In this document: piece by piece, positions 1 to 64,000 of the stretch
Numbering within the stretch: the first letter of the stretch is position 1
How the letters are laid out: the number at the start of each line of letters is the position of its first letter
DNA from: Escherichia coli
GTDB lineage: Bacteria > Pseudomonadota > Gammaproteobacteria > Enterobacterales > Enterobacteriaceae
Reading direction: 5' to 3' (one strand)
DNA: 64,000 nucleotides
NCBI RefSeq assembly: GCF_001677475.2
Contig: NZ_CP015229.1
Made by a program: the position numbers and the translations under genes
The notes under the pieces: model-generated
What the model saw: only the letters and a program-made list of their open reading frames with translations
Told to the model about the DNA's origin: nothing
Databases searched by the model: none

Positions 1-1296
1 AATCCCTGGCGTAATGCGGAAGAAAACGGGGCAGCAAGTGCAGCCAGAGACACTTTCAAAAAGCTTTCCGCCAGCGGCAGAATATCCGCCACCCGCTCGC
101 GCAGTGGTGGCAATTGCAGACGCAAAATACTCAGCCGATAAAACAGATCACGGCGAAAACGCCCTTGCTGCATATCTTCTTCCAGATTGCAGTGAGTGGC
201 GCTAATGACCCGTACATTTACCGGAACAGGCTGATGCCCGCCGACGCGAGTAACCTCTTTTTCTTCCAGCACCCGTAACAGGCGAGTCTGCAACGGCAGC
301 GGCATTTCGCCAATCTCATCCAAAAACAGCGTGCCACCGTGGGCGATTTCAAACAGCCCGGCACGACCTCCGCGACGCGAGCCGGTAAACGCCCCTTCCT
401 CATAGCCAAACAGCTCCGCTTCCAGCAGCGATTCGGCTATCGCCCCGCAGTTGACGGCAACAAACGGATGCGACTTTTTGCCCTGTCGCGCATCGTGACG
501 GGCAAAATATTCCCGATGAATTGCCTGGGCCGCCAGCTCTTTGCCCGTCCCCGTTTCCCCCTCAATCAACACCGCCGCACTGGAGCGGGCATACAGCAAA
601 ATAGTCTGCCGCACCTGTTCCATCTGTGGTGATTGACCGAGCATATCGCCCAGCACGTAACGAGTACGCAGGGCGTTACGGGTGGCATCGTGAGTGTTAT
701 GGCGTAACGACATGCGCGTCATATCCAGCGCATCGCTGAACGCCTGGCGCACGGTGGCGGCGGAATAGATAAAAATTCCGGTCATTCCGGCTTCTTCTGC
801 CAGATCGGTAATCAGCCCCGCGCCGACCACCGCTTCGGTGCCGTTAGCTTTTAGCTCGTTAATCTGCCCGCGTGCGTCTTCCTCGGTAATGTAGCTACGT
901 TGGTCGAGGCGCAAATTAAAGGTTTTTTGAAACGCCACCAGCGCTGGAATGGTTTCCTGATAAGTGACAACGCCGATAGAAGAGGTGAGTTTTCCGGCTT
1001 TTGCCAGTGCCTGTAACACATCGTAGCCGCTCGGTTTAATCAAAATAACTGGCACTGACAGGCGGCTTTTCAGATACGCGCCGTTAGAGCCAGCCGCGAT
1101 GATGGCGTCGCAGCGTTCGTTTGCCAGTTTCTTGCGGATATAGGTCACTGCTTTTTCAAAGCCAAGCTGGATAGGGGTAATGTTCGCCAGGTGATCAAAC
1201 TCGAGGCTGATATCGCGAAACAGCTCGAACAGGCGCGTCACCGATACCGTCCAGATAACCGGTTTGTCGTCATTAAGCCGTGGTGGATGTGCCATA
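1..1296 (-). CDS. prpR: Propionate operon sigma54-dependent activator PrpR; start codon at 1296, C-terminal part runs off the window start
   Basis: Reverse-strand translation from 1296 begins [15 protein letters not shown] and continues through the AAA+ GETGTGKE Walker A segment; divergent from prpB as in E. coli. Confidence 0.93.
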
Positions 1297-1533
1297 GCGC
1301 ACCGCAAAGTTAAGAAACCGAATATTGGGTTTAGTCTTGTTTCATAATTGTTGCAATGAAACGCGGTGAAACATTGCCTGAAACGTTAACTGAAACGCAT
1401 ATTTGCGGATTACTTCATGACTTTATTTATAACAAATTGAAATTAAACATTTAATTTTATTCAGTCAATTGTGGCACACCCCTTGCTTTGTCTTTATCAA
1501 CGCAAATAACAAGTTGATAACAAAGGATGGGCT

Positions 1534-2424
1534 ATGTCTCTACACTCTCCAGGTAAAGCGTTTCGCGCTGCACTGTCTAAAGAAAATCCATTGCAGATTG
1601 TTGGCACCATTAACGCCAACCATGCGCTGTTGGCGCAGCGTGCCGGATATCAGGCAATTTATCTCTCCGGCGGTGGCGTGGCGGCAGGGTCGCTGGGGCT
1701 GCCCGATCTCGGTATTTCTACTCTTGATGACGTGCTGACAGATATTCGGCGTATCACCGACGTTTGTTCGCTGCCGCTGCTGGTGGATGCGGATATCGGT
1801 TTTGGTTCTTCTGCTTTTAACGTGGCGCGCACCGTGAAATCGATGATTAAAGCCGGTGCGGCAGGATTGCATATTGAAGATCAGGTTGGTGCGAAACGCT
1901 GCGGTCATCGTCCGAACAAAGCGATCGTCTCGAAAGAGGAGATGGTGGATCGGATCCGCGCGGCGGTGGATGCGAAAACCGATCCTGATTTTGTGATCAT
2001 GGCGCGCACCGATGCGCTGGCGGTAGAGGGGCTGGATGCGGCGATTGAGCGTGCGCAGGCCTATGTTGAAGCGGGTGCCGAGATGTTGTTCCCGGAGGCG
2101 ATTACCGAACTCGCCATGTACCGCCAGTTTGCCGATGCGGTGCAGGTGCCGATCCTCGCCAACATCACCGAATTTGGCGCAACACCGCTGTTTACCACCG
2201 ACGAATTACGCAGCGCCCATGTCGCAATGGCGCTGTACCCACTTTCAGCGTTCCGCGCCATGAACCGCGCCGCTGAGCATGTCTACAACGTCCTGCGTCA
2301 GGAAGGGACGCAGAAAAGCGTCATCGACACCATGCAGACCCGCAACGAGCTGTACGAAAGCATCAACTACTACCAGTACGAAGAGAAGCTCGACGACCTG
2401 TTTGCCCGTAGCCAGGTGAAATAA
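1534..2424 (+). CDS. prpB: 2-methylisocitrate lyase
   Basis: 296 aa [17 protein letters not shown]..., recognised as E. coli PrpB; first gene of prpBCDE. Confidence 0.96.
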
Positions 2425-2468
2425 AACACAACGAAAAATATCTCGACCCTACAAATGACGAGGACAAC

Positions 2469-3638
2469 ATGAGCGACACAACGATCCTGCAAAACAGTAC
2501 CCATGTCATTAAACCGAAAAAATCGGTAGCACTTTCTGGCGTTCCGGCGGGCAATACGGCGCTCTGCACCGTGGGTAAAAGTGGCAATGACCTGCATTAC
2601 CGTGGCTACGATATTCTTGATCTGGCGGAACATTGCGAATTTGAAGAAGTGGCGCACCTGCTGATCCACGGCAAACTGCCGACCCGTGACGAACTCGCCG
2701 CTTACAAAACGAAACTAAAAGCCCTACGTGGCTTACCGGCTAACGTGCGTACTGTACTGGAGGCTTTACCTGCGGCGTCACATCCGATGGATGTCATGCG
2801 CACCGGCGTTTCCGCGCTCGGCTGCACACTGCCGGAAAAAGAGGGGCACACCGTCTCTGGTGCGCGGGATATTGCCGACAAACTGTTGGCGTCACTTAGC
2901 TCGATTCTTCTCTATTGGTATCACTATAGCCACAACGGCGAACGCATCCAGCCGGAAACTGATGACGATTCCATCGGCGGTCACTTCCTGCATCTGCTGC
3001 ATGGCGAAAAGCCATCGCAAAGCTGGGAAAAGGCGATGCATATTTCACTGGTGCTGTACGCCGAGCACGAGTTTAACGCCTCCACTTTTACCAGCCGGGT
3101 GATTGCGGGCACCGGCTCTGACATGTATTCAGCCATTATCGGCGCGATTGGCGCACTGCGCGGGCCGAAACACGGTGGGGCGAATGAAGTGTCGCTGGAG
3201 ATCCAACAACGCTACGAAACGCCGGACGAAGCCGAAGCAGATATCCGCAAACGCGTGGAAAACAAAGAAGTGGTCATTGGTTTTGGTCATCCGGTTTATA
3301 CCATCGCCGACCCGCGTCATCAGGTGATCAAACGCGTGGCGAAGCAGCTCTCGCAGGAAGGCGGCTCGCTGAAGATGTACAACATCGCCGATCGTCTGGA
3401 AACGGTGATGTGGGAGAGCAAAAAGATGTTCCCCAATCTCGACTGGTTCTCCGCTGTTTCCTACAACATGATGGGGGTTCCCACCGAGATGTTCACCCCA
3501 CTGTTTGTTATCGCCCGCGTCACTGGCTGGGCGGCGCACATCATTGAACAACGTCAGGACAACAAAATTATCCGTCCTTCCGCCAATTACGTTGGCCCGG
3601 AAGACCGCCAGTTTGTCGCGCTGGATAAGCGCCAGTAA
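2469..3638 (+). CDS. prpC: 2-methylcitrate synthase
   Basis: 389 aa ORF, citrate-synthase family, position after prpB. Confidence 0.96.
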
Positions 3639-3671
3639 ACCTCTACGAATAACAATAAGGAAACGTACCCA

Positions 3672-5123
3672 ATGTCAGCTCAAATCAACAACATCCGCCC
3701 GGAATTTGATCGTGAAATCGTTGATATCGTCGATTACGTGATGAACTACGAAATCAGCTCCAAAGTAGCCTACGACACCGCACATTACTGCCTGCTCGAC
3801 ACTCTCGGCTGCGGTCTTGAAGCCCTTGAATACCCGGCCTGTAAAAAACTGCTGGGGCCAATTGTTCCTGGCACCGTCGTACCTAACGGCGTGCGCGTCC
3901 CCGGAACTCAGTTCCAGCTCGACCCCGTCCAGGCGGCATTTAACATCGGCGCGATGATCCGTTGGCTCGATTTCAACGATACCTGGCTGGCGGCGGAGTG
4001 GGGCCATCCTTCCGACAACCTCGGCGGCATTCTGGCAACGGCGGACTGGCTTTCGCGCAACGCGGTCGCCAGCGGCAAAGCGCCGTTGACCATGAAACAG
4101 GTGCTGACCGGAATGATCAAAGCCCATGAAATTCAGGGCTGCATCGCGCTGGAAAACTCCTTTAACCGCGTCGGCCTCGACCACGTTCTGTTAGTGAAAG
4201 TGGCTTCCACCGCCGTGGTCGCCGAAATGCTCGGCCTGACCCGCGAGGAAATTCTCAACGCTGTTTCGCTGGCGTGGGTGGACGGTCAGTCGCTGCGCAC
4301 CTATCGCCATGCGCCGAACACCGGCACGCGTAAATCCTGGGCGGCGGGCGATGCCACTTCCCGCGCGGTACGTCTGGCACTGATGGCGAAAACGGGCGAA
4401 ATGGGTTACCCGTCAGCCCTGACTGCGCCTGTGTGGGGCTTCTACGACGTCTCCTTTAAAGGTGAATCGTTCCGCTTCCAGCGCCCGTACGGTTCTTACG
4501 TCATGGAAAATGTGCTGTTCAAAATCTCCTTCCCAGCGGAGTTCCACTCCCAGACGGCAGTTGAAGCGGCGATGACGCTCTATGAACAGATGCAGGCAGC
4601 AGGCAAAACGGCGGCGGATATCGAAAAAGTGACCATTCGCACCCACGAAGCCTGTATTCGCATCATCGACAAAAAAGGACCGCTCAATAACCCGGCTGAC
4701 CGCGACCACTGCATTCAGTACATGGTGGCGATCCCGCTGCTATTCGGGCGCTTAACGGCGGCAGATTACGAAGACAACGTTGCGCAAGATAAACGCATTG
4801 ACGCCCTGCGCGAGAAGATCAATTGCTTTGAAGATCCGGCATTTACTGCTGACTACCACGACCCGGAAAAACGCGCCATCGCCAATGCCATTACCCTTGA
4901 GTTCACCGACGGCACACGATTTGAAGAAGTGGTGGTGGAGTACCCAATTGGTCATGCTCGCCGCCGTCAGGATGGTATTCCGAAACTGGTCGATAAATTC
5001 AAAATCAATCTCGCGCGCCAGTTCCCGACTCGCCAACAGCAGCGCATTCTGGAGGTTTCTCTCGACAGAACTCGCCTGGAACAGATGCCGGTCAATGAGT
5101 ATCTCGACCTGTACGTCATTTAA
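3672..5123 (+). CDS. prpD: 2-methylcitrate dehydratase
   Basis: 483 aa ORF, MmgE/PrpD family, operon position. Confidence 0.96.
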
Positions 5124-5162
5124 GCAAACAGCGGTAAGGCGTAAGTTCAACAGGAGAGCATT

Positions 5163-7049
5163 ATGTCTTTTAGCGAATTTTATCAGCGTTCGATTAACGA
5201 ACCGGAGAAGTTCTGGGCCGAGCAGGCCCGGCGTATTGACTGGCAGACGCCCTTTACGCAAACGCTCGATCACAGCAATCCGCCGTTTGCCCGTTGGTTT
5301 TGTGAAGGCCGAACCAACTTGTGCCACAACGCTATCGACCGCTGGCTGGAGAAACAGCCAGAGGCGCTGGCGCTGATTGCCGTCTCTTCGGAAACAGAAG
5401 AAGAGCGCACCTTTACCTTCCGCCAGTTACATGACGAAGTGAATGCGGTGGCCTCAATGCTGCGCTCGCTGGGTGTGCAGCGCGGCGATCGGGTGCTGGT
5501 GTATATGCCGATGATTGCCGAAGCACATATTACTCTGCTGGCTTGCGCGCGCATTGGCGCTATTCACTCGGTGGTGTTTGGGGGATTTGCCTCGCACAGC
5601 GTGGCGGCGCGAATTGATGATGCTAAACCGGTGCTGATTGTCTCGGCTGATGCCGGAGCGCGCGGTGGCAAAATCATTCCCTATAAAAAATTGCTCGACG
5701 ATGCGATAAGTCAGGCGCAGCACCAGCCACGCCATGTTTTGCTGGTGGATCGCGGGCTGGCGAAAATGGCACGCGTCAGCGGGCGGGATGTCGATTTCGC
5801 GTCGTTGCGCCATCAACACATCGGCGCGCGGGTACCGGTGGCGTGGCTGGAATCCAATGAAACCTCCTGCATTCTCTACACCTCCGGCACGACCGGCAAA
5901 CCTAAAGGCGTGCAGCGTGACGTTGGCGGATATGCGGTGGCGCTGGCGACCTCGATGGACACCATTTTTGGCGGCAAAGCGGGCGGTGTGTTCTTTTGTG
6001 CTTCGGATATCGGCTGGGTGGTGGGGCATTCGTATATCGTCTACGCGCCGCTGCTGGCGGGGATGGCGACTATCGTTTACGAAGGATTACCGACCTGGCC
6101 GGACTGCGGCGTGTGGTGGAAAATCGTCGAGAAATATCAGGTTAGCCGGATGTTCTCAGCGCCGACCGCCATTCGCGTGCTGAAAAAATTCCCTACCGCT
6201 GAAATTCGCAAACACGATCTTTCGTCGCTGGAAGTGCTCTATCTGGCGGGAGAACCGCTGGACGAGCCGACCGCCAGTTGGGTGAGCAATACGCTGGATG
6301 TGCCGGTCATCGACAACTACTGGCAGACCGAATCCGGCTGGCCGATTATGGCGATTGCTCGTGGTCTGGACGACAGGCCGACGCGGCTGGGAAGCCCCGG
6401 CGTGCCGATGTATGGCTACAACGTGCAGTTGCTCAATGAAGTCACTGGTGAGCCGTGTGGTGTCAATGAGAAAGGGATGCTGGTGGTGGAAGGACCATTG
6501 CCGCCGGGCTGTATTCAGACCATCTGGGGCGATGACGACCGCTTTGTGAAGACTTACTGGTCGCTGTTTTCCCGTCCGGTTTACGCCACGTTTGACTGGG
6601 GTATCCGCGACGCTGACGGTTATCACTTTATTCTCGGGCGTACCGACGATGTGATTAACGTTGCCGGGCATCGGCTGGGAACGCGCGAGATTGAAGAGAG
6701 TATTTCCAGTCATCCGGGCGTTGCCGAAGTGGCGGTGGTTGGGGTGAAAGATGCGCTGAAAGGGCAGGTGGCGGTGGCGTTTGTCATTCCGAAAGAGAGC
6801 GATAGTCTGGAAGACCGCGACGTGGCGCACTCGCAAGAGAAGGCGATTATGGCGCTGGTGGACAGCCAGATTGGCAACTTTGGCCGCCCGGCGCACGTCT
6901 GGTTTGTCTCGCAATTGCCGAAAACGAGATCCGGAAAAATGCTGCGCCGCACGATCCAGGCGATTTGCGAAGGACGCGATCCGGGGGATCTGACAACCAT
7001 TGATGATCCTGCGTCGTTGGATCAGATCCGCCAGGCGATGGAAGAGTAA
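5163..7049 (+). CDS. prpE: Propionyl-CoA synthetase
   Basis: 628 aa ORF with acyl-CoA synthetase AMP-binding motif YTSGTTGKPKG. Confidence 0.96.
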   Translation: MSFSEFYQRSINEPEKFWAEQARRIDWQTPFTQTLDHSNPPFARWFCEGRTNLCHNAIDRWLEKQPEALALIAVSSETEEERTFTFRQLHDEVNAVASMLRSLGVQRGDRVLVYMPMIAEAHITLLACARIGAIHSVVFGGFASHSVAARIDDAKPVLIVSADAGARGGKIIPYKKLLDDAISQAQHQPRHVLLVDRGLAKMARVSGRDVDFASLRHQHIGARVPVAWLESNETSCILYTSGTTGKPKGVQRDVGGYAVALATSMDTIFGGKAGGVFFCASDIGWVVGHSYIVYAPLLAGMATIVYEGLPTWPDCGVWWKIVEKYQVSRMFSAPTAIRVLKKFPTAEIRKHDLSSLEVLYLAGEPLDEPTASWVSNTLDVPVIDNYWQTESGWPIMAIARGLDDRPTRLGSPGVPMYGYNVQLLNEVTGEPCGVNEKGMLVVEGPLPPGCIQTIWGDDDRFVKTYWSLFSRPVYATFDWGIRDADGYHFILGRTDDVINVAGHRLGTREIEESISSHPGVAEVAVVGVKDALKGQVAVAFVIPKESDSLEDRDVAHSQEKAIMALVDSQIGNFGRPAHVWFVSQLPKTRSGKMLRRTIQAICEGRDPGDLTTIDDPASLDQIRQAMEE

Positions 7050-7054
7050 AGTAT

Positions 7055-7320
7055 TGTCGGATGCGTCGCGCGCCGCATCCGACACCATGCGCAGATGCCT
7101 GATGCGACGCTGGCGCGTCTTATCATGCCTACAGGTCTGAACCGTAGGTCGGATAAGGCGCTCGCGCCGCATCCGACACCGTGCGCAGATGCCTGATGCG
7201 ACGCTGGCGCGTCTTATCATGCCTACAAGTCTGAACCGTAGGTCGGATAAGGCGCTCGCGCCGCATCCGACACCGTGCGCAGATGCCTGATGCGACGCTG
7301 GCGCGTCTTATCATGCCTAC
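7055..7320. repeat. REP/BIME array: about three tandem ~95 bp units containing GCCGCATCCGACA...TGCCTGATGCGACGC palindromic units
   Basis: Near-identical units visible at ~7066, ~7161 and ~7256; typical E. coli extragenic palindromes after an operon end. Confidence 0.9.
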
Positions 7321-7472
7321 CCACTGTTTTTACACCGATAATTTTTCCCCCACCTTTTTGCGCTCATTCATATAAAAAATATATTTCCCCACGGAAACGA
7401 TTGCTTTTTATTTTCAGATGAATAGAATGCGGCGGATTTTTTGGGTTTCAAACAGCAAAAAGGGGGAATTTC

Positions 7473-7844
7473 GTGTCGCAAGATAACAACTTTAGCCAGG
7501 GGCCAGTCCCGCAGTCGGCGCGGAAAGGGGTATTGGCATTGACGTTCGTCATGCTGGGATTAACCTTCTTTTCCGCCAGTATGTGGACCGGCGGCACTCT
7601 CGGAACCGGTCTTAGCTATCATGATTTCTTCCTCGCAGTTCTCATCGGTAATCTTCTCCTCGGTATTTACACTTCATTTCTTGGTTACATTGGCGCAAAA
7701 ACCGGCCTGACCACTCATCTTCTTGCTCGCTTCTCGTTTGGTGTTAAAGGCTCATGGCTGCCTTCACTGCTGCTGGGCGGCACCCAGGTTGGCTGGTTTG
7801 GCGTTGGCGTGGCGATGTTTGCTATTCCGGTGGGCACCACATAG
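7473..7844 (+). pseudogene. codB: Cytosine permease CodB, 5' fragment (about 121 native codons) ending in 2 foreign codons and a stop created by the island junction
   Basis: Translation MSQDNNFSQGPVPQSARKG...VAMFAIPVG then TT*; the native continuation KATGLDIN... is found at 30919. Confidence 0.9.
7833..7836. other. Left island/chromosome junction (attL-like), GGCA shared with the right junction
   Basis: Native codB identity is lost after 7836; GGCA recurs at 30919-30922 where codB resumes. Confidence 0.6.
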
Positions 7845-7921
7845 GTCAATACCACCACAATAAAATTTTCCAATAAAAAAGCCCCATCACAAGGACAGGG
7901 CTATAGAATCAATTACTTACA

Positions 7922-8227
7922 TCACTTAATGTCTTTCATTCTACGAATACGCGCGCTTGCTTCGGATAGTTCTTCCAGTGTTACGTGATGTGCAAGCATA
8001 TAGACAGGAGTCGGATCGAATCCCTCGTGAGTATTGATCAGATGACTATTCCCGCCTTTAAACTCATCCTGTCCATCCCATATAGCGTACACGTCATCTT
8101 CTGCTACATAGATAATCAATCCAATAGGGGAGTCAGTAAGCTGGAAGATGCAGCCAGTAGAATCAATGCGATGTTCCCGAACGTCATCAACAGTTTCAAA
8201 GTCAATCTTAATATCTTTAGTCTTCAT
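7922..8227 (-). CDS. Hypothetical protein (101 aa), first gene inside the island's left end
   Basis: ORF only; no recognisable motif. Confidence 0.45.
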   Translation of the reverse strand: MKTKDIKIDFETVDDVREHRIDSTGCIFQLTDSPIGLIIYVAEDDVYAIWDGQDEFKGGNSHLINTHEGFDPTPVYMLAHHVTLEELSEASARIRRMKDIK

Positions 8228-8527
8228 GATTTGCCCTCGCGTGAAAAATATTTTCGATTATTTATAAAAAAAGACTTGACAAAATCAAAAGGTACTGTTC
8301 CACTGGTGAAATAAAGGGAGTTTTCGGCACCCCGGTTTTTGATGTGCGTGTGAGATTTCAAAACAGGTGCAGTGCAGCCCACCAGCGCGGTCGCTACGCG
8401 ACTATTAACACCCGCCAATCCCTTTCCCCGCCTCGATCTTTCATCTCGTTATAAATCGTTTTAGGCGCTCTCCTGAATGCGCAGATCAGATAAATAATTT
8501 TACGCAAATTTAAAGGAGGATAACCGG

Positions 8528-9079
8528 ATGAAAGAAGAATTAACCCTTACAGAAATTTCCCGCTTATACGGCTATACAATTAACGCCGCTAAGAAATGGC
8601 AAGAACGAGGAATGCCATTTAATACCAATACACGACGCGTACCAGCCAAAGAGGGGACCGAGTGGGTATTAAAAAATATCATCAACCCGCTTAAAGAAAC
8701 TACTGTCAAGGAACAAATCGACGTAGAGAAGTTACGCCGTGAGAGAGCATTAGCGGATGCAGCCGAACGAGAGAACCAGGAAGCAATGAATCTCCTGATT
8801 CCGGTCGGTTATGTAGAACAGGAACTAGCGGAATATTGCGGAAAGGTGAAACAGACTATTTTGCAGATCGCCACAATCGATGCTTTAGAAATTCTTGAAT
8901 CTGCCACTGACCAGAAAACATTGAAGAATAAGCTAAGGGAGATCATCGAGCGTCGTTTAAATGAAGTAGGGGACTTGTTCGAAAATGCGGATTTGGGAGA
9001 AGACGAGGAAGAAGAATTACCATTAATCGATGAACCGGAACAAGAACCAGAAGAAGACGATGAATTTGATGTGTCTTAA
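8528..9079 (+). CDS. Nu1-like small terminase / DNA-packaging HTH protein (183 aa) with acidic C-terminal tail
   Basis: N-terminus LTLTEISRLYGYTINAAKKWQERGMPF and EKLRRE segment resemble lambda Nu1 (QLADIFGASIRTIQNWQEQGMPV...EKLRRE); RBS AGGAGG upstream. Confidence 0.65.
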   Translation: MKEELTLTEISRLYGYTINAAKKWQERGMPFNTNTRRVPAKEGTEWVLKNIINPLKETTVKEQIDVEKLRRERALADAAERENQEAMNLLIPVGYVEQELAEYCGKVKQTILQIATIDALEILESATDQKTLKNKLREIIERRLNEVGDLFENADLGEDEEEELPLIDEPEQEPEEDDEFDVS

Positions 9080-9129
9080 AACGCGTTATAAATAAATGTA
9101 TGAAAGATGTTGAGCTGGTCAACGTCTAC

Positions 9130-9160
9130 GGGGGGAATCACCCCCCGCTAACCTTTTTCT
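9130..9160 (+). terminator. Rho-independent terminator after the Nu1-like gene
   Basis: GGGGGG-AATCA-CCCCCC hairpin followed by a T-rich tract. Confidence 0.55.
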
Positions 9161-9177
9161 TATTTGAGGATTTACCT

Positions 9178-9279
9178 ATGGTTGAATTTTTGATTTATCT
9201 GGCTGTAGGATTAACTATCGTATATTCACTGGCACATATTGGCATTTCTACTTTGTGTAACGCTTTCAAGTATCATTAA
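9178..9279 (+). CDS. Small hydrophobic peptide (33 aa, MVEFLIYLAVGLTIVYSLAHIGISTLCNAFKYH)
   Basis: Hand-translated short ORF below the ORF-track cutoff; single predicted TM helix; GGA-rich sequence upstream. Confidence 0.3.
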   Translation: MVEFLIYLAVGLTIVYSLAHIGISTLCNAFKYH

Positions 9280-9332
9280 TTAAATCGATGAATTGAACTA
9301 TAGATGATGGTCGTTTTCAAAGAGGATTATCT

Positions 9333-9506
9333 ATGGATCTTTTTGTCTATTTCGCTACTCTGCTGTTTTTGACTATCGTCGCTGGCATTAAATTGATTTT
9401 TATCTCGCTGGTGGTGTTTTTCAAATTTCTAATCGGTACGCCTTACGGCTGGGTATGCTTCTTCTTGTTTATTCTTTTTAGTTGCTGTAAATCAGACACT
9501 AAATAA
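9333..9506 (+). CDS. Small hydrophobic protein (57 aa, two predicted TM segments)
   Basis: Hand-translated ORF MDLFVYFATLLFLTIVAGIKLIFISLVVFFKFLIGTPYGWVCFFLFILFSCCKSDTK; RBS AGAGGA upstream. Confidence 0.35.
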   Translation: MDLFVYFATLLFLTIVAGIKLIFISLVVFFKFLIGTPYGWVCFFLFILFSCCKSDTK

Positions 9507-9801
9507 TATTGTAATCTGCCTTTCTCCTACATGGTTATTAACAGGGAATTTTCGAAAGAGAGTTCCCGATTAAAAGCCATAAAACACACTCCAGTACAGT
9601 GTTTTCATAGTCAGTGATCTATACATCATAAAAACATAACAAGTATAGATTGAGTGTTAATCCTCCCGCCCTTCGGGGCGGTTATTTTCTGGCTTTACTA
9701 GATAATGTAGCATCATGTTCATTATAAACCTCATCTTTGTTGTGCAAACCTAACCTTAACCTAAGTATAGGGAGTCTCTTAAATGGGACTCCCTTTTTTT
9801 A

Positions 9802-10044
9802 TTATGCAACCACTCGAAGTGTAGGTTTCTTATGTTGTGTAGGTTTATTGCCATTTCGCCACTCAGGAAACACCTGATCCATCATAACCGCGTTAGTTTC
9901 ATCAATCAGCTTTAGAGTCTTTCGTAATGCGGCGTTATCAGCTTTAAGCGATTTAATCTCTGAATCCATCTTAGCCATACGCTCTTTCATGTTGGTAATT
10001 TCTAACATCAGATTACCCAGAAATTCTTTGTTTTGATTAATCAT
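9802..10044 (-). CDS. Hypothetical coiled-coil protein (80 aa)
   Basis: ORF with heptad-like region MKERMAKMDSEIKSLKADNAALRKTLKL; last gene of a leftward 3-gene cluster. Confidence 0.45.
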   Translation of the reverse strand: MINQNKEFLGNLMLEITNMKERMAKMDSEIKSLKADNAALRKTLKLIDETNAVMMDQVFPEWRNGNKPTQHKKPTLRVVA

Positions 10045-10059
10045 AGAATTACCCCTCTA

Positions 10060-11046
10060 TTAAGCTGCGTATGCGTAGGCGCTGTAGTTGGTGTCGTAAA
10101 TCGCGTCATGTAATGCCATGTGTGCTTCGCGGATCTCGTCTTCGTTTACTTCAATCTCTTCTTGTTCTTCTTCGGTATCTTCCCAGCTAGTTTTGAATTT
10201 AGTCATAAAGTTGGTGCGCAGAGTTTCAAAGTTGGTAACTGGTGCGGATTCTGCTTCAACCGGAACCGGAACAACTACCGGATCAGCTTCTTGTTCTACT
10301 TCTTCACCGTTACCCCAGCGATAGTTAAGGAGTTCTTCATCAATGGATTTTTCTTCAACTGCTTTAACTTCAACCGCTGCTACTTCGAAAGTGGTTTCCT
10401 GTGCTGCCAGTTCAGCTTTCAGAGATGCGTTTTCAGCTTCCAGTTCAGCGATGCGTGCTTTCAGTGCTTCAACTTCGGAAGATTCAACCACTGCAACTTC
10501 TTCTTTAACTTCTTCAACTACTACCGGAGCAACTTCTTTCTGTGCTTCTTTTTTGCAGAAGAAGGAGGAAGTAACCTGTAATGCGTGGTTGTAGAAGGAA
10601 CCGCCTTTAGCGGTGTTAACAGTACCAGAAACATCTTTTACAGTGGATTCAGTAGCAACAGTACGGAAGCGTTTAGCAACTTCCTGGGTCTCTACGCCGT
10701 ATTCGTTGCGCTTGCTCTTGTGATGCATTACAGCACGGTAGCCGGAAGCAGTTTTAACAACAGCCAGATAGTAAGTTTCATCGGCTTTAACAGCACGAGC
10801 GAAGCAATAAACGGATTCACCTTCTACCAGTGTAGGTTTAACGTGACGTTTGTCGAAACGGTTAGTGATCTGCCATTCAGCACCGTCTTTGATGCCAGCA
10901 TTCTGACGCATTTCGGTCAGAGTCTTACCGGATACTACTTCAAAGGATTTGTCTTGTTTGCTTGCTTTACCTTCCATAACAGTAATGTTCAGTTTGCCGT
11001 TGGATTTAATAAACATGTTGAAGGTAATGCGCTTAGAATTTTTCAT
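10060..11046 (-). CDS. Hypothetical protein (328 aa): basic N-terminal domain, acidic coiled-coil C-terminal half
   Basis: ORF; C-terminal EVEALKARIAELEAENASLKAELAA and many E/D-rich stretches; no catalytic motif recognised. Confidence 0.5.
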   Translation of the reverse strand: MKNSKRITFNMFIKSNGKLNITVMEGKASKQDKSFEVVSGKTLTEMRQNAGIKDGAEWQITNRFDKRHVKPTLVEGESVYCFARAVKADETYYLAVVKTASGYRAVMHHKSKRNEYGVETQEVAKRFRTVATESTVKDVSGTVNTAKGGSFYNHALQVTSSFFCKKEAQKEVAPVVVEEVKEEVAVVESSEVEALKARIAELEAENASLKAELAAQETTFEVAAVEVKAVEEKSIDEELLNYRWGNGEEVEQEADPVVVPVPVEAESAPVTNFETLRTNFMTKFKTSWEDTEEEQEEIEVNEDEIREAHMALHDAIYDTNYSAYAYAA

Positions 11047-11163
11047 ATAAATACTCCTGAATACTCTGTGTTAGTTTTAATGTGTCATACTAAAAGCCTC
11101 CTTGCGCCAACAGGGAGGCTTTTTTATTTTTAAAGCCATCATATAATTCTCAGTGAAAGGTTA

Positions 11164-19538: not shown

Positions 19539-21539
19539 ATGCTTAAATTTCGCCGCGATCTTAACGGTTACGGTGGAGTTATTAACGAAGGGCATAACGA
19601 TCAATACGAATTTGAAATTGCTTTCTCCAGTGAACAGCCTTATCAGCGCCAATTCTGGGATGAGCAAAATCAAGAAATGGTGGTATTAGATGAAATTCTG
19701 GTACATACACCGGAAGCGGTTGATCTGTCTCGTCTGAATAATAACGCTCCGTTGCTGTTCAATCACAATTTCGATAATCACATTGGTGTCGTTTGTAACG
19801 CTCGAATCGATGCGGATAACGTAGGTCGTGCTCTGGTTAAATTCTCCAAGCATGGGACTTTGGCTAATGATATTCGTAACAAAGTCATCGAAGGTACGAT
19901 GGAAAAAATTTCTGTCGGCTATGACATTAAAGAGTATCACATCGACTACGCCAAATCGCAACTCATTGTTTCTAAATGGATTCCTCACGAGGTTTCATGG
20001 GTCACGGTACCCGCAGACGACACAGTGGGTCTGAATCGCTCTCTAAATACTATCACAGTTAATTTGGAGGCTAAACGCGATATGACTAAAGAACAAATCG
20101 AAGAAATCAAAAACGAAGAAGCCGCTCCGGTTGAAGAAACTCCGGTAGAAGAAAATAAAGAACCGGAAGTTGAAGAAACTCAAGAGCGCCAAGTTGAAGA
20201 GAATAAAGAAAATGAAAATCTCGAAGACGGAAAAGACGCTGAACATCCTGAAAGTGTTGATGATGATAGTTCAACTGTTCGGGAAGAAGAAATAAAAGAA
20301 GAACGTGAAGCTGCTCCGGTTGAAGAAGAAAAAATTGAAGAAGTGGCTGAACGTTCCGAAGAAGACGAATTAGAAATCCGCGAGATCGCGCGGGAACTAA
20401 ATATTGATGACTCTGAATTAGCACGTGCATTGTCGATTAAAGACATGACGCCGGAAGCATTCCGCACTAAGGCACTAAATAATCTCGTCAATGCTCAACG
20501 TAATAACGAACAACAAATTAAGGACTCTAAAATGGAAAAAACTTTTGACCTGAACAACGTAATTCGCTCTCTGGTAGATGGTGCTGCTCTGGGTGCTAAC
20601 GAAGCTGAATATTCCGCTATGGCTGCTACTGCAACTATGCAGCGTGGTCGTGCTGCTCGTGGTGGCTCCGTATTCGTTCCGGCTGCTGCTCTGCGTGCTG
20701 CTGCTGCTGGTAACACTAAAGCTACTCTGGAAGCTGTAACCGACGAAAAACTGCTGACTGAATCCTACATCGAAATGCTGATGCCTCAGAGTGTTTTAGG
20801 CCGCCTCGGTGTGACCGTTCTGTCTGGTCTGAATAGCCCGATCGCTGTTCCGAAAATGACTGCTTCCAGCGTTGACGCTTTCGGCTTCGTTGATGAAAAC
20901 GGTGCTGCACCGGAAAGCAAAGCTCAGTTTGAAAACGTGAAAATGGCTCCTAAGACTTTCGCAGGTGGCAACCCGATCAGCCGTCAGTCTCTGAAAACCG
21001 TTCCGGGTATCGCTACCCTGATCACTGATCACATTAACAAAGCTGTTCGCATCAAACTGGAACAACTGATTCTGTCTGATAAAGCTAACGACCGTGGTCC
21101 GGCTGGTCTGGTTAAGCAACTGGTAGACGCGGGTCGCGTTACTAAGAAAGCCGCTTTCTCTTACAAAGACTTCCTGAAAGAAATTGCAGCACTGACCGAC
21201 GCTGGCGTTCCTGCTCAGGCGATCAAGTTTGCGATGAGCGGTGCAACTGCTGCTGAACTGGAATCTACCCTGAAAGATAACGGCGTTTCCGGTTATATCA
21301 TCGAAAACGGCAAACTGGCTGGTTACGAAGTAGTTACTTCTGGTGTTATCCCGGCAGACCACATCGTTCTGGGCGCGTTCGACGGTATCACCATTGGTGA
21401 GTGGGGCGGTCTGGAACTGGATATGGACGACACTACCTACCGTGCACAGTCTGCAATCGTTCCGCGTATCTGGGTAGATCTGGATTACGTTGTAACCCAG
21501 CCGGAAGCTCTGAAAGTTCTCCAGATTGGCGGTGAATGA
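19539..21539 (+). CDS. Fused prohead serine protease, E/K-rich scaffold-like linker and HK97-fold major capsid protein (666 aa)
   Basis: N-terminal PLLFNHNFDNHIGVV...KISVGYD fits the caudovirus prohead protease signature; residues ~190-320 are E/K-rich; C-terminal ~340 aa resemble HK97-type capsid proteins. Confidence 0.75.
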   Translation: MLKFRRDLNGYGGVINEGHNDQYEFEIAFSSEQPYQRQFWDEQNQEMVVLDEILVHTPEAVDLSRLNNNAPLLFNHNFDNHIGVVCNARIDADNVGRALVKFSKHGTLANDIRNKVIEGTMEKISVGYDIKEYHIDYAKSQLIVSKWIPHEVSWVTVPADDTVGLNRSLNTITVNLEAKRDMTKEQIEEIKNEEAAPVEETPVEENKEPEVEETQERQVEENKENENLEDGKDAEHPESVDDDSSTVREEEIKEEREAAPVEEEKIEEVAERSEEDELEIREIARELNIDDSELARALSIKDMTPEAFRTKALNNLVNAQRNNEQQIKDSKMEKTFDLNNVIRSLVDGAALGANEAEYSAMAATATMQRGRAARGGSVFVPAAALRAAAAGNTKATLEAVTDEKLLTESYIEMLMPQSVLGRLGVTVLSGLNSPIAVPKMTASSVDAFGFVDENGAAPESKAQFENVKMAPKTFAGGNPISRQSLKTVPGIATLITDHINKAVRIKLEQLILSDKANDRGPAGLVKQLVDAGRVTKKAAFSYKDFLKEIAALTDAGVPAQAIKFAMSGATAAELESTLKDNGVSGYIIENGKLAGYEVVTSGVIPADHIVLGAFDGITIGEWGGLELDMDDTTYRAQSAIVPRIWVDLDYVVTQPEALKVLQIGGE

Positions 21540-21730
21540 ACTCCTGTAGAACCATCTGAACCTTCCCCCGATTTGGGGGAAGAAAATCTGATTCCTGAAC
21601 CGGAAGAAGAATCCCAGACGGTTAAGGCGAAAGCCACAGTTAAAAAACAACGTAAAACTAAAGAATAATAATTAGCCCTGCCTAACGGTGGGGCTTTTTT
21701 GTATGTAAATACTCCATAAAGGGGGTAACT

Positions 21731-22021
21731 ATGTTCAAATTATCAGAATCACAATTATCAAGAATGTTTAAGAGTGCTCCTGTATTTGTGGTGGAAGGTG
21801 GTAAATCAATTCGTGCTTATCATGAAATTACTACTACCGACGAATCAGGGGTAATGACAGAAACAGAATTTCTATTCTGTCGTGAGGGAGACTTAAAGCA
21901 AGGTGATATTGTCACAGTAGAAAACCAGCGTTTCAAAGTTCAATATATTAAGCGCAATGGTGACAATACAACTGATTGCTTTATTACTCTGGCAGGGGGT
22001 ACACATGCTCGCTACCGTTAA
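21731..22021 (+). CDS. Putative head-tail joining / head-completion protein (96 aa)
   Basis: Size and position after the capsid gene; RBS AAAGGGGG. Confidence 0.4.
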   Translation: MFKLSESQLSRMFKSAPVFVVEGGKSIRAYHEITTTDESGVMTETEFLFCREGDLKQGDIVTVENQRFKVQYIKRNGDNTTDCFITLAGGTHARYR

Positions 22022-22427
22022 TAATATGCCGAGACTGAAAATCAAACGCGCCTTGCAAGATATTATCGAACAAGATTTAGGTCTGGCTTTAAACGTAGAA
22101 CAAACTCAGCAAGGCTTTAGCGATGACGTGGTTTGTTGGATTACTGGCATGAATGAAACTTATACGCGTGTTCGTGGTGGTAATGCAATGCAAGCTGAAT
22201 GTGTTATCGAAATGCAGTTATATTCTCAGATTCATGAAACGAAAATTCATGAGGGTATTTGCGAGATAATCCAGATTCAGCCGGATAACCCACGATTTAA
22301 AGATTTGGGCTTCTCAATTTCAGATATCACTCCAGTAGCTTCTAATACCGATTATGACGATGATTCTAGTGATGGGGGTATCGTTGGGACACTTAGCCTT
22401 AAATTTTCTTATCTAGCGCGTTTTTAA
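22002..22427 (+). CDS. Putative head-tail connector/adaptor protein (about 141 aa; ORF track offers an upstream ATG at 21957)
   Basis: Overlaps the end of the previous gene (translational coupling); RBS GGGGGT before the 22002 ATG. Confidence 0.4.
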   Translation, partial: HMLATVNNMPRLKIKRALQDIIEQDLGLALNVEQTQQGFSDDVVCWITGMNETYTRVRGGNAMQAECVIEMQLYSQIHETKIHEGICEIIQIQPDNPRFKDLGFSISDITPVASNTDYDDDSSDGGIVGTLSLKFSYLARF

Positions 22428-22436
22428 GGGGTAATA

Positions 22437-23270
22437 ATGAATATTACACAAGATAACTTAGACATTTTCACGGGGTCGCATGTTGAAGTCTCCTTGTCTA
22501 CTATGGTGGATAACCAGCCGGACTTTTTCGATCCTGCATTTAGTCCTATCGAGAACATCGCAGCATTCCCGACGATAACCGAATCCACAGAGATCCAGAC
22601 GTTAGAAGAATATGACCATGATGTTACTGGTAAGTTGGCTGGCTATCGTAAACTTGAATCAACTACGTTAGTAGTAAACCGTGTTCTGGATGATGAACAT
22701 CAAGACATGTTGATGAAAGCGGTGAATGATAAAACTCCTTTACGCTTTCGTATGTTCTATGTTGTGAACTCTGGTTACAGTGCTGCTAACACAGGTTACT
22801 ACGTCATCTTTGACGCTTTCGTCTCGTCACATAAAACAAAATCCGGCGATAACAAAGTTACTACAATCGAGTTTAAATTAGAACCTGATGGCGGGATTCT
22901 GGATCGCGGTATTGCTACCGAAGGCCGGATCTTACGTCAAGGTGATTTTGGTCTGGGTGCTGGTGTAAATCCATTCACGGGTCCGATTGATAGCGAAGCA
23001 TTAGCCGGAAACCGTTTCGTAACCTATCAGGGATCGAGCGCATCTAACCCATTTAGTGCTGATACTTCACTAATTCACGTTCAACCTAATGAAGATGGAG
23101 GATGGCAATTAACTTGCACCGCCTCCGGCGCACCACGTTTACGAGTTCGCACAGTCCAGAAAGATGGTAATTCTGGATGGGTGAAAGTGTATTCCACAGA
23201 AGAAAAACCGACACCAGCCGAGATTGAAGCCGTTTCTATCCATGACAGGATCGATTTCGGGGAATACTGA
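22437..23270 (+). CDS. Putative virion structural protein (277 aa), neck/tail-proximal; function unclear
   Basis: ORF with RBS between connector genes and tail fibre; G/S/T-rich C-terminal half. Confidence 0.4.
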   Translation: MNITQDNLDIFTGSHVEVSLSTMVDNQPDFFDPAFSPIENIAAFPTITESTEIQTLEEYDHDVTGKLAGYRKLESTTLVVNRVLDDEHQDMLMKAVNDKTPLRFRMFYVVNSGYSAANTGYYVIFDAFVSSHKTKSGDNKVTTIEFKLEPDGGILDRGIATEGRILRQGDFGLGAGVNPFTGPIDSEALAGNRFVTYQGSSASNPFSADTSLIHVQPNEDGGWQLTCTASGAPRLRVRTVQKDGNSGWVKVYSTEEKPTPAEIEAVSIHDRIDFGEY

Positions 23271-23346
23271 TTGCTTCTCTAAATAAAAACATGACGCGGG
23301 GAGGTTAACGCCTCCCTTATTCCTGTTTTTATAGTGAGGTGATTAG

Positions 23347-26271
23347 ATGCAATCAATCCAATTTAAACGAACTAGTGTTTCTGGCAAAAAACCTACGCCG
23401 GAACAATTACAGGTCGGTGAGGTAGCAATCAACCTTAAAGACCATGTTATTTTCACCAAAGACCGAGATAATGCCGTAGTTCAAATCTCTGTTTCTCCTG
23501 AAACTCACACTGCATTAGAAACTAAAGTTAATGCGAATAAGAAAGAATTAGACGGCAAGATTACTACAAATCACAACAATATTAACGCTAAAGTAGATGA
23601 AATTAAACAAACTACTGATGCAACTATCGCAGCAAATCACGCAGAAATTAACAATAAAGTTGATGTGATTAAGCGCGAAACCGATGCGACAATCACGGCT
23701 AATAAAAATAAAGCTGCTTCCGACCTTGCTGGCGTTAAAGCTGAATTGTCCGATACCATCACCGCTAATAAAAATGCGGCTGCTGTAGCAACTCAGGAAC
23801 TGGACACCCGCATCAATAAAAAAGTTGATGATAACAAAGCTAAAACTGATGCAACTATCGCCAGCAATCACAAAGCAATCAATGACAAAGTTGATTTGAT
23901 TAAGGCCGAGACTGACCGCACTATCGCAGCAAATAAAACATATGCTGATACTCAGCTAACTAATGCTACTAATGATCTGAATACTGTCATTGCTGCAAAT
24001 AAAAAAGAAGCTGCTGATAGCGTGGCTGCATTAACTAAGACTGTAAACACTAAAGATACAGCGATTCATAGAAAAGTTGACGAGAATAAAGCACTGACCG
24101 ACGCGGAATTATCCCGTTTGTCTGGACGACTTGAAGATGTTGCTAGTATTGGTCAAAACCGAGGCGAATTGCCAGTAGATGCTAATCTTGATCACTATGG
24201 TCCACGTTCAGAATTTGCTGGTATTTGGGGTAAATCGACTTCAACGAATGCACAACCAAGTCACAATTTCCCAGAAGAAAATGCTGTAGGTGTTCTGGAA
24301 GTTTTCACAGGCGGTCAATTCTCTGGGACTCAGCGTTATACAACACGCTACGGTAATATCTACATTCGTTCTCTTACCGCTACATGGAATGGTACTGATG
24401 GTCCGTGGTCGCCGTGGCGCAATATTCAGATGGGTACACGTCCGCTTTCGTCAACCATCGATCTTAATGATTTGGGTGGAGTTGAGCATTTTGGTTTATG
24501 GCGCAATAGCTCTAACTCAATTGCGGCTCTAGAAAGGAATTTCCCAGAAGCTGGGGCGATGGCACAAGGTCTTTTAGAAGTCTTTGAGGGTGGCAACTAC
24601 TCCCGCACTCAGCGTTATACGACCAGAATGGGCGTTGTATATGTTCGCTGTCTTGCTGCTGCATGGGATGCTAGTGCTCCTAAATGGGGTCCGTGGCAAC
24701 AAGTAGGTAATGTAACACCGTCTACTTTCTATGACGGAAACCTGAACAACTTCAAAACACCTGGTTTATATAACATTTTAGGCACTGACAAAGTTACTAA
24801 CCGTCCTGTTGCAGAAGGTGTTCCGGTTGAGATGACCGCATTGCTTGAGGTTAAACAGCGTGCTTCCGGTGGCGCTATTTTCCAACGTTTCACTACCGCA
24901 GGAACGGGAACTACTACCCGTGGTCGTGTTTTTGAACGTGCAATGACAAATAATATCTGGGGAGATTGGCACGAAGTACATACATCATATTCTATGCCAA
25001 TTACTTTAGGTATCGGTGGGATTAAAACACAATTAGAATCTTTAGATTGGCAAACTTTTGATTTTGTTCCTGGTAGCATGTTTAGCGTGCCATTGAATAA
25101 AATTACCAATATGCCAGCAAAAATGGATTGGGGAACAATTGACGGAAACCTGATCATGTTTTCCGTTGGTCCTAGTGAACACACTAGCACAGGGCGTACT
25201 GTTCAGGTTTGGCGTGGTACTGTGTCTCAAGCAAACTACCGTTATTTTGTTGTTCGTGTATTTGGTAATTCAGGAGAGAGAACTTGCACCGTTCGCCGTG
25301 TTGCTCTTGAGGATGGTCGCCATACATGGACAGCACAACAAGATTTTAACGGCGCGGTTAACTTCGGTGGGTCTGTTGTTAACTTTAAAACAGCCACTAA
25401 CTTTAATAACACTACCAGTTTTAAAACAGAAGCTAAATTTCTTTCATCTAATGCATTCCGTATGTATGGCGGTAATTTTGGTGCATTCTTGCGTAATGAT
25501 GGTGAAAGTGTTTATCTTCTTTCCACCAATGAAAATGATAAAGATGGAAACTATAATACAAATAGACCTTTCCGGTATCAGTTAAAAACTGGTGATGTTA
25601 CTTTGGGTGGAACTAGCGGTGCTGATATTTTAAGATTAAAAAGTAGTTCTCTTGCTGCTACCTTTGGCGGTGATGTTAATTTAAGTAAAGGCGTATTGAC
25701 GTTTGAAGCTGGCGGTAAGCAATCTCGCGATTATTTCCGGTTTAATCATTGGGGTGATAGCAATAAAGCTCGCGATAACATCATTCAGTTAGAAGATAGT
25801 AAAGGTGCTCATTTTTCCACTGAACGCACACTGGCAACGGGTGCAATCAAAACTAAGTTCTTTGGTGAAGTTGAATCCGATGGTCGATTAACTATTAAAC
25901 GTCCGGGTGATGCTATTGTATTATCGACTACAGCTAGCAACTCGTTGCATATTCGTGGTGATGTTGGTGGAAGCAATAACTGGTATATTGGTAAAGGTGG
26001 TGCTGATAATTCACTAGCATTTTATAGCTACGCAACTAAAGCGGGTATACACATCACAAATAATGGTGAGATATCATTTGCCCCGCAAAATTTTGCTGGT
26101 ATTAACATTAACAAAGACCGTATCTATATCAATGCTACACAATGGATTGCTAATCATTCCGGTTCATGGGATGGACAGTGGAGAGAAGAAGCACCCATCT
26201 TTATTGATCAGGGTAGTGTTGGACAAGATAGCTATTATCCTCTTATTAAAGGACATAGCCAGATCACAGGT
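23347..26271 (+). CDS. Tail fibre protein (974 codons), 3' end interrupted by an IS3-family element
   Basis: Repeated KVDxIKxxTDATIxANxxxIN helical repeats; C-terminal GSNNWYIGKGGADN resembles T7 gp17 tip motif NNWYIGRGSDN; stop codon TGA is the first 3 bases of the IS. Confidence 0.75.
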
Positions 26272-26328
26272 TGAATCGCCACGGGTTTAACAGACACCTC
26301 AGAGTCATTTAAGATGGCTTAAAGAGAG

Positions 26329-26613
26329 GTGCCCATGAGCGGTAAGCGTTATCCCGAAGAGTTTAAAATTGAAGCAGTCAAACAGGTTGTTGATCGCGGT
26401 TATTCTGTTGCCAGCGTTGCAACACGTCTCGATATCACCACCCACAGCCTTTACGCCTGGATAAAGAAGTACGGTCCGGATTCTTCCGCTAATAAAGAAC
26501 AGTCAGATGCTCAGGCCGAGATCCGCCGTCTCCAGAAAGAGCTGAAGCGGGTTACCGACGAACGGGACATATTAAAAAAAGCCGCGGCGTACTTCGCAAA
26601 GCTGTCCGACTGA
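26329..26613 (+). CDS. IS3-family transposase OrfA (HTH, leucine-zipper region)
   Basis: 94 aa ORF MSGKRYPEEFKIEAVKQVV...; ends shortly after the A7 slippery site. Confidence 0.85.
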   Translation: MPMSGKRYPEEFKIEAVKQVVDRGYSVASVATRLDITTHSLYAWIKKYGPDSSANKEQSDAQAEIRRLQKELKRVTDERDILKKAAAYFAKLSD

Positions 26614-27482
26614 GGTACGCCTTTATCCGTGACAACACCTGTTGCTGGCCTGTTCGCCTGCTCTGTCGGGTGCTGGATGTTCATCCCAGTGGTTTTTACG
26701 CCTGGCTTCAGCAGCCGCATTCACAACGCCATCAGGCAGACCTGAGGCTGACAGGGCAGATTAAACAGTTCTGGCTGGAATCGGGATGCGTCTATGGTTA
26801 TCGCAAAATCCATCTGGATCTGCGGGACAGCGGGCAACAGTGCGGAGTGAACAGAGTCTGGCGACTGATGAAACGTGTCGGGATAAAGGCTCAGGTCGGA
26901 TACCGGAGCCCGCGGGCACGTAAAGGCGAGGCCAGTATCGTGTCGCCCAACAGGCTCCAGCGACAGTTCAATCCGGATGCTCCGGATAAGCGTTGGGTAA
27001 CGGACATAACCTACATCAGGACCCACGAAGGCTGGCTGTATCTTGCCGTGGTTGTTGATCTGTTCTCACGCAAAATTATCGGCTGGTCCATGCAATCCCG
27101 GATGACAAAGGACATTGTCCTGAACGCACTGCTGATGGCTGTATGGCGCCGTAATCCCCAAAAACAGGTGCTGGTTCATTCGGATCAGGGCAGTCAGTAC
27201 ACAAGCCATGAGTGGCAGTCGTTCCTGAAATCACACGGCCTGGAGGGCAGCATGAGCCGTCGCGGTAACTGCCATGATAATGCGGTTGCAGAAAGCTTTT
27301 TCCAGTTGTTGAAACGCGAACGGATAAAGAAAAAGATCTACGGAACGCGGGAAGAAGCCCGCAGCGATATTTTTGATTACATCGAAATGTTTTATAACAG
27401 TAAGCGTCGGCATGGTTCCAGCGATCAGATGTCACCGACAGAATATGAAAACCAGTATTATCAACGGCTCGGAAGTGTCTAG
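26575..27482 (+). CDS. IS3-family transposase OrfB (integrase catalytic DDE domain), expressed as OrfAB by -1 frameshift; ORF-track ATG at 26670
   Basis: -1 frame relative to orfA, open from the slippery site; motifs WVTDITYIRT, VVDLFSRKIIGW, HSDQGSQYTS, NAVAESFF. Confidence 0.85.
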
Positions 27483-27548
27483 ATTATCCGTGGCGATTCA
27501 GACAAATTTATTAAATTTGGAATCACTACCCGAAAACCAGAAGAACGA

Positions 27549-27938
27549 ATGAGAGAGCAAACCAGAAAGAGCAACTTCACTCACCGATTAATCTTTACTC
27601 ATGAGTTTGAGGATGGTTGGAAAGCTGCCGATTTAGAGCATGAAGTAAAACAACGCTTCAAGACTCATGCCGCACCCTACAAAGATTTCAAGGATGGATG
27701 GTCGGAAACTCTGACTATCGATGAGTTGCCACACTTACAGCAACTGGTTTATGACTACCTAACCAATCAACCGGACGAGGCTAATATGTGGGTATCCCCG
27801 AAAGATGTATTTGATGACGATACATTCAAGCTACATACTCACTTCTACGGCATCAATAAACCGGAATTTTTCTGTATTGATGACGATAGTCCTGATTTAA
27901 TGGATGAATACTTTAATTCTCTCTTAGACGCTGCCTAA
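27549..27938 (+). CDS. Hypothetical protein (129 aa from first ATG; open frame extends upstream to the IS end at 27501), probably 5'-truncated; possible GIY-YIG/T5orf172-like domain
   Basis: Frame is open from 27501 (DKFIKFGITTRKPEERMREQ...); KFGITT...R...E pattern recalls the second motif of GIY-YIG/T5orf172 domains; weak, from memory only. Confidence 0.35.
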   Translation: MREQTRKSNFTHRLIFTHEFEDGWKAADLEHEVKQRFKTHAAPYKDFKDGWSETLTIDELPHLQQLVYDYLTNQPDEANMWVSPKDVFDDDTFKLHTHFYGINKPEFFCIDDDSPDLMDEYFNSLLDAA

Positions 27939-27950
27939 CGCAATTAAATT

Positions 27951-27973
27951 AAAAAGGGGTACATCTGTACCCC
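27951..27973 (-). terminator. Hairpin terminator downstream of the recombinase gene
   Basis: GGGGTAC-ATCT-GTACCCC stem-loop preceded on the plus strand by AAAAA (T-tract on the minus strand). Confidence 0.5.
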
Positions 27974-28011
27974 TTAAAGCGTTTATCTCGTTATACGTCG
28001 ATTTAGGCCGC

Positions 28012-29709
28012 TTAAATTCCAAATTCCTGCAACAATCCCGGTTGTTCTTCTTCTGGTTTCCAGTTCTTATCTGTCAGCATTTCTAAACATGGATGCAGAA
28101 CAAGCCCGTTGCTCTCCAGAATCTGCCTATCATTGATAGTCTTCACGTCTACAAAAATTCTCCCTTTCCGGTTACGGCGTGACCTCTCGATCACTATCCT
28201 TTGCGTCTTCCCGTCGATGTACTCCATCACAAAATGATTATAATTGGTATCAATCTTGTAACATTTTATAGACTTAACAGCTTCTTTAATCTTCAATCGA
28301 ACTTTTAACCGTTCCTCGCTGCAAACATCCTCTAAATCAAATTGTGCGAGCTTCTCCCAGCCTTGAGAATCAACTGAATACATGTTCTCTTCTATTACCT
28401 TAATCTGGTTATAGATGGCCTCACGCTCATGATTCAGGGTAGTAATCTGGTCGGCTAACTCCTTCGTTGCTCCTGTCATTGCAGAAAGACTAATCAGGTT
28501 ATCAATCTTGCGTGAAATGTCTTCAATCTGGGCTTGCATTCCTGGGATCGGATTGGCCTTATCCTCAGCAATCCAGATTTTATCCGCCAGCAATTGCAAT
28601 ACAGCCTTATCCAGTTGATCACCACGAAAGCCCCAATTTGGATGATCACAATTGGTCCTCCTGCTATCTGCGCCATCGCACATATAACGATATTGGGCTA
28701 ATCTCTCTTTTGATGCTCCGCTTCTCTTAACCATACTTGCCCCACAATGACCACATCTAAGCAAACCAGCACCACTTAACAGGGTAATAACAGGACTAGA
28801 CTTAGTAGGATAAGAAAACGACCTCAGTCCTATAGTCTTCTTGAGTTGATAGAACTCGGCATCTTCCATCACTCGCGGGTAATAATCCTTTAACTCATAT
28901 GTCACACCTTCAATGGTTATCTCTTTGATACCAAGTAAAGCGCGGTTAGAGAACATCCTGGCTAACATAGAACGCGCCCATTTCTTAGGGGTATCTTTGT
29001 TCGTTGTGTAATTAGGCGGGGCGATTCTTTCATTCAGATAATCAAGAACCCGACCATTAGAATAACCATTCTGTTTTAATTCAACGATTTTCTTGATAAC
29101 AGGAAAATACACCGGATGTGGAAGCACATAACCCGATGAAGTATCAGCCCACCATATATTGCGACCAACTTCCTCGATTGCCACTGCCGGATTTTGTGGA
29201 TTCTCCTGATGGGCTTTAACCTTGAGTAGTGCGCTTGAGTTAGTGCGATTGCGTTTAGTCTGACTTTCCTCATTTGCACGAGCAAACAACATTACACTCA
29301 ACAGTAAATCGATGGGATTAGCATTAACCGATTCTTTGCTATATACCTTCCCATCCATACCAGTAACAATTGTTATTCCCCTGCGGATGATCGAAAGGAA
29401 TAGCTCTTGAGCTTCAATAACAGATTGACGGGAGATACGGTCTAAGTTTTCCACCACCAGCCAGCTACCAACCGGAACGGATCGACCAATTTCATCCAGA
29501 AAACGAGATAATGCACCTGTTTTACTGTTAGCCCCTTTGAATGCAGATACACCGAAATCCTGATAGGAAGTAACTAGCTCAAGATCATATTTTGCGGCTA
29601 TCTCTTTCGCTGTTCTCTTCTGGCGTTCAAATGAGCTACCATCGGCTTGCTTCATGGAAGAGAAGCGAATATACGAATACAGTTTAGTTTTCATACCATT
29701 TCCAAACAA
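28012..29709 (-). CDS. Large serine recombinase (integrase), 565 aa
   Basis: N-terminal resolvase-type catalytic domain (YSYIRFSSMKQ with candidate nucleophile Ser, VVENLDRISRQ), recombinase domain, Cys-rich zinc ribbon CGHCG...C...C, C-terminal coiled-coil. Confidence 0.88.
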   Translation of the reverse strand: MFGNGMKTKLYSYIRFSSMKQADGSSFERQKRTAKEIAAKYDLELVTSYQDFGVSAFKGANSKTGALSRFLDEIGRSVPVGSWLVVENLDRISRQSVIEAQELFLSIIRRGITIVTGMDGKVYSKESVNANPIDLLLSVMLFARANEESQTKRNRTNSSALLKVKAHQENPQNPAVAIEEVGRNIWWADTSSGYVLPHPVYFPVIKKIVELKQNGYSNGRVLDYLNERIAPPNYTTNKDTPKKWARSMLARMFSNRALLGIKEITIEGVTYELKDYYPRVMEDAEFYQLKKTIGLRSFSYPTKSSPVITLLSGAGLLRCGHCGASMVKRSGASKERLAQYRYMCDGADSRRTNCDHPNWGFRGDQLDKAVLQLLADKIWIAEDKANPIPGMQAQIEDISRKIDNLISLSAMTGATKELADQITTLNHEREAIYNQIKVIEENMYSVDSQGWEKLAQFDLEDVCSEERLKVRLKIKEAVKSIKCYKIDTNYNHFVMEYIDGKTQRIVIERSRRNRKGRIFVDVKTINDRQILESNGLVLHPCLEMLTDKNWKPEEEQPGLLQEFGI

Positions 29710-29757
29710 AAACGCCCCTACCGTGTATTATAACGATAGGGGCTAGGTGATTAAAGA

Positions 29758-30171
29758 TTAAAGAATTTCACGGCAGCTAATCAGGGTATAAGATGTATCA
29801 CCTTTTTTAACATCAAATATAGGAGCGCCATCTACAGAATGCAGATATTTGATGTAGGATTTACCATCTTCGGAACCATAATATTCTTCTTTCTCGTTCT
29901 TATCTTCTTTCAGTTTCGGGCTTTTGATTGTTCTATCAAATACCGGATCGTTGAAAGCAAATTGACTATTATCATCATTCACGCGAACTTTCACACCGAT
30001 AAAGCCACGGTATTTTCCAGACGGTGCATGATAATAACGGTCGCCATCACTCAGGTAGCGTGTATCATCTCCTTTATGTTCGAAGTAGGAATTACACACA
30101 TAATAGGTATTAGCATTAGCAGTACCAACCAAACCCATAGCAAGAACGATACCAGCGATAATCTTTTTCAT
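29758..30171 (-). CDS. Exported protein (137 aa) with N-terminal signal peptide
   Basis: MKKIIAGIVLAMGLVGTANA signal-like N-terminus; two Cys residues; no other motif. Confidence 0.5.
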   Translation of the reverse strand: MKKIIAGIVLAMGLVGTANANTYYVCNSYFEHKGDDTRYLSDGDRYYHAPSGKYRGFIGVKVRVNDDNSQFAFNDPVFDRTIKSPKLKEDKNEKEEYYGSEDGKSYIKYLHSVDGAPIFDVKKGDTSYTLISCREIL

Positions 30172-30216
30172 AGTAGAATTTCCTCTTGTTATTTGAATTA
30201 CGATATATTTATATCG

Positions 30217-30342
30217 TTAAAAGTTGATGCTGATTACCAGACCAAACACAACCGCACCAATCAAATCAATCCAGTTAATACACAATCCGCTATATTCTTT
30301 CTTGAATGTCTTAGATGAAATGCCATCATGAAATTGTTTCAT
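30217..30342 (-). CDS. Small membrane peptide (41 aa, MKQFHDGISSKTFKKEYSGLCINWIDLIGAVVFGLVISINF)
   Basis: Hand-translated; RBS GGGGTGA; C-terminal hydrophobic helix. Confidence 0.35.
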   Translation of the reverse strand: MKQFHDGISSKTFKKEYSGLCINWIDLIGAVVFGLVISINF

Positions 30343-30345
30343 TGC

Positions 30346-30426
30346 TCACCCCATACTAACGACAAGATAAGAAAGGCTGATCATAGTTGTGAGACTACCT
30401 CCCACGAATGAGATAAAAGCTAACAT
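30346..30426 (-). CDS. Small hydrophobic peptide (26 aa, MLAFISFVGGSLTTMISLSYLVVSMG)
   Basis: Hand-translated; RBS GGAGA 8 nt upstream; immediately precedes the 41-aa peptide. Confidence 0.3.
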   Translation of the reverse strand: MLAFISFVGGSLTTMISLSYLVVSMG

Positions 30427-30483
30427 GTTTGATTCTCCAGTTTAAAAAGCGGTGGGAATTGCACCCACCAAATTAGAAATTAA

Positions 30484-30891
30484 TTAAGCGCGAACGATGG
30501 TCAGAGTATCCAGCAAACCTTTTTCGTATAATTCGAAACACGTTTTATATTGCTCAATCTTCCAACCGTAGCGGGTGATCTTATTCAGTAGAACAATCGC
30601 GCTACTTTCATCCAGATATTGCCCCTGCTTACCGATTACATAAGTCTCACGATTCAGCTTTAACTTACGGAAACCTTTAACACCTAATTCCTTAGCCACC
30701 GCTTTAATCTCTTTAATCTCACCTTCTGCGGCTACATATTCAGCGTCGATAATCTCAGGTGATGATCTCAGTGCTACCAGAACTAAGGCCATTGCTTCTT
30801 CTTCGGTACGAGCAACACCAGCTTTCTCGAAAGTCATCTCACCAAATTTACGAATCATGATATTGAACATTGTCTGTATTCCTGCGTTCAA
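30484..30891 (-). CDS. Hypothetical protein (135 aa; alternative start at MFNIMIRK), last gene before the right junction
   Basis: ORF only; start faces the right island boundary. Confidence 0.45.
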   Translation of the reverse strand: MNAGIQTMFNIMIRKFGEMTFEKAGVARTEEEAMALVLVALRSSPEIIDAEYVAAEGEIKEIKAVAKELGVKGFRKLKLNRETYVIGKQGQYLDESSAIVLLNKITRYGWKIEQYKTCFELYEKGLLDTLTIVRA

Positions 30892-30912
30892 ACTTAATGT
30901 GGTTGGAATGAT

Positions 30913-31818
30913 ATGTTAGGCAAGGCAACCGGGCTGGATATTAATATGCTGATTGCAGTCTCCGGTTTACTGATGACCGTCACCGTCTTCTTTGGCATTT
31001 CGGCGCTGACGGTTCTTTCGGTGATTGCGGTTCCGGCTATCGCCTGCCTGGGCGGTTATTCCGTGTGGCTGGCCGTTAACGGCATGGGCGGCCTGGACGC
31101 ATTAAAAGCGGTCGTTCCCGCACAACCGTTAGATTTCAATGTCGCGCTGGCGCTGGTTGTGGGGTCATTTATCAGTGCGGGCACGCTCACCGCTGACTTT
31201 GTCCGGTTTGGTCGTAATGCCAAACTGGCGGTGCTGGTGGCGATGGTGGCCTTTTTCCTCGGCAACTCGTTGATGTTTATTTTCGGTGCAGCGGGCGCGG
31301 CGGCACTGGGGATGGCGGATATCTCTGATGTGATGATTGCTCAGGGTCTGCTGCTGCCTGCGATTGTGGTGCTGGGGCTGAATATCTGGACCACCAACGA
31401 TAACGCACTCTATGCGTCGGGTTTAGGTTTCGCCAACATTACCGGTATGTCGAGTAAAACCCTTTCGGTGATTAACGGTATTATCGGTACGGTCTGCGCA
31501 CTATGGCTGTATAACAATTTTGTCGGCTGGCTGACCTTCCTTTCGGCAGCTATTCCTCCGGTAGGGGGCGTGATCATCGCTGACTATCTGATGAACCGTC
31601 GCCGCTATGAGCACTTTGCGACCACGCGTATGATGAGTGTCAATTGGGTGGCGATTCTGGCGGTCGCCTTGGGGATTGCCGCAGGCCACTGGTTACCGGG
31701 TATTGTTCCGGTCAACGCGGTATTAGGTGGCGCGCTGAGCTATCTGATCCTTAACCCGATTTTGAATCGTAAAACGACAGCAGCAATGACGCATGTGGAG
31801 GCTAACAGTGTCGAATAA
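30913..31818 (+). pseudogene. codB: Cytosine permease CodB, 3' fragment (fortuitous ATG at 30913 created by the junction)
   Basis: Translation (ML)GKATGLDINMLIAVSGLLMTVTVFFG... matches the CodB C-terminal two thirds. Confidence 0.9.
30919..30922. other. Right island/chromosome junction (attR-like), GGCA
   Basis: Native codB reading resumes at 30919 (GKATGLDIN...); imperfect inverted symmetry between the inner island ends (ACCACCACAAT at left vs reverse-complement CCAACCACATT at right). Confidence 0.6.
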
Positions 31819-33091
31819 CGCTTTACAAACAATTATTAACGCCCGGTTACCAGGCAAAGAGGGGCTGTGGCAGATTCATCTGCTGGACGGAAAAATCAGC
31901 GCCATTGATGCGCAATCCGGCGTGATGCCCGTAACTGAAAACAGCCTGGATGCCGAACAAGGTTTAGTTATACCGCCGTTTGTGGAGCCGCATATTCACC
32001 TGGACACCACGCAAACCGCCGGACAACCGAACTGGAATCAGTCCGGCACGCTGTTTGAAGGCATTGAACGCTGGGCCGAGCGCAAAGCGTTATTAACCCA
32101 TGACGATGTGAAACAACGCGCATGGCAAACGCTGAAATGGCAGATTGCCAACGGCATTCAGCATGTACGTACCCATGTCGATGTTTCGGATGCAACGCTG
32201 ACCGCGCTGAAAGCAATGCTGGAAGTGAAGCAGGAAGTCGCGCCGTGGATTGATCTGCAAATCGTCGCCTTCCCGCAGGAAGGGATTTTGTCGTATCCCA
32301 ACGGTGAAGCGTTGCTGGAAGAGGCGTTACGCTTAGGGGCAGACGTAGTGGGGGCGATTCCGCATTTTGAATTTACCCGCGAATACGGCGTGGAGTCGCT
32401 ACATAAAACCTTCGCCCTGGCGCAAAAATACGACCGTCTCATCGACGTTCACTGTGATGAGATCGATGACGAGCAGTCGCGCTTTGTCGAAACCGTTGCT
32501 GCCCTGGCGCACCGTGAAGGAATGGGCGCGCGAGTCACCGCCAGCCACACCACGGCAATGCACTCCTATAACGGGGCGTATACCTCACGCTTGTTCCGTT
32601 TGCTGAAAATGTCCGGTATTAACTTTGTCGCCAACCCGCTGGTCAATATTCATCTGCAAGGACGTTTCGATACCTATCCAAAACGTCGCGGCATCACGCG
32701 CGTTAAAGAGATGCTGGAGTCCGGCATTAACGTCTGCTTTGGTCACGATGATGTCTTCGATCCGTGGTATCCGCTGGGAACGGCGAATATGCTGCAAGTG
32801 CTGCATATGGGGCTGCATGTTTGTCAGCTGATGGGCTACGGGCAAATTAACGATGGCCTGAATTTAATCACCCACCACAGTGCCAGAACGTTGAATTTGC
32901 AGGATTACGGCATTGCCGCCGGAAACAGCGCCAACCTGATTATCCTGCCTGCAGAAAATGGGTTTGATGCGCTGCGCCGTCAGGTTCCTGTACGTTATTC
33001 GGTACGTGGCGGTAAGGTGATTGCCAGCACACAACCGGCACAAACCACCGTATATCTGGATCAGCCAGAAGCCATCGATTACAAACGGTAA
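31808..33091 (+). CDS. codA: Cytosine deaminase (GTG start; ORF track offers ATG at 31793)
   Basis: [16 protein letters not shown]..., metal-dependent amidohydrolase HxH motif PHIHLD; overlaps codB end. Confidence 0.95.
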
Positions 33092-33130
33092 TTTCCTCTG
33101 TGTTGAAGAGCCACTGACCTGTGTCAGTGG

Positions 33131-34030
33131 CTACCGTGATTCATTCTCGCCAACAACCGCGCATTCCTCCAACGCCATGTGCAAAAATGCCTTCGCGGCG
33201 GCTGTCTGCCAGCTATTTTTCCGCCGCAACAAAACCGCCGTTCTCTCCAGTAGTGGAGGGGCAAGAGAAATAGCTTTAAGCCCGTCATGTTGTGTGGCAA
33301 TAGCTGCTGGTAATAATGTGGAAAGGGAAGTGCGGCGAATCAACTCCAGAACCGCGCTAATTGAGTTCGCCTCAATGACCACCTGTGGATGTAGCCCCGC
33401 TTTCTCGCAGTAGTGGTCAATTTGCTCTCTGGTGGCAAATTCCGCGCTGAGCAGGACCAGTTTTTCATCATGCAAGCGACTCAACGCCACCTGTTCATGG
33501 GCGGCCAGCGGATGATGTTGCGCCACGACTAACGCTAAACTTTCTGTTAGTAAAGGAATTGCCTCCAGCTCCGGCGAATGCACAGGCGCGAAGGCAATCC
33601 CAACGTCCAACTCGTCGCGACAAAGCAGATCTTCGATTTTCTCCTGCGACATTTCCTGTAGCTGGAGCGTGATGCCGGGGTAGCGCGCATAGAAATCTGC
33701 CATTAAAGGGCCGATAAAGTAGCTCGTAAAGGTGGGGGTGACGGCGATACGCAGCGATCCTCGCGTCAGATCGGCAACATCATGAATCGCCCGTTTACCC
33801 GCCCCCAGTTCCTGTAACGCCCGGCTGGCGTACTGTCGCCAGACTTCTCCTGCATCAGTGAGACGAATCGTTCGCCCGCTACGGTCAAACAGCGGCACGC
33901 CCAAACTTTCCTCTAACTGGCGAATCTGCTGGGAAAGCGCAGGCTGGGAGACGTGCAACGCACTGGCGGCACGGGTAAAGCTGCCATGTTCAGCCACGGC
34001 AAGAAAATAATTGATATGTCGAGAGAGCAT
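33131..34030 (-). CDS. cynR: LysR-family regulator of the cyn operon
   Basis: [40 protein letters not shown]; divergent from cynT. Confidence 0.93.
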
Positions 34031-34139
34031 TCGCCAACCTATAAGTAAACCCAATAGAACTCATCATAAATGAGTCTTTTACCTTATGACAATCGGCGAG
34101 TAGTCTGCCTCTCATTCCAGAGATAGACAGAGGTTAACG

Positions 34140-34799
34140 GTGAAAGAGATTATTGATGGATTCCTTAAATTCCAGCGCGAGGCATTTCCGAAGCGGGAAG
34201 CCTTGTTTAAACAGCTGGCGACACAACAAAGCCCGCGCACACTTTTTATCTCCTGCTCCGACAGCCGTCTGGTTCCTGAGCTGGTGACGCAACGTGAACC
34301 TGGCGATCTGTTCGTTATTCGCAACGCGGGCAATATTGTCCCTTCCTACGGGCCGGAACCCGGTGGCGTTTCTGCTTCGGTGGAGTATGCCGTCGCTGCG
34401 CTTCGGGTATCTGACATTGTGATTTGCGGTCATTCCAACTGTGGCGCGATGACCGCCATTGCCAGCTGTCAGTGCATGGACCATATGCCTGCCGTCTCCC
34501 ACTGGCTGCGTTATGCCGATTCAGCCCGCGTCGTTAATGAGGCGCGCCCGCATCCCGATTTACCGTCAAAAGCTGCGGCGATGGTACGTGAAAACGTGAT
34601 TGCTCAGTTGGCTAATCTGCAAACGCATCCATCGGTGCGCCTGGCGCTCGAAGAGGGGCGGATCGCCCTGCACGGCTGGGTCTACGACATTGAAAGCGGC
34701 AGCATCGCAGCTTTTGACGGCGCAACCCGCCAGTTTGTGCCACTGGCCGCTAATCCTCGCGTTTGTGCCATACCGCTACGCCAACCGACCGCAGCGTAA
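34140..34799 (+). CDS. cynT: Carbonic anhydrase
   Basis: 219 aa, beta-carbonic anhydrase motifs CSDSR and HSNCGA. Confidence 0.95.
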
Positions 34800-34811
34800 C
34801 CTTATTTTTAA

Positions 34812-35300
<489 letters not shown>

Positions 35301-35305
35301 CGGCC

Positions 35306-36487
35306 ATGCGTAATCATCAAAAGACGTTCACGATGCTGCTGGTTCTGGTGCTGATTGGTCTTAATATGCGACCACTGCTCACCTCCGTCGGGCCACTGCT
35401 ACCGCAATTGCGCCAGGCAAGCGGAATGAGCTTTAGCGTGGCTGCCCTGTTGACCGCTCTGCCGGTGGTTACCATGGGCGGGCTGGCGCTGGCCGGAAGC
35501 TGGCTTCATCAGCATGTCAGCGAACGTCGCAGCGTCGCCATCAGTTTGTTACTGATTGCCGTCGGTGCATTGATGCGTGAGCTTTACCCCCAAAGTGCGC
35601 TGCTGCTTAGCAGCGCACTGCTTGGTGGAGTGGGGATCGGCATCATTCAGGCGGTGATGCCTTCGGTAATTAAGCGGCGGTTTCAGCACCGTACGCCACT
35701 GGTGATGGGGCTGTGGTCCGCGGCTCTGATGGGCGGCGGTGGACTTGGTGCCGCCATTACGCCCTGGTTAGTTCAACATAGCGAAACCTGGTATCAAACA
35801 CTCGCCTGGTGGGGGCTGCCTGCCGTTGTTGCGCTCTTTGCCTGGTGGTGGCAAAGCGCCCGCGAGGTCGCCTCTTCTCACAAGACAACAACCACTCCGG
35901 TTCGCGTGGTATTTACTCCCCGCGCGTGGACGCTGGGTGTTTACTTCGGTCTGATTAACGGCGGTTACGCCAGCCTGATTGCCTGGTTACCCGCTTTCTA
36001 TATTGAGATTGGTGCCAGCGCGCAGTACAGCGGTTCCTTGCTGGCATTGATGACGCTTGGGCAAGCCGCAGGAGCTATGCTGATGCCTGCTATGGCTCGC
36101 CATCAGGATCGGCGCAAACTTTTGATGCTGGCGCTGGCGTTACAACTGGTGGGTTTCTGCGGCTTTATCTGGCTGCCGCTGCAATTGCCGGTATTGTGGG
36201 CGATGGTGTGTGGGTTAGGTCTGGGCGGCGCATTTCCGCTCTGTTTGCTGCTGGCGCTCGATCACTCTGCTCAACCCGCTATTGCTGGCAAACTGGTGGC
36301 GTTTATGCAGGGGATCGGTTTTATCATCGCCGGGCTTGCCCCGTGGTTTTCTGGTGTGCTGCGTAGTATCAGCGGCAATTACCTGATGGACTGGGCGTTT
36401 CATGTGCTGTGCGTCGTTGGGCTGATGATCATAACCCTGCGTTTTGCACCAGCACGTTTTCCGCAACTGTGGGTCAAAGAGGCATGA
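35306..36487 (+). CDS. cynX: Cyanate MFS transporter (start uncertain: 35306 or 35333)
   Basis: Polytopic hydrophobic ORF following cynS. Confidence 0.9.
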   Translation: MRNHQKTFTMLLVLVLIGLNMRPLLTSVGPLLPQLRQASGMSFSVAALLTALPVVTMGGLALAGSWLHQHVSERRSVAISLLLIAVGALMRELYPQSALLLSSALLGGVGIGIIQAVMPSVIKRRFQHRTPLVMGLWSAALMGGGGLGAAITPWLVQHSETWYQTLAWWGLPAVVALFAWWWQSAREVASSHKTTTTPVRVVFTPRAWTLGVYFGLINGGYASLIAWLPAFYIEIGASAQYSGSLLALMTLGQAAGAMLMPAMARHQDRRKLLMLALALQLVGFCGFIWLPLQLPVLWAMVCGLGLGGAFPLCLLLALDHSAQPAIAGKLVAFMQGIGFIIAGLAPWFSGVLRSISGNYLMDWAFHVLCVVGLMIITLRFAPARFPQLWVKEA

Positions 36488-36494
36488 TGCGACG

Positions 36495-36590
36495 CTTGTT
36501 CCTGCGCTTTGTTCATGCCGGATGCGGCTAACGTAGATCACTGAACTTGTAGGCCTGATAAGCGCAGCGCATCAGGCAATTTTTATAATT
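36495..36590. repeat. REP element(s) between cynX and lacA
   Basis: GCCGGATGCGGC...GTAGGCCTGATAAGCGCAGCGCATCAGGC palindromic units. Confidence 0.8.
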
Positions 36591-37201
36591 TAAACTGACG
36601 ATTCAACTTTATAATCTTTGTAATAATAGTGCTTATCCCGGTCGTTTATTTCGCGAATAACCCGACAAGGAACGCCAGCGGCCACGACGTTTGGTGGAAT
36701 GTCTTTTGTGACGACACTACCCGCGCCAATAACAGAATTATCCCCGATGGTGACGCCAGGATTAATGACCACATGACTTCCGATCCAGACGTTATTGCCA
36801 ATCGTTATCGGAAAAGAGTACATCTCACCGTTTTTTCTCAATTCATGGTGCACAGGGTGTCCCGTAACGGAAAGAGTAACGTTGGGTGCAATCAGTACGT
36901 TATCACCGATCGTTACCGTGTAGTCGTCTACAATGGTTAAATTGAAATTTGCATAAAAATTGCGGCCTATATGGATGTTGGAACCGTAAGAGAAATAGAC
37001 GGGAGGTTCTACCCAGGCGTTTTCCCCTACCGTTGCAAACATTTCTTTAATCAGGCTTTCTCTTTTTTCAACTTCTGATGGATGCGAGTGATTAAACTCA
37101 TACATTAACGTTTTCCCACGAAGTCTTTTTTCCGGTAAGCCTTCGCACATATCGGTAAATAGCTTGCCTGCTTTTATTCTTTCGGTCATTGGCATGTTCA
37201 T
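36590..37201 (-). CDS. lacA: Galactoside O-acetyltransferase
   Basis: MNMPMTERIKAGKLFTDMCEGLPEKRL..., hexapeptide-repeat acyltransferase. Confidence 0.95.
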   Translation of the reverse strand: MNMPMTERIKAGKLFTDMCEGLPEKRLRGKTLMYEFNHSHPSEVEKRESLIKEMFATVGENAWVEPPVYFSYGSNIHIGRNFYANFNLTIVDDYTVTIGDNVLIAPNVTLSVTGHPVHHELRKNGEMYSFPITIGNNVWIGSHVVINPGVTIGDNSVIGAGSVVTKDIPPNVVAAGVPCRVIREINDRDKHYYYKDYKVESSV

Positions 37202-37266
37202 TGCGATCATTCCGTCCTGATATGTTGGTCGGATAAGGCGCTCGCGCCGCATCCGACATTAATTGC

Positions 37267-38565
<1,299 letters not shown>

Positions 38566-38571
38566 TTATTA

Positions 38572-41771
<3,200 letters not shown>

Positions 41772-42854
41772 TCACTGCCCGCTTTCCAGTCGGGAAACTT
41801 GTCGTGCCAGCTGCATTAATGAATCGGCCAACGCGCGGGGAGAGGCGGTTTGCGTATTGGGCGCCAGGGTGGTTTTTCTTTTCACCAGTGAGACGGGCAA
41901 CAGCTGATTGCCCTTCACCGCCTGGCCCTGAGAGATTTGCAGCAAGCGGTCCACGCTGGTTTGCCCCAGCAGGCGAAAATCCTGTTTGATGGTGGTTAAC
42001 GGCGGGATATAACACGAGCTGTCTTCGGTATCATCGTATCCCACAACCGAGATATCCGCACCAACGCGCAACCCGGACTCGGTAATGGCGCGCATTGCGC
42101 CCAGCGCCATCTGATCGTTGGCAACCAGCATCGCAGTGGGAACGATGCCCTCATTTAGCATTTGCATGGTTTGTTGAAAACCGGACATGGCACTCCAGTC
42201 GCCTTCCCGTTCCGCTATCGGCTGAATTTGATTGCGAGTGAGATATTTATGCCAGCCCGCCAGACGCAGACGCGCCGAGACAGAACTTAATGGGCCCGCT
42301 AACAGCGCGATTTGCTGGTGACCCAATGCGACCAGATGCTCCACGCCCAGTCGCGTACCGTCTTCATGAGAGAAAATAATACTATTGATGGGAGTCTGGT
42401 CGGAGACATCAAGAAATAACGCCGGAACATTAGCGCAGGCTGCTTCCACAGCAGTGGCATCCTGGTCATCCAGCGGATAGTTAATGATCAGCCCACTGAC
42501 GCGTTGCGCGAGAAGATTGTGCACCGCCGCTTTACAGGCTTCGACGCCGCTTCGTTCTACCATCGACACCACTACGCTGGCACCCAGTTGATCGGCGCGA
42601 GATTTAATCGCCGCGACAATTTGCGACGGCGCGTGCAGAGCCAGACTGGAGGTGGCAACGCCAATCAGCAACGACTGTTTGCCCGCCAGTTGTTGTGCCA
42701 CGCGGTTGGGAATGTAATTCAGCTCCGCCATCGCCGCTTCCACTTTTTCCCGCGTTTTCGCAGAAACGTGGCTGGCCTGGTTTACCACGCGGGAAACGGT
42801 CTGATAAGAGACACCTGCATACTCTGCGACATCGTATAGCGTTACTGGTTTCAC
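41772..42854 (-). CDS. lacI: Lactose repressor (GTG start at 42854; upstream ATG at 42863 also open)
   Basis: VKPVTLYDVAEYAGVSYQTVSRVVNQASHVSAKTREKVEAAMAELNYIPNRVAQQLAGK. Confidence 0.96.
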   Translation of the reverse strand: MKPVTLYDVAEYAGVSYQTVSRVVNQASHVSAKTREKVEAAMAELNYIPNRVAQQLAGKQSLLIGVATSSLALHAPSQIVAAIKSRADQLGASVVVSMVERSGVEACKAAVHNLLAQRVSGLIINYPLDDQDATAVEAACANVPALFLDVSDQTPINSIIFSHEDGTRLGVEHLVALGHQQIALLAGPLSSVSARLRLAGWHKYLTRNQIQPIAEREGDWSAMSGFQQTMQMLNEGIVPTAMLVANDQMALGAMRAITESGLRVGADISVVGYDDTEDSSCYIPPLTTIKQDFRLLGQTSVDRLLQISQGQAVKGNQLLPVSLVKRKTTLAPNTQTASPRALADSLMQLARQVSRLESGQ

Positions 42855-42930
42855 ATTCACCACCCTGAATTGACTCTCTTCCGGGCGCTATCATGCCATA
42901 CCGCGAAAGGTTTTGCGCCATTCGATGGTG

Positions 42931-43764
42931 TCAACGTAAATGCACGCCGCTTCGCCGTCCGGCCACCAGAATAGCCTGCGATTCAACCCCTTCTTCGATC
43001 TGTTTTGCTACCCGTTGTAGCGCCGGAAGATGCTTTTCCGCGGCCTGTTCGATGGTCATTGCGCTCGCCATATACACCAGATTCAGACAGCCAATCACCC
43101 GTTGTTCACTGCGCAGCGGTACGGCGATAGAGGCGATCTTCTCCTCCTGATCCCAGCCGCGGTAGTTCTGTCCGTAACCCTCTTTGCGCGCGCGCGCCAG
43201 AATGGCTTCCAGCTTTAACGGTTCTCGTGCCAGTTGATAGTCATCACCGGGGCGGGAGGCTAACATCTCGATTAATTCCTTGCGTTCTTGTTCCGGGCAA
43301 AAGGCCAGCCAGGTCAGGCCCGAGGCGGTTTTCAGAAGCGGTAACCGTCGCCCGACCATTGCCCGGTGAAAAGATAAGCGGCTGAAACGATGGGTGGTTT
43401 CGCGTACCACCATTGCATCAACATCCAGGGTGGACACATCTGTCGGCCATACCACTTCGCGCAACAGATCGCCCAGCAGTGGGGCCGCCAGTGCAGAAAT
43501 CCACTGTTCGTCACGAAATCCTTCGCTTAATTGCCGCACTTTGATGGTCAAACGGAAACTGTCATCGGAGGGACTACGCCGGACATATCCCTCTTCCTGC
43601 AGCGTCTCCAGCAGTCGCCGCACAGTGGTGCGATGCAGGCCGCTGAGTTCCGCCAGCAGCCCGACGCTGGCACCGCCGTCAAGTTTATTTAACATATTTA
43701 ATAACATTAGACCGCGGGTTAAGCCGCGCACGGTTTTGTATTCCGTCTGCTCATTGTTCTGCAT
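42931..43764 (-). CDS. mhpR: IclR-family activator of the mhp operon (start uncertain, ORF open to 43776)
   Basis: MQNNEQTEYKTVRGLTRGLMLLNMLNKL..., divergent from mhpA. Confidence 0.92.
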   Translation of the reverse strand: MQNNEQTEYKTVRGLTRGLMLLNMLNKLDGGASVGLLAELSGLHRTTVRRLLETLQEEGYVRRSPSDDSFRLTIKVRQLSEGFRDEQWISALAAPLLGDLLREVVWPTDVSTLDVDAMVVRETTHRFSRLSFHRAMVGRRLPLLKTASGLTWLAFCPEQERKELIEMLASRPGDDYQLAREPLKLEAILARARKEGYGQNYRGWDQEEKIASIAVPLRSEQRVIGCLNLVYMASAMTIEQAAEKHLPALQRVAKQIEEGVESQAILVAGRRSGVHLR

Positions 43765-43954
43765 ATTAATTGACATTTATATAGTTAAAACAACGTTGTG
43801 CACCTGGTGCACATTCGGGCATGTTTTGATTGTAGCCGAAAACACCCTTCCTATACTGAGCGCACAATAAAAAATCATTTACATGTTTTTAACAAAATAA
43901 GTTGCGCTGTACTGTGCGCGCAACGGCATTTTGTCCGAGTCGTGAGGTACTGAA

Positions 43955-45619
43955 ATGGCAATACAACACCCTGACATCCAGCCTGCTGTTAACCATAGCG
44001 TTCAGGTGGCGATCGCTGGTGCCGGTCCGGTTGGGCTGATGATGGCGAACTATCTCGGCCAGATGGGCATTGACGTGCTGGTGGTGGAGAAACTCGATAA
44101 GTTGATCGACTACCCGCGTGCGATTGGTATTGATGACGAGGCGCTGCGCACCATGCAGTCGGTTGGCCTGGTCGATAATGTTCTGCCGCACACTACGCCG
44201 TGGCATGCGATGCGTTTTCTTACCCCAAAAGGCCGCTGTTTTGCTGATATTCAGCCAATGACCGATGAATTTGGCTGGCCGCGCCGTAACGCCTTTATTC
44301 AGCCTCAGGTCGATGCGGTGATGCTGGAAGGATTGTCGCGTTTTCCGAATGTGCGCTGCCTGTTTTCCCGCGAGCTGGAGGCCTTCAGCCAGCAAGATGA
44401 CGAAGTGACCTTGCACCTGAAAACGGAAGAAGGGCAGCGGGAAACGGTCAAAGCCCAGTGGCTGGTGGCCTGTGATGGTGGGGCAAGTTTTGTCCGTCGC
44501 ACCCTGAATGTGCCGTTTGAAGGTAAAACTGCGCCAAATCAGTGGATTGTGGTAGATATCGCCAACGATCCGTTAAGTACGCCGCATATCTATTTGTGTT
44601 GTGATCCGGTGCGCCCGTATGTTTCTGCCGCGCTGCCTCATGCGGTACGTCGCTTTGAATTTATGGTGATGCCAGGAGAAACCGAAGAACAGCTGCGTGA
44701 GCCGCAAAATATGCGCAAGCTGTTAAGCAAAGTGCTGCCTAATCCGGACAATGTTGAATTGATTCGCCAGCGTGTCTACACCCATAACGCGCGACTGGCG
44801 CAACGTTTCCGTATTGATCGCGTACTGCTGGCGGGCGATGCCGCGCACATCATGCCGGTGTGGCAGGGGCAGGGCTATAACAGTGGTATGCGCGACGCCT
44901 TTAACCTCGCCTGGAAACTGGCGTTGGTTATCCAGGGGAAAGCCCGCGATGCGCTGCTCGATACCTATCAACAAGAACGTCGCGATCACGCCAAAGCGAT
45001 GATTGACCTGTCTGTGACGGCGGGCAACGTGCTGGCTCCGCCGAAACGCTGGCAGGGTACGTTACGTGACGGCGTTTCCTGGCTGCTGAATTATCTGCCG
45101 CCAGTAAAACGCTACTTCCTCGAAATGCGCTTCAAGCCGATGCCGCAATATTACGGCGGTGCGCTGGTGCGTGAGGGCGAAGCGAAGCACTCTCCGGTCG
45201 GCAAGATGTTTATTCAGCCGAAAGTCACGCTGGAAAACGGCGACGTGACGCTGCTCGATAACGCGATCGGCGCGAACTTCGCGGTAATTGGCTGGGGATG
45301 CAATCCACTGTGGGGGATGAGCGACGAGCAAATCCAGCAGTGGCGCGCGTTGGGCACACGCTTCATTCAGGTGGTGCCGGAAGTGCAAATTCATACCGCA
45401 CAGGATAACCACGACGGCGTACTACGCGTGGGCGATACGCAAGGTCGCCTGCGTAGCTGGTTCGCGCAACACAATGCTTCGCTGGTGGTGATGCGCCCGG
45501 ATCGCTTTGTTGCCGCCACCGCCATTCCGCAAACCTTGAGTAATACGCTGAATAAACTGGCGTCGGTGATGACGCTGACCCGCCCTGATGCCGACGTTTC
45601 TGTCGAAAAGGTAGCCTGA
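43955..45619 (+). CDS. mhpA: 3-(3-hydroxyphenyl)propionate hydroxylase (FAD monooxygenase)
   Basis: 554 aa with FAD-binding GAGPVG motif. Confidence 0.95.
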
Positions 45620-45620
45620 T

Positions 45621-46565
45621 ATGCACGCTTATCTTCACTGTCTTTCCCACTCGCCGCTGGTGGGATATGTCGACCCGGCGCAAGAGGTACTCGATGAGGT
45701 CAATGGCGTGATTGCCAGCGCCCGCGAGCGTATTGCGGCTTTCTCCCCTGAACTGGTGGTGCTGTTTGCGCCAGATCACTACAACGGCTTTTTCTATGAC
45801 GTGATGCCACCGTTCTGTTTAGGCGTTGGAGCGACGGCAATTGGTGATTTCGGCAGTGCGGCAGGAGAGCTGCCCGTGCCTGTGGAGCTGGCGGAGGCCT
45901 GTGCGCATGCTGTCATGAAGAGCGGGATCGATCTTGCCGTTTCTTACTGTATGCAGGTGGACCACGGGTTCGCCCAGCCGCTGGAGTTCCTGCTCGGCGG
46001 GCTGGATAAGGTGCCAGTACTGCCGGTGTTCATCAACGGTGTCGCCACGCCGCTGCCCGGTTTCCAGCGTACCCGCATGTTGGGGGAAGCCATTGGACGT
46101 TTCACCAGCACTCTCAATAAACGCGTGCTGTTCCTTGGGTCCGGTGGGCTTTCCCATCAGCCGCCGGTGCCAGAACTGGCGAAAGCCGATGCCCATATGC
46201 GCGACCGTCTATTGGGGAGCGGGAAAGATTTACCCGCCAGTGAGCGCGAATTGCGTCAGCAACGGGTGATTAGCGCCGCTGAGAAGTTTGTTGAGGATCA
46301 GAGAACGCTGCATCCGCTCAACCCGATTTGGGATAACCAGTTCATGACTTTGCTGGAGCAGGGACGCATACAGGAACTGGATGCCGTCAGTAACGAAGAG
46401 CTTTCTGCTATTGCCGGAAAGTCGACACATGAAATCAAAACCTGGGTCGCCGCTTTTGCCGCTATTTCTGCGTTTGGCAACTGGCGTAGCGAAGGGCGTT
46501 ATTACCGCCCAATCCCGGAGTGGATTGCCGGATTTGGCTCGTTAAGCGCCAGAACAGAGAACTGA
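45621..46565 (+). CDS. mhpB: 3-(2,3-dihydroxyphenyl)propionate extradiol dioxygenase
   Basis: 314 aa [19 protein letters not shown]. Confidence 0.95.
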
Positions 46566-46582
46566 ATATGCAGGAGAAGATG

Positions 46583-47449
46583 ATGAGTTATCAGCCACAA
46601 ACCGAAGCCGCCACCAGCCGTTTTCTGAATGTAGAAGAAGCGGGTAAAACGCTGCGCATCCATTTTAATGACTGCGGACAAGGCGACGAAACTGTTGTCC
46701 TGCTGCATGGTTCCGGCCCGGGTGCTACTGGCTGGGCGAACTTCAGCCGCAATATCGATCCGCTGGTAGAGGCGGGCTATCGGGTGATCCTGCTGGATTG
46801 TCCGGGTTGGGGTAAGAGCGATTCGATCGTTAATAGTGGTTCGCGATCGGATCTTAATGCGCGAATCCTGAAAAGCGTGGTGGATCAACTGGATATCGCC
46901 AAAATCCACCTGCTGGGCAACTCGATGGGCGGCCATAGTTCTGTGGCGTTCACCCTTAACTGGCCGGAGCGCGTCGGCAAACTGGTGCTGATGGGCGGCG
47001 GTACGGGCGGCATGAGTTTGTTTACGCCGATGCCAACCGAAGGTATTAAGCGACTGAATCAGCTTTATCGTCAGCCTACTATCGAAAACCTGAAGCTGAT
47101 GATGGATATCTTCGTTTTTGATACCAGCGATTTGACCGACACCCTGTTTGAAGCGCGCCTGAATAATATGCTGTCGCGCCGCGATCACCTGGAAAACTTC
47201 GTTAAGAGCCTGGAAGCTAATCCGAAACAGTTCCCGGATTTTGGCCCACGTCTGGCGGAAATCAAAGCGCAAACCCTGATTGTCTGGGGACGCAACGACC
47301 GCTTTGTGCCGATGGATGCGGGTCTGCGTCTGCTGTCCGGCATTGCCGGTTCTGAACTGCATATCTTCCGCGACTGTGGTCACTGGGCGCAGTGGGAACA
47401 TGCCGACGCTTTCAATCAACTGGTGCTGAATTTCCTCGTACGTGCTTAA
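46583..47449 (+). CDS. mhpC: 2-hydroxy-6-ketonona-2,4-dienedioate hydrolase (alpha/beta hydrolase; upstream in-frame ATGs exist)
   Basis: [19 protein letters not shown]..., GNSMGG nucleophile elbow. Confidence 0.93.
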
Positions 47450-49211
<1,762 letters not shown>

Positions 49212-49215
<4 letters not shown>

Positions 49216-50225
49216 ACGGTAAAAAACTTTATATCTCGGACGTCACGTTGCGTGACGGTATGCACGCCATTCGTCATCAGTATTCGCTGGAAAACGTTCG
49301 CCAGATTGCCAAAGCACTGGACGATGCCCGCGTGGATTCGATTGAAGTGGCCCATGGCGACGGTTTGCAGGGGTCCAGCTTTAACTATGGTTTCGGCGCA
49401 CATAGCGACCTTGAATGGATTGAAGCAGCGGCGGATGTGGTGAAGCACGCCAAAATCGCGACGTTGTTGCTGCCAGGAATCGGCACTATTCACGATCTGA
49501 AAAATGCCTGGCAGGCTGGCGCGCGGGTGGTTCGTGTGGCAACACACTGTACCGAAGCTGATGTTTCCGCCCAGCATATTCAGTATGCCCGCGAGCTCGG
49601 AATGGACACCGTTGGTTTTCTGATGATGAGCCATATGACCACGCCGGAGAATCTCGCAAAGCAGGCAAAGCTGATGGAAGGCTACGGTGCGACCTGTATT
49701 TATGTGGTGGATTCTGGCGGTGCGATGAACATGAGCGATATCCGTGACCGTTTCCGCGCCCTGAAAGCAGTGCTGAAACCAGAAACGCAAACCGGCATGC
49801 ACGCTCACCATAACCTAAGTCTTGGCGTGGCGAACTCTATCGCGGCGGTGGAAGAGGGCTGCGACCGAATCGACGCCAGTCTTGCGGGAATGGGCGCGGG
49901 TGCAGGTAACGCGCCGCTGGAAGTATTTATTGCCGCCGCGGATAAACTGGGCTGGCAGCATGGGACCGATCTCTATGCGTTAATGGATGCCGCTGACGAC
50001 CTGGTGCGTCCGTTGCAGGATCGTCCGGTACGAGTCGATCGCGAAACGCTGGCGCTGGGATACGCTGGTGTTTACTCCAGCTTCCTGCGTCACTGTGAAA
50101 CGGCGGCGGCGCGTTATGGCTTAAGTGCGGTGGATATTCTCGTTGAGCTGGGCAAACGCCGGATGGTCGGCGGCCAGGAGGATATGATCGTCGACGTGGC
50201 GCTGGATCTGCGCAACAACAAATAA
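49212..50225 (+). CDS. mhpE: 4-hydroxy-2-oxovalerate aldolase
   Basis: 337 aa [24 protein letters not shown]. Confidence 0.95.
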
Positions 50226-50229
50226 TATT

Positions 50230-50440
50230 GACTGCCGAGAACGTGCATTTTGTATGCCCATCCCAGCACGACTGCCGGATGCGGCGTAAACACCTTATCC
50301 GGCCTACGGGTGGCGTGAGAATTTGTAGGCCTGATAAGACGCGTTAGCGTCGCATCAGGCATCTGCACACGACTGCCGGATGCGGTAAACGTCTTGTCCG
50401 GCCTACATTTCGCCCGTAGGTAGTCATTAAATAGTTCTGA
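50230..50440. repeat. REP/BIME elements between mhpE and mhpT
   Basis: Repeated GCCGGATGCGGCG / GTAGGCCTGATAAGACGCG palindromic units. Confidence 0.8.
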
Positions 50441-50499
50441 TTACGCGGCTGGCAATGTATCAGTCGCGATTCACCTGCACTCGCAATGAGGTTCATCTT

Positions 50500-51711
50500 A
50501 TGTCGACTCGTACCCCTTCATCATCTTCATCCCGCCTGATGCTGACTATCGGGCTTTGTTTTTTGGTCGCTCTGATGGAAGGGCTGGATCTTCAGGCGGC
50601 TGGCATTGCGGCGGGTGGCATCGCCCAGGCTTTCGCACTCGATAAAATGCAAATGGGCTGGATATTCAGCGCCGGAATACTCGGTTTGCTACCCGGCGCG
50701 TTGGTTGGCGGAATGCTGGCGGACCGTTATGGTCGCAAGCGCATTTTGATTGGCTCAGTTGCGCTGTTTGGTTTGTTCTCACTGGCAACGGCGATTGCCT
50801 GGGATTTTCCCTCGCTGGTCTTTGCGCGGCTGATGACCGGTGTCGGGCTGGGGGCGGCGTTGCCGAATCTGATCGCCCTGACGTCTGAAGCCGCGGGGCC
50901 ACGTTTTCGTGGGACTGCAGTGAGCCTGATGTATTGCGGTGTCCCCATTGGCGCAGCGCTGGCGGCGACGCTGGGTTTCGCGGGGGCAAACTTAGCCTGG
51001 CAAACGGTGTTTTGGGTAGGTGGTGTGGTGCCGTTGATTCTGGTGCCGCTATTAATGCGCTGGCTGCCGGAGTCGGCGGTTTTCGCTGGCGAAAAACAGG
51101 CTGCGCCACCACTGCGTGCGTTATTTGCGCCAGAAACGGCAACCGCGACGCTGCTGCTGTGGTTGTGTTATTTCTTCACTCTGCTGGTGGTCTACATGTT
51201 GATCAACTGGCTGCCGCTGCTTTTAGTGGAGCAAGGATTCCAGCCATCGCAGGCGGCAGGGGTGATGTTTGCCCTGCAAATGGGTGCGGCAAGCGGGACG
51301 TTAATGTTGGGTGCATTGATGGATAAGCTGCGTCCAGTAACCATGTCGCTACTGATTTATAGTGGCATGTTAGCTTCGCTGCTGGCGCTGGGAACGATGT
51401 CGTCATTTAACGGTATGTTGCTGGCGGGATTCGTCGCGGGGTTGTTTGCGACAGGTGGGCAAAGCGTTTTGTATGCCCTGGCACCGTTGTTTTACAGTTC
51501 GCAGATCCGCGCAACAGGTGTGGGAACAGCCGTGGCGGTAGGACGTCTGGGGGCTATGAGCGGTCCGTTACTGGCCGGGAAAATGCTGGCATTAGGCACT
51601 GGCACGGTTGGCGTAATGGCCGCTTCTGCACCGGGTATTCTTGTTGCTGGGGTGGCGGTGTTTATTTTGATGAGTCGGAGATCAAGAATGCAGCCGTGTG
51701 CCGATGCCTGA
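50500..51711 (+). CDS. mhpT: 3-hydroxyphenylpropionate MFS transporter
   Basis: MSTRTPSSSSSRLMLTIGLCFLVALMEG..., polytopic. Confidence 0.93.
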   Translation: MSTRTPSSSSSRLMLTIGLCFLVALMEGLDLQAAGIAAGGIAQAFALDKMQMGWIFSAGILGLLPGALVGGMLADRYGRKRILIGSVALFGLFSLATAIAWDFPSLVFARLMTGVGLGAALPNLIALTSEAAGPRFRGTAVSLMYCGVPIGAALAATLGFAGANLAWQTVFWVGGVVPLILVPLLMRWLPESAVFAGEKQAAPPLRALFAPETATATLLLWLCYFFTLLVVYMLINWLPLLLVEQGFQPSQAAGVMFALQMGAASGTLMLGALMDKLRPVTMSLLIYSGMLASLLALGTMSSFNGMLLAGFVAGLFATGGQSVLYALAPLFYSSQIRATGVGTAVAVGRLGAMSGPLLAGKMLALGTGTVGVMAASAPGILVAGVAVFILMSRRSRMQPCADA

Positions 51712-51812
51712 CGCGCCTTATTAAGCAGGGGCGAAAGGGACTTGCCCCCAATACACCCACGGCGTTTACAGGTATACTCGCTAAAAATTATTCAGCGGGT
51801 TTGGAAACAAAG

Positions 51813-52352
51813 ATGGCAAAACTTACCTTACAAGAGCAGTTGCTCAAAGCAGGATTAGTCACCAGCAAAAAAGCGGCGAAGGTCGAGAGAACGGCGAAAA
51901 AATCGCGCGTTCAGGCGCGTGAAGCTCGGGCAGCGGTAGAAGAAAATAAAAAGGCCCAGCTTGAGCGTGATAAACAGCTTAGCGAGCAACAAAAACAAGC
52001 GGCGTTGGCGAAAGAATATAAAGCGCAGGTGAAGCAGCTTATTGAAATGAACCGGATCACCATTGCCAATGGCGATATTGGTTTTAACTTCACTGACGGC
52101 AATCTGATTAAGAAGATTTTTGTCGATAAGCTCACACAGGCGCAGTTGATTAATGGTCGTCTGGCGATTGCCCGCTTGTTGGTCGATAACAATAGCGAAG
52201 GTGAATACGCCATTATTCCCGCCAGCGTTGCCGATAAAATTGCTCAGCGTGATGCCAGCAGTATAGTGTTGCACAGCGCGCTCAGCGTCGAAGAGCAGGA
52301 TGAAGACGACCCGTATGCCGACTTCAAAGTGCCTGATGATTTGATGTGGTAA
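51813..52352 (+). CDS. yaiL: DUF2058-family protein YaiL
   Basis: MAKLTLQEQLLKAGLVTSKKAAKVERTAKKS. Confidence 0.9.
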   Translation: MAKLTLQEQLLKAGLVTSKKAAKVERTAKKSRVQAREARAAVEENKKAQLERDKQLSEQQKQAALAKEYKAQVKQLIEMNRITIANGDIGFNFTDGNLIKKIFVDKLTQAQLINGRLAIARLLVDNNSEGEYAIIPASVADKIAQRDASSIVLHSALSVEEQDEDDPYADFKVPDDLMW

Positions 52353-52359
52353 ACATAGA

Positions 52360-52470
52360 TAAGTCGTGCGCAGATGCCTGATGCGACGCTATGCGCGTCT
52401 TATCATGCCTACGGCCTGCGGGCGAAATGTAGGCCGGAGAAGGCGTTTACGCCGCATCCGGCAGTCGTGC
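52360..52470. repeat. REP elements between yaiL and frmB
   Basis: TGCCTGATGCGACGC...GTAGGCCGGAGAAGGCG palindromic units. Confidence 0.8.
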
Positions 52471-52474
52471 ACTA

Positions 52475-53311
52475 TTACCAACGCATATTCAGTTTATTGG
52501 CGTGGTAGGCAATATGCTCGCCAATAAGACTGGAGACAAAATAATAGCTGTGATCATAACCCTCGTGATAACGGATTAACGTCTTGATATTCATCTCCTG
52601 GCAGATCTTTTCAAGATTTTGAGTCCGCAGCTGTTCCGCGTAAAAATCATCATTCAATCCCTGATCAACCATGATTTCCGCAACGCGTTGACCTTGTGAA
52701 ATAAGGCTCATCGGATCGTAATCCAACCAGGCATCTTTATTTTCACCAAGATATGCGGCAAAGGCTTGCTGTCCCCACGGTACTTGCGATGGGGAGACAA
52801 TGGGCGAAAACGCCGAGACGCTGACATATTCATCTGGGTTACGTAACGCCAGCACCAGCGCGCCCAGTCCGCCCATAGAATGACCTGAGATAGACTTTCT
52901 GGCCGTTGCCGGAAAATGATGCATCACTAAATCCGGCAGCTCGTTGCGGATATAGTCATACATTTTGTAATTTTCATTCCACGGCGCTTGCGTTGCGTTC
53001 AGGTAAAACCCGGCACCTTGCCCGAGATCGTAACGGTCAGCATCTGCGACATGACTGCCTCGCGGACTGGTGTCCGGCGCAACAACAATAATGTTGTGCT
53101 CAGCCGCGTAACGCTGCATCCCCGATTTAGTAATGAAATTCTGCTCGTTGCAGGTCAGGCCTGAAAGCCAGTACAGCACCGGCAATTTTTCATTCGCGGC
53201 TTTTGGTGGGAGATAGACGCCGACATTCATTTCACATTTCAGTGATTGGGAATAATGCCGATACACATTTTGCCAGCCGCCAAAGCTGGCATGTTTTTCA
53301 ATGAGTTCCAT
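52475..53311 (-). CDS. frmB: S-formylglutathione hydrolase
   Basis: 278 aa MELIEKHASFGGWQNVYRHYS, esterase GHSMGG motif. Confidence 0.95.
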   Translation of the reverse strand: MELIEKHASFGGWQNVYRHYSQSLKCEMNVGVYLPPKAANEKLPVLYWLSGLTCNEQNFITKSGMQRYAAEHNIIVVAPDTSPRGSHVADADRYDLGQGAGFYLNATQAPWNENYKMYDYIRNELPDLVMHHFPATARKSISGHSMGGLGALVLALRNPDEYVSVSAFSPIVSPSQVPWGQQAFAAYLGENKDAWLDYDPMSLISQGQRVAEIMVDQGLNDDFYAEQLRTQNLEKICQEMNIKTLIRYHEGYDHSYYFVSSLIGEHIAYHANKLNMRW

Positions 53312-53404
53312 CAGTCATTATCTCACGGTTAATCCCCCGGGCGGCTGCCCGGGGAGAGTATTAAGAACCCCGCCTGAACTGGACGGGGTAAAACCTGCGG
53401 GAAA

Positions 53405-54544
<1,140 letters not shown>

Positions 54545-54548
54545 TCAG

Positions 54549-54824
54549 CTATTTAAGATAGGCTCGAACCAGTTCAATAGTGTCGTCAACGGATTGGCTG
54601 ACTTCGCGGCTGTAGCAGTCATTTCGGTCAAACGTTTCCCGGATATGGCTTTCAAGCACTTCTGCCATCAGCCCGTTAGCCGCGCCCCGAACGGCAGCGA
54701 TCTGTTGGAGTATGGCACGGCATTCGGCATCACCCTCCAGCGACCGTTCCAGAGCATCAATCTGCCCCCGAATACGACGAACTCGAGTAAGGACCTTTTT
54801 CTTCTCTTCCGGAGTACTGGGCAT
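54549..54824 (-). CDS. frmR: Formaldehyde-responsive repressor (CsoR/RcnR family)
   Basis: [31 protein letters not shown]. Confidence 0.93.
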
Positions 54825-55012
54825 TTCGCACCTCATCATCTGTATGCAATATACTATAGGGGGGTATGCTATATGTCAATCCATACCCCTGTATAGTATA
54901 TAACACTGGAGAATAAAATTTATCCGGTGAATGTGGTCGGAAAACAAAGAGGAAAGGGGGTGGGGGCTAATCGGCAGGGAAGGCCGCCCCGGATAGCGGG
55001 CGGCAGAAGGAA

Positions 55013-55786
55013 TCAGAATTTCCAGGTCAGATGGGCTGCAAGTTGCAGACCGTTATAATCATCGGTTGGGGTGTCGTACCACACTTTACCTGCCGTCAGC
55101 CCGAGATTAAGTTGCTCAGTCAGCGGTTGAATACGTTGCAGACTGACGCTCTTCATGCTGCCGTAGCGTGTTTCTGGCGTCCAGTCATAGGTATAAGCGC
55201 CTGTTCCGCGGCTTAGCCATAGTTGCGTATAACCAATGCCGCGCGGGTCATTCAGACGCACGGAAATCATATTGCTATAACTACCACCTGCATCGCTGGA
55301 GTCATAATGGGTATAGCGGTAGCTGGTGATCACCGGGCCAGTATAGAGTGATACGCCGCCTTGCCAGGCATCGACTTCGACATCATCGTAATATTTAGTG
55401 TAGCGATAACCGGTCGTGAAAAGCGTTTTTGGTAACAGGGCCAGGTTAATATCCTGACGAAAATCCTGGCGGGCAAAGACCGGCGTATTATCCGCAAAGG
55501 CAATACCCGTTCGGGTTGTCAGCCAGTTATTCCATTTATACCAGACCGCACCCTGACCGCGAGTGGCATTGAAATGTTCAGTTTCATAATCACGACGCCC
55601 CTGGGAAAGATTAAAAAGCAGCGTTGCGTTATCAACTTTCGCCACCAGTTCAGCATACGCTAAATTACGGTTGCCATGATCGCCAGAATAATCGGTAAAA
55701 TCGTAGCCCGCGGTAATGGAAGTTAACCCGGCATAAGCGGGCAATGCGCTAAAAATGGCCGCCGCTAATAACGTCCGTTTTATCAT
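55013..55786 (-). CDS. yaiO: Outer-membrane protein YaiO
   Basis: 257 aa with signal peptide and C-terminal aromatic residue (WKF). Confidence 0.9.
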   Translation of the reverse strand: MIKRTLLAAAIFSALPAYAGLTSITAGYDFTDYSGDHGNRNLAYAELVAKVDNATLLFNLSQGRRDYETEHFNATRGQGAVWYKWNNWLTTRTGIAFADNTPVFARQDFRQDINLALLPKTLFTTGYRYTKYYDDVEVDAWQGGVSLYTGPVITSYRYTHYDSSDAGGSYSNMISVRLNDPRGIGYTQLWLSRGTGAYTYDWTPETRYGSMKSVSLQRIQPLTEQLNLGLTAGKVWYDTPTDDYNGLQLAAHLTWKF

Positions 55787-55787
55787 T

Positions 55788-56498
55788 TTAATCTCCTGTA
55801 CGGATAATTTCTTGTCGGAGTGAATAAGTTCCGGTAGGTAAATTACGTTCTACAATCACGCGCGGGCCAAGTTGCGTGTTCGGGGAAATAATTCGCCCAG
55901 GCAAAATAATAACTTGTACGCCAAGGCGTGAACGCTGCCCGATATAACAACCTAATTTATCGCATCCGGTAGCGAAAATTCCCTCTGGAGTTCGAACAGA
56001 CACGGGCTGTTCATCCAGACGATGATTACTGGTACGTACTTGTGCGCCTAAATATGCCTGGTTTTCAACTACCGAGTCGGCAATAAAACATTGCGGACCA
56101 ATCGTTGCTTCCGCTTCAATAACCGCATTTTTAATCTCGGTGGCAAAACCAATTTTTACGCCATTACTGATTATTGTGCCAGGACGAATAAACGCATAAT
56201 TACCTATCAGGCAGTTTGCGCCAATCACTACCGGACCCTGAATAACGGCACCATGACAAATACGGGTATTCGCGCCGATAACAACTTCACCTGCAGTTTC
56301 ATCAATAATTACCTGGTCTGCAATCTGAATATTTTTCTCTTTAACATTAAGCTTCAGATAGTTTTTCAGTTCCTGTGACAGAAGGTTGGGAATAAGCGGT
56401 TGACGCTTCCACCAGTGCGGAATAGCGGGTGGGTTTGTCGCGCTGAGGTTCGCGTCCAGTAAAAAAGGCAATAAGTCCATAAATAATCCAGATGGCAT
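55788..56498 (-). CDS. yaiX: Hexapeptide-repeat acyltransferase YaiX, uninterrupted here (start uncertain)
   Basis: Left-handed beta-helix repeats; continuous ORF (interrupted by IS2 in K-12, as recalled). Confidence 0.8.
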   Translation of the reverse strand: MPSGLFMDLLPFLLDANLSATNPPAIPHWWKRQPLIPNLLSQELKNYLKLNVKEKNIQIADQVIIDETAGEVVIGANTRICHGAVIQGPVVIGANCLIGNYAFIRPGTIISNGVKIGFATEIKNAVIEAEATIGPQCFIADSVVENQAYLGAQVRTSNHRLDEQPVSVRTPEGIFATGCDKLGCYIGQRSRLGVQVIILPGRIISPNTQLGPRVIVERNLPTGTYSLRQEIIRTGD

Positions 56499-57543
56499 AA
56501 GCTAATAATACATACACAACGGAAAGCGGCGCTAAAGGCACCAACAACCAGCAACGATGAAACCAGGCGCTAAAAGCACCAATAACACAAACTACGCCGA
56601 CCCAGATAAGCGGAAACATTGCCAACACCACACCATGCGGCCCGGTGGTGATGAATTCATTAAACCAGGTAGTGAGATAAATCCCAACGCCATAAAGCAC
56701 AACCAACAGCATAGGAAATATACTGAAGATACCAAAGCGGCTAAATAAAAGTCTTTTATGCAGGCGCATACAGACCGCGTAGCCCACAATCCAACGCCGC
56801 CAGCGACGCCACTCCTCACGCGGGCTGTTGCATTCCTGTGGGTATACGATGCAGCGATTCGCCTGCCGAATACGGTAGCCGTTTGCCACTAATGTCCAGG
56901 TGAGATCAAGGTCTTCGACTTTAGTACGATCCGAGAAACCGAACTTACGCAATACATCAGTACGGAACATCCCGCAGGCACCGCTGATGATAAACGGTGC
57001 GCCGCCCAGGAGCTGCTGTAGCGTGCGCTTCATAACAATCATCGGCAACTTTACGGTCGCGCGGATGTGCGGTAACAGCCCCGCGCCTTTCAACGCAGTA
57101 GAGGGAATGCCGCCTACGGCATCAGCACCGCGCTCAATTTCTGCCAGCATATAGCCCATTCCGTCTTGATCGGGCGGAACATAGGTGTCGGCATCACTTA
57201 AAAAAACCTGGTCGCAGGTGGCGTAATTGAGGCCATTCATCAGCGCACCACCTTTACCGGTATTTTTTTGCGTGACGGCAACAAAGCGGTCGCCCCATTT
57301 GCGTTTGACTTTCGCCATGACCGCTTCGGTATTGTCCGTGGAGCCGTCGTTAACGCAAATTACCCGGCAAAAATAAGGGTTACGCAGTAGATTATCCAGT
57401 GACTGCGCCAGACACGGGCCTTCGTTATACGCAGGTATAATGGCGTCAATACAGCCTTTGTTTTGACTGGGTTTACGTCTTAGCGTACTTAAAAACCATA
57501 GCAACATTGCTATGGACATACAGATAAATATCCAGGTTTTCAT
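56347..57543 (-). CDS. yaiP: Family-2 glycosyltransferase YaiP (start uncertain)
   Basis: 398 aa with DxD-type GT2 signature and C-terminal TM helices. Confidence 0.88.
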   Translation of the reverse strand: MKTWIFICMSIAMLLWFLSTLRRKPSQNKGCIDAIIPAYNEGPCLAQSLDNLLRNPYFCRVICVNDGSTDNTEAVMAKVKRKWGDRFVAVTQKNTGKGGALMNGLNYATCDQVFLSDADTYVPPDQDGMGYMLAEIERGADAVGGIPSTALKGAGLLPHIRATVKLPMIVMKRTLQQLLGGAPFIISGACGMFRTDVLRKFGFSDRTKVEDLDLTWTLVANGYRIRQANRCIVYPQECNSPREEWRRWRRWIVGYAVCMRLHKRLLFSRFGIFSIFPMLLVVLYGVGIYLTTWFNEFITTGPHGVVLAMFPLIWVGVVCVIGAFSAWFHRCWLLVPLAPLSVVYVLLAYAIWIIYGLIAFFTGREPQRDKPTRYSALVEASTAYSQPSVTGTEKLSEA

Positions 57544-57552
57544 GCAATTTGC

Positions 57553-58224
57553 TCAAAGAATCATTTTATGAATTACAAAGCCTTCACCCAGATCGCTATT
57601 GACCTGTTGCCCGCGAAATTGTGCAACTGCACGCAGGCGATCATGACGCATATAATCACGTCGTTCCTGGCTTTTATGTTTTTTTAATGCAGCAAGTTTG
57701 ACTGTGAAATATTCTTCTTTAACGGATTCAAAAACCTGAGGCATAAATGAAAGCCAGGTACTTGGGGTTTCGTAGCCGAGAATTTGTGGAATAGTGCGGC
57801 AGGCAACCATTGAAGCTTGATAAACAGCGAGATGATCCTGATGGCGGTCGGCATCATGCATGGTATATACCCGCATGATTTCAACATCAGAAGGAATTTG
57901 ATTTTTAATGATGTCTTCCAGGGCGGAAATCATATCATTGAGCTGTAAATGCGCGCGGGTGTCAGCAAAATTAAGATGAATAGTTTGGTGGCACCCTAAT
58001 ATCTTTAGGGCGTTGCGAGATTCTTCATGGCGATCGATTATTCCATCTGTGCCAGAGTTGCCGGTAGTCATCACCACGGCTGCGATATAAATTCCTTTTT
58101 GCGCAAGACGAGCAAGCGATGCGCCACAGCCTAATTCTATATCGTCAGGATGTGCGCCAATAGCAAGGATACCCTTTCTTTTATTTGCCGAAGAAAGGAG
58201 GGCTGAATCTAAAACTTTATCCAC
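57553..58224 (-). CDS. yaiS: PIG-L/LmbE-family deacetylase YaiS (start uncertain)
   Basis: HPDDIELG motif. Confidence 0.88.
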   Translation of the reverse strand: MDKVLDSALLSSANKRKGILAIGAHPDDIELGCGASLARLAQKGIYIAAVVMTTGNSGTDGIIDRHEESRNALKILGCHQTIHLNFADTRAHLQLNDMISALEDIIKNQIPSDVEIMRVYTMHDADRHQDHLAVYQASMVACRTIPQILGYETPSTWLSFMPQVFESVKEEYFTVKLAALKKHKSQERRDYMRHDRLRAVAQFRGQQVNSDLGEGFVIHKMIL

Positions 58225-58839
58225 TTAATGACACTCCATTTTATTTATTATACTACAAGCACAACGATGCACTCAGAGACGTAATCTCTGGCGCAGTCAG
58301 ATGCTAATTTATAAGTGTTAAATGTTGCTCATAACTGAAAAGCCAGGGCTTTCAGACCCGGGGGTTCGACTGGGTAATGTTTTTATGCAATTCATATGTT
58401 AAGTGTTTGTATGTTTGGTATGTATAGTTATTTTGTTTTATACATTGTATTTAGATGTGATTTAGTTTGTCAATTAATTGCATTTAAAAAATATGTTCTG
58501 TGAACAAGCATTGTTTATATACATTATGTGAATGTAATATGCGGGTGATTGAGAATGATACAGTGACATATGTAATGCGAATATAATAATTTTATTATAT
58601 GTATTGATATTGATAGAAATAGTGAAGTAATAAATCTCATAATATGGTTGTTTATGCATCACTAGAATGAAGCATAGTAATTTTCTCAATTGTTAGGGCA
58701 GGGTAATTGCATATTTAATCTTTCCTTTGCCACTTTTTCGCTAAGAATAAAATCATCTGTGCGATAACAACTAATTCTTTTAATGAATGTTTTTATTCCT
58801 GAATACTGCTCCCATAACAAGACAGGGGAGCAGACAATC

Positions 58840-59802
58840 ATGGCAATTTCTTCGCGTAACACACTTCTTGCCGCACTGGCATTCATCGCTTTTCAGGCAC
58901 AGGCGGTGAACGTCACTGTGGCGTATCAAACTTCAGCCGAACCGGCGAAAGTGGCTCAGGCCGACAACACCTTTGCTAAAGAGAGCGGGGCGAGCGTTGA
59001 CTGGCGTAAGTTTGACAGCGGAGCCAGCATCGTGCGGGCGCTGGCTTCTGGCGACGTGCAAATCGGCAACCTCGGTTCCAGCCCGTTAGCGGTTGCAGCC
59101 AGCCAACAGGTGCCGATTGAAGTCTTCTTGCTGGCGTCAAAACTGGGTAACTCCGAAGCGCTGGTGGTGAAGAAAACTATCAGCAAACCGGAAGATCTGA
59201 TTGGCAAGCGCATCGCCGTACCGTTTATCTCCACCACCCACTACAGCCTGCTGGCGGCGCTGAAACACTGGGGTATTAAACCCGGGCAAGTGGAGATTGT
59301 GAACCTGCAGCCGCCCGCGATTATCGCTGCATGGCAGCGGGGAGACATTGATGGTGCTTATGTCTGGGCACCGGCGGTTAACGCCCTGGAAAAAGACGGC
59401 AAGGTGCTGACCGATTCTGAACAGGTCGGGCAGTGGGGCGCGCCGACACTGGACGTCTGGGTGGTGCGCAAAGATTTTGCCGAGAAACATCCAGAGGTCG
59501 TGAAAGCGTTCGCCAAAAGCGCGATCGATGCTCAGCAACCGTACATTGCTAACCCAGACGCGTGGCTGAAACAGCCTGAAAACATCAGCAAACTGGCGCG
59601 GTTAAGCGGCGTGCCTGAAGGTGACGTTCCGGGGCTGGTGAAGGGGAATACCTATCTGACGCCGCAGCAGCAAACGGCAGAACTGACCGGACCGGTGAAC
59701 AAAGCGATCATCGACACCGCGCAGTTTTTGAAAGAGCAGGGCAAAGTCCCGGCTGTAGCGAACGATTACAGCCAGTACGTTACCTCGCGCTTCGTGCAAT
59801 AA
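58840..59802 (+). CDS. tauA: Taurine ABC transporter periplasmic binding protein
   Basis: MAISSRNTLLAALAFIAFQAQA signal peptide. Confidence 0.95.
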   Translation: MAISSRNTLLAALAFIAFQAQAVNVTVAYQTSAEPAKVAQADNTFAKESGASVDWRKFDSGASIVRALASGDVQIGNLGSSPLAVAASQQVPIEVFLLASKLGNSEALVVKKTISKPEDLIGKRIAVPFISTTHYSLLAALKHWGIKPGQVEIVNLQPPAIIAAWQRGDIDGAYVWAPAVNALEKDGKVLTDSEQVGQWGAPTLDVWVVRKDFAEKHPEVVKAFAKSAIDAQQPYIANPDAWLKQPENISKLARLSGVPEGDVPGLVKGNTYLTPQQQTAELTGPVNKAIIDTAQFLKEQGKVPAVANDYSQYVTSRFVQ

Positions 59803-59814
59803 AAGGAGGCGCAG

Positions 59815-60582
59815 ATGCTGCAAATCTCTCATCTCTATGCCGATTATGGCGGCAAACCGGCGCTGGAAGATATCAACCTGACGCTGGAAAGCAGCGAGCT
59901 ACTGGTGGTGCTGGGGCCGTCCGGCTGCGGTAAAACCACCCTGCTGAATCTGATTGCCGGTTTTGTGCCTTATCAGCACGGCAGTATTCAACTGGCGGGC
60001 AAACGCATTGAGGGGCCGGGAGCAGAGCGTGGCGTAGTTTTTCAGAATGAAGGGCTGCTACCGTGGCGTAATGTACGGGACAACGTGGCGTTCGGCCTGC
60101 AACTGGCAGGTGTTGAGAAAATGCAGCGACTGGAAATCGCGCACCAGATGCTGAAAAAAGTGGGGCTGGAAGGGGCAGAAAAACGCTATATCTGGCAGCT
60201 TTCCGGCGGTCAACGTCAGCGGGTGGGGATTGCCCGCGCGCTGGCGGCGAATCCCCAGCTGTTATTACTCGACGAACCGTTTGGCGCGCTGGACGCCTTC
60301 ACCCGCGATCAGATGCAAACCCTGCTGCTGAAACTCTGGCAGGAGACAGGTAAGCAGGTGCTGTTGATTACCCACGATATAGAAGAAGCGGTGTTTATGG
60401 CAACCGAACTGGTTCTGCTTTCACCCGGCCCTGGCCGTGTGCTGGAGCGGCTGCCGCTCAACTTCGCCCGCCGCTTTGTTGCCGGGGAACCGAGCCGCAG
60501 CATCAAGTCCGATCCACAATTCATCGCCATGCGCGAATATGTTTTAAGCCGCGTATTTGAGCAACGGGAGGCGTTCTCATGA
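59815..60582 (+). CDS. tauB: Taurine ABC transporter ATP-binding protein
   Basis: Walker [10 protein letters not shown], signature LSGGQRQR. Confidence 0.96.
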
Positions 60583-61406
60583 GTGTGCTTATTAATGAAA
60601 AACTGCATTCGCATCGGCTGAAATGGCGCAGGCCGCTCTCGCGTCAGGTGACCTTAAGCATTGGCACGTTAGCGGTTTTACTCACTGTATGGTGGACGGT
60701 GGCGGCGCTGCAACTGATTAGCCCGCTGTTTTTGCCGCCGCCGCAACAAGTACTGGCAAAACTGCTCACCATTGCCGGACCGCAGGGATTTATGGACGCC
60801 ACGCTGTGGCAGCATCTGGCCGCCAGCCTGACGCGCATTTTGCTGGCGCTACTCGCGGCGGTGTTGATTGGTATTCCGGTCGGGATCGCTATGGGGCTAA
60901 GCCCGACGGTGCGTGGCATTCTCGATCCGATCATCGAGCTTTATCGTCCGGTGCCGCCGCTGGCTTATTTGCCGCTGATGGTGATCTGGTTTGGTATTGG
61001 TGAAACCTCGAAGATCTTACTGATCTATTTAGCGATTTTTGCGCCGGTGGCGATGTCGGCGCTGGCAGGGGTGAAAAGTGCACAGCAGGTTCGCATTCGT
61101 GCCGCCCAGTCGCTGGGTGCCAGCCGTGCGCAGGTGCTGTGGTTTGTCATTTTGCCCGGCGCGCTGCCGGAAATTCTCACCGGATTACGCATTGGTCTGG
61201 GTGTGGGCTGGTCTACGCTGGTGGCGGCGGAGCTGATTGCCGCGACGCGCGGTTTAGGATTTATGGTTCAGTCAGCGGGTGAATTTCTCGCGACTGACGT
61301 GGTGCTGGCGGGGATCGCGGTGATTGCGATTATCGCCTTTCTTTTAGAACTGGGTCTGCGCGCGTTACAGCGCCGCCTGACGCCCTGGCATGGAGAAGTA
61401 CAATGA
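60579..61406 (+). CDS. tauC: Taurine ABC transporter permease
   Basis: 275 aa polytopic with ABC permease EAA-like loop. Confidence 0.95.
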
Positions 61407-62254
61407 GTGAACGTCTGAGCATTACCCCGCTGGGGCCGTATATTGGCGCACAAATTACGGGTGCCGACCTGACGCGCCCGTTAAGTGATAACCAGTTTGA
61501 ACAGCTTTACCATGCGGTACTGCGTCATCAGGTGGTGTTTCTGCGTGAACAGGCCATTACGCCGCAGCAGCAACGCGCGCTGGCCCAACGTTTTGGCGAA
61601 CTGCATATTCACCCTGTTTACCCTCATGCCGAAGGAGTTGACGAGATCATCGTGCTGGATACTCATAACGATAATCCGCCGGATAACGACAACTGGCATA
61701 CCGATGTGACATTTATTGAAACGCCACCCGCAGGGGCGATTCTGGCGGCAAAAGAGTTACCCTCGACCGGCGGCGATACGCTCTGGACCAGCGGTATTGC
61801 GGCCTATGAGGCGCTCTCTGTTCCCTTCCGCCAGCTGCTGAGCGGGTTGCGTGCGGAGCATGATTTCCGTAAATCGTTCCCGGAATACAAATACCGCAAA
61901 ACCGAGGAGGAGCATCAACGCTGGCGCGAGGCGGTCGCGAAAAATCCGCCGTTGCTACATCCGGTGGTGCGAACGCATCCGGTGAGCGGTAAACAGGCGC
62001 TGTTTGTGAATGAAGGCTTTACCACGCGAATTGTTGATGTCAGCGAGAAAGAGAGCGAAGCCTTGCTGGGCTTTTTATTTGCCCACATCACCAAACCGGA
62101 GTTTCAGGTGCGCTGGCGCTGGCAACCAAATGATATTGCGATTTGGGATAACCGCGTAACCCAGCACTATGCCAATGCGGATTACCTGCCACAGCGGCGG
62201 ATAATGCATCGGGCGACGATCCTTGGGGATAAACCGTTTTATCGGGCGGGGTAA
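61403..62254 (+). CDS. tauD: Taurine dioxygenase (alpha-ketoglutarate dependent)
   Basis: 283 aa [29 protein letters not shown]. Confidence 0.96.
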
Positions 62255-62293
62255 GGGGGAAATGCCGGGTTGGATAACCCGGCATAATGAACA

Positions 62294-63268
62294 TTAACGC
62301 AGAATCTTCTTCTCAGCCAAATCCAGCGCAAAGTAGCTGAAAATCAGATCCGCACCCGCACGCTTAATCGAACCTAAGCTTTCGAGCACGACTTTCTCTT
62401 CATCTATAGCACCCGCCAGCGCGGCGAACTTAATCATCGCGTACTCACCGCTCACCTGATACGCGCCAATCGGCAATTCAGTACGTTCACGCAGCTCACG
62501 CACGATGTCGAGGTACGCTCCAGCAGGTTTAACCATCAGGCAGTCTGCGCCCTGGGCTTCATCCAGCAGTGACTCACGAATCGCCTCACGACGGTTCATT
62601 GGGTTCATCTGATAGCTTTTGCGGTCGCCTTTTAATGCGCTTCCGGCAGCTTCACGGAACGGGCCATAAAAGGAGGAGGCGAACTTGGTCGAATACGACA
62701 TAATCGCCGTATCTTTAAAGCCCGTAGCGTCCAGCGCCTGGCGAATTGCCTGTACCTGGCCGTCCATCGCGGCGGAAGGGGCGATGAAGTCTGCGCCTGC
62801 AGCAGCTGCAACCACGGCTTGCTTGCCTAAATTTTCCAGAGTCGCGTCGTTGTCGACGCCATGCTCGCACAGCACACCGCAGTGACCGTGAGAAGTGTAT
62901 TCACAGAAACAAGTGTCTGACATGACGATCATTTCTGGCACAGTCTGCTTGCAGATGCGCGACATACGCGCCACCAGTCCATCTTCCCGCCAGGCGTCGC
63001 TGCCGGTTTCATCGGTATGGTGAGAGATGCCGAAAGTCATCACCGAACGAATACCGGCGTTGGCGATGCGTTCAATTTCGCGTGCCAGATGTTTCTCTGG
63101 AATGCGCATCACGCCTGGCATGGCTTCAACGGCTTTATAGTCGTCAATTTCTTCTTCAACAAAGATCGGCAACACCAGGTCGTTAAGGCTAAGTGTTGTC
63201 TCTTCAAACATAGCGCGCAGCGCAGGAGATTTGCGCAGGCGACGAGGGCGTTGGATTAAGTCTGTCAT
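62294..63268 (-). CDS. hemB: Porphobilinogen synthase (delta-aminolevulinate dehydratase)
   Basis: [31 protein letters not shown]; ORF track extends 11 codons upstream. Confidence 0.96.
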
Positions 63269-63793
63269 GGTCTGCCTGATGTTTGTGGAATCGAGGGGCA
63301 TAGTATACCTGAAGCAGGCTGGGTGTGTTTTACGAAAGTTGTCGCGATGTTGACAAGAAGAGAATGAAAGACCGGCCTGGACATGTTTTTAATATAAATA
63401 GCAATATTTTTATATTCACTGAAAATATTTTTAATCTTTATTTATAGCTATTGGTTATTATTTTTTTTGGAGTTTGGTTGCGTTGCTATAAATTGAATAA
63501 TTAAAACTTTGTTGCATATTGATAGGATATTTATCTGGTTTGTGTCTGTGATATTTATGATGCGTATGTTTCAAAAATAACATCATCTGCAACATATTGA
63601 AATGTGGTGTTTTTATCAATTTGATGCGTGTTTTTCTCCATAAATTATATATGTCCACATTCGGACTTAGGGGAAAGAATAATTGAACCATTCGTCTGTA
63701 ACGCAGCATAATCGTTAGCGCGAAACATAATATGTTTTCTATGCATTGATAATTGATGGATCAACTTATTACGTCCCTGAGGAGGGATGACAA

Positions 63794-64000
63794 ATGCACT
63801 CCTGGAAAAAGAAACTTGTAGTATCACAATTAGCATTGGCTTGCACTCTGGCTATCACCTCTCAGGCTAATGCAACTACTTATAATACCTTCGGGTATCA
63901 TGATGACTCAACCACTCTGTTTAATTGGGGTGACAATACTTTAGTTGATCATGACTATCTGACTTATGGTGGTTATGTATACGACCACGCAGCTGATGGA
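63794..64000 (+). CDS. yaiT: Autotransporter-family protein YaiT, N-terminal part only (runs off window end)
   Basis: MHSWKKKLVVSQLALACTLAITSQANA signal peptide, position after hemB. Confidence 0.8.
   Translation, partial: MHSWKKKLVVSQLALACTLAITSQANATTYNTFGYHDDSTTLFNWGDNTLVDHDYLTYGGYVYDHAADG

Follow-up and report, generated by a model that had tools for sequence, protein, structure and literature searches.

Large serine recombinases such as those of phiC31, Bxb1, TP901-1, A118/LI and SPbeta (SprA) are built from an N-terminal resolvase domain, a recombinase domain, a zinc ribbon and a long C-terminal region. Their reaction requires no host factor and produces no duplication. The phage integrases of this class (phiC31 and others) are encoded beside attP and act on short, imperfectly dyad-symmetric att sites with few shared bases. 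Several elements of this kind split a host gene that precise excision restores, namely, phi10403S/A118 in comK, SPbeta in spsM and skin in sigK, and the known switches of the active-lysogeny type (Listeria comK, Bacillus spsM/sigK) are driven by large serine recombinases. Here we describe an element with the same integrase layout and the same type of att sites that splits codB of Escherichia coli, within a window of 64,000 nucleotides (contig NZ_CP015229.1). The element belongs to an unnamed Escherichia family of siphovirus-like prophages and has decayed. It is very probably a defective prophage, that is, a temperate siphovirus-like phage that entered codB and was later crippled by IS-associated loss of its tail and lysis genes.

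Interruption of codB and the attachment sites

Alignment to K-12 assigns window positions 7148-7834 to the 5′ part of codB, and positions 30919-33087 to its 3′ part together with codA. The break falls at 7836/30919 and encloses 23.1 kb of AT-rich phage DNA, with G+C of 0.40-0.47 within the island versus 0.52-0.57 beyond it. The features at the two junctions are as follows.

7473-7844, plus strand: codB 5′ fragment, consisting of 121 native codons, two phage-derived codons and a stop
7833-7836, no strand: attL overlap GGCA, containing the presumed crossover dinucleotide
30919-30922, no strand: attR overlap GGCA, the shared 4 bp
30919-31818, plus strand: codB 3′ fragment, with an in-frame ATG at 30913 that comes from the phage end

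The frame read from 7473 ends its native part in ...AIPVG, with Gly121 at 7833-7835, and continues with ACC ACA TAG. At the other side, the ORF starting at ATG 30913 runs in frame into Gly121-Lys122 of CodB; no promoter-like site was found upstream of this phage-supplied ATG. The preliminary description of this DNA had reported a split codB with two foreign codons and a stop after about codon 121, native sequence back in frame at 30919, GGCA at both junctions, imperfect inverted symmetry of the inner ends and an AT-rich insert. The reading frames bear out the first two points, the K-12 alignment maps the breakpoints directly, and the description as a whole holds to the base. REP repeats are located just 5′ of codB.

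The att sites have only the 4 bp GGCA in common and there is no target duplication. Neither transposon ends nor long repeats were found at the island junctions, only the 4-bp overlap within a dyad-symmetric site. Reconstructed attP displays inverted symmetry at 15 of 24 positions about the CA of GGCA, while other centres in the same 120-nt stretch reach at most 10 of 24; homologous att sites in hicB and ycdX score 16 of 24. When attL and attR are joined in silico at the overlap, codB codons 121-122 are rebuilt in frame. As for the exact crossover dinucleotide within GGCA, the dyad centre favours CA. However, the third overlap base is polymorphic (C/T) in hosts and lysogens alike, so that GG or (C/T)A may also serve. 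Immediately to the right of the core, lineages are also distinguished by substitutions and a 1-nt indel (GGGCACCACATAGG, GGGCACCCCCATAGG and GGGTAACCCCACAGG). The exact attP string had no match in IMG/VR.

The large serine integrase and recurrence of the insertion

The integrase gene is intact and adjoins attR, 1.2 kb from the right end of the island.

28012-29694, minus strand: large serine recombinase (integrase), 560 aa, intact, assigned from Pfam domains and alignment of relatives

The ORF spans 28012-29709 and had been taken to encode 565 aa; the ORF is real, but its likely start is ATG 29694, which gives 560 aa, as called in every relative. Pfam matches comprise Resolvase at residues 6-154 (E = 3e-15), Recombinase (PF07508) at 198-288 and Zn_ribbon_recom (PF13408) at 309-369, and all five integrases in the alignment retain the YIRFSS serine motif. 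A PDB sequence search with the integrase returned a single weak match, to a catalytic domain. We infer that this enzyme class inserted the phage DNA into codB, because the overlap is limited to 4 bp, attP is dyad-symmetric, the integrase lies beside attR and the same junction recurs wherever the integrase cluster was examined. The earlier proposal of serine-recombinase insertion rather than transposition is upheld on the same grounds.

The exact window integrase is present on 22 contigs. An identical attR junction beside codB-codA was found in 18 of 18 examined draft or metagenome loci of E. coli and E. fergusonii, which represent four protein variants of the 90% cluster of the window integrase. 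The attL junction lies at the same codB position in E. coli 39EVA and in three draft loci, although the sequences differ slightly just within the phage arm. At this position strain 39EVA has a full prophage of 35.8 kb, whose integrase is 97% identical and which also encodes a tail tube, a tape measure, a tail tip and an M15 peptidase. The family as a whole was detected in 54 of 5,426 complete E. coli genomes, and its integrases insert within genes at three sites: hicB, used in most of the relatives examined, ycdX and codB. Relatives integrated in hicB or ycdX carry homologous attP sequences, and their integrases are 72-77% identical to that of the window. The divergence is concentrated at residues 200-360, that is, in the DNA-binding recombinase and zinc-ribbon domains, where identity is only 35-67%.

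The element had been thought undescribed. Our literature search found no paper on the lineage or on a codB attachment site, in agreement with that view, but the same insertion is present in public genomes (39EVA and drafts) and IMG/VR already lists the window element as a provirus. No cultured phage of the lineage was found: INPHARED isolates are not close, with at most 45% identity in the capsid and about 25-32% in the integrase. The closest cultured capsid (45%) belongs to Escherichia phage DCP80, an uncharacterised 141-kb record. The phage lineage is little-studied, and its biology is real but ordinary.

Gene content of the element

Packaging, capsid, tail-fibre and IS genes had been noted previously, and all were found, as terminase, portal, protease-capsid fusion, fibre and IS. 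Apart from the integrase and the IS, the island contains the following features.

7922-8227, minus strand: 101-aa accessory ORF beside attL, also in hicB- and ycdX-integrated relatives
8528-9079, plus strand: small-terminase-like protein (phrog_57)
9802-11046, minus strand: two coiled-coil ORFs of 80 aa and 328 aa, conserved in relatives
11164-11346, minus strand: 60-aa ORF, conserved in relatives
11820-11997, plus strand: iteron-like array of at least six AAACCTACAC(T) repeats at 22-57 nt spacing
12630-13100, plus strand: acidic ORF, 156 aa
13463-14305, plus strand: Rha/Ant-like regulator (PF09669)
14546-15408, minus strand: two early ORFs of about 79-85 aa and 200 aa
15497-17404, plus strand: large terminase, lambda gpA type (GpA_ATPase and GpA_nuclease domains)
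17477-17971, plus strand: head-tail joining protein (phrog_5774)
17982-19493, plus strand: portal protein (Phage_portal_2)
19539-21539, plus strand: S78 prohead protease / HK97-type major capsid protein fusion
21731-23270, plus strand: three head-completion or tail-proximal genes (96 aa, about 140 aa and 277 aa)
23347-26274, plus strand: tail-fibre gene with T4-like gp37 similarity, truncated at codon 975
27549-27938, plus strand: C-terminal remnant (129 aa) of a GIY-YIG/CapR-like nuclease whose 391-aa gene is intact in sister prophages
29758-30171, minus strand: 137-aa ORF with hydrophobic N-terminus, secreted- or lipoprotein-like accessory gene
30484-30870, minus strand: 128-aa ORF beside attR (phrog_14908)

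The 101-aa ORF had no family match. A small-terminase-like protein identical to that of the window occurs in prophages at codB and ycdX, and the 39EVA variant of this protein occurs in prophages at codB, hicB and ycdX. The iteron-like array sits within a 1.3-kb ORF-poor stretch and is possibly an origin, an operator or a packaging site. The 277-aa protein weakly matches major tail protein phrog_158. The 3′ two thirds of the fibre gene are 80-82% identical to T4-like gp37 at the nucleotide level, and over the distal 2.1 kb the identity to gp37 of T4-like phages is 78-82%. Of the head, tail and lysis modules that make up a complete prophage, only the head module is present: the tail tube, tape measure, hub, tail tip, peptidase and holin region found in relatives are absent from the island.

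The IS3-family element and the associated deletion

Between the truncated fibre and nuclease genes lies a single insertion sequence.

26272-27501, plus strand: IS3-family insertion sequence, 1,230 bp, with perfect 13-bp terminal inverted repeats TGAATCGCCACGG

It has the two ORFs of IS3 elements (26329-26613 and 26670-27482). Pfam HTH_Tnp_1 and rve match the same IS in L017, and copies with 99.8-100% identity are annotated as IS3 family transposase. Truncation is directly visible at both flanks: the stop codon of the fibre gene is formed by the first bases of the IS, with about 265 C-terminal residues gone, and the nuclease is cut at the other side. No target-site duplication was found (flanks GGT versus GAC), as would fit either a deletion next to the IS or recombination involving two copies of it. 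From 27501 rightwards, sister assemblies match the window with 100% identity over 12.2 kb, and beyond the IS they carry the intact nuclease, helicase, peptidase and tail-tip genes. Because they match up to the IS and then continue with helicase, lysis and tail-tip genes, about 13-16 kb, from tail tube to lysis, appears to have been deleted; this size is an estimate drawn from relatives and not from a single contiguous sister. Given the 100% identity of the sister genomes, the deletion looks very recent. The island had previously been considered a distinctive 23-kb type; it is instead a full-size temperate phage of about 35-38 kb from which the tail and lysis genes are missing through an IS-associated deletion. 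The preliminary description had not noticed that the fibre is cut by the IS, that the tail and lysis module is lacking as a whole, or that other public genomes carry the insertion too.

Alternative explanations

Two features might suggest an assembly artefact or an insertion by transposition or homologous recombination, namely, the IS within the island and the REP repeats upstream of codB. However, the identical attR is found in 18 independent draft or metagenome loci as well as in one complete genome, attL recurs in 39EVA and the three drafts, the IS is separated from attL by 18 kb and from attR by 3.4 kb, and the junctions themselves are devoid of transposon ends. With junctions that recur across genomes, a chimera or a non-site-specific insertion is effectively refuted. 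A natively tail-less, capsid-forming satellite of the cf-PICI kind, which would package itself with its own genes and borrow the tails of a helper phage, has some support in the gene content: small and large terminases, portal, capsid, head-tail joining protein and integrase are all present in a small element of 23 kb, tail tube and lysis genes are not, and the truncated form is found in about 20 assemblies besides having its provirus entry in IMG/VR. Nevertheless, we regard such an origin as highly improbable. The IS is bordered by truncated genes rather than intact boundaries and has no target duplication, the missing genes are present in sister genomes with 100% identity as far as the IS, and every other examined family member has a full tail and lysis module. 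Moreover, the truncated assemblies are so nearly identical to one another that they look clonally inherited, not transferred.

The element might alternatively be retained as a reversible switch, in which the integrase excises it and so restores codB whenever the cell has to take up cytosine. Recombination at the 4-bp overlap would indeed give back a complete codB in frame, the otherwise dead phage has kept an intact integrase and intact att sites at both ends, and all three family targets are intragenic. On the other hand, no recombination directionality factor was identified, codB is dispensable, and the deletion looks so recent that an intact integrase requires no selection to explain it. 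Overall, we consider active lysogeny very unlikely. A combination of both ideas, in which the truncated element is a capsid-forming satellite being born, with relatives or helpers lending tails and lysis functions and excision restoring codB, strikes us as very unlikely.

Proposed history and implications

Under the favoured reading of a defective prophage, codB would have been entered by a siphovirus-like temperate phage of about 35-38 kb. Its integrase would have recombined a roughly 50-bp dyad-symmetric attP, which separates the integrase end of the phage genome from its small-terminase end, with attB inside codB codons 121-122, and strand exchange would have taken place at a dinucleotide within the shared GGCA. 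Integration split codB and, by placing 23 kb between the operon promoter and the downstream part, probably silenced codA and the distal fragment of codB; judging from this arrangement, codBA expression has probably been lost. Later, an IS3-family element and a deletion presumably took out the 3′ end of the fibre gene, every tail gene, the lysis genes and a portion of an accessory nuclease/helicase cassette. Still in place are the integrase, the two att sites, the early region and the head-packaging module, and the element alone is no longer able to make infectious particles.

These results add codB to the intragenic phage attachment sites of Escherichia. The insertion explains the codB, and probably also codA, null genotype of the lineage and predicts altered 5-fluorocytosine and cytosine phenotypes. 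Integrases with near-identical catalytic domains, diverged recombinase and zinc-ribbon domains and three targets reached through homologous attP scaffolds constitute a natural series, which could inform how target specificity changes in large serine recombinases and is relevant to genome-engineering tools. The family has no cultured representative, and isolation of an inducible full-length member, such as that of 39EVA, would be worthwhile. In practical terms the value is modest, the family context being the more useful by-product.

Comparison with known systems

Among the closest counterparts are the prophages in hicB and ycdX (for example, in O55:H7 DEC5A, FDAARGOS_946 and 14EC007), which share gene order, integrase type and attP scaffold with the window element and are 80-96% identical to it in nucleotide sequence over most of the retained 22 kb. 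They differ in attP arms and target gene, and the window copy lacks their tail and lysis module and has a T4 gp37-like fibre variant. Compared with the integrases of isolated phages, that of the window has the same layout at low identity. Like the elements in comK, spsM and sigK, it splits a gene that precise excision would restore, but the transporter encoded by codB is dispensable and the element has decayed. cf-PICI likewise carry packaging and capsid genes but no tail genes; here, however, tail loss is secondary, and the 23 kb are a cut-down phage, not a compact satellite. The S78 protease-capsid fusion is shared with Vibrio VP882, Halomonas phiHAP-1 and the Rhodobacter RcCronus group, whose capsids are among the closest cultured ones at about 30% identity, but these phages are distant and differ in lifestyle modules and hosts. 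Finally, lambda Stf and similar temperate phages likewise exchange T4 gp37-type fibre segments, and a relative encodes a gp38-like adhesin, whereas in the window copy the receptor-binding end of the fibre has been deleted.

Insertion of the element into codB

Judging from its sequence and that of its relatives, the element splitting codB is a prophage decayed through an IS, from an Escherichia phage lineage that recurs but is unstudied. Alignment to the K-12 prpE-codB-codA locus assigned window positions 7148-7834 to the codB upstream region and 5′ part, and 30919-33087 to the codB 3′ part and codA. The codB frame, which starts at 7473, is native up to Gly121 (7833-7835), beyond which come the codons ACC ACA TAG; at the other end, an in-frame ATG (30913) contributed by the phage precedes codB Gly121-Lys122. 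GGCA is present at 7833-7836 and again at 30919-30922, giving an insert of 23,086 bp if GGCA is counted once. The junction sequences and the alignment to the intact locus place the breakpoints exactly where the preliminary description had put them. Two further features claimed there were recovered as well: the island is AT-richer (G+C of 0.40-0.47 vs 0.52-0.57 outside), and its inner ends, when joined into attP, form an inverted repeat matching at 15/24 positions around the CA of GGCA, while every other centre in the attP stretch reaches at most 10/24. The pattern of insertion into codB is confirmed and is not due to chance.

The phage right end (30913-30918, ATG-TTA) placed ahead of codB codon 121 creates a 301-aa codB-derived ORF, called as a transporter fragment by gene callers; no promoter-like site was found upstream of the ATG at 30913. 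Scanning the window for tRNAs and Rfam families detected neither within the island, so that a tRNA-targeting island could be ruled out. Three REP-type repeats matching Rfam naRNA4 (7147-7223, 7241-7317 and 50328-50403) lie outside the island, two of them in tandem in the space separating prpE from codB; all three are ordinary intergenic elements with no connection to the insertion.

Gene content

Gene identities were assigned from PHROGs and Pfam matches, and the packaging and capsid genes, tail fibre and IS announced for the island were all found.

Main features of the element
8528-9079, small-terminase-like protein (PHROGs/Pfam)
13463-14305, Rha/Ant-like regulator (PHROGs/Pfam)
15497-17404, large terminase, lambda gpA-type (PHROGs/Pfam)
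between large terminase and capsid fusion, head-tail joining protein and portal protein (PHROGs/Pfam)
19539-21539, S78 protease-HK97 capsid fusion (PHROGs/Pfam)
between capsid fusion and tail fibre, three small head or tail-proximal genes (PHROGs/Pfam)
23347-26274, long tail-fibre gene (PHROGs/Pfam)
26272-27501, IS3-family element, 1,230 bp, with perfect 13-bp terminal inverted repeats
27549-27938, 129-aa nuclease-gene remnant, matching only the end of an endonuclease family
28012-29694, minus strand, serine recombinase, 560 aa from ATG (Resolvase 6-154, Recombinase 198-288, Zn_ribbon_recom 309-369)

The large serine recombinase noted initially (565 aa, 28012-29709) is present with all three domains; its likely start, ATG 29694, gives 560 aa. 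For most early and accessory ORFs, neither NCBIfam nor PHROGs provided a function, and no replication initiator or repressor was recognised across the phage early region. An ORF-poor stretch (11347-12629), mosaic and partly kept in the hicB relatives described below, harbours at least six iteron-like AAACCTACAC(T) repeats spaced 22-57 nt apart (11820-11997), possibly a packaging or replication site, and a direct repeat of 35 nt with copies at 11532 and 11605. Towards its distal end (24163-26271), the fibre gene is 78-82% identical at the nucleotide level to gp37 genes of virulent phages of the T4-like type (Krischvirus, Tequatrovirus), and the relative found in strain 14EC007 additionally encodes a gp38-like adhesin. 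These features are evidence that temperate and virulent phages have recently exchanged fibre segments.

Relatives and their integration sites

Of 5,426 complete E. coli genomes, 54 contain the terminase-portal region. Those relatives that were examined are full prophages with the gene order of the window, continued by genes for tail tube, chaperones, tape measure, hub and J-like tail tip, small lysis-region genes, an M15 peptidase, variable cargo and finally the recombinase. Flanks were checked in seven complete genomes: five copies reside in hicB, that of 14EC007 is inside ycdX, and that of strain 39EVA, which alone among the 5,426 complete genomes shows the codB junction, is a 35.8-kb prophage located at the window's codB position and encoding an integrase 97% identical to that of the window. 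The family accordingly uses three intragenic sites, namely, hicB (loci L006, L014 and L015), ycdX (L016/L021) and codB; insertion into hicB removes the C-terminal end of an antitoxin gene. In draft data, the exact integrase of the window occurs on 22 contigs, and its 90% cluster, drawn from E. coli and E. fergusonii, comprises 44 sequences. Among GTDB species representatives there is no close integrase, and the 26-nt codB attB string matched only one MAG.

Could the junctions be an assembly chimera, as the preliminary description had allowed? The attR junction, TGTGGTTGGAATGATATGTTAGG(C/T)AAGGCAACC followed by codB-codA, is identical in 18/18 loci examined, which represent four protein variants of the integrase cluster, and the codB position is shared with 39EVA. 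Moreover, IMG/VR includes a provirus of 22.3 kb; the 7.9 kb of it that were retrieved, IS included, are 100% identical to the window. The repeated identical junctions and the IMG/VR provirus show that the junctions are not an assembly artefact, and codB is a genuine attachment site that has been used repeatedly. Apart from one more relative with a 78%-identical integrase, IMG/VR contained only the same truncated provirus; the exact attP string expected of free or circular genomes was absent from it, and the attL-spanning pattern had no match in IMG/VR or JGI metagenomes. Transposition was also rejected as the origin of the insertion. The domains of the recombinase, the symmetry of attP and the recurring attR instead support integration into codB by a serine recombinase, the mechanism proposed at the outset, which would be that generally known for this enzyme family.

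Integrase and target specificity

In large serine recombinases, the recombinase and zinc-ribbon domains read the att sites. We derived attL, attR and attB for all three targets. The attP sites of hicB and ycdX prophages are near-identical (…ATGATATTAGG[C/G]AACCCGAA[T/C]GTAGTCAACCC…), with the best dyad centre at AA (16/24), which in ycdX is the sole possible 2-bp overlap. The attB sites of hicB (TTGGCAAACCTAAACAGG) and ycdX (CCGGAAATCCCAAATATG) are also alike. The codB attP (…ATGATATGTTAGGCACCACATAGGTCAATACC…) is homologous to the hicB/ycdX attP but rearranged, and has its dyad centre at CA. At the third overlap position, intact codB alleles have C or T, as does attR of the lysogens. For the codB crossover dinucleotide, both GG and (C/T)A are compatible with the variation among hosts, lysogens and phage lineages, and an AA crossover is excluded for the window type. 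Immediately right of the codB overlap, the sequence is GGGCACCACATAGG in the window, GGGCACCCCCATAGG in the sister prophages L047 and L050, and GGGTAACCCCACAGG in 39EVA. The window differs from these near-identical sisters at 7 positions in 5.5 kb, two of which fall within 4 nt right of the attL overlap (7836-7839; CACCACATAGG vs CACCCCCATAGG) and include a 1-nt length change in the phage arm.

Integrases of codB and hicB types are 72-77% identical overall. The enzyme is a mosaic: one hicB-type integrase (L3Cip3) is 95-97% identical to the codB type over residues 1-160 and only 35-67% over residues 200-360, the recombinase and zinc-ribbon part, which suggests exchanged or diversified DNA-binding domains. 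The window's small-terminase-like protein recurs, sequence-identical, in codB and ycdX prophages; for the 39EVA variant, sequence-identical copies are found in codB, hicB and ycdX prophages. The identity of these proteins across sites, combined with the divergence of the integrase DNA-binding domains, indicates that the integrase-att module is what determines the target. The most useful lead is a natural series of related integrases targeting codB, hicB and ycdX.

IS-linked deletion

Copies of the IS3-family element that are 99.8-100% identical occur in many E. coli genomes. In the window, the triplets flanking it differ (GGT vs GAC), that is, there is no target-site duplication. On its left, the fibre ORF terminates within the first bases of the IS, and a Krischvirus gp37 homologue extends ~795 nt past the end of similarity to the window fibre. 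On its right, the 129-aa ORF corresponds to the last part of a GIY-YIG/CapR-like gene (391 aa), which relatives carry intact. Two sister assemblies, L007 (100%) and L008 (99.99%), match the window from 27501 rightwards over 12.2 kb and continue leftwards with the intact nuclease gene, a UvsW-like helicase, an M15 peptidase and a tail-tip gene. A native satellite, an element tail-less from the start, would leave unexplained why the IS sits between truncated genes and why L007 and L008 carry the missing ones. With the truncated fibre and nuclease genes and, decisively, this continuation, the window copy is a recent deletion derivative. From comparison with 39EVA and sister loci, we infer that ~13-16 kb are missing, which would comprise the distal end of the fibre, every remaining tail gene, the lysis genes and some of the cargo. 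Further assemblies end at, or just within, the same IS.

In full-length codB prophages (L007, L008, L025, L027-L032), the lysis genes and the integrase are separated by a cassette encoding the GIY-YIG/CapR-like nuclease (391 aa), a 185-189-aa protein and a UvsW-like DEAD-box helicase (496 aa). This nuclease-helicase cassette could be an anti-phage defence or replication module.

Host backbone

On either side of the island (1-7400 and 31000-64000), the chromosomal backbone keeps synteny with E. coli (prp, codA, cyn, lac, mhp, frm, tau, hemB). The two right-hand segments searched, 31000-43000 and 52000-64000, reach no more than 97.4-97.6% identity with any genome in the set of 5,426 complete E. 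coli genomes, and the left flank is 96-97% identical to K-12 and 39EVA, the two genomes compared. Given these identities, the host lineage is absent from complete RefSeq genomes; it is possibly a cryptic Escherichia clade.

Comparison with known phages

Megablast against 50,697 phage records retrieved only T4-like fibre matches. The best capsid match (45%) is an uncharacterised 141-kb Escherichia phage record, followed by VP882, phiHAP-1 and the RcCronus group at ~30%, and the best integrase matches (~30%, at most 32%) are YbcK-like recombinases of lambdoid phages and Bcep22. With only gp37-like fibre matches at the nucleotide level and low capsid and integrase identities, no isolated phage is close. 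The open-access text contained no paper on this prophage family or on a serine-integrase site in codB, hicB or ycdX; where an LF82 prophage paper mentions hicB, it means a toxin-antitoxin pair carried by the phage rather than a site of integration, and neither the att strings nor the integrase N-terminus occurred in text-form supplements of the paper on the discovery of large serine recombinases (PMC10083194). The view that such an element was undescribed consequently holds for this literature but not for sequence collections, since its codB insertion is already in public assemblies and listed as an IMG/VR provirus. Set against known systems, the element is not a complete prophage, and it does not group with native tail-less satellites. 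By the sequence features that define them, it belongs with other large-serine-integrase phages and would work as they do.

Follow-up and report, generated by a model that had tools for sequence, protein, structure and literature searches.

Several prophages that are integrated by a large serine recombinase split a gene of their host. Phages phi10403S and A118 of Listeria reside in comK, and the Bacillus subtilis elements SPbeta and skin reside in spsM and sigK, respectively. Regulated gene integrity has been put forward as a general framework for gene-splitting prophages (PMC7192596). The prophage described here lies in codB of Escherichia coli, within a 64,000-nucleotide stretch of contig NZ_CP015229.1 (the window, to which all positions refer). 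Like the comK, spsM and sigK elements, it is a large-serine-recombinase prophage at a fixed site in an open reading frame, it carries no restoration of the gene and its excision would rebuild the frame. It is also defective, as is skin. Unlike theirs, its target is the first gene of a two-gene operon and encodes a nucleobase permease, so that the main additional effect of the split would be polarity on codA, and its regulated excision is hypothetical. A literature search found no report of codB as a prophage target.

The Stx prophage in mlrA (yehV) is lambdoid and has a tyrosine integrase, and is thus unrelated to the codB prophage. In E. coli O157 its excision restores curli regulation, as Uhlich et al. 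2016 are summarized in PMC7192596. In both cases a prophage of E. coli sits inside the chromosomal gene that it inactivates, and the mlrA phenotype returns on excision. Unlike the codB prophage, the mlrA insertion leaves no downstream operon partner without a promoter.

The explanation that is probable as a whole comprises integration at a cognate site in codB, loss of CodB, uncoupling of codA, a defective prophage copy and a promoter of the phage attachment site, attP, that is split by integration. The preliminary description of this locus is extended by the conservative and potentially reversible nature of the split, by the serine integrase as its maker, by the defect of this prophage copy, by the in-frame ATG that the phage end supplies and by the attP-spanning promoter that integration would take apart.

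The split codB gene and the integrase

The codB reading frame starts with GTG at 7473 and reaches codon 121 before it is interrupted by a 23,086-bp insert (7836-30921) of low GC, about 0.42 compared with about 0.55 in the flanks. The host gene resumes at 30922 with the remaining 298 codons and ends at 31818 (Table 1). When 7473-7835 is joined to 30922-31818 in silico, an exact codB of 1260 nt and 419 aa results, the product of which differs from the reference E. coli CodB by a single amino acid, L130M. The element interrupts the frame without supplying a replacement gene end: the N-terminal fragment gains two codons and a stop, and the C-terminal fragment gains Met-Leu only. In other lysogens the 3' fragment is called as a 301-aa gene, and at its end it shares 11 nt with the start of codA. 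The preliminary description had held that each codB half is without the other, that codA is intact and that the native promoter is about 23 kb upstream. The first point is confirmed to the base (reading frames 7473..7844 and 30913..31818), codA is indeed complete (427 aa, 31808-33091, motifs present) and the displacement amounts to 23.1 kb.

The N-terminal part of the integrase is a resolvase/invertase catalytic domain (PF00239, E = 1.2e-15, residues 6-154) with the YIRFSS motif. Its C-terminal part matches the PF07508 recombinase (E = 4.2e-8) and PF13408 zinc beta-ribbon (E = 1.7e-11) families, and the whole matches the phrog_95 integrase profile with E = 3.9e-55. It is 98% identical to P0001, the neighbour of codA and of the codB 3' fragment in all six contexts listed. 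The attachment core was defined by comparing attL, attR and attB with the uninterrupted codB of strain NCCP15648; strain 39EVA has GGTAA at the position of the attL core. The attP arms form an imperfect inverted repeat, AATGTGGTTGG...CCACCACAAT. A short shared core, inverted-repeat arms and an exchange without target duplication are the features of large-serine-recombinase att sites.

The junction is identical base for base in seven other genomes, which speaks against a chance event. Because the same junction is present in eight genomes from at least six host backgrounds, codB is taken to be the cognate attachment site, and integrase-mediated recombination of attP with attB at codB is predicted, indirectly, from these junctions. 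Probably, the integrating element was a temperate phage from an uncharacterised Escherichia/Salmonella family, which used its own large serine recombinase and an attB with the core GGCA at codB codon 121. The exchange was conservative, with only the shared core duplicated and no bases lost, and therefore cut the permease gene cleanly between TM3 and TM4. The disruption of codB is of an ordinary kind and, since a serine integrase made it, would be reversible in principle.

The numbering of CodB is colinear with that of the solved P. vulgaris CodB (7QOA), where Gly29 and Phe32 are Na+ ligands and the cytosine contacts include Gln105 and Trp108 (PMC9379551). These four residues lie within the 121-residue N-fragment. 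Ser203, Phe204, Ala207, Asn275, Thr278, Thr279 and Asn280 (residues as in PMC9379551) lie within the C-fragment. A functional NCS1 transporter has the Na2 site of TM1 and the contacts of TM3, TM6 and TM8 on one polypeptide, and here they are distributed over two. As neither fragment has a complete Na+/cytosine site, a cell should lack CodB-dependent cytosine and 5-fluorocytosine uptake for as long as it carries the integrated prophage, and this predicted loss of CodB function in the lysogen is well supported by structure-based reasoning.

Table 1. Coordinates of the codBA locus and of the prophage in the window
Feature	Position	Strand	Remarks
Native codBA control region	7391..7428	+	PurR box ACGGAAACGATTGCTT 7391-7406; -35 TTGCTT 7401-7406; -10 TAGAAT 7423-7428
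codB 5' fragment	7473..7844	+	codons 1-121 (TM1-TM3), then phage codons Thr-Thr and stop
attL core GGCA	7833..7836	.	common to attR; crossover within core
Integrated defective prophage	7836..30921	.	23,086 bp counting one core copy; GC drop, synteny with full-length prophages
-35 hexamer TTGACC of predicted attP-spanning promoter	7844..7849	-	left arm; stranded at prophage left end when integrated
Intrinsic terminator after leftmost minus-strand ORF	7880..7902	-	conserved in hicB- and ycdX-type relatives; T-run absent for plus-strand transcripts from codB promoter
101-aa ORF, left prophage end	7922..8227	-	WP_000849925.1 in relatives; no Pfam or PHROG match
Small terminase subunit-like gene	8528..9079	+	phrog_57, E = 2.6e-15
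Rha/Ant-family regulator	13463..14305	+	PF09669, E = 2.8e-16; PHROG anti-repressor families
Head module	15497..21539	+	PGAP names on relatives, 86-90% DNA identity
Large terminase	15497-17404	+	tblastn match to phage large terminases
164-aa ORF	between large terminase and portal	+	head module
Portal	17982-19493	+	PGAP name on relatives
666-aa major-capsid-family protein	19539-21539	+	PGAP name on relatives
Tail-fibre gene	23347..26274	+	truncated at 26271; stop TGA is first 3 bases of IS
IS3-family insertion sequence, 1229 bp	26272..27500	+	38-nt terminal inverted repeats, the left one from 26272
GIY-YIG nuclease gene, last 438 nt	27501..27938	+	5' two-thirds deleted
Terminator hairpin after integrase gene (T3)	27954..27975	-	conserved in relatives
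Large serine recombinase (integrase)	28012..29694	-	560 aa, full length; PF00239, PF07508, PF13408; phrog_95
Terminator hairpin directly upstream of integrase gene (T2)	29714..29743	-	conserved in relatives
137-aa protein, signal-peptide-like N-terminus (secreted)	29758..30171	-	moron-like insert, absent from 39EVA; no Pfam or PHROG family match
Terminator after ORF1 (T1)	30450..30470	-	conserved in relatives
ORF1, 128 aa	30484..30870	-	gene nearest attR, read away from codA
Best promoter-like site toward codA, TTCGTA-17-TATATT	30523..30551	+	PWM 8.6; antisense inside ORF1
-10 hexamer TATCAT of predicted attP-spanning promoter	30908..30913	-	right arm; without its -35 when integrated
codB 3' fragment	30913..31818	+	phage-supplied ATG-TTA, then codons 121-419 (TM4-TM12); 3' end overlaps codA start
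attR core GGCA	30919..30922	.
codA, cytosine/isoguanine deaminase	31808..33091	+	427 aa, intact; GTG start; annotated codA in relatives

The prophage copy and its relatives

The insert is syntenic, at 86-95% DNA identity, with full-length prophages of 36-39 kb in strains 39EVA, PRO_A-1412 and L3Cip3. That of E. coli 39EVA (35.8 kb) occupies the same codB site, those of PRO_A-1412 and L3Cip3 are in hicB, and further relatives are found in ycdX, so that the targets of the relatives are open reading frames as well.

The copy in the window is defective, its tail fibre being cut by an IS and its tail and lysis genes gone. The identity of the tail-fibre gene to T4-like distal long-tail-fibre genes, about 80% at the DNA level, stops exactly at 26271. 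Other E. coli genomes contain full-length copies of the IS that follows at 100% identity, with the annotation IS3 family transposase; the flanks of the copy here (..ggt / gac..) show no target-site duplication. Position 27501, equivalent to 37457 of L011, is the exact start of the alignment with L3Cip3, and of the 576 positions of the phrog_681 endonuclease profile the reading frame of the nuclease remnant matches 468-548 only. Everything between the tail fibre and this remnant, a stretch of about 14-17 kb with the tail and lysis genes, has been lost with the IS in its place. A capsid-forming phage satellite (cfPICI-like), which has head and packaging genes and is natively tail-less, was considered and rejected. 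The full-length relatives encode the tail tube, tape measure, baseplate hub, tail tip and lysis genes, and tail genes are absent here because of the IS-associated deletion.

Transcription at the prophage ends

The K-12 layout of the codBA operon, with the PurR box and promoter upstream of codB and with codA immediately downstream and overlapping it, is kept. The two genes form one PurR-regulated transcription unit (PMC3159470). The PurR motif in the window differs by one base from the MG1655 codB-codA site (as given in PMC3159470) and overlaps the -35 TTGCTT; the native site, with a PWM score of 9.5, outranks the other promoter-like sites upstream of codB. The codA product matches PDB 3O7U with E = 7e-292 and 5 substitutions, has the metal and catalytic motifs and is preceded by a Shine-Dalgarno sequence of its own, GGAGG (31797-31801), 6 nt before the GTG. 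Reportedly, codA is without a promoter of its own.

The three terminal phage genes and the terminators T1, T2 and T3 all face away from codA. The earlier statement that the last genes of the island are oriented in this way is therefore correct, the last three being on the minus strand. A consensus scan detected no plus-strand promoter between 30470 and the junction, and in 750 nt no plus-strand site toward codA scored above chance (PWM 8.6 or less). Because the PurR-regulated promoter, the sole documented one, is now about 24.3 kb upstream of codA and three minus-strand genes with terminators lie between, it is predicted that purine and nitrogen control no longer acts on codA and that any expression of the gene is weak and starts at cryptic promoter-like sites of the AT-rich phage DNA. 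That codA is silent in the lysogen can only be inferred from this arrangement.

It is conceivable, though rather unlikely, that codA is still usefully expressed from a cryptic outward promoter of the phage end that reads through the codB 3' fragment, and that only uptake is lost. The candidates are TTCGTA-17-TATATT (30523-30551), which is 390 nt inside the phage end, and TTCAAA-19-TATGTT at the junction (30887-30917). Translation would start from the Shine-Dalgarno sequence of codA, and internally generated cytosine and isoguanine would still be deaminated. The GGAGG sequence and the intact codA of all eight lysogens agree with this proposal. The score of the first candidate, 8.6, is near the 9.5 of the best site upstream of codB, but sites scoring this high occur at chance frequency, about 0.8 being expected in 750 nt. 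Similarly, the candidate is conserved in all codB-type lysogens, but it is kept in the hicB-type phages too and is not specific to codB lysogens, and the coding constraint on ORF1 on the opposite strand explains its retention. At this place the consensus scan is empty on the plus strand, and the transcript would probably be open to Rho over about 400 nt of antisense RNA that is not translated.

Promoters that form at circle junctions are known from IS911 (Pjunc), from other IS3-family, IS30 and IS110-family elements and from ICEclc (Pcirc). When attP was reconstructed in circular form for five prophages with three att specificities, a strong sigma-70-type promoter-like site was seen to span the crossover. 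It reads TTGACC-16-TATCAT in the window, TTGACC-17-TATCAT in 39EVA, TTTACA-18-TATAAT in the hicB type and TTGACT-17-TATCAT in the ycdX type. The attP sites have PWM scores of 12.9-14.4 (top 1e-5 of window positions), as against at most 7.2 for attL, attR and attB. As in Pjunc, the -35 and the -10 come from opposite ends of the element, have a spacer of 16-18 nt only in the joined form and are taken apart by insertion; as in both Pjunc and Pcirc, a promoter exists only when the ends are joined, which ties the adjacent gene to the circular state. Unlike these, the site is a predicted promoter in the attP of a temperate large-serine-recombinase phage, with the crossover core in its spacer and two terminators before the recombinase. 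It is directed toward ORF1 and the integrase side; ORF1 follows it directly, and the conserved T1 and T2 precede the integrase gene. The candidate promoter would act only in the circular phage form. Since integration would dismantle it, the lysogen is predicted to have the att-proximal gene, which neighbours codA, switched off. As the two attP arms are quasi-symmetric, the hexamers may in part be integrase recognition motifs.

Reversibility and distribution of the insertion

The integrase is full length and both att arms are intact, and excision restoring codBA is therefore possible in principle. Up to 4.3% divergence separates the host flanks of the eight lysogens, whereas mutual identity among six of the phage ends amounts to 99.8-100%. 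The insertion is carried by one of 5,426 complete E. coli genomes. In all eight lysogens codA and both codB halves are uninterrupted, a pattern that recent insertion, continued use and reversibility fit equally well.

There is a slight probability that the split acts as a reversible switch, as in regulated gene integrity or active lysogeny, in which signalled excision restores codBA and the tail-less copy is a domesticated form and not a decaying prophage. The complete integrase and att arms, together with the exact restoration of the frame in silico, would allow this, but excision in lysogens is purely hypothetical and no recombination directionality factor was recognised in Pfam and PHROG profile searches. 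The uninterrupted codB halves and codA of all eight lysogens, despite the divergence of the host flanks, would be expected of a switch; six of the eight, however, have phages that hardly differ although their hosts have diverged, indicating recent independent infections and not long-term retention. The relatives also target open reading frames (hicB, ycdX), and a 36-kb element in ycdX appears in the supplementary tables of a screen for regulated-gene-integrity candidates (PMC7192596). The rarity of the insertion and the resemblance of the IS-mediated deletion to ordinary prophage decay argue against a switch.

Assembly of a working CodB from the N-fragment, made from the codB promoter, and a C-fragment started at the phage ATG (30913) is highly improbable: split halves of LacY reportedly can assemble, the cut is in the loop between TM3 and TM4 and the phage end supplies an in-frame ATG, as does that of the ycdX-type phage, but neither the consensus scan nor the PWM identified a promoter for the C-fragment, its Shine-Dalgarno sequence is merely GGA, the hicB-type phage has no in-frame start, the ATG overlaps the -10 element (ATGATA) and is thereby explained without any role in translation, and we know of no precedent in the NCS1 family.

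The codBA genes have been lost convergently in Shigella (Touchon et al. 2009, PMC2617782). Both cases indicate that cytosine salvage is dispensable and repeatedly lost in some Escherichia lineages. Whereas the Shigella genes were lost by deletion or decay, codB was split here by one precise insertion, which is potentially reversible and has left codA intact.

Splitting of codB by a site-specific prophage

The genes prpE, codB, codA and cynR follow one another in the window in the Escherichia arrangement, with a block at 7.8-30.9 kb whose GC content is about 0.42, against about 0.55 in the flanks. The codB gene reads normally from its GTG start over 121 codons, after which ACC ACA TAG and phage DNA follow. 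The host sequence returns with AAG GCA ACC, and the 3' end of codB overlaps the GTG of codA. Joining of the two parts in silico gives a 1260-nt open reading frame, the product of which differs from CodB of E. coli NCCP15648 by a single residue change, L130M. GGCA is the sole sequence common to both junctions; this sets the length of the insert at 23,086 bp, with no target duplication beyond this core. An in-frame ATG at 30913 comes from the phage end, so that gene callers report a 301-aa truncated permease. This ATG overlaps the -10 element of a promoter predicted in attP, which makes a translational explanation unnecessary.

The split of codB had been described correctly in the preliminary description and is real. 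The same description had held codA to be intact, its native promoter to be displaced and the last genes of the island to face away from it, and all of this is borne out: CodA has 427 residues, five of them substituted in comparison with PDB 3O7U, and keeps its metal-binding motifs intact; the control region is 24.3 kb from codA; and the final 2.9 kb of the island contains minus-strand genes only. The prpE-codB intergenic region carries two tandem Rfam naRNA4 matches (RF02564, REP325-type).

The integrase of the island is a 560-aa large serine recombinase in which resolvase, recombinase and zinc-ribbon domains are recognised. Its nearest integrase cluster, at 98% identity, adjoins a codB 3' fragment and codA in each of the six contexts shown. 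The attR junction is base-for-base identical in eight genomes. Since the host flanks of these eight lysogens are up to 4.3% apart, with right phage ends that agree at 99.8-100% in six of them, the integrations are independent events in diverged hosts. Related E. coli prophages are 36-39 kb long. That of strain 39EVA occupies exactly the same site in codB as the element in the window; those of strains PRO_A-1412, L3Cip3 and C325 are inserted in hicB, and those of KSC64 and STEC1575 in ycdX. The integrase module is present in 58 of 5,426 complete E. coli genomes, and the codB insertion in one. Judged from these sequence comparisons, codB is evidently the cognate site and not an accident. It is thereby defined as the attachment site for one branch of a temperate-phage family that is so far unstudied; sister branches of the integrase are directed at hicB and ycdX. 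In the literature, where coverage is incomplete and absence is weak evidence, codB was not found described as a prophage site. The event is an ordinary site-specific prophage insertion, which is predicted to abolish the function of a non-essential permease and which leaves the gene downstream orphaned.

The flanks in the window (1836-7835 and 30922-36921) are just 97-98% identical to the best of the 5,426 complete genomes, so the host either represents a divergent lineage or is mosaic across the insertion in this region. In comparison with one B1 strain, 1 of 363 nt is different in the 5' half of codB, against 27 of 897 nt in the 3' half. In two other codB lysogens (L005 and L006, 1-2547), SopD-like/pentapeptide-repeat and WipA-phosphatase-like genes follow codA in place of cynR-cynTSX, and these hosts thus have another gene neighbourhood. 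Sister prophages are integrated within hicB, which encodes the antitoxin of the HicAB toxin-antitoxin system (L001, L011 and L012), and within ycdX (L013-L015). The annotation gives a frameshifted toxin gene hicA in the PRO_A-1412 lysogen; in that of L3Cip3 hicA is intact.

Positions of features in the window and, for the integrase-upstream hairpin, in two related loci
Feature	Position	Strand	Details
naRNA4 matches	7147-7223, 7241-7317		72 bits each
PurR box	7391-7406		1 mismatch vs MG1655 site
Best promoter-like candidate upstream of codB	7401-7428	+	TTGCTT-16-TAGAAT, PWM 9.5
codB, 5' part	7473-7835		GTG start at 7473
attP promoter, -35 element	7844-7849	-	left arm
AAACCTACACT array	11821-11994		five or six copies
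Distal part of tail-fibre gene	24163-26271		T4-like similarity ends at 26271
IS3-family element	26272-27500		1229 bp, 38-nt inverted repeats
Terminators	27954-27975, 29714-29743, 30450-30470	-	terminator scan
Integrase gene	28012-29694	-	560 aa
Integrase-upstream hairpin, window	29714-29743
Integrase-upstream hairpin, 39EVA (L003)	38368-38403
Integrase-upstream hairpin, ycdX type (L015)	44874-44903
137-aa gene	29758-30171
41-aa ORF	30217-30342	-
26-aa ORF	30346-30426	-
ORF1	30484-30870	-	128 aa, att-proximal
Best promoter-like site in phage end	30523-30551	+	TTCGTA-17-TATATT, PWM 8.6
Second promoter-like site	30887-30917	+	TTCAAA-19-TATGTT, PWM 6.6
attP promoter, -10 element	30908-30913	-	right arm
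codB, 3' part	30922-31818		codon 122 onward, stop at 31818
codA GTG	31808

A predicted promoter spanning attP

The minus strand of the reconstructed attP contains a predicted strong promoter of the sigma-70 type, TTGACC-16-TATCAT, whose two hexamers lie in opposite arms and whose spacer contains the crossover core. The PWM score of this promoter, 12.9, falls within the top 1e-5 of window positions, and the junction-spanning sites of attL, attR and attB all score 7.2 or lower. The corresponding sequence is TTGACC-17-TATCAT in 39EVA, TTTACA-18-TATAAT in two hicB-type prophages and TTGACT-17-TATCAT in the ycdX type, the design being conserved over the three att specificities. The promoter is directed at ORF1, the att-proximal gene, which is followed by a conserved terminator (T1); a second (T2) is located right before the integrase gene. 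Because the -35 and -10 elements are on opposite arms, integration would dismantle the promoter of the gene abutting codA, which fits the lack of transcription signals at the codA junction in either direction.

Taken alone, a functional promoter at the attP junction has about an even chance of being correct. The hexamers are quasi-symmetric in the two attP arms and may in part be integrase recognition sequence. No attP-spanning promoter of serine-integrase phages was found described in the literature, the coverage of which is incomplete, so that its silence is weak evidence; if real, the promoter is not known to have a described equivalent in the attP of any large-serine-recombinase phage. Among known designs, Pcirc of ICEclc and the junction promoters of circular IS intermediates come closest. 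The design could be relevant to users of serine integrases as tools and to the study of prophages that sense their own integration state. The conserved, predicted attP-spanning promoter is the only part that we would expect to interest a specialist; the consequence for codB and codA, taken alone, is ordinary. Directly 5' of the integrase gene, every att type has a conserved GC-rich hairpin whose loop contains TATAAT; it may act as a terminator, in the control of integrase expression, or in both ways.

The integrase is full length, the att arms are the same as in other lysogens, and codA and both codB halves are uninterrupted in all eight lysogens. The split is the conservative work of a serine integrase, and excision would give back an exact codBA. 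The preliminary account of the split and the orphaning of codA stands as description; it had missed this conservative, potentially reversible nature as well as the in-frame ATG and the predicted attP promoter. The codB case can be grouped with the gene-splitting prophages of 'regulated gene integrity' (PMC7192596), excision here being in silico. If the prophage were a reversible switch and not a dead insertion, with integrase-mediated excision of the tail-less, IS-deleted element restoring codBA, the attP promoter would tie expression of the att-proximal gene, and possibly of the integrase, directly to the excised circular state. The presence of near-identical phages in diverged hosts argues instead for recent infections. 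Such a switch is regarded as improbable, a functional attP promoter being much likelier.

Predicted consequences for CodB and codA

CodB of the window aligns without gaps to the solved CodB of P. vulgaris (7QOA). In that structure Na+ is bound by Gly29 and Phe32 of TM1 and by Asn275, Thr278 and Thr279 of TM8, and cytosine is contacted by Gln105 and Trp108 (TM3), Ser203, Phe204 and Ala207 (TM6) and Asn280 (TM8) (PMC9379551). The break follows Gly121 and separates a fragment with TM1-TM3 from one with TM4-TM12, so that neither fragment is able to form the Na+ or the cytosine site. We soundly infer, rather than measure, that CodB transport is lost while the element is integrated, and the preliminary inference was reasonable. 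For the host, loss of CodB-dependent cytosine uptake, lower sensitivity to 5-fluorocytosine and uncoupling of cytosine deaminase from purine and nitrogen control are predicted. The same salvage functions have been lost convergently and repeatedly in Shigella lineages (PMC2617782).

The codB and codA genes form a single PurR-bound, adenine-repressed transcription unit, listed by Cho et al. (PMC3159470). The PurR box and the best promoter-like candidate are intact 5' of the codB 5' fragment. No plus-strand promoter was found by a consensus scan from 30470 to the junction, and sites scoring like the candidates in the table occur as often as expected by chance. The best site in the phage end is conserved equally in hicB-type phages, which is explained by coding constraint on ORF1. 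A dedicated outward promoter evolved for codA is unsupported, its best candidate being at chance frequency and common to hicB-type phages. The Shine-Dalgarno sequence GGAGG is retained 6 nt 5' of the codA GTG, so any transcript that reaches codA would be translatable. In our reading, codA is probably uncoupled from its regulation and would be expressed weakly at most. The earlier view that codA would need a new promoter is fair.

A defective member of the family

Phage genes were named from domain and profile searches and from the annotation of close relatives. Besides the integrase, the island encodes a small terminase-like protein, a Rha-type regulator, a large terminase, a portal, a capsid-family protein and a tail fibre. 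There is no close isolated phage among GenBank phages, in which the best integrase match has at most 31% amino acid identity and the best large terminase match 43%, and DNA similarity is confined to the tail-fibre gene. Exact-pattern scans of IMG/VR, JGI metagenomes and GTDB representative genomes revealed neither a free phage nor an intact attP.

The IS3-family element is 100% identical to full copies elsewhere. Its first three bases form the stop codon of the tail-fibre ORF, and the alignment to the L3Cip3 prophage picks up exactly at 27501 within a GIY-YIG nuclease gene, the final 438 nt of which remain. The IS is flanked by ggt and gac; such boundaries without a target-site duplication indicate an IS-associated deletion. 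Judged from the genes that relatives carry, about 14-17 kb has been deleted, evidently with the genes for the tail tube, tape measure, baseplate hub, tail tip, lysis and helicase. A natural tail-less satellite of the cfPICI-like kind is rejected, because full-length relatives have the tail genes and the gap is bounded by the IS.

The distal part of the tail-fibre gene has about 78-82% DNA identity to the genes for the distal long tail fibre in T4-like phages of Escherichia and Yersinia. The similarity suggests that a receptor-binding module has been exchanged between temperate and virulent phage lineages. Two small hydrophobic ORFs lie between ORF1 and the integrase gene, as does a gene for a 137-aa protein with a signal-peptide-like N-terminus, which is absent from 39EVA and hence moron-like. 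No RNA family of Rfam was detected inside the island. An ORF-poor stretch of about 1.5 kb (about 11.1-12.6 kb), which is kept in relatives, contains the copies of the AAACCTACACT motif, and this array may be an iteron/operator array or a replication origin.

What the first reader, a model, noticed from the sequence alone, without database searches (positions are those of the whole stretch)
7922..8227. Left-end orphan gene facing the attL-like junction
A 101-aa ORF on the minus strand sits immediately inside the left boundary, separated from the Nu1-like gene by a ~300 bp gap that may contain the packaging site. There is no recognisable motif. After excision and circularisation it would be adjacent to the 135-aa right-end gene, so the two may form one unit across attP.
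Basis: inference. Interest (0 to 1): 0.3.

Follow-up and report, generated by a model that had tools for sequence, protein, structure and literature searches.

The report
Swappable orphan gene at prophage end
The 101-codon reading frame is a real, conserved gene of unknown function. It is an optional single-gene cargo in a promoter-to-terminator slot at the left end of an E. coli/Salmonella prophage family, is also carried by some virulent T4-like phages, and is not part of a unit spanning the attachment site.

Summary
A 101-aa ORF (7922-8227, minus strand) lies 85 bp inside the left junction of a 23.1-kb prophage (7837-30922). The prophage is inserted in codB by a large serine integrase.

The ORF is a real gene: 17 homologues at 61-92% identity in E. 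coli and Salmonella, dN/dS 0.07-0.21.

It is optional cargo in a fixed slot: a promoter-like site, then cargo, then an intrinsic terminator, then the attL arm. Among 61 E. coli genomes holding a related prophage, 22 carry the gene. Others have an empty slot or an LprI-family gene. Salmonella relatives have 2-3-gene operons that end in the homologue.

An 88-aa homologue (about 60% identity) sits as a single-gene insertion in 9 of 59 Krischvirus (RB49-like) lytic phage records, in the small-gene block after DNA ligase.

The idea of one unit with the 135-aa gene across attP is not supported. A terminator lies between the two genes, and they are inherited independently.

My best guess for function, unproven, is a stoichiometric binder in phage-host conflict, most likely counter-defence.

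By-product: a promoter-like site (-35 in the left arm, -10 in the right arm) exists only in reconstructed attP.

The parts
7922..8227 (-). 101-aa ORF (stop codon included). The product is small and acidic (pI 4.8, net charge -9) with no signal peptide or membrane segment.
   Evidence: AF2 model: pLDDT 82.8, order of elements helix-strand-strand-strand-(loop)-strand-helix.
7880..7902 (-). Intrinsic terminator AGCCCUGUC-CUUGU-GAUGGGGCU followed by UUUUUU, beginning 19 nt after the stop codon.
   Evidence: -12.8 kcal/mol. Salmonella relatives have AGCCUCGC/GCGGGGCU at the same place. The same terminator follows the alternative LprI cargo.
8261..8288 (-). Leftward promoter-like site P_L: TTGATT (8288-8283), 16 nt, TATAAA (8266-8261). 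GAGGG ribosome-binding site at 8238-8234.
   Evidence: Read from the sequence. It matches 9 of 12 consensus positions, but the consensus scan did not call it because position 6 of the -10 is not T. The -35 region is conserved in relatives with an empty slot and in Salmonella. Activity not shown.
7867..8265 (.). Extent of the cargo cassette (terminator, ORF, 5' leader), defined as an insertion/deletion against relatives.
   Evidence: Alignment A2. The cassette is present with identical ends in ES2 (ycdX site, different att arm). In 39EVA (same codB site) about 70 bp of unrelated filler replaces it.
7837..7866 (.). Phage arm of attL. It contains the -35-like hexamer TTGACC, read on the minus strand at 7849-7844.
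7833..7836 (.). GGCA core shared by attL and attR (second copy at 30919-30922). The crossover lies within it.
8267..8527 (.). Conserved non-coding block upstream of the small terminase gene. It holds a rightward TTGACA hexamer and the invariant palindrome at 8390-8402. It is a candidate cos or regulatory region.
   Evidence: Function not shown.
8528..9079 (+).
   Evidence: phrog_57, E = 2.6e-15.
30484..30891 (-). Right-end gene: 135-aa ORF, probably 128 aa from the ATG at 30870. It is the first gene of the minus-strand run that ends with the integrase.
   Evidence: phrog_14908, function unknown.
30908..30913 (-). -10-like hexamer TATCAT in the phage arm of attR. In attP it lies 16 nt downstream of the left-arm TTGACC.
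28012..29709 (-). Large serine recombinase (integrase).
   Evidence: Pfam Resolvase, Recombinase and Zn_ribbon_recom; phrog_95, E = 1e-55.

Best explanation
The ORF is a genuine single-gene cargo cassette of the 'moron' kind. It sits in a dedicated expression slot at the left end of a temperate siphovirus-like prophage family of E. coli and Salmonella.

The slot has four parts in order: a conserved leftward promoter-like site P_L, variable cargo, a conserved intrinsic terminator, and the attP left arm. The gene is transcribed outward, towards the host junction, and its transcript should stop before attP. The same gene moves horizontally as a one-gene insertion into virulent T4-like Krischvirus phages, where it lies among small genes downstream of DNA ligase (by analogy with T4, an early region).

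The product is a small, acidic, cytoplasmic alpha/beta protein with no catalytic motif. The one candidate catalytic cysteine, C26, is lysine in the phage homologues. Its invariant polar and aromatic residues are R20, Q29, S33, Y40, D45, Y47, W50, D54 and H62.

Inference: it acts stoichiometrically, by binding and neutralising a protein or small molecule in phage-host or phage-phage conflict. My single best guess is a counter-defence (anti-immunity) protein.

Shown: gene reality, cassette boundaries, optional presence, predicted terminator, sharing with lytic phages. Inferred: promoter activity, expression timing, any biochemical function.

Confidence split: cargo-cassette architecture about 0.9; 'binder in a conflict role' about 0.65; specifically counter-defence about 0.35.
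For: Real gene:
- Homologues at 61-92% identity.
- dN/dS 0.07-0.21.

Cassette and slot:
- The cassette has identical ends in elements at different att sites, and is absent from an element at the same site.
- 22 of 61 related E. coli prophage-bearing genomes carry it.
- The slot is empty in 39EVA and AP027850.
- The slot holds an LprI-family gene in 14EC029 and EC42405, in the same orientation and with the same terminator.
- Salmonella has 2-3-gene operons ending in the homologue plus a terminator.

Terminator.

Lytic-phage copies:
- 9 records have an 88-aa homologue at about 60% identity.
- It lies downstream of gp30 ligase among small ORFs.
- 59 Krischvirus records share that block.
- RB49 lacks exactly this one gene between p209 and p208.

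No enzyme or defence signature.

Acidic protein: pI 4.8, charge -9.

Against: - No expression data exist. P_L is only a 9-of-12 consensus match that the scanner did not call.
- The alternative cargo in the same slot belongs to the LprI family, annotated as lysozyme inhibitors. That looks more like a lysogen-benefit gene than an anti-defence gene.
- Constitutive expression of an anti-defence protein in a lysogen would have a cost.
- In one Salmonella arrangement (L007) another copy of the terminator lies directly upstream of the gene with no obvious promoter after it. Either the terminators leak or a promoter was missed.
Confidence: 0.4

Rival explanations
1. Lysogenic-conversion or superinfection-exclusion factor. 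The gene is expressed from P_L in the lysogen and protects the host, and so the prophage, against other phages or stress. The lytic phages use it to exclude competitors.
For: - Moron architecture next to att, with a promoter-like site and a terminator.
- The same slot carries an LprI-family gene in other members.
- The gene is intact in this window although the prophage has lost its tail genes.
Against: - No PADLOC match.
- It is a small soluble acidic protein without a membrane anchor, unlike the exclusion proteins I know of (T4 Imm and Sp, Cor; my own knowledge).
- It lies among the small genes downstream of ligase in strictly lytic phages, a block that by analogy with T4 holds early host-takeover and anti-defence genes (my own knowledge).
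- Retention in a defective prophage may only reflect a recent deletion.
Confidence: 0.25
2. After circularisation, the 101-aa gene and the 135-aa right-end gene form one transcription or functional unit across attP.
For: In the circular form both genes are on the same strand and collinear, about 115 bp apart. In relatives with an empty slot, P_L would read towards attP with no GC-rich hairpin in between.
Against: - A conserved terminator lies between the two genes.
- They are distributed independently: 10 of 22 and 32 of 44 discordant genomes.
- KSC64 has the 101-aa gene but no 135-aa gene.
- 39EVA has the 135-aa gene but not the 101-aa gene.
- The right-end operon has its own promoter-like site formed at attP.
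- A homologue occurs in non-integrating phages.
Confidence: 0.05
3. Recombination directionality factor, or another accessory factor, for the serine integrase, encoded next to attP.
For: The gene is close to attP and is small. By my own recollection, several serine-integrase directionality factors are small and map near int or att.
Against: - It is absent from about two thirds of family members that have closely related integrases and the same att sites.
- It is present in lytic T4-like phages that have no integrase.
Confidence: 0.03
4. Host-takeover factor: an inhibitor of a housekeeping host protein such as a nuclease, protease, nucleoid protein or RNA polymerase factor, rather than of an immune system.
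For: Small acidic proteins in the early regions of T-even phages often have this role (my own knowledge). The genomic position in Krischvirus is consistent with it. There is no catalytic motif.
Against: A toxic takeover protein is unlikely to sit behind a sigma-70-like promoter at a prophage end. The family is very narrow: only 2 clusters at 50% identity among 1.84 billion representatives. That is unexpected for a conserved housekeeping target.
Confidence: 0.2

Closest known systems
Phage 'morons': independently transcribed accessory cassettes in lambdoid, HK97-type and P2-type prophages
   Same: - A single extra gene present or absent between otherwise syntenic relatives.
- Flanked by a promoter-like site and an intrinsic terminator.
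- Located at a prophage end.
- Alternative cargos occupy the same slot.
   Different: Base composition does not set it apart: 42.5% GC against 42.2% for the prophage. The promoter and terminator belong to the slot rather than to the gene. Expression in the lysogen has not been shown.
Tad2 / AcrIIA7 (DUF2829) phage anti-defence proteins
   Different: - No sequence relationship: hhalign probability 0.35%.
- No Pfam DUF2829 hit.
- The DUF2829 signature motifs GWNGK and SQTD..A.DW are absent.
- Ligand binding is untested.
Small accessory genes in the variable regions of T4-like phage genomes
   Same: In Krischvirus the homologue is a one-gene presence/absence polymorphism inside a run of small co-oriented ORFs downstream of DNA ligase gp30.
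   Different: The window copy is in a temperate prophage. It has 13 extra N-terminal residues and its own predicted transcription signals.
State-dependent integrase promoters of integrative elements (ICEKp1, ICEclc, ICEEc1; PMC13023037)
   Same: This concerns the by-product, not the ORF. A promoter for the integrase operon depends on joining the two ends of the element, so integrase transcription differs between the integrated and excised states.
   Different: Here the promoter-like site is itself split: the -35 is in one arm, the -10 is in the other, and the crossover lies in the spacer. The element is a serine-integrase prophage. The evidence is consensus matching only.

Membership tests
Moron / prophage cargo cassette | Present or absent among otherwise syntenic relatives, with sharp insertion/deletion boundaries | tested here: met
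   22 of 61 related E. coli genomes carry it. Boundaries are 7867 and about 8265 against 39EVA and ES2.
Moron / prophage cargo cassette | Own transcription terminator | tested here: met
   The terminator is predicted, not measured. It has a 9-bp stem plus a U-run. Its position is conserved in Salmonella with a compensating stem.
Moron / prophage cargo cassette | Own promoter | tested here: inconclusive
   TTGATT-16-TATAAA matches 9 of 12 consensus positions and was seen by eye. The scanner did not call it. The -35 region is conserved across the family.
Moron / prophage cargo cassette | Expressed from the repressed prophage | not testable with these tools
   Needs RNA-seq or a reporter in a lysogen.
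DUF2829 (Tad2 / AcrIIA7) | Sequence or profile match to DUF2829 | tested here: not met
   No Pfam hit at E <= 10 in any of 15 members. hhalign of A3 against the Tad2 alignment A4 gives probability 0.35%. A PDB profile search returns no Tad2.
DUF2829 (Tad2 / AcrIIA7) | Shared fold | tested here: inconclusive
DUF2829 (Tad2 / AcrIIA7) | Binds gcADPR or cyclic nucleotides, or tracrRNA | not testable with these tools
   Biochemistry is required.
   Both genes are on the minus strand, about 115 bp apart in reconstructed attP.
   10 of 22 genomes with the 101-aa gene lack the 135-aa gene. 32 of 44 genomes with the 135-aa gene lack the 101-aa gene.
   Terminator at 7902-7880.
Serine-integrase recombination directionality factor | Present wherever the cognate integrase and att system is present, and confined to integrating elements | tested here: not met
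   Absent from 39EVA and about two thirds of the family. Present in lytic Krischvirus.
Known anti-phage defence proteins (PADLOC) | Match to a defence-system model | tested here: not met
   0 families at E <= 1.
PD40/WD40-like beta-propeller repeat | Tandem blade repeats | tested here: not met
   The only evidence is local similarity of residues 28-59 to the 8-fold repeat FSPDGxLLAVxxDGVYRVSDGQKLF of P0019 (E = 1e-4). The protein has one such unit, not a repeat array.

The most novel reading that the evidence does not exclude
The 101-aa protein and its Krischvirus homologue (JSE gp215) found a new family of phage counter-defence proteins. The family is unrelated in sequence to Tad2/AcrIIA7 but has a similar small fold. 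It is traded as a one-gene cassette between temperate prophages and virulent T4-like phages of enterobacteria.
Probability: 0.25. Interest if true: 0.6.

Novelty: new member of a known kind. Interest (0 to 1): 0.3.

Why it matters
The gene adds one well-delimited, uncharacterised protein family to the pool of candidate phage accessory factors. The family is very narrow: two clusters at 50% identity among 1.84 billion representatives.

It comes with natural comparison pairs for testing:
- RB49 lacks it and JSE has it.
- 39EVA lacks it, while the window prophage, at the same codB site, has it.

The slot it occupies (promoter, cargo, terminator) is a reusable landmark for finding other cargo genes in this prophage family.

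The by-product may be of more general interest than the ORF. A promoter-like site assembled only in attP would keep the serine-integrase operon silent in the prophage. It would switch the operon on only in the circular or infecting form.

Tried and rejected
Searches that found no function:
- Pfam, PHROGs, PADLOC and NCBIfam on the ORF found nothing. Pfam on all 15 family members gave only noise (Pox_T4_N, E = 0.036).
- An exhaustive profile search of 1.84 billion representatives found no distant relatives beyond the phage cluster and a fragment.
- A PDB sequence profile search found nothing. Foldseek against PDB found nothing below E = 0.38.
- Rfam on the whole prophage gave 0 hits.
- Literature searches by accession and for this prophage family found nothing. 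Every database name for the protein is 'hypothetical'.
- The Salmonella co-cargo genes and the JSE neighbours have no informative family matches and are not homologous between the two contexts.
- tblastn of the small terminase against 50,697 phage records found no related sequenced phage, so the cos position could not be transferred.

Ideas considered and dropped:
- A catalytic Cys-His dyad with a papain-like fold. Many weak fold hits were deubiquitinases, Cif or AvrPphB. But C26 and the DSTGC motif are not conserved in the phage homologues, which have GK.
- Homology to Tad2/AcrIIA7, rejected by hhalign.
- The overlapping plus-strand ORF 7985-8314 (109 aa). I treat it as spurious because the constraint pattern follows the minus-strand frame.

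Full report
**Setting**

The window is E. coli chromosome: prpD, prpE, then codB and codA. codB is interrupted. Its first 121 codons end at 7836 and the rest resumes at 30923.

Between the two parts lies a 23.1-kb element of 42% GC, against 53% in the flanks. It encodes:
- a small terminase-like protein (8528-9079);
- a gpA-type large terminase, a portal and a major capsid protein;
- a tail fibre;
- at the right end, on the minus strand, a large serine recombinase at 28012-29709 (Resolvase, Recombinase and Zn_ribbon_recom domains).

attL and attR share only GGCA (7833-7836 and 30919-30922). That suits a serine integrase.

ORF 7922-8227 (minus strand, 101 aa, ATG start) has a GAGGG ribosome-binding site. 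It lies 85 bp inside attL and exactly 300 bp from the terminase-like gene.

It is a real gene:
- The 5.8-billion-protein collection returned 17 homologues at 61-92% identity, from E. coli and Salmonella.
- The aligned core is strongly conserved..G.IFQL..SPIGLI.YV.EDDVYAIWDGQDEF.GG..HLI...
- Pairwise dN/dS is 0.07-0.21.

**What the locus is: a cargo slot**

Related prophages occur in 61 of 5,426 complete E. coli genomes. They are about 33-36 kb and have tail tube, a 2.4-kb hypothetical gene (possibly the tape measure) and tail tip genes. They sit in three different genes: codB, ycdX and hicB.

Only 22 of these genomes carry the ORF. Comparison with individual relatives defines the cassette:
- Strain 39EVA has its prophage at the same codB position and lacks the ORF.
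- Strain ES2 has its prophage in ycdX, with a different att arm, and carries the ORF with identical cassette ends.
- Aligning the three left ends puts the cassette at about 7867-8265.

On the coding strand the cassette starts just downstream of a promoter-like site, TTGATT-16-TATAAA (8288-8261). It matches 9 of 12 consensus positions. The scanner did not call it, because the last base of the -10 is A.

The cassette ends with a canonical intrinsic terminator at 7902-7880: a 9-bp stem, -12.8 kcal/mol, followed by U6. Three observations show the terminator is a conserved feature of the slot:
- Salmonella relatives have a terminator at the same position with a different stem, AGCCUCGC/GCGGGGCU instead of AGCCCUGUC/GAUGGGGCU. 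The hairpin is kept while the sequence changes.
- A near-identical variant of the E. coli-type terminator (two substitutions) follows a different cargo, a 259-aa LprI-family gene, in 14EC029 and EC42405.
- In 39EVA and AP027850 the slot is empty apart from about 75 bp of filler.

In Salmonella the slot holds two or three small genes. The 97-105-aa homologue is always last, next to attL.

The ORF is therefore one of several alternative cargos in a fixed slot: promoter, cargo, terminator, att arm.

**The same gene in virulent phages**

tblastn against 50,697 phage records found 9 hits, all Krischvirus (RB49-like T4-type) phages. They have an 88-aa homologue at about 60% identity.

In those phages it lies in the run of small co-oriented ORFs downstream of DNA ligase gp30. 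59 Krischvirus records share that block. RB49 itself lacks exactly this one gene, between p209 and p208.

So the gene is an optional one-gene cassette in that setting too. Its neighbours in the two settings are unrelated.

**The protein**

It is acidic (pI 4.8, net charge -9) and has no signal peptide or membrane segment.

No Pfam, PHROG, PADLOC or NCBIfam family matches it. An exhaustive profile search of 1.84 billion representatives found only the phage cluster, a fragment, and two weak repeat-protein hits. One of those is a PD40-like blade repeat resembling residues 28-59.

With the phage homologues added to the alignment, AlphaFold gave a usable model (pLDDT 82.8, pTM 0.75). It has an N-terminal helix, a four-stranded antiparallel sheet and a long C-terminal helix.

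Fold searches gave only a weak lead:
- Foldseek against PDB found nothing.
- Both proteins belong to DUF2829, a phage anti-defence family (10.1101/2023.11.15.567273).
- Profile-profile comparison with a Tad2 alignment built from PDB sequences gave probability 0.35%.

I treat this as a weak fold-level lead, not membership.

Many other weak fold hits were papain-like enzymes. The only candidate catalytic cysteine (C26) is lysine in the phage homologues, so I dropped that idea.

**Likely function**

Shown:
- It is a real, selected gene.
- It is an optional cassette shared by temperate and virulent phages.
- It has no enzymatic or defence-system signature.

Inferred: it is a stoichiometric binder acting in phage-host or phage-phage conflict.

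I rank counter-defence first, at about 0.35. The reasons are its placement among the small genes after ligase in the lytic phages (early in T4, by analogy), its small acidic nature, and the weak Tad2/AcrIIA7 lead.

A lysogen-protective or exclusion role is second, at about 0.25. The moron architecture and the LprI-family alternative cargo favour it.

Host takeover is third, at about 0.2.

A role as recombination directionality factor is rejected. Two thirds of the family lack the gene while keeping the same integrase and att system, and lytic phages carry it.

Adjacency and collinearity in the circular form are real. Four things argue against a unit:
- The conserved terminator lies between the two genes.
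- The genes assort independently. 10 of 22 genomes with the 101-aa gene lack the 135-aa gene, and 32 of 44 genomes with the 135-aa gene lack the 101-aa gene.
- KSC64 has the 101-aa gene and a right end without the 135-aa gene.
- 39EVA has the 135-aa gene without the 101-aa gene.

Something else does span attP. Reconstructing attP from attL and attR gives, on the minus strand, a sigma-70-like site:
- the -35 is in the left arm (TTGACC, 7849-7844);
- the -10 is in the right arm (TATCAT, 30913-30908);
- the crossover core lies in the 16-nt spacer;
- the site is about 35 nt upstream of the 135-aa gene, which heads the minus-strand run ending in the integrase.

The same arrangement appears in five elements of three att types:
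- codB: TTGACC-16/17-TATCAT;
- ycdX: TTGACT-17-TATCAT;
- hicB: TTTACA-18-TATAAT.

It is absent from attB, attL and attR in every case. Matches of 10 or more of 12 positions occur at about 0.25 per kb per strand in shuffled sequence (junctions).

One caveat applies. The hexamers coincide with the dyad-symmetric TGA motifs of the two attP half-sites. They could be integrase-binding determinants, or serve both roles.

The concept is known for integrative conjugative elements (PMC13023037).

**Packaging site**

Positions 8267-8527 are conserved in all 61 relatives. They contain an invariant GC-rich palindrome at 8390-8402. No virion-end data and no sequenced phage relative exist. The suggestion is plausible but untested.

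**State of this copy**

An IS3-family element at 26272-27500, with 38-bp terminal inverted repeats, supplies the stop codon of the tail fibre ORF. It sits where relatives carry about 12 kb of tail genes. Homology to relatives resumes at 27501. This prophage is therefore almost certainly defective, yet the 101-aa gene is intact.

**Verdict**

The gene is genuine but ordinary in kind: an uncharacterised accessory cargo gene, sharply delimited, with natural comparison pairs for testing. The cross-attP unit as proposed is not supported.

Interest is 0.3. The most novel reading still open is a new counter-defence family, at about 0.25 probability.

Noticed in passing
window 7844-7849 (minus strand) and 30908-30913 (minus strand); also L001/L014, L002/L013, L024/L025, L026/L027: Reconstructed attP carries a sigma-70-like promoter on the minus strand. 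The -35 comes from the left arm, the -10 from the right arm, and the crossover lies in the spacer. It points into the run from the 135-aa gene to the integrase. It is present in 5 elements of 3 att types (codB, ycdX, hicB) and absent from attB, attL and attR. The hexamers may instead, or also, be integrase half-site motifs.
   Followed up: partly
window 26272-27500: An IS3-family insertion sequence (two transposase ORFs, 38-bp terminal inverted repeats) truncates the tail fibre gene. It replaces about 12 kb of tail genes that are present in the 33-36 kb relatives. The window prophage is a deletion derivative and is probably defective.
   Followed up: partly
window 24163-26271: The distal part of the prophage tail fibre gene is 78-82% identical in DNA to the long tail fibre distal subunit of T4-like phages. 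These include the same Krischvirus strains that carry the 101-aa homologue (UPWr_E1, G2248, G2494). This is a second sign of gene exchange between this prophage family and Krischvirus.
   Followed up: no
window 8267-8527: This non-coding block is conserved in all 61 related prophages. It holds a rightward TTGACA hexamer back-to-back with P_L, a short hairpin followed by a T-run at about 8315-8340, and an invariant palindrome GTCGC-TAC-GCGAC at 8390-8402. It is a candidate late-promoter/attenuator region and/or cos site.
   Followed up: no
window 8528-9079 versus 15497-17404: The small terminase-like gene is separated from the gpA-type large terminase by about 6.4 kb. That interval holds minus-strand genes and a Rha/Ant-like regulator. 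This split arrangement is unusual and is conserved in relatives.
   Followed up: no
L007 7930-7960 and 8300-8330 (Salmonella): The same terminator hairpin occurs twice, once after each of two successive cargo genes. This suggests that cargo cassettes are stacked by recombination at the terminator.
   Followed up: no
window 29758-30440: Between the 135-aa gene and the integrase lie a 137-aa protein with an N-terminal signal-like sequence and small hydrophobic ORFs. Relatives have an 81-aa gene there instead. This may be a second variable cargo region at the right end.
   Followed up: no
window 7050-7330: Three tandem copies of a roughly 60-bp REP/BIME-like palindromic unit lie between prpE and codB. 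This is an ordinary E. coli intergenic repeat.
   Followed up: no

Follow-up and report, generated by a model that had tools for sequence, protein, structure and literature searches.

An open reading frame at positions 8528 to 9079 of the 64,000-nucleotide stretch of Escherichia coli DNA analysed here (the window) is very probably the cognate small terminase gene (terS) of the phage lineage in which it lies, and its product belongs to the family of the lambda protein Nu1. This lineage is temperate and siphovirus-like, with hosts among E. coli, Salmonella and related enterobacteria. Its terS and large terminase (terL) genes are split by several kilobases of other genes, and this split is the normal, lineage-wide state, full-length members included. 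The 6-9 kb that part the two genes throughout the lineage make it most likely that the protein serves the packaging of the phage itself and is not a hijacking factor of a satellite. The novelty lies in the gene order, that of a Nu1-family terminase with an unusual arrangement kept across a whole lineage. An early region between the two genes is not known from any characterised lambda-type terminase.

The gene is carried by a defective prophage (Table 1) inserted in codB, the N-terminal part of which (7473-7844) and the C-terminal part (30913-31818) flank the element. Alignment with intact codB placed the junctions at 7836/7837 and 30922/30923, with the crossover at GGCA/AGGCAA, split after GGCA. 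The start of terS lies 691 bp from the left junction, in agreement with the sequence-only reading, a first interpretation made from the letters without database searches, which had put the gene near the left end. E. coli strain 39EVA carries a prophage of about 35.8 kb at the same codB site and with the same recombinase, in which the head genes are followed by genes for the tail tube, the tape measure, the tail tip and the endolysin. Compared with this prophage, about 18 kb are missing from the window element. The missing segment comprises the tail and lysis genes and was removed by an IS3-associated deletion, the insertion sequence lying at the joint. The tail-fibre gene is cut on one side of it, and on the other stands an endonuclease gene fragment shorter than its homologues in strain 39EVA. 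Such an IS3 joint between two cut genes, together with the existence of full-length relatives, identifies the element as a decayed prophage and not as a satellite. The deletion junction of the window was found in none of the 5,426 complete E. coli genomes searched. The terS gene of the window is an intact relic in an element that is unable to support autonomous phage production. A 22,343-bp IMG/VR entry with TerS and TerL 100% identical to those of the window probably derives from the same genome. The cargo between attL and terS varies among relatives, consisting of a 101-aa open reading frame in the window, a GIY-YIG/CapR protein in locus L011 and a TIR protein in locus L013.

Table 1. Features of the codB prophage and of the DNA around terS and terL (window coordinates)
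Feature	Coordinates	Strand	Basis or remark
Whole element, defective prophage of about 23.1 kb inside codB	7837..30922	.	Junctions mapped against intact codB
15-nt core of the AAAATCAAAAGGTACT type, consensus AAAwmAAwAGkTACT	8282..8296	+	Cross-lineage comparison
Candidate cis-acting region (putative packaging recognition and/or terS control)	8297..8527	+	Alignments, repeats, sliding identity
terS, Nu1-family small terminase, 183 aa	8528..9079	+	ATG start; PHROG and profile matches, AF2 model
terS domains by residue: winged-helix 1-57; long helix 60-86; helices 93-153; disordered acidic tail 154-183			AF2 model
Two hairpins 3' of the terS stop codon; the second, CGGGGGG-AAUCA-CCCCCCG, a possible non-canonical terminator	9105..9147	+	Fold z-score -3.45
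Region between terS and terL	9802..15408	.	Genes on both strands, mostly without assigned function
200-aa gene directly 5' of terL, divergent, conserved	14806..15408	-	ORF and homology comparison
Intergenic region 5' of terL, 88 bp	15409..15496	.	90-98% identity among relatives, those of the 58%-identity TerL class included
terL, GpA-type large terminase, 635 aa	15497..17404	+	phrog_15, E 2e-135
Portal gene (17982-19493) and prohead protease-major capsid fusion gene (19539-21539)	17982..21539	+	
Tail-fibre gene, 3' end cut by IS	23347..26274	+	975 aa against 1121-1177 aa in relatives
IS3-family insertion sequence, about 1.23 kb, at the deletion joint	26272..27503	+	
Endonuclease gene, C-terminal fragment	27549..27938	+	phrog_681, positions 468-548 of 576 only
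Large serine recombinase (integrase)	28012..29709	-	phrog_95, E 1e-55

The relationship of TerS to Nu1 was detected by profile methods, the searches with the single sequence giving no usable homology. In a PHROG profile search, residues 1-164 matched positions 9-186 of the 199 positions of phrog_57, 'terminase small subunit' (E 2.6e-15), a family of which lambda Nu1 is also a member (E 1.3e-76). This similarity reaches past the winged helix-turn-helix (wHTH) into the C-terminal helical part of the protein. A profile of 50 homologous sequences matched the solved N-terminal DNA-binding domain of lambda TerS, residues 1-68 of Nu1 (6hn7_B, E 3.8e-15; 1j9i, E 6.7e-13). The Pfam family Phage_Nu1 (PF07471) was passed by 22 of the 50 homologues (E<=0.001), and the window protein itself stayed below its threshold, with i-E values of 6.5 and 7.7; its link to this family is transitive only, running through the homologues. 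Searches with the window protein alone matched no NCBIfam model, returned nothing at E<=10 from the PDB and nothing usable from PADLOC. Pairwise BLASTP against lambda Nu1, the check that the sequence-only reading had proposed, aligned residues 4-30 only (E 4e-5). The AF2 model (pLDDT 89.8), in which residues 1-57 form an H-H-strand-H arrangement, gave no significant Foldseek match in the PDB (best E 0.34), and the non-significant matches (E about 0.3-3) were to MerR, to the Nu1 N-terminal domain and to Xis folds including Pukovnik Xis and RdfS. The designation of the protein as Nu1-like from the letters alone is real, at the profile level only. These matches indicate that TerS, usually annotated as 'hypothetical protein', is truly, if very distantly, related to lambda Nu1 and a previously unrecognised member of its family. 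A strong ribosome-binding site, AAAGGAGGA, lies 8 nt 5' of the start codon. As for the terminator that had been attributed to the gene, a hairpin with a 7-bp all-GC stem is indeed present at 9129-9147, but its U-tract starts 8 nt past the stem and the terminator scan made no call there, so that only the hairpin part of this claim stood.

The large subunit gene is the sole large terminase gene in the element, and TerL homologues in related loci carry the GpA_ATPase (PF05876) and GpA_nuclease (PF20454) domains. Between the terS stop and the terL start we measured a gap of 6,417 bp with genes on both strands, which confirms the distance of 6.4 kb given before. The gap includes a Rha/Ant-like regulator gene at 13463-14305 and 1.3 kb of noncoding DNA at 11347-12629. 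The earlier observation that terL has no TerS gene directly 5' of it and a divergent gene in its place was also correct. The product of this minus-strand gene contains a domain of ~55 aa twice, and the same domain occurs in minus-strand open reading frames of 60 and 85 aa. The intergenic region that separates it from terL is presumably a divergent promoter region. A TerS-like profile match elsewhere in the element would have pointed to another small subunit; none of the other open reading frames of the element matched a TerS-family PHROG.

Related loci were collected from complete E. coli genomes, from Logan, ENA and NCBI contigs and from IMG/VR, and a locus was counted only if its downstream sequence was long enough. 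A GpA-type terL was present 6.0-9.1 kb 3' of terS and on the same strand in all 34 such loci, which span TerS identities of 38-100%. The layout is also kept at other integration sites, namely ycdX and a hicB-like gene, and in the distant members L009, L013 and L042, the TerS proteins of which are 38-46% identical to that of the window. In L013 the genes follow each other in the order recombinase, lysozyme, cargo, terS, early genes, terL. This order places terS after the lysis and integration region on the circular map, as is the case for lambda Nu1, with an early/regulatory block interposed before terL. On the circular map of the lineage, terL is followed by the head, tail and lysis genes, then by integrase/attP with variable cargo and by terS; a further 5-8 kb or so of early/regulatory genes, on both strands, lead back to terL. 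Among the open reading frames of the full-length 39EVA prophage no other TerS candidate was found; those remaining without assigned function matched tail, endonuclease or head-related families.

The terS gene was found in 63 of the 5,426 complete E. coli genomes (about 1%), always on the chromosome. No cultured phage of the lineage was found in the collection of 50,697 phage records searched, apart from one patchwork record, that of Escherichia phage DCP80. It is the sole phage record with homologues of both subunits and contains the best TerL match of the collection (43% identical, the next reaching about 30%). As this record combines T4-like fragments with a 26-kb unrelated contig, its coordinates are not reliable for genome ends. 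A literature search on the prophage family or on non-adjacent terminase genes found nothing relevant.

Conservation within the two subunits is uneven. Across the E. coli loci, residues 121-183 of TerS are 94-98% identical, and identity in the N-terminal DNA-binding domain ranges between 53 and 100%; it is 55% between the window type and the type of strain ETEC1739, the prophage of which lies at ycdX. Two classes of TerL occur, one roughly 88-100% and the other 58% identical to the window copy, and the first 16 TerL residues are identical in both. The net charge is -19 for the TerS tail and +6 to +7 for the TerL N-terminus. In lambda, the C-terminus of Nu1 binds the N-terminus of gpA, a pattern that the acidic TerS tail and the basic TerL N-terminus fit, as circumstantial evidence. 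The identical 16 TerL codons may also just mark a recombination boundary, and the association of one TerS C-terminal domain with two TerL classes of only 58% overall identity could reflect loose coupling and not a specific partnership. By analogy with lambda Nu1/gpA, we propose that the N-terminal winged-helix domain of TerS would bind a recognition site beside its own gene, with 8282-8480 as the candidate, and that the central helices would serve oligomerisation. The invariant acidic C-terminal tail would then recruit TerL via its conserved basic N-terminus, and the recruited TerL would cut and package the DNA.

The noncoding DNA 5' of terS contains a block, almost invariant among the E. coli relatives, that holds the 15-nt core listed in Table 1. 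In five lineages this core lies at most about 250 bp from terS, upstream of the gene in four of them and downstream in L006, a position that argues against a simple terS promoter. About 10-20 nt past the core, each lineage shows a symmetry of the GAAA(A)C ... GTTT(T)C type, which takes the form of an 18-nt inverted repeat in L011 and of a perfect 7-bp one in L013. In the window, an imperfect GAAA..GGGA..GTTTTC symmetry follows the core at about 8308-8345. The sequence from about 8336 to 8480 is variable, and positions 8493-8498 hold a -10-like hexamer, AATAAT, inside an imperfect TGCGyA..TTACGCA inverted repeat. Sliding-window identity delimited a divergent cassette, roughly 8320-8760, which consists of upstream DNA and terS codons 1-78 and is bordered by conserved flanks. 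The joint variation of the upstream DNA and of the DNA-binding domain supports a putative packaging site (cos) within 8230-8527, as the sequence-only reading had suggested in second place. We give this location slightly less than an even chance, and linkage by itself can make a DNA-binding domain co-vary with its neighbouring DNA.

Other functions and markers were considered for the same DNA. A sigma-70 promoter scan for terS over 8228-8527 found none, the TTGACA at 8276 having no acceptable -10 element at 16-18 nt. As a structured RNA, the conserved upstream block was rejected, as it folds no better than shuffled sequences (z-score +1.35) and had no match in Rfam. An inverted repeat (8437-8452 / 8520-8535) that could mask the terS start codon is not conserved in the alignments of relatives. 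Contig ends were discarded as a guide to cos: the NCBI contig L012 ends in codB, the metagenome UViG L030 begins in the hicB-like host gene, and the remaining IMG/VR loci are predicted prophage excerpts.

The sequence-only reading had favoured a packaging-redirection factor of an island. Such a factor, in the manner of RppA, RppB and RppC of E. coli PICIs, would attach to a helper's TerS and direct it to the cos site of the element. PMC6739421 describes Rpp proteins as 144-153 aa long, with only the wHTH fold in common with lambda TerS and with a C-terminal coiled coil for dimerisation; the PICIs that encode them have no TerL and rely on the helper terminase, and the proteins act by binding the helper TerS. 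The MerR-like winged-helix DNA-binding fold is common to the window protein and RppC, and terS stands alone, apart from terL. The match to the RppC profile (6hlk, E 6.3e-8) is confined to residues 3-50, however, and the single-sequence search returned nothing at E<=10, whereas the similarity to Nu1 is stronger and extends over the full length in the PHROG match. Lambda Nu1 itself matches RppC at E 0.035 only (residues 4-52), so that the likeness to Rpp reflects the shared DNA-binding fold. The window protein has 183 aa and an acidic tail, against the shorter Rpp proteins with a Gly-containing coiled-coil alpha-6 helix described in PMC6739421. Moreover, the element possesses its own TerL, portal and capsid genes, is a truncated prophage and not a PICI, and shares its layout with full-length phages. 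Redirection of a helper is therefore very unlikely, and this part of the sequence-only reading was not supported. The element also resembles the cf-PICIs, satellites with packaging and capsid genes and no tail genes that recur in many genomes (bioRxiv 10.1101/2022.09.08.507074), in having terS, terL, portal, capsid and integrase genes and no complete tail module. The likeness is a superficial one: a one-off IS-linked deletion took the tail genes and left cut genes on both sides, and the relatives are complete tailed prophages.

It is unlikely, if somewhat less so, that the protein is only a MerR/Xis-like regulator, either a directionality factor of the serine integrase or a transcription factor, which shares its ancestry with Nu1. 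The weak fold matches to MerR-family regulators and excisionases would agree with such a role, as would the position of terS, 350-1,700 bp from attL in members from E. coli, the separate control region with an inverted repeat upstream of the gene and the absence of an annotated directionality factor from the element. Yet the Nu1-family homology continues beyond the wHTH through the C-terminal helical domain, and full-length phages with a GpA-type TerL would otherwise be left with zero TerS candidates. The distance to att and integrase also varies (5.5 kb in L013), whereas the linkage to terL and to the conserved motif is constant. Both functions might be combined in one protein, a small terminase that is also an excision directionality factor or regulator and couples excision to the start of packaging. 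This would explain why terS is kept outside the late terL operon and under its own control region. The gene adjoins attP and the serine-integrase module in most of the E. coli members, its product has a winged-helix fold of the MerR/Xis type, and the phages of the lineage have no recognisable recombination directionality factor. We consider such a dual role quite improbable. In a weaker variant of the idea, terS and its adjacent site may form an exchangeable packaging-specificity module that reassorts among TerL/head modules. The slot between attL and terS, which holds variable cargo in relatives, might suggest that terS itself is foreign, either the remnant of a different decayed prophage or a moron at the edge of the element. 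This origin is the most improbable of those considered, since terS was present, and in an unchanged relative position, in all related loci examined, which cover several integration sites and protein identities as low as 38%.

The cognate small terminase that we favour shares with the lambda enzyme the phrog_57 family, a homologous N-terminal winged-helix domain and a GpA-type TerL. The lambda cosB site adjoins Nu1 on its upstream side, and the candidate site of the window is likewise just 5' of terS. In lambda, Nu1 and A overlap (191-736 and 711-2636), whereas here 6.4 kb of DNA with early/regulatory genes lies between the two. Pairwise identity covers only about 27 residues, the lambda wing motif RGGGKG is replaced by NTNTRRVPAKEG in the window TerS, and the long acidic tail of the latter has no counterpart in Nu1. 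Between lambda and phage 21, cosB and the N-terminal domain of Nu1/gp1 act as a packaging-specificity cassette. The mosaic described above is similar in that variation is shared by the TerS DNA-binding domain and the noncoding DNA next to its gene, while the TerL-facing C-terminal part is constant; it differs in that binding of TerS to the cassette DNA is putative here, and linkage could produce the same pattern. A precedent for non-adjacent terminase genes in a cos phage is given by P2 and 186, with M as the small and P as the large subunit. Both P2 genes belong to the late capsid cluster, where they stand next to cos in divergent operons with a few kb between them, and the proteins they encode are of other families, whereas in the present lineage an early/regulatory region parts the genes.

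These results correct a tempting annotation, as a Nu1-like gene that stands alone in a tail-less element resembles a PICI rpp gene or a cf-PICI and is here the normal terS of a decayed prophage. They are useful to prophage and satellite annotation pipelines and do not describe a new mechanism. They also draw attention to a temperate lineage that about 1% of the complete E. coli genomes carry and in which an early region splits the terminase genes. Should the site beside terS be the packaging site, the lineage would offer naturally swapped domain-and-site cassettes for the study of terminase specificity, and a holoenzyme of the Nu1/gpA type would need no linked, co-translated subunit genes.

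The large terminase (TerL) was found to occur as two classes, which are only about 58% identical to each other, diverge from residue 17 onward and both follow near-identical terS genes (up to 99% identity). This comparison set the window TerL against the related loci L001, L019, L021-L023, L025, L026, L029-L031, L034, L035 and L037. The 88-bp region upstream of terL is almost identical between the two classes. The mosaicism extends to the portal and capsid genes: over window positions 18007-21533 we found no DNA match with the full-length prophage of E. coli strain 39EVA, inserted in the same codB site.

A paralogous domain of about 55 aa is common to three proteins encoded on the minus strand, which are 60, 85 and 200 aa long (BLASTP E values of 8e-7, 2e-5 and 0.005); none of the three matched a PHROG or NCBIfam family. 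The close relatives (E. coli group) keep the 200-aa gene, divergent to terL. Because of this conservation and divergent transcription, its product may regulate the late operon.

Features of the element and its right flank (window coordinates)
Feature	Position	Strand	Description
Cargo ORF, attL-terS slot	7922-8227	-	101 aa
Hydrophobic ORF	9178-9279		33 aa, counted from an internal ATG with a GAGGA site
Hydrophobic ORF	9333-9506		57 aa
Canonical terminators	9666, 9769		two
Minus-strand protein	11164-11346	-	60 aa, ~55-aa domain
Noncoding stretch	11347-12629		1.3 kb, flanking genes divergent
CAyAGCACGAATTGCTAAAGCGG	11532, 11605		two copies
Iteron (A)CCTACAC(T)	11820-12000		about ten copies
Minus-strand protein	14546-14803	-	85 aa, ~55-aa domain
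Minus-strand protein	14806-15408	-	200 aa, ~55-aa domain in two copies
terL	15497-17404	+	large terminase
Distal codB	30913-31818		profile residues 120-416

Between terS and terL lies a stretch in which no convincing ORF was detected and which is conserved in part among relatives. This stretch, with its iterons and its longer repeat, could be an origin of replication or an array of operators; no replication or repressor genes were recognisable in the lineage, i.e. the temperate phages with terS and terL 6.0-9.1 kb apart. Directly 3' of terS, two small and very hydrophobic ORFs precede the pair of terminators and possibly encode a membrane peptide or toxin-like product. At the equivalent place in relatives, the annotation gives a 94-aa hypothetical protein.

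Homologues of the window TerS were also met in two other settings. One is GenBank record PQ671644.1 (our loci L003 and L043), Escherichia phage DCP80. Although classified there as a T4-like Gaprivervirus of 141 kb, it has the appearance of a patchwork. A siphovirus-like contig makes up the first ~26 kb and encodes an endolysin as well as both terminase subunits, a GpA-type TerL and a TerS belonging to this family; the remainder holds T4-like genes in scrambled order, among them a 495-nt 'terminase large subunit' fragment adjoining the tail sheath gene. The other is a solitary homologue (37% identity) in an enterobacterial chromosome, seen in two ENA metagenome contigs (L015 and L016), where its neighbours are T6SS Hcp/Tlde1 genes and a Mu_F-like fragment. 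The ~8.5 kb that L015 covers downstream of terS contain no terL, and L016 stops ~580 bp past terS. This lone gene is probably a remnant.

At the right end of the element, the distal two thirds of codB still form an open reading frame after insertion, because the phage arm contributes an in-frame ATG at 30913. At the left end, the slot between attL and terS (7837-8527) is filled by variable cargo. The 101-aa ORF of the window gave no hits, and the equivalent slots of three related loci hold a 398-aa GIY-YIG/CapR-like protein (L011), a CAP12/TIR-domain protein with YuaX (L013) and a 264-aa secreted protein (L030). The slot looks like a hot spot for morons or defence genes.

Follow-up and report, generated by a model that had tools for sequence, protein, structure and literature searches.

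Holins are small integral membrane proteins with at least one transmembrane (TM) helix and a cytoplasmic C-terminal domain that is hydrophilic and rich in charge; at a programmed time they open lethal lesions in the membrane through which endolysin is released, and energy poisons trigger them prematurely. The lambda S protein (S105/S107) is a class I holin, with three TM helices, an N-out/C-in topology and a basic C-terminus, and S21 is a class II holin, a two-TM hairpin in which the first domain (TMD1) acts as a separable regulatory helix. Lambdoid phages typically carry non-orthologous holins that replace one another at one genome position. A holin gene that adjoins the endolysin gene is common but not obligatory: in T7 (genes 17.5/18/18.5–18.7) the small-terminase gene has the holin and spanin genes on either side, and these are distant from the gene for lysozyme. 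The T7 spanins, gp18.5 and gp18.7, comprise a TM protein with a periplasmic domain and a lipoprotein. Spanins in general are recognised by a lipoprotein signal (o- or u-spanin) or by a TM segment at the N-terminus joined to a coiled-coil domain in the periplasm (i-spanin).

Small inner-membrane proteins also act in superinfection exclusion. HK97 gp15, which has no soluble domain, is encoded by a moron whose GC content is low relative to neighbouring genes and which has a terminator downstream (PMC3594210). T4 Imm is a further small inner-membrane protein of this kind, and both proteins stop the DNA of incoming phages from entering the cell. gp15 belongs to the YebO family and is an add-on with its own promoter, present in some relatives and absent from others. 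Lysis timing is the target of LidI (lysis-inhibition disruptor), a TM-only protein of the Vibrio phage satellite PLE, for which one genome position holds either a 66-aa or a 121-aa form (PMC7182436).

Here, we focus on a locus that resembles each of these systems in part. It lies in a stretch of 64,000 nucleotides from Escherichia coli (contig NZ_CP015229.1; hereafter the window, numbered from its first letter), and consists of two short open reading frames, ORF1 and ORF2, located directly 3′ of a gene for a terminase small subunit (terS). Comparison of related loci shows ORF1 and ORF2 to be genuine genes, whose predicted products are two very small, nearly wholly hydrophobic proteins. Like LidI, they are small TM-only proteins with no homologues that were at first unannotated, were found by synteny and come in two forms (PMC7182436). 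In contrast to LidI, which is a satellite protein that acts on the lysis inhibition of a helper phage, they belong to a decayed complete prophage, and there is no homology between the two systems.

The decayed prophage and its intact relatives

The window is a segment of the E. coli chromosome with the gene order prpE, codB, an inserted element, the remainder of codB, codA and lac. The element (about 7845–30912, 23 kb) interrupts codB. It encodes TerS, a Rha-like regulator, a lambda-type large terminase, a portal, a protease-capsid fusion and head-tail joining proteins, together with a tail-fibre gene that ends at an IS3 element (26329–27482), a nuclease gene fragment and a 565-aa large serine recombinase. 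The terS gene (8528–9079, + strand) is directly upstream of the ORF1/ORF2 module. Residues 1–164 of its product, described earlier as Nu1-like, match PHROG 57 (terminase small subunit; E = 2.6e-15), and the match to Pfam Phage_Nu1 is weak (E = 0.015). Homologues of TerS with 54–100% identity occur in E. coli, Salmonella and metagenomes; a scan of genome contigs with a TerS alignment gave no match.

Full-length relatives are approximately 35.5 kb long and are inserted, for example, in hicB (ETEC4085, PK8568 and 2014EL-1346-6) or in ycdX (STEC1575). They add genes for tail tube, tape measure and tail tip, an M15 endolysin (PHROG 894, E = 1.7e-45), two small TM proteins near the endolysin termed h92 (92 aa) and h56 (56 aa), and a variable accessory region that precedes the recombinase. 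Gene-by-gene comparison reveals that the window copy lacks everything from tail tube through endolysin and that the deletion junction carries IS3. The window element is what is left, at 23 kb, of a siphovirus-like prophage of ~35 kb that uses a large serine recombinase, and its tail genes and lysis region were lost through an IS3-associated deletion. Because this deletion removed the lysis region, the window copy has no lysis genes; the original prediction, which had remarked that the island otherwise shows none, was in this respect misled by decay, as the intact relatives carry the M15 endolysin. In these relatives the endolysin gene is located at the other end of the prophage from the module, and in the circular form the recombinase and the attachment site lie between them. 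No lipoprotein ORF of the o-spanin or u-spanin type was found in the late region. The window prophage is defective, ORF1 and ORF2 are orphan genes within it, and the practical message of this particular copy is modest.

A satellite identity (cf-PICI) was considered for the element and rejected: satellites (PICIs and cf-PICIs) by design have no tail and lysis genes of their own and rely on a helper phage, whereas genes for tail tube, tape measure, tail tip and endolysin are all present in the full-length relatives. cf-PICIs package via HNH-type genes (10.1101/2022.09.08.507074), whereas the element has genes of the Nu1/gpA type. The element and its relatives are shown to form a family of ~35-kb siphovirus-like prophages with large serine recombinases, present in E. 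coli and Salmonella and uncharacterised so far; a literature search on the family, or on TM genes that follow terS, found nothing relevant. Judged by sequence similarity, no sequenced phage resembles the element: megablast of the element against phages gave no match, and TerS gave a single match with 33% identity.

ORF1 and ORF2 as genes

ORF1 runs on the + strand from an ATG at 9178 to a TAA at 9279 and encodes a 33-aa peptide, MVEFLIYLAVGLTIVYSLAHIGISTLCNAFKYH, which is predicted to cross the membrane once in an N-out/C-in orientation, the N-terminus being acidic and the C-terminus basic. ORF2 follows on the same strand, from an ATG at 9333 to a TAA at 9506, and encodes 57 aa that are predicted to form a two-helix membrane hairpin, in which TPYGW supplies a Pro/Gly/Trp turn and KSDTK a basic tail. 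The RBS-like sites that had been predicted for the two frames are strong Shine-Dalgarno sequences. For ORF1 this is GAGGA (9166–9170), located 7 nt 5′ of the ATG and kept in all loci that carry the pair (class A, see below), and for ORF2 it is AGAGGA (9321–9326), located 6 nt 5′ of the ATG. A longer in-frame ORF that starts at ATG 9100 lacks conservation, as a 2-nt indel at 9114–9115 occurs in several loci.

The products of ORF1 and ORF2 are nearly all hydrophobic helix, with GRAVY values of 1.21 and 1.61, respectively. An AlphaFold2 model of ORF2 comprises helices at residues 2–35 and 37–55 (pLDDT 84), and these helices have no polar face that could line a pore. Purifying selection on both ORFs keeps their hydrophobicity. 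The original prediction had proposed that the products are holin-like or membrane-anchored; the membrane part of this claim is borne out by hydropathy, by the AlphaFold2 helices and by the hydrophobicity-preserving selection, and the holin part remains putative, with no family match and no adjoining endolysin gene.

Evidence that both frames are genes comes from comparison of the region 9080–9810 by BLAST with loci that were fetched via the neighbouring TerS protein, which yielded 16 loci with both ORFs. About 20 related loci keep both frames intact, among them 16/16 in the BLAST-derived alignment. Indels are absent from the coding columns of this alignment (0/276) and are present in 32/300 of the non-coding columns downstream (Fisher 4e-10). 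Among the variable sites, 20/34 fall at codon position 3 (p = 0.002), and the amino-acid changes across the 16 loci are conservative. A more distant locus of metagenomic origin (L026) has kept the layout of TerS, 33-aa ORF and 57-aa ORF, with an ORF2 that is 68% identical. At the DNA level its ORFs differ from those of the window by 15–20%, whereas the flanking non-coding DNA is nearly identical: the intergenic leader of ORF2 (9280–9332, + strand), in which 1/53 columns is variable in the alignment, shows just two differences. Against this divergent locus dN/dS is 0.11 for ORF1 and 0.46 for ORF2.

The comparison extends to Salmonella prophages in which TerS is about 70% identical. The same slot is occupied there by a 59/60-aa ORF with two TM helices and then a 33-aa ORF with one, so that the gene order is opposite to that in the window, and each gene has its own Shine-Dalgarno site. 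The 33-aa peptides of Salmonella and ORF1 are identical at 14/33 positions in an ungapped alignment (shuffle p = 1e-5), and the two-TM proteins of Salmonella have the (P)GW turn and the basic tail in common with ORF2. Between two Salmonella variants, dN/dS is 0.25 for each of the two genes. Judged by eye, the leader of the Salmonella two-TM gene resembles 9280–9332 despite the swapped order.

The original prediction had named loss of the frames in homologous islands as the outcome that would speak against it; the frames are instead conserved, in Salmonella even with the order swapped, which favours real genes. It is scarcely credible that ORF1 and ORF2 are chance ORFs in an AT-rich non-coding spacer of which the RNA elements alone are functional. 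The sequence is indeed AT-rich, and RefSeq (PGAP) annotates nothing over either ORF in the E. coli genomes that carry the region; but a chance origin is at odds with conserved frames free of indels, dN/dS values of 0.11–0.46, Shine-Dalgarno sites that are kept and two peptides that are conserved in Salmonella in a rearranged order. Annotation routinely misses small hydrophobic proteins, and it is comparative genomics that rescued this pair.

The slot downstream of terS and its possible role

The slot directly 3′ of terS exists in two forms. In class A it contains the pair of one-TM and two-TM genes, and in class B it contains a single gene for a 92–95-aa protein with three TM helices. The alternative form is evident among the first 25 loci, nine of which are without the pair and carry one 94-aa ORF with three TM helices. 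All 38 informative loci belong to class A or class B, and none has an empty slot. Class B loci align to the window at 9080–9157 and from 9498 onward only, and the last codons that are common to both forms (-TK and stop) overlap an invariant DNA motif, ACTAAATAAT. Proteins of 92–95 aa fill the slot where TerS is 79%, 74–77%, 70% (Salmonella), 58% and 54% identical to that of the window, and both forms are found in E. coli as well as in Salmonella. Among complete E. coli genomes, the pair is present in 27 and the flanking region alone in about 35. The precise swap between conserved flanks on near-identical backbones argues for functional equivalence; the two forms are exchanged freely, and they are presumably equivalent. 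A link between slot type and the genes for tape measure, tail tip, endolysin or the TM proteins near it would have pointed to exclusion or lysis, but no association was seen. The tape-measure protein (TMP), tail tip, endolysin, h92 and h56 are 93–100% identical in two class B prophages out of three; in the remaining one, STEC1575, TMP (37%) and endolysin (77%) are divergent, and this divergence does not track slot type.

The pair and the three-TM protein have no significant similarity by BLASTP or hhalign, and their comparison is one of position and topology. The AlphaFold2 model of the class B protein consists of helices at residues 2–22, 26–62 and 67–93; its sole charged loop is between TM1 and TM2, a Pro-containing turn separates TM2 from TM3, and the tail is basic. 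By the positive-inside rule, this charge layout indicates an N-out/C-in orientation. On the basis of position and topology rather than homology, the pair is probably a two-chain equivalent of this three-TM N-out/C-in protein. ORF1 would run out-to-in and correspond to TM1, while ORF2 would run in-to-out, through a Pro-containing periplasmic turn, and out-to-in to its basic tail, corresponding to TM2 and TM3. The chain break between ORF1 and ORF2 would then fall where the three-TM protein has its only charged loop. The locus offers a natural example of a small membrane protein that comes as a single chain, as a pair of chains or as that pair in permuted order, and such arrangements are useful for studying the assembly of holin-like or exclusion proteins.

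As small membrane proteins of a phage, ORF1 and ORF2 make up a new orphan family, whose unusual arrangement may be split, fused or order-permuted. No match to Pfam, PHROGs, NCBIfam or PADLOC was found for ORF1, ORF2, the Salmonella versions or the 94-aa alternative. An ORF2 profile compared with 1.84 billion representative proteins recovered its own cluster only, and a word-index search with ORF2 returned seven close clusters. Neither tblastn with ORF2 against 50,697 phages and 72,556 plasmids, nor Foldseek with the model of the 94-aa protein against BFVD (E <= 0.001), gave a match.

As a tentative reading, the pair acts in the inner membrane on membrane integrity or on lysis timing during the lytic cycle. 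The products of ORF1 and ORF2 would assemble in the inner membrane, with ORF2 as a hole-former or modulator and ORF1 as its partner in the manner of a holin and antiholin, and the pair would be neither an add-on gene expressed from the prophage nor the toxin of a toxin-antitoxin system. Several observations are consistent with this. The slot is core, being never empty in the 38 informative loci, and the module lies 3′ of terS in the same orientation. The intact phages encode an endolysin without any recognisable holin, and no holin gene adjoins that of the endolysin. By analogy, the combined pair would present a class I holin layout (three TM helices, ~90 aa, N-out/C-in, basic C-terminus), as would the 94-aa protein, and ORF2 alone would resemble the class II holins in being a hairpin like S21, whose separable TMD1 is reminiscent of a separate one-TM partner. 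The replacement of one form by an unrelated form at a single genome position is also familiar from lambdoid holins. As with the membrane lysis genes of T7, the membrane protein genes here are next to the small-terminase gene, of which they are directly 3′, and far from the gene for the muralytic enzyme, the M15 endolysin. In contrast to gp18.5/18.7, ORF1 and ORF2 have no periplasmic or other extramembrane domain and no N-terminal lipobox, and there is no homology with the T7 proteins.

Other features sit less easily with a role in lysis. ORF1 and ORF2 are small integral membrane proteins by hydropathy and, for ORF2, by the AlphaFold2 helices, but they have no sequence or fold tie to any holin family and match none of those in Pfam (E up to 5), PHROGs or NCBIfam. 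The genes do not adjoin an endolysin gene, which the window lacks and the relatives have at the far end, and the 92-aa and 56-aa TM proteins are nearer to it and could be the holin. The dual-start motif is absent, and the C-terminal tails (KSDTK, KKDTK, GKGNKGKRNK and FKQTK), although basic, are short for a holin at 4–10 residues. With GRAVY values of up to 1.6 the TM segments are strongly apolar, and no homology was detected between the pair and the three-TM protein. No sigma-70 promoter was called on the + strand. Finally, the GC content of 32–36% for ORF1/ORF2 is below the 42% of the whole element, which is moron-like. The low GC content is partly due to hydrophobic codons. If the pair is the holin of this uncharacterised prophage family, it would represent a new holin family with a two-component design.

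The main rival to the lysis reading is superinfection exclusion or a similar membrane factor, in which insertion into the inner membrane blocks incoming phage DNA, with expression from the prophage or early in infection. This reading is rather doubtful. In its favour, the proteins are small, confined to the inner membrane and without a soluble domain, as is HK97 gp15 (PMC3594210), and a GC content below that of the element together with a strong downstream terminator recalls a moron. Two unrelated forms coexist and are freely swapped in each of the two genera, E. coli and Salmonella, and amino-acid change is fast compared with the nearly invariant flanks, a pattern that is common in conflict genes. 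The phages, moreover, have further hot spots, which hold accessory and defence-type genes. Set against this, gp15 is an add-on with its own promoter that comes and goes among relatives, as is typical of a moron, whereas here all 38 slots are filled and no independent promoter was detected. An TATAAATA-like motif at 9087 is no more than suggestive; as shared promoter motifs, TATAAATA or CTAAATAA are hard to separate from stop codons and from the AT-rich ends of genes, and their count across the genome is not significant. Self-exclusion of the gp15 type predicts that slot type should co-vary with the tape-measure or tail-tip genes, which it does not, and there is no match to YebO/gp15 or to any PADLOC model. 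An exclusion factor encoded here would be a new membrane-level defence.

A further alternative, which is unlikely, is some other accessory role in the membrane, either as a modulator of a host membrane protein in the manner of AcrZ or MgrB, or as a helper of phage replication, packaging or assembly. It would suit the extreme hydrophobicity of the proteins, the lack of a pore-lining polar face in ORF2, the constant linkage to terS and the lack of similarity to any lysis or exclusion family. This is, however, a residual category to which no positive evidence points, and the existence of interchangeable non-homologous forms disfavours a highly specific protein partner.

Flanking RNA elements and terminators

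The module is flanked by structured RNAs on both sides. A two-hairpin leader (hairpin A, 9105–9127; hairpin B, 9129–9147; + strand), followed after 6 nt by a U-rich stretch, is conserved in all classes and in Salmonella. It has a minimum free energy (MFE) of −28.4 kcal/mol (z = −3.3). In an alignment of 11 loci the pairing holds for 97.7% of cells, and five pairs have changed on both sides, which none of 500 shuffles equalled. An invariant U-G pair assigns the RNA to the + strand, where it is possibly an attenuator or a processing element. Downstream of ORF2, a second structured RNA of ~180 nt (9507–9690, + strand; z = −4.2) forms either a 3′UTR or a separate sRNA. It consists of hairpin 1 (about 9531–9580), the 10-mer TTTTCATAGT (9602–9611), hairpin 2 (about 9616–9651) and a terminator stem (9666–9681) whose T-run extends to 9690. 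Of the 14 pairs in hairpin 1, eight show compensatory double changes and none is broken save for two gapped cells at the pair that closes the loop, and here too an invariant U-G pair places the RNA on the + strand. A search of Rfam over 7800–13000 found no credible family.

Twelve loci, Salmonella among them, keep the 10-mer unchanged, even where TerS is 54% identical. Its complement, ACTATGAAAA, is located exactly on the start codon of a 137-aa signal-peptide gene (start at 30171, − strand) that adjoins the recombinase gene, in every prophage examined as well as in a divergent lineage, and the start of the Rha gene (13463) matches it at 9/10 positions. Pairing of the 10-mer with these start-codon regions is putative and the complementarity suggestive only, because ATGAAA is a common gene start. 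A bolder proposal, and quite an unlikely one, is that the slot represents a previously unknown type of phage membrane effector that is equally functional as one three-TM chain, as a one-TM plus two-TM pair or in the reversed order. Such an effector could be the missing holin of an endolysin-bearing lineage, and may be co-regulated with a new ~180-nt sRNA; the invariant UUUUCAUAGU in this RNA complements the start-codon regions of the prophage secreted-protein gene and the Rha-like regulator.

Structured RNAs on both sides of small hydrophobic genes are also reminiscent of type I toxin systems, in which membrane-depolarising peptides silenced by RNA would serve prophage maintenance or abortive infection. 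Both products are below 60 aa (33 and 57 aa) and their GRAVY values (1.2–1.6) fit such toxins, and read-through antisense transcripts are conceivable from the convergent − strand operon, which lacks its own terminator. Such a toxin is nonetheless very unlikely because the conserved RNAs are on the gene strand, as their invariant U-G pairs indicate, and because no antisense promoter is conserved; a weak − strand site at 9424–9396 is destroyed in the metagenomic locus. Searches of NCBIfam and Pfam gave no match to Hok, Ldr, Ibs, TisB, ShoB, Zor, DinQ or others, and the alternative slot occupant, a 94-aa protein with three TM helices, is atypical of type I toxins.

The hairpin terminator that had been predicted downstream of the ORFs was called on the + strand, with a GC stem-loop at 9666–9681 (CCGCCC-TTCG-GGGCGG) followed by a T-run, TTATTTTCT, and it forms the 3′ end of the structured RNA. 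Terminator-like sites in the region number five, compared with 1.9 expected. One of these is a second terminator on the + strand (9769–9801; called at 9769–9794), which abuts the end of a convergent 80-aa gene and whose stem shows compensatory G/C swaps among loci.

Structured RNA around ORF1 and ORF2

The small membrane-protein genes ORF1 (9178–9279, + strand; 33 aa, one TM helix) and ORF2 (9333–9506, +; 57 aa, two TM helices) lie directly downstream of terS, the terminase small subunit gene (8528–9079, +). Between terS and ORF1 lies a two-hairpin RNA leader (9105–9147, +), which is kept in E. coli and Salmonella with compensatory changes, and a U-rich run begins 6 nt past it. The leader may act as an attenuator or as a put-like element of the antitermination type, or it may mark a processing site.

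A second conserved structured RNA occupies 9507–9690 (+), downstream of ORF2, with covarying hairpins and a 3′ end formed by the terminator. It has no family in Rfam and is a candidate phage sRNA or 3′UTR-derived sRNA. Within it lies an invariant 10-mer, TTTTCATAGT (9602–9611), whose complement matches the start-codon region of a gene for a 137-aa secreted protein (start 30171, − strand) and agrees at 9 of 10 positions with the start of the Rha-like regulator gene (13463).

Four rightward units (terS, ORF1, a 156-aa gene and the Rha-like gene) have the motif TATAAAT(A) 50–95 nt upstream, on the + strand at 8450, 9087, 12582 and 13385, and ACTAAATAAT, an invariant motif related to it, overlaps the stop codon of ORF2. 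TATAAAT(A) is possibly a promoter class; its count over the whole window is not significant, with AT-rich gene ends acting as a confounder.

Convergent genes and a repeat-rich non-coding region

Two genes for acidic, coiled-coil proteins of 80 and 328 aa (9802–11046, − strand) are convergent with ORF2 and are substituted by other genes in many relatives. They have no terminator of their own, those between them and ORF2 being on the + strand only, and leftward transcripts could therefore run antisense into ORF2, ORF1 and terS.

A 1.2-kb non-coding region (11400–12600) separates divergent, early-looking operons and holds several repeat families, including four copies of AAACCTACACTACAATCT-like units (11824–11997), direct repeats of 43 nt and 35 nt, and an inverted repeat (12402–12474). 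The region is probably an origin or a regulatory region.

The prophage remnant and its intact relatives

The element carrying these genes spans 7845–30912, is inserted in codB, and derives by deletion from a siphovirus-like prophage of ~35.5 kb; it is now 23 kb long. It lacks genes for tail tube, tape measure, tail tip and endolysin, and its tail-fibre gene stops at an IS3 element (26329–27482). Related prophages insert in hicB or ycdX by means of recombinases 71–93% identical to that of the window. In a metagenomic contig (L064, 1–3146), the recombinase end is joined straight to the terS end without intervening host DNA, which is consistent with a related phage in its circular or excised state.

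In intact relatives, the region downstream of the tail-tip gene (L036, 11867–13958; L066, 22899–24718) encodes, in order, a 92-aa protein with a Gly-rich N-terminal TM helix and a coiled coil, a 56-aa TM protein, a basic protein of ~200–227 aa, a 115-aa protein and an M15 endolysin (117 aa). This stretch showed no recognisable holin and no spanin lipoprotein.

Relatives also carry variable accessory hot spots (L069, 34306–37694; L001, 7292–8071). The hot spot between endolysin and recombinase holds genes for a DEAD/DEAH helicase, a GIY-YIG nuclease and, between these two, a hypothetical protein of 185 aa. That at the left end holds an LprI-family lysozyme inhibitor, at a place occupied in the window by a 101-aa gene (7922–8227). 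On the chromosomal flank, tandem REP/BIME-like repeats in the prpE–codB interval (7000–7330) give rise to several repeated short ORFs; these repeats are an ordinary chromosomal feature.

Follow-up and report, generated by a model that had tools for sequence, protein, structure and literature searches.

We found that the capsid gene of a siphovirus-type prophage of Escherichia coli ends in a UGA codon that is followed, in the same frame, by an open extension kept open in all the relatives we collected. Selected low-level readthrough of this UGA is in our opinion the likely explanation, on the strength of comparative sequence data; it would give a minor capsid species whose tail, predicted to be disordered, has an acidic/proline linker and ends in a Lys/Arg tip. 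The features discussed below lie on the + strand of the 64,000-nucleotide stretch of DNA that was analysed (the window).

19539..21539, + strand: 666-aa ORF (ATG 19539 to TGA 21537-21539) with an S78 prohead protease, a Glu/Lys-rich scaffold-like region and an HK97-fold major capsid domain
19656..20024, + strand: Peptidase_S78 domain, residues 40-162 (Pfam, E = 2e-9)
20520..20534, + strand: likely internal start for the capsid domain alone, with a Shine-Dalgarno-like AAGGA (20520-20524), 7 nt and ATG 20532-20534
20757..21524, + strand: Phage_capsid (HK97-fold) domain, residues 407-662 (Pfam, E = 1e-26; PDB 8gta; AlphaFold2 pLDDT >90)
21534..21540, + strand: putative recoding site GAA-TGA-A (last sense codon, leaky stop, A at +4)
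21540..21665, + strand: 42-codon in-frame extension TPVEPSEPSPDLGEENLIPEPEEESQTVKAKATVKKQRKTKE
21562..21582, + strand: 8-bp G+C-rich hairpin CTTCCCCC-GATTT-GGGGGAAG inside the extension (-15.9 kcal/mol, z = -3.6)
21666..21671, + strand: tandem in-frame stops TAATAA closing the extension, 2 nt before the terminator stem
21674..21701, + strand: intrinsic terminator (9-bp stem, 4-nt loop, T-run)
21731..22021, + strand: next gene, 96 aa, function not assigned, the first of the downstream module

The first-pass annotation, made from the sequence, had described the 666-aa product as a protease-scaffold-capsid fusion. Indeed, Pfam places the S78 protease and Phage_capsid domains in one ORF, which also matches PHROG 617, 'major head protein' (E = 5e-92), and PDB 8gta, the solved capsid protein of roseophage R4C (E = 6e-25), and gives a confident AlphaFold2 model. 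The gene architecture and the capsid fold are the same as in R4C and other siphoviruses that combine RcGTA-like tails with a fused protease-capsid gene (PHROG 617, PDB 8gta). The prophage copy present in the window is deleted and has no tail genes; intact relatives exist, among them the hicB prophage of E. coli DEC5A (NZ_CP038394.1, about 2,724,000-2,757,000). An intact E. coli relative carries DUF2163 and tail-tip genes, which we take to be those of RcGTA-type tails. A 91-nt 'tRNA-Glu' proposed by ARAGORN within a gene of that intact relative is probably spurious.

The same annotation had reported that the frame stays open for 42 codons past the TGA and ends in TAATAA, and that the first terminator-like structure comes only after this extension. 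Both statements agree with our analysis, the only terminator-like site on the + strand being 21674-21695 plus the T-run. It had also placed an 8-bp GC hairpin about 25 nt past the stop; the hairpin is there, but it starts 22 nt after the stop. The extension consists of an acidic/proline linker (pI 4.05) and then a Lys/Arg tail (pI 10.7). AlphaFold2 predicts it to be disordered (pLDDT 47-68), and it would add about 4.8 kDa to the capsid protein, the computed masses being 35,143 Da without it and 39,986 Da with it. With Trp at the stop, the predicted tryptic peptide across the readthrough junction is VLQIGGE-W-TPVEPSEPSPDLGEENLIPEPEEESQTVK. No suppressor tRNA was found in the window. An antisense ORF at 20796-21650 was set aside: its codons line up with those of frame 0, as commonly happens by artefact where codon bias is strong, and it is interrupted by TTA in alleles L045 and L067.

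The capsid domain itself is likely to be initiated at the internal ATG 20532, from which a product of 335 aa (residues 332-666) would be made; the sequence data point to this site in several ways. The fraction of optimal codons rises sharply from 0.58 in residues 1-338 to 0.85 in residues 339-666, compared with 0.46-0.54 in the neighbouring genes, and this step is present in nearly all of 19 lineages. In addition, a Met lies 2-16 residues ahead of a [FY][DNS]L motif in 18 of the 19 lineages, and some gene callers predict the 335-aa protein (P0007). The main capsid product is thus probably not the protease-scaffold-capsid fusion. In gene-caller annotation the capsid protein stops at the TGA, and the internal start is often overlooked too.

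Taken by itself, the open frame in the window is not evidence beyond chance, since at least 42 open codons after the stop are common there (seen for 13 of the 48 window ORFs listed that are 96 aa or longer); its significance comes only from relatives. We assembled 76 homologous loci, with 35 distinct sequences and 28 distinct extensions, and added 8 loci from other sources, that is 84 in all. The TGA was followed by A in 84 of the 84 loci, which stands for one evolutionary event because all TGA-type loci trace to one origin. The last sense codon of the 76 loci always encodes Glu or Asp (GAA 55, GAC 12, GAG 7, GAT 2). In every one of the 84, the frame-0 extension is open and is closed by an in-frame stop just ahead of the terminator. 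The closing stops are tandem (TAATAA in 68 of the 76 loci, TGATAA in 8) and lie 2 nt before the terminator in most alleles, while L168 has a single TAA 10 nt before it. Stops or frameshifts scattered through the extensions of homologues, which the first-pass annotation had named as the observation that would speak against its reading, were thus looked for in 84 loci and none was found.

The way in which the extension varies also points to frame 0. Its eight lengths (27, 28, 32, 33, 42, 43, 44 and 45 codons) differ only by multiples of three and need at least six independent indels, and the non-coding stretch right after TAATAA varies by 1-2 nt between alleles. At least 66 substitution events in the extension have produced no in-frame stop; stop polymorphism was seen at 0 columns in frame 0, at 4 in frame +1 and at 8 in frame +2. 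Pairwise pN/pS was 0.69 in the extension, no lower than in the other frames (0.76 and 0.78), and did not discriminate the frames, so an event-based count of codon changes was used in its place. Single-step changes in frame 0 comprised 19 synonymous and 27 non-synonymous ones, where 25% synonymous are expected (p = 0.009); the other two frames were at expectation, and the synonymous enrichment of frame 0 against them gave p = 0.037 by Fisher's test. The event count therefore favours frame 0 and the pairwise measure does not. A pN/pS of 0.69, near that of the other frames and far above the 0.26 of the capsid end (and the 0.26 of the next gene), means that amino-acid constraint is weak. Nevertheless, the make-up of the tail, acidic/proline first and Lys/Arg last, is kept across alleles that differ in nucleotide sequence, and variation in a GRPP motif is synonymous only.

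The extension behaves as a unit. It stands behind three capsid C-domains of 38-41% mutual identity (types A, B and P0124/L168), always in frame, and precedes two different terminator and downstream modules. When the capsid, a W at the TGA position and the extension were used together as a query, none of the 120 close clusters listed (of 160 scored) extended into the tail, and none of the 150 best-scoring representatives listed, of 3209 homologues, aligned past capsid residue 334; neither set contained a natural variant with a sense codon in place of the TGA. This absence of sense-codon fusions would be expected if the tail can be tolerated on a minority of subunits only. Megablast against phage genomes gave no match. 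DCP80, a 141-kb record filed as T4-like that carries the head module, is the sole phage record with a close protein match; its capsid gene stops at TAA, and a further stop follows one codon on. A scan of genome contigs yielded only two distant loci, and searching metagenomes with the terminator pattern brought mainly chance matches plus two more concordant loci.

The stop context is unusual as well. The capsid gene ends in TAA in 34 of the 34 distant homologues tabulated, mostly as TAA-T, and these have no in-frame tail after it. UAA-U has been reported to be favoured by highly expressed genes and to be the most efficient stop there, and UGA followed by A to be the E. coli context most prone to misreading by tRNA-Trp (PMC5289835). 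TGA-A is thus an unusual stop for an abundant, strongly codon-optimised capsid protein. Some relatives encode short Ala/Lys tails constitutively, with no recoding, for example ..GTPAEAKAAKQ and ..AVQATKK.

A stable hairpin follows the UGA in every allele, at 22 nt in long alleles and at 9-10 nt in short ones, and no covariation was observed in its stem. The stems of the long-allele hairpin are invariant across alleles and its loop varies (GATTT, AAATC or GATTC), whereas the short alleles have an unrelated hairpin with a GAAA loop. At 22 nt past the stop, the long-allele hairpin is outside the 6-10 nt usual for stimulators. Stimulatory structures 3' of the stop belong to some readthrough signals but not to all.

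Invariant stems with a variable loop suggest constraint at the RNA level, and the stretch from the TGA to the terminator could be an untranslated 3' region, such as an mRNA-stabilising hairpin with a spacer, its open frame being the little-drifted remnant of a longer capsid protein. The frequency of 42 open codons after stops in the window, the failure of pairwise pN/pS to set frame 0 apart and the single ancestry of TGA in all loci are in line with this explanation. We consider it unlikely, because the independent triplet indels contrast with the 1-2 nt indels of the adjacent non-coding DNA, because stop gain or loss was 0 in frame 0 and 12 elsewhere despite the number of substitutions, and because the synonymous enrichment is seen in frame 0 only. 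Moreover, the end stop was kept in frame even after mutation of TAATAA to TGATAA, and the unit remains in frame behind three capsid types. A second explanation is that translation of the spacer matters and its peptide does not: a readthrough ribosome at TAATAA would cover the 5' arm of the terminator, suppress termination or protect the 3' end of the mRNA, and in this way couple how strongly the downstream head-completion and tail genes are expressed to a constant, small proportion of capsid translation. The frame is far better conserved than the amino-acid sequence, and the closing stop is close to the terminator stem (2 nt in most E. coli-type alleles, 10 nt in L168, 5-7 nt in L101, L104 and L107). 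However, the effect would be limited to the first ribosome behind the polymerase and hence capped at the readthrough frequency, and intrinsic terminators already leak. The conserved acidic/proline-then-Lys/Arg make-up in alleles of differing nucleotide sequence, the purely synonymous changes of the GRPP motif and the short constitutive tails of the same kind in relatives also argue for the peptide, and we find this second explanation quite improbable.

The extension might also be a small gene in its own right, initiated independently or by re-initiation after the TGA, as an ATG overlaps the stop in many alleles (gAATGAac). But this ATG is out of frame, opens only 7 codons and is missing from GAC-TGA alleles; no frame-0 ATG, GTG or TTG is conserved, no Shine-Dalgarno sequence is present, and an in-frame TTG (codon 12) is lost in L007 and L017, all of which makes a separate gene very hard to defend. 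Finally, a stable hairpin 3' of a UGA recalls selenocysteine insertion, with the hairpin as a bacterial SECIS element. That element is described as lying immediately after the UGA (PMC7026636), not 22 nt past it; here no conserved apical features were seen, the loop being variable and other alleles having the unrelated GAAA-loop hairpin, and no Rfam family reached even a weak score. We give selenocysteine practically no chance.

Support for a selected minor tail comes from a relative that appears to reach a similar one by another route. The capsid of locus L167 is 41% identical, and its tail ORF KVSVIPPVTDGDGEVSVKKAKKAKAE lies in the -1 frame and ends in GAA-TAA just before a terminator that is near-identical to that of the window and identical to that of the L017-type E. 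coli allele. Upstream of this tail ORF lie, in order, an in-phase A_AAA_AAG, 6 nt of spacer and a stem-loop (-18.2 kcal/mol, z = -4.0); this is exactly the arrangement of the dnaX-type -1 cassette (A_AAA_AAG, about 6 nt, stem-loop). By its sequence L167 would thus use a canonical -1 frameshift cassette, and it makes an analogy with T7 10A/10B concrete. The cassette is missing from the window, where the last capsid codons (..CTC CAG ATT GGC GGT GAA TGA) contain no slippery heptamer and the extension is in frame 0 instead of the -1 frame after an X_XXY_YYZ site; we regard the two as sister solutions.

In-phase heptamers are also present in L107 (A_AAA_AAG) and L152 (A_AAA_AAA), but these are heptamer-only leads. 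The peptide similarity of the extension to the -1 tails of L101, L107 and L104 was not significant, because the sequences are low in complexity; furthermore, the region is A-rich, so Lys-rich peptides arise in any frame. When L101 and L107 were compared, frame 0 past the TAA appeared as 'conserved' as the -1 frame, part of which comes from compensatory changes in a hairpin. Owing to this ambiguity, we count only L167 as a solid candidate for frameshifting.

The first-pass annotation had already suggested low-level readthrough, and this proposal is supported by the frame conservation in 84 loci, the TGA+A context, the triplet indels, the stop polymorphism, the synonymous enrichment and L167. 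On the readthrough reading, the capsid gene would yield nested products. The internal ATG (20532) would probably serve most ribosomes, which would terminate at TGA 21537 and release a 35-kDa capsid subunit; a smaller number would initiate at 19539 and give the protease-scaffold-capsid fusion. Of the ribosomes reaching UGA-A, a small share, which we infer to be of the order of 1% with near-cognate tRNA-Trp, would insert an amino acid, go on for 42 codons and end at TAATAA; the resulting minor subunit would be larger by about 4.8 kDa. In wild E. coli whose RF2 is fully active, readthrough may lie well under 1%. Assuming a T=7 shell of 415 subunits, as for R4C, a handful of subunits per head would bear the tail. 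T7 10B and the P22 coat protein suggest by analogy that the tails probably face outward, and their basic tip could then bind polyanions, for example DNA or cell-surface polymers. This orientation is based on P22 (PMC9962691) and T7 display (PMC1635266), as the monomer model gave none.

A bolder proposal, to which we attach little weight, would make the tail ORF a portable recoding cassette placed on different capsid genes, with UGA readthrough in frame 0 or A_AAA_AAG frameshifting in frame -1, and with a partly regulatory purpose: rare ribosomes halting on the 5' arm of the terminator would both tag a few capsid subunits and set transcription into the head-completion and tail genes.

The closest known system is the coat gene of Q-beta. 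As there, a major coat gene ends in UGA and a minor C-terminally extended coat species enters the particle, which here is predicted from sequence. Two features of programmed readthrough of the Q-beta A1 type were found, namely a stop codon in a readthrough-prone context and a downstream ORF in the same frame kept open in relatives. The UGA of Q-beta is also followed by A. This single UGA is read by a normal tRNA at low frequency (about 5%) to give the minor coat protein A1 (PMC7026636). Q-beta is, however, an ssRNA levivirus with an unrelated coat fold, and the A1 extension folds into a domain of some 200 aa on which infectivity depends, whereas the window would encode a predicted disordered tail, of 27-45 aa among the alleles, on the HK97-fold capsid protein of a dsDNA tailed prophage. 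Major and minor C-terminally extended capsid products are also made by T7 and T3 (gene 10A/10B), by Lactobacillus phage A2 (gp5A/5B) and by the Listeria phages A118, A500 and PSA, but these use -1 or +1 frameshifting and the extension in the window is in frame 0 behind a stop. Neither it nor the T7 extension (PMC5009743) is an Ig-like domain.

Minor C-terminally extended capsid proteins are recurrent and poorly understood in tailed phages. The described cases all involve frameshifting, and we found no readthrough case among tailed-phage capsid genes in a review or by literature search. If true, a readthrough version in an E. coli prophage would widen the known recoding repertoire of dsDNA phages and would be one of very few candidates for selected stop-codon readthrough in bacterial systems beyond RNA phages. 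Since close relatives appear to obtain the same kind of tail by -1 frameshifting or constitutively, this capsid family would offer a natural experiment on why few subunits carry a tail and on how recoding signals get exchanged.

The features of the capsid gene and of the region that follows it in the window are:

19539-21539, capsid gene, 666 aa, ending in TGA at 21537-21539
residues 40-162, Peptidase_S78 domain (Pfam)
residues 407-662, Phage_capsid domain (Pfam)
20520-20534, candidate internal start (ATG at 20532, AAGGA 7 nt upstream)
21540-21665, in-frame extension, 42 codons after the TGA, ending in TAATAA at 21666-21671
21562-21582, 8-bp hairpin inside the extension
21674-21701, intrinsic terminator after the extension

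The TGA, the 42 open codons in the capsid frame (frame 0) and the tandem TAATAA described in the first-pass annotation are all present, and the terminator-like structure that it placed past the extension is indeed an intrinsic terminator. The 8-bp hairpin was also found, but it starts 22 nt after the stop and not at about 25 nt. In a single sequence, such an open extension is no more than the chance expectation: at least 42 open codons follow the stop in 13 of the 48 window ORFs listed. Since 42 open codons are common in the window, we examined their conservation in homologues.

For this purpose we compared 84 loci in total, drawn from E. coli chromosomes (about 54 copies with 73-95% nucleotide identity, 18 of them read), IMG/VR (about 40 further loci, in one of which, L078, the protein is 100% identical to the window capsid gene product) and other assemblies (8 further loci). 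In all 84, the capsid ORF terminates with TGA followed by A, frame 0 is open beyond it and an in-frame stop closes the extension just ahead of the terminator; the openness on which the readthrough proposal depended thus holds, with no stop or frame break in any locus. Every one of the first 76 loci has a Glu or Asp codon directly before the TGA, and the closing tandem stops, 2 nt from the terminator stem, are TAATAA (68) or TGATAA (8); in L168 a single TAA lies 10 nt from its own terminator. Between them, these 76 loci have 28 different extensions, which fall into seven length classes; L168 adds an eighth. The classes (27, 28, 32, 33, 42, 43, 44 and 45 codons) all differ by multiples of three; the non-coding stretch directly 3' of TAATAA varies in length by 1-2 nt.

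Over at least 66 substitution events no frame-0 stop arose; frame +1 has 4 columns, and frame +2 has 8, in which a stop comes or goes. When single-step codon changes are counted, frame 0 has 19 that are synonymous versus 27 non-synonymous, with 25% synonymous expected (p = 0.009); in frames +1 and +2 the synonymous share is at expectation (frame 0 versus the other two, p = 0.037). The GRPP motif of one tail allele shows synonymous variation only (GGA/GGT, CGT/CGC, CCA/CCG). One measure runs counter to these: pairwise pN/pS in the extension, at 0.69, is no lower than the 0.76 and 0.78 of the other two frames, and is far higher than at the capsid end or in the next gene (0.26 each). Taken with the stop and indel patterns, these values therefore suggest that frame and composition are maintained and that the exact amino-acid sequence is weakly constrained.

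The unit GA(A/C)-TGA-A plus extension sits behind three capsid C-domains that are mutually only 38-41% identical:

type A, as in the window
type B, ending ..VVQKKVD, in L016-L018
P0124-type, ending ..AVIKAGE, in L168

In L168 both the terminator and the next gene after the unit are different ones. Behind all three types the unit is in frame in every case despite the exchanged flanks, so the exchanges have left the tail fused in frame to a capsid ORF.

The TGA-A stop is unusual for this gene. All 34 tabulated distant capsid homologues (32-48% identity) use TAA, mostly TAA-T, and none of the 34 has an in-frame tail; most structural genes of the window prophage also terminate with TAA. In highly expressed bacterial genes, UAA-U is reported to be the stop signal that is preferred and most efficient, and in E. 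coli tRNA-Trp is reported to misread UGA especially readily when A follows it (PMC5289835). In phage Q-beta, about 5% readthrough of the coat UGA yields the A1 protein (PMC7026636). No sense codon replaces the TGA in the 120 close protein clusters listed, nor in the best 150 (representatives) of 3209 homologues.

At UGA-A, a small fraction of ribosomes would continue and add 43 residues (about 4.8 kDa). The first 28 residues of the tail are rich in Glu and Pro (pI 4.05), the last 15 contain six Lys and one Arg (pI 10.7), and some allele tails end in GRP-containing, AT-hook-like motifs (KKVGRPPKAK, KRGRKPKE). AlphaFold2 gives the extension a pLDDT of 47-68 versus >90 for the capsid domain, and the weak amino-acid constraint would fit a disordered tail. 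The coat C-terminus of P22 faces outward (PMC9962691) and the capsid C-terminus of T7 is used for display (PMC1635266); by analogy, the tail would point outward from the shell. We infer this orientation, as well as the readthrough frequency, the inserted residue and the function of the tail.

Every allele carries a stable hairpin early in the extension. In the long allele, that of the window, it is an 8-bp G+C-rich stem 22 nt after UGA, with invariant stems and a variable loop; the hairpin of the short allele is unrelated to it, with an 11-bp stem that starts 10 nt after UGA and a GAAA loop (-19.8 kcal/mol, z = -5.5), and its stem is kept in L168 despite a 9-nt in-frame loop insertion (-19.2 kcal/mol, z = -4.6). 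The spacing of the short alleles is like that of known 3' stimulators, unlike that of the long allele. No covariation was found in the stems across alleles. The hairpin may act as a stimulator or stabilise the mRNA, or it may be what is left of a frameshift stimulator. A weak sigma-70-like match with a score of 9/12 lies at 21640-21669 (TTAAAA, 18 nt, AATAAT), overlapping the 3' end of the extension immediately ahead of the terminator; such matches are rarer in the region than expected by chance.

That the region after the TGA is an untranslated leftover is unlikely, since this would account poorly for the observed indels, stops and synonymous changes. We consider improbable a purely regulatory role, in which a ribosome halting 2 nt from the terminator stem suppresses termination: its effect could not exceed the frequency of readthrough, and it leaves unexplained why the composition of the tail is conserved. 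A separate small gene is very improbable given that no conserved start codon is found, and a selenocysteine UGA is barely credible, a search against Rfam having found no SECIS element. Readthrough of the capsid TGA is the probable reading, and the comparative evidence supports it well. Frameshift-made capsid extensions are known in T7, T3, A2, A118, A500 and PSA (PMC5009743), and our literature search turned up no account of a tailed-phage capsid gene that uses readthrough.

The 666-aa ORF had been described as a fusion of protease, Glu/Lys-rich linker and HK97-fold capsid, and the two Pfam domains, with a Glu/Lys-rich stretch in the middle part, bear this out. It matches PHROG 617 and, among solved structures, the roseophage R4C capsid protein (PDB 8gta); the T=7 head of R4C has 415 subunits (PMC10276861). 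The optimal-codon fraction is 0.58 in residues 1-338, 0.85 in the capsid domain, 0.62 in the extension and 0.46-0.54 in neighbouring genes. The step from 0.58 to 0.85 is sharp and falls at residue 332, and a similar one occurs in nearly all of 19 lineages; Met is conserved at the internal-start position in 18 of the 19. Because of this step and this Met, ATG 20532 is probably the main translation start, giving a 335-aa, 35.1-kDa subunit, and the full 666-aa fusion would be a minor form carrying protease and scaffold. This suggests that the capsid domain is mostly made from the internal start. On the minus strand, a 284-aa antisense ORF (20796-21650) whose codons line up exactly with those of the capsid frame runs across both the TGA and the extension. 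Most likely it is an artefact that strong codon bias has produced, and TTA codons break it in alleles L045 and L067.

The gene belongs to a prophage of about 22 kb with lambda-like head genes, which adjoins prpBCDE:

1534-7049, prpBCDE genes
15497-17404, large terminase
17982-19493, portal
23347-26274, tail-fibre gene
26670-27482, IS transposase
27549-27938, nuclease fragment
28012-29709, minus strand, serine recombinase

This copy is defective, deleted between the tail-fibre gene and the serine recombinase, where the transposase and the nuclease fragment lie; the intact relative in E. coli DEC5A (L020) has there about 12 kb of tail-tube, tape-measure, tail-tip and lysis genes. The integration sites differ, the window prophage (7200-30000) lying beside prpE and L020 interrupting hicB. 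ARAGORN called no tRNA in the window; in L020 it called a 91-nt tRNA-Glu (anticodon ttc; 20851-20941, minus strand) within a 140-aa gene, probably a false positive. The phage collection searched contains no isolated phage of this family. Escherichia phage DCP80 (L019, PQ671644.1, 4358-9277) has a lambda-like portal and protease-capsid head module with 45% identity in a 141-kb record classed as T4-like Straboviridae; either chimeric assembly of the record or an unusual acquisition may account for this.

Other relatives end their capsids differently. In L167, whose capsid is 41% identical and ends ..CTG GAA AAA AAG TCT CTG TGA-T, frame 0 closes after 12 codons and the -1 frame reads KVSVIPPVTDGDGEVSVKKAKKAKAE, stopping at GAA-TAA just ahead of a near-identical terminator (AGCCCTGCCTAGTGCGGGGCTTTTTT), which has the same sequence as in the L017-type E. 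coli allele. Behind an in-phase slippery heptamer A_AAA_AAG (2381-2387, Logan ERR4405785_461) come a spacer of 6 nt and a stem-loop of 38 nt (-18.2 kcal/mol, z = -4.0), and this cassette (2381-2431) leads to a 26-aa tail, acidic then Lys/Ala. The arrangement is the textbook layout of a dnaX-type -1 frameshift. In-phase heptamers also occur in L107 (A_AAA_AAG) and L152 (A_AAA_AAA), with Lys/Ala-rich -1 ORFs reaching the terminator. The -1 reading is no more than a lead for L101, L104, L107 and DCP80, given an A-rich region, a non-significant peptide similarity of the -1 tails and, between L101 and L107, a frame 0 past TAA that looks as conserved as the -1 frame. L101 and L107 share an 8-bp hairpin 6 nt after the capsid TAA (arms CAGGAGAA/TTCTCCTG and CAGGAGCA/TGCTCCTG, respectively), with one compensatory pair change between them; at 18 nt from the L107 slippery site, it is too far for a classical stimulator. 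In further relatives the tail is short and constitutive (for example ..GTPAEAKAAKQ or ..AVQATKK). The family thus seems to equip its capsid subunits, some or all of them, with a tail that is first acidic and then basic, using whatever device suits the phase, and a review of recoding describes the same indifference to device for Ig-like capsid extensions (PMC5009743).

Follow-up and report, generated by a model that had tools for sequence, protein, structure and literature searches.

In the Escherichia coli window analysed here, a single stretch of 64,000 bp, an ISEhe3-type insertion sequence (IS) very probably mediated a deletion of ~15 kb inside a prophage integrated in codB. In none of the IS-free relatives do the two flanks of this IS adjoin each other, and each breakpoint falls exactly on an IS terminus. 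Since, in addition, no target-site duplication (TSD) is present and the flanks stand ~15 kb apart in the relatives, the whole arrangement bears the signature of an IS-mediated deletion, in agreement with a first, sequence-only reading of the region, which had proposed either an IS-adjacent deletion or a recombination between two IS copies. What is left is a defective prophage (7837-30922) of ~23.1 kb with the IS vs. ~36 kb for its intact relatives, as delimited by the two parts of codB and by synteny with two of these relatives (L010 and L011).

The IS and its target sites

The IS (26272-27500, plus strand) is a complete 1229-bp element of the IS3 family, devoid of TSD. It is 100% identical to full-length copies present in many E. 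coli chromosomes and plasmids and, because these copies match from base 1 to base 1229 precisely, its boundaries are fixed. Its ends, TGAATCGCCACGG...CCGTGGCGATTCA, are of the TG...CA type, the end being the exact reverse complement of the start over 13 bp. The left inverted repeat (26272-26300, plus strand) is perfect over these 13 bp and imperfect over ~29 bp, its right counterpart covering positions 27472-27500 (plus strand). According to the ORF list and the profile matches, orfA (26335-26613, plus strand, frame 1) codes for the helix-turn-helix part of the transposase, and orfB (26670-27482, plus strand, frame 0, ending at 27482) for its DDE catalytic part, orfB being shifted to the -1 frame with respect to orfA. 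Seven consecutive A residues (A7, 26574-26580), located inside orfA, form the slippery sequence for the -1 programmed frameshift. Both products match the NCBIfam profile NF033516 ('IS3 family transposase'), OrfA with an E-value of 1.8e-18 and OrfB with 338.7 bits for a cutoff of 160, and identical IS copies carry the PGAP label 'IS3 family transposase, programmed frameshift'. TG/CA inverted repeats, two ORFs with a -1 frame and a match to the DDE profile, all found here, characterise the IS3 family, and the short (3-5 bp) duplication expected upon simple insertion is observed at other copies of this IS, with a length of 3 bp. The full-length identical copies and the profile score thus bear out the initial description of this interval as an IS3-family element with clear ends.

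The pPATH plasmid of Pantoea agglomerans is where ISEhe3 was originally described. The IS of the window is 98.9% identical, without gaps and over 1229/1229 bp, to both of the only two IS3-family elements of plasmid pT5282-Ct2, which are ISEhe3 copies according to the authors of that sequence (PMC6872532). With a full-length nucleotide identity of 95% or more as the naming threshold, it was designated ISEhe3-type, a name that rests on the published annotation of this 98.9% identical copy and not on the ISfinder reference AF327445. A published table (PMC10425158) assigns ISEhe3, within the IS3 family, to the IS51 group and gives a duplication of 3-4 bp for it. The IS of the window shares with the pT5282-Ct2 copies its size of 1229 bp, its TG...CA ends, the -1 frameshift between orfA and orfB and the 3-bp duplication on simple insertion. 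A literature search for the IS end sequence found no paper.

As for its distribution, at least 80% of the IS is present in 701 plasmid records, and the element is frequent on plasmids of Klebsiella, Enterobacter and E. coli. Among the complete E. coli genomes, 2549 out of 5426 display some match to the IS and 178 possess at least 80% of it. Most of these matches are partial, with 95-99% identity, and their alignments suggest a widespread conserved fragment or a related element.

At the window copy, the flanks read ...ACAGGT / IS / GACAAA..., with no direct repeat of any length, as had been remarked from the GGT and GAC triplets. Fourteen other copies of the IS were compared: seven are bordered by an exact 3-bp duplication (CCG, CGC, AAG, TTA, AAA, GGT and GTT), for a chance of 1/64 per copy, and the remaining seven have none. 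The family member and the usual TSD length, which the sequence-only reading had left to database comparison, are therefore ISEhe3-type and, for seven of the 14 other copies, 3 bp; it is because of these seven exact duplications that the absence of a repeat at the window copy is meaningful. Several of the copies without TSD lie between unrelated truncated genes, e.g. ygeH'/'arsH or shiA/LRR fragment. On pT5282-Ct2, one of the two ISEhe3 copies is also devoid of duplication, and an ISEhe3 copy of this IncC plasmid has been tied to a 24.5-kb deletion (PMC6872532).

The flanks of the IS and their intact relatives

On the left side, the IS truncates a tail-fibre gene (23347-26271, plus strand) after codon 975. 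The fibre ORF extends to 26274, its TGA stop (26272-26274) being the first three bases of the IS; this position, read from the ORF list, is the one originally proposed. A 90% cluster look-up of the truncated fibre provided its closest relative, P0068 (1246 aa), identical at 971 of the 975 residues and continuing with 271 more residues that include a Peptidase_S74 domain. The suspected loss of the distal part of the fibre therefore amounts, vis-à-vis P0068, to 271 codons with this domain. Peptidase_S74 is absent from the 975-aa product, where a Gp34_trimer domain was found, and is located at residues 1037-1096 in the fibre of L010. The truncated fibre also matches the PHROG 'long tail fiber protein distal subunit' (E = 1e-102), and no NCBIfam family was found for it or for the nuclease remnant described below. 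On this domain content, the gene is a truncated member of the S74 intramolecular chaperone fibre family. In fibres of the endosialidase and T5 types, trimerisation depends on the S74 domain, an intramolecular chaperone; as this domain is gone, the 975-residue fibre probably cannot trimerise and would be non-functional.

Four short 'tail fiber' proteins of the same 90% cluster (P0063 and P0065-P0067) were considered as possible downstream halves of a simple-insertion intermediate. From their contexts, P0063 and P0067 are C-terminal fibre pieces from other prophages, with no IS nearby; the sequences of P0065 and P0066 are near-identical.

The contig coding for P0068 (L020) is IS-free and aligns with window positions 17219-26271 at 96% identity, the alignment ending at the last base before the IS. 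After ...CAGATCACAGGT (GGT), it reads CAAGGTTATTCT..., the fibre running on for 271 codons, followed by three small ORFs, the tail tube gene and the tape measure gene. The comparison with IS-free relatives, suggested in the first reading for recovering the original 3' end of the fibre, thus leads to CAAGGTTATTCT... and not into the sequence 27501-27938.

This right-flank sequence (27501-27938, plus strand) is what remains of the 3' end of a GIY-YIG/T5orf172 nuclease family gene, namely 146 codons, stop included, out of 391. Intact GIY-YIG genes of 11 E. coli genomes, where they adjoin a serine recombinase, match it at 95-96% identity over their 3' part. The homology sets in at 27501, which corresponds to nt 734 of the gene, and 1-4 further bases match by chance past the junction; an AGGT overlap of four bases, seen in some of these alignments, was dismissed as fortuitous, the relatives reading AGAT/GAC. 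The intact protein has a CapR domain at residues 87-122 and a MUG113/T5orf172 domain at residues 247-307. The cut falls at residue 245/246, where the nuclease domain starts, so that residues 246-391 are kept, the CapR part is lost and a complete nuclease domain preceded by CapR-type domains, the arrangement of this subfamily, is not found in the remnant. No start codon is present at the junction, the first ATG giving a 129-aa ORF (27549-27938), and the PHROG match of the remnant is 'endonuclease'.

A simple IS insertion, with a fibre gene continuing in 27501-27938 and a duplication merely eroded, has practically no chance of being correct. Its one argument is that the fibre frame is continuous downstream once the IS is removed (1229 mod 3 = 2, which places the GAC of 27501 in frame after GGT), an outcome expected by chance in one case out of three. 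However, 27501-27938 is a nuclease 3' end without fibre homology, and the near-identical IS-free fibre has an altogether different continuation after GGT. The nuclease nature of the right flank and the known continuation in L020 refute this explanation, and the frame continuity, rightly described at first as no proof of contiguity, is a coincidence, because the right flank belongs to the nuclease gene.

Between the two breakpoints, full-length relatives carry ~14.7-15.9 kb. The relative in E. coli Z0117EC0005 (L010), integrated in ycdX, aligns with window positions 14507-26253 at its positions 6237-17986 (89.8% identity), and with 27501-29743 at positions 32675-34914 (79%). The 14,670 bp in between (18005-32674 of L010), with 15 complete genes, have no counterpart in the window, and a fibre end like that of L020 would raise the missing length to ~15.9 kb. 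On the fibre side, this segment consists of the 3' end of the fibre gene and the genes for the tail tube, a tail assembly chaperone and an 809-residue tape measure; in the middle, of those for the distal tail protein, further tail proteins, a 1216-residue tail tip protein and four small proteins; and on the far side, of those for a D-Ala-D-Ala carboxypeptidase (the annotated product, read here as the endolysin) and a DEAD/DEAH helicase, one ORF and the first 245 codons of the nuclease gene. In strain 39EVA (L011), codB likewise houses a related full-length prophage, with the whole tail and lysis module from fibre to recombinase. Fibre 3' sequence and tail genes follow the left breakpoint in L020, L010, L011 and L009 alike, and neither blastn nor tblastx found a match to the missing segment anywhere in the 64-kb window. 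As the full-length relatives are 79-96% identical to the window prophage, and not identical, what exactly was lost, and how much, is an estimate.

The removal of genes downstream of the fibre had been anticipated, and it holds for about 15-18 genes, i.e. the whole tail and lysis module. The example given at the time, a fibre chaperone gene, had to be corrected, because the fibre carries its own chaperone, Peptidase_S74, in the C-terminus lost here. As for a separate fibre-assembly chaperone gene, the three small ORFs that follow the L020 fibre are without PHROG match, and this candidate was rejected.

Route of the deletion

The left IS end lies against fibre codon 975 and the right end against nuclease codon 246. 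The deletion has removed the last 271 codons of the fibre with S74, the tail tube, the tail assembly chaperone and the tape measure, together with the distal tail, hub and tip proteins, the endolysin region, the DEAD-box helicase and the 5' two-thirds of the nuclease gene. Two routes may be envisaged. In the first one, the IS would have inserted a second time, in the same orientation, and the two copies would then have undergone homologous recombination into a single hybrid copy that retains half of the duplication of each site. In the second one, a single resident copy would have generated an adjacent deletion by intramolecular transposition. Both routes yield exactly the observed structure.

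Among 5,426 complete E. coli genomes, where the closest match to this fibre 3' region is 84%, none showed a simple insertion of the IS, flanked by a duplication, at one or the other breakpoint. The exact right-junction scan of metagenome contigs and the exact left-junction scan of representative genomes both gave zero hits.

The behaviour of another IS3-family element, IS150, provides the nearest comparison. In the long-term evolution experiment, 14 TSD-less adjacent deletions, ranging from 14 bp to 48.9 kb, were associated with IS150, and all of them were traced to an IS already in place, next to which a deletion then arose (Ngan et al. 2024, PMC11708052). As in the window, an IS3-family element is kept at the junction, without duplication and with losses of up to tens of kb; the difference is that earlier time points show the IS150 copy present beforehand (PMC11708052), whereas the window case comes without an available ancestor.

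The same study also proposed that an IS may insert without TSD during a double-strand break deletion (Ngan et al. 2024, PMC11708052). Applied to the window, this would mean a deletion independent of transposase or IS homology, with the IS captured at the break or, alternatively, inserted later exactly at the old junction. Such an origin appears very unlikely, even though a single IS central to a deletion, without duplication, is the structure reported for IS5 in E. coli C (PMC11708052), and no intermediate with the IS at only one of the two sites emerged from the complete E. coli genomes and the exact-junction scans. Against it stand the 14 cases of IS150, all with a prior IS, and the fact that a later insertion at an old junction would leave a 3-bp duplication, none being present. 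An adjacent deletion or a two-copy recombination mediated by the IS itself is therefore preferred.

Both junctions of the window recur in draft assemblies: the left one in contig L012 and eight similar contigs, the right one in L019, a contig seen in 13 samples and identical (100%) to window positions 27472-33938. The draft assemblies of this lineage are unable to link the two flanks, because all of them break inside the IS, and this speaks for an artefact in which two IS copies around an intact tail module would have been collapsed into one by the assembler. An artefact of this kind is nevertheless extremely unlikely: the fibre protein is recorded on a 5,498,453-bp contig, i.e. a finished chromosome, and the missing segment is absent from the window. 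Moreover, no C-terminal fibre fragment of this lineage occurs in the 90% cluster of the fibre: its only full-length member comes from the 96% identical relative and, of its four short C-terminal fragments, the two examined in their context lie in other prophages.

Two other assemblies contain a prophage 99.9-99.99% identical to that of the window over 11.6-12.3 kb, with the same IS abutting the fibre gene elsewhere: at window position 24937 in GCA_018682865.1 (L021) and at ~25622 in ERR3309123 (L022). In both, the right IS end (IRR) faces the fibre, i.e. in the orientation opposite to that of the window copy, and the truncated fibres, of 535 and 765 aa, end in IS-encoded residues (LNRHG* and ESPRII*, respectively); both contigs end inside the IS. 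Three fibre/IS junctions are thus known in prophages with ~1 base difference per 12 kb. Because the same IS abuts the fibre gene at other positions, it has been active repeatedly at this gene in one lineage, which makes the two-copy route plausible, albeit not proven.

A further reading of these sister junctions, which we consider unlikely, is that the IS targets the prophage or hops locally within it, or else that the deletion and the TSD-less arrival of the IS were one and the same break-repair event. With local hopping, a single donor copy near the integrase would repeatedly attack the fibre gene, products in direct orientation collapsing into deletions, as in the window, and inverted ones persisting. 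If this were true, the lineage would represent a natural time series of the stepwise decay of a prophage by a single IS.

The prophage remnant and its setting in codB

IS-linked deletion is a well-known path by which prophages become defective remnants, and the conversion of a recently acquired prophage by an IS-mediated deletion is a textbook phenomenon, already known. Because the tail tube, tape measure, tip and endolysin are gone, the prophage would be unable to build tails, form infectious particles or lyse its host, and would be fixed as a remnant. It resembles the cryptic prophages of E. coli in having kept the integrase, the head genes and part of a fibre while having lost tail and lysis functions, with presumably no particles produced, but it differs from them in being recent: its remaining genes are 96-99% identical to those of an intact relative, and sister isolates still vary in their IS junction. 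It constitutes one more clean case of an IS3-family element fixing a recent prophage as a remnant; the lack of TSD reliably flags such deletions, and no new question is opened by it. For annotation purposes, the region should be described as a defective prophage without tail and lysis genes, the fibre and GIY-YIG ORFs as pseudogene fragments, and the 129-codon ORF as a remnant and not as a gene.

The right arm of the prophage is marked by a large serine recombinase, the prophage integrase (28012-29709, minus strand). The stretch of L019 identical to this region shows the Pfam domains Resolvase, Recombinase and Zn_ribbon_recom, and relatives are annotated as 'recombinase family protein'. The N-terminal part of codB lies at 7473-7836 and its C-terminal part at 30919-31818, with GGCA at both prophage junctions (7833-7836 and 30919-30922) as the shared core. 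Most relatives are integrated in ycdX, and their recombinase region shares 79% nucleotide identity with that of the window; 39EVA is the only complete E. coli genome with a relative in codB. Downstream of the prophage, codA, cynR/TSX, lacAYZI and the mhp genes were identified by synteny with 39EVA, and upstream of it are what we take, from the K-12 gene order and the ORF sizes, to be prpBCDE.

In the relatives, the interval between endolysin and recombinase (29724-33112 in L010 and 17153-20004 in L011) is a variable cargo slot. Most of them carry a DEAD/DEAH helicase there, together with a small ORF and a CapR-T5orf172 nuclease; in 39EVA, the slot is occupied instead by an IS1A and three hypothetical genes of unrelated sequence. 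Two further prophages of this kind (L023, positions 4766-8000, and L024, positions 4793-8000) have ~3.2 kb of fibre gene without called gene, and only a C-terminal S74 ORF of 174-190 aa is annotated there, which suggests frameshifted fibre genes.

The distal part of the window fibre (24160-26271) shares 75-82% identity with the distal subunits of long tail fibres from T4-like phages, among which the virulent vB_EcoM_ESCO58, UPWr_E1 and Yersinia fPS-65. Such a match for the fibre of a temperate phage indicates that temperate phages and virulent ones have exchanged receptor-binding modules. The N-terminal coiled-coil part of the window fibre gene contains internal imperfect repeats (23590-23716 and 23820-24021) of ~74% identity.

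Finally, the prpE-codB interval (7071-7320) matches, at 80-89% and in several overlapping registers, a stretch near mhpT in 39EVA (L011, 42466-42819), and looks like an intergenic repeat element.
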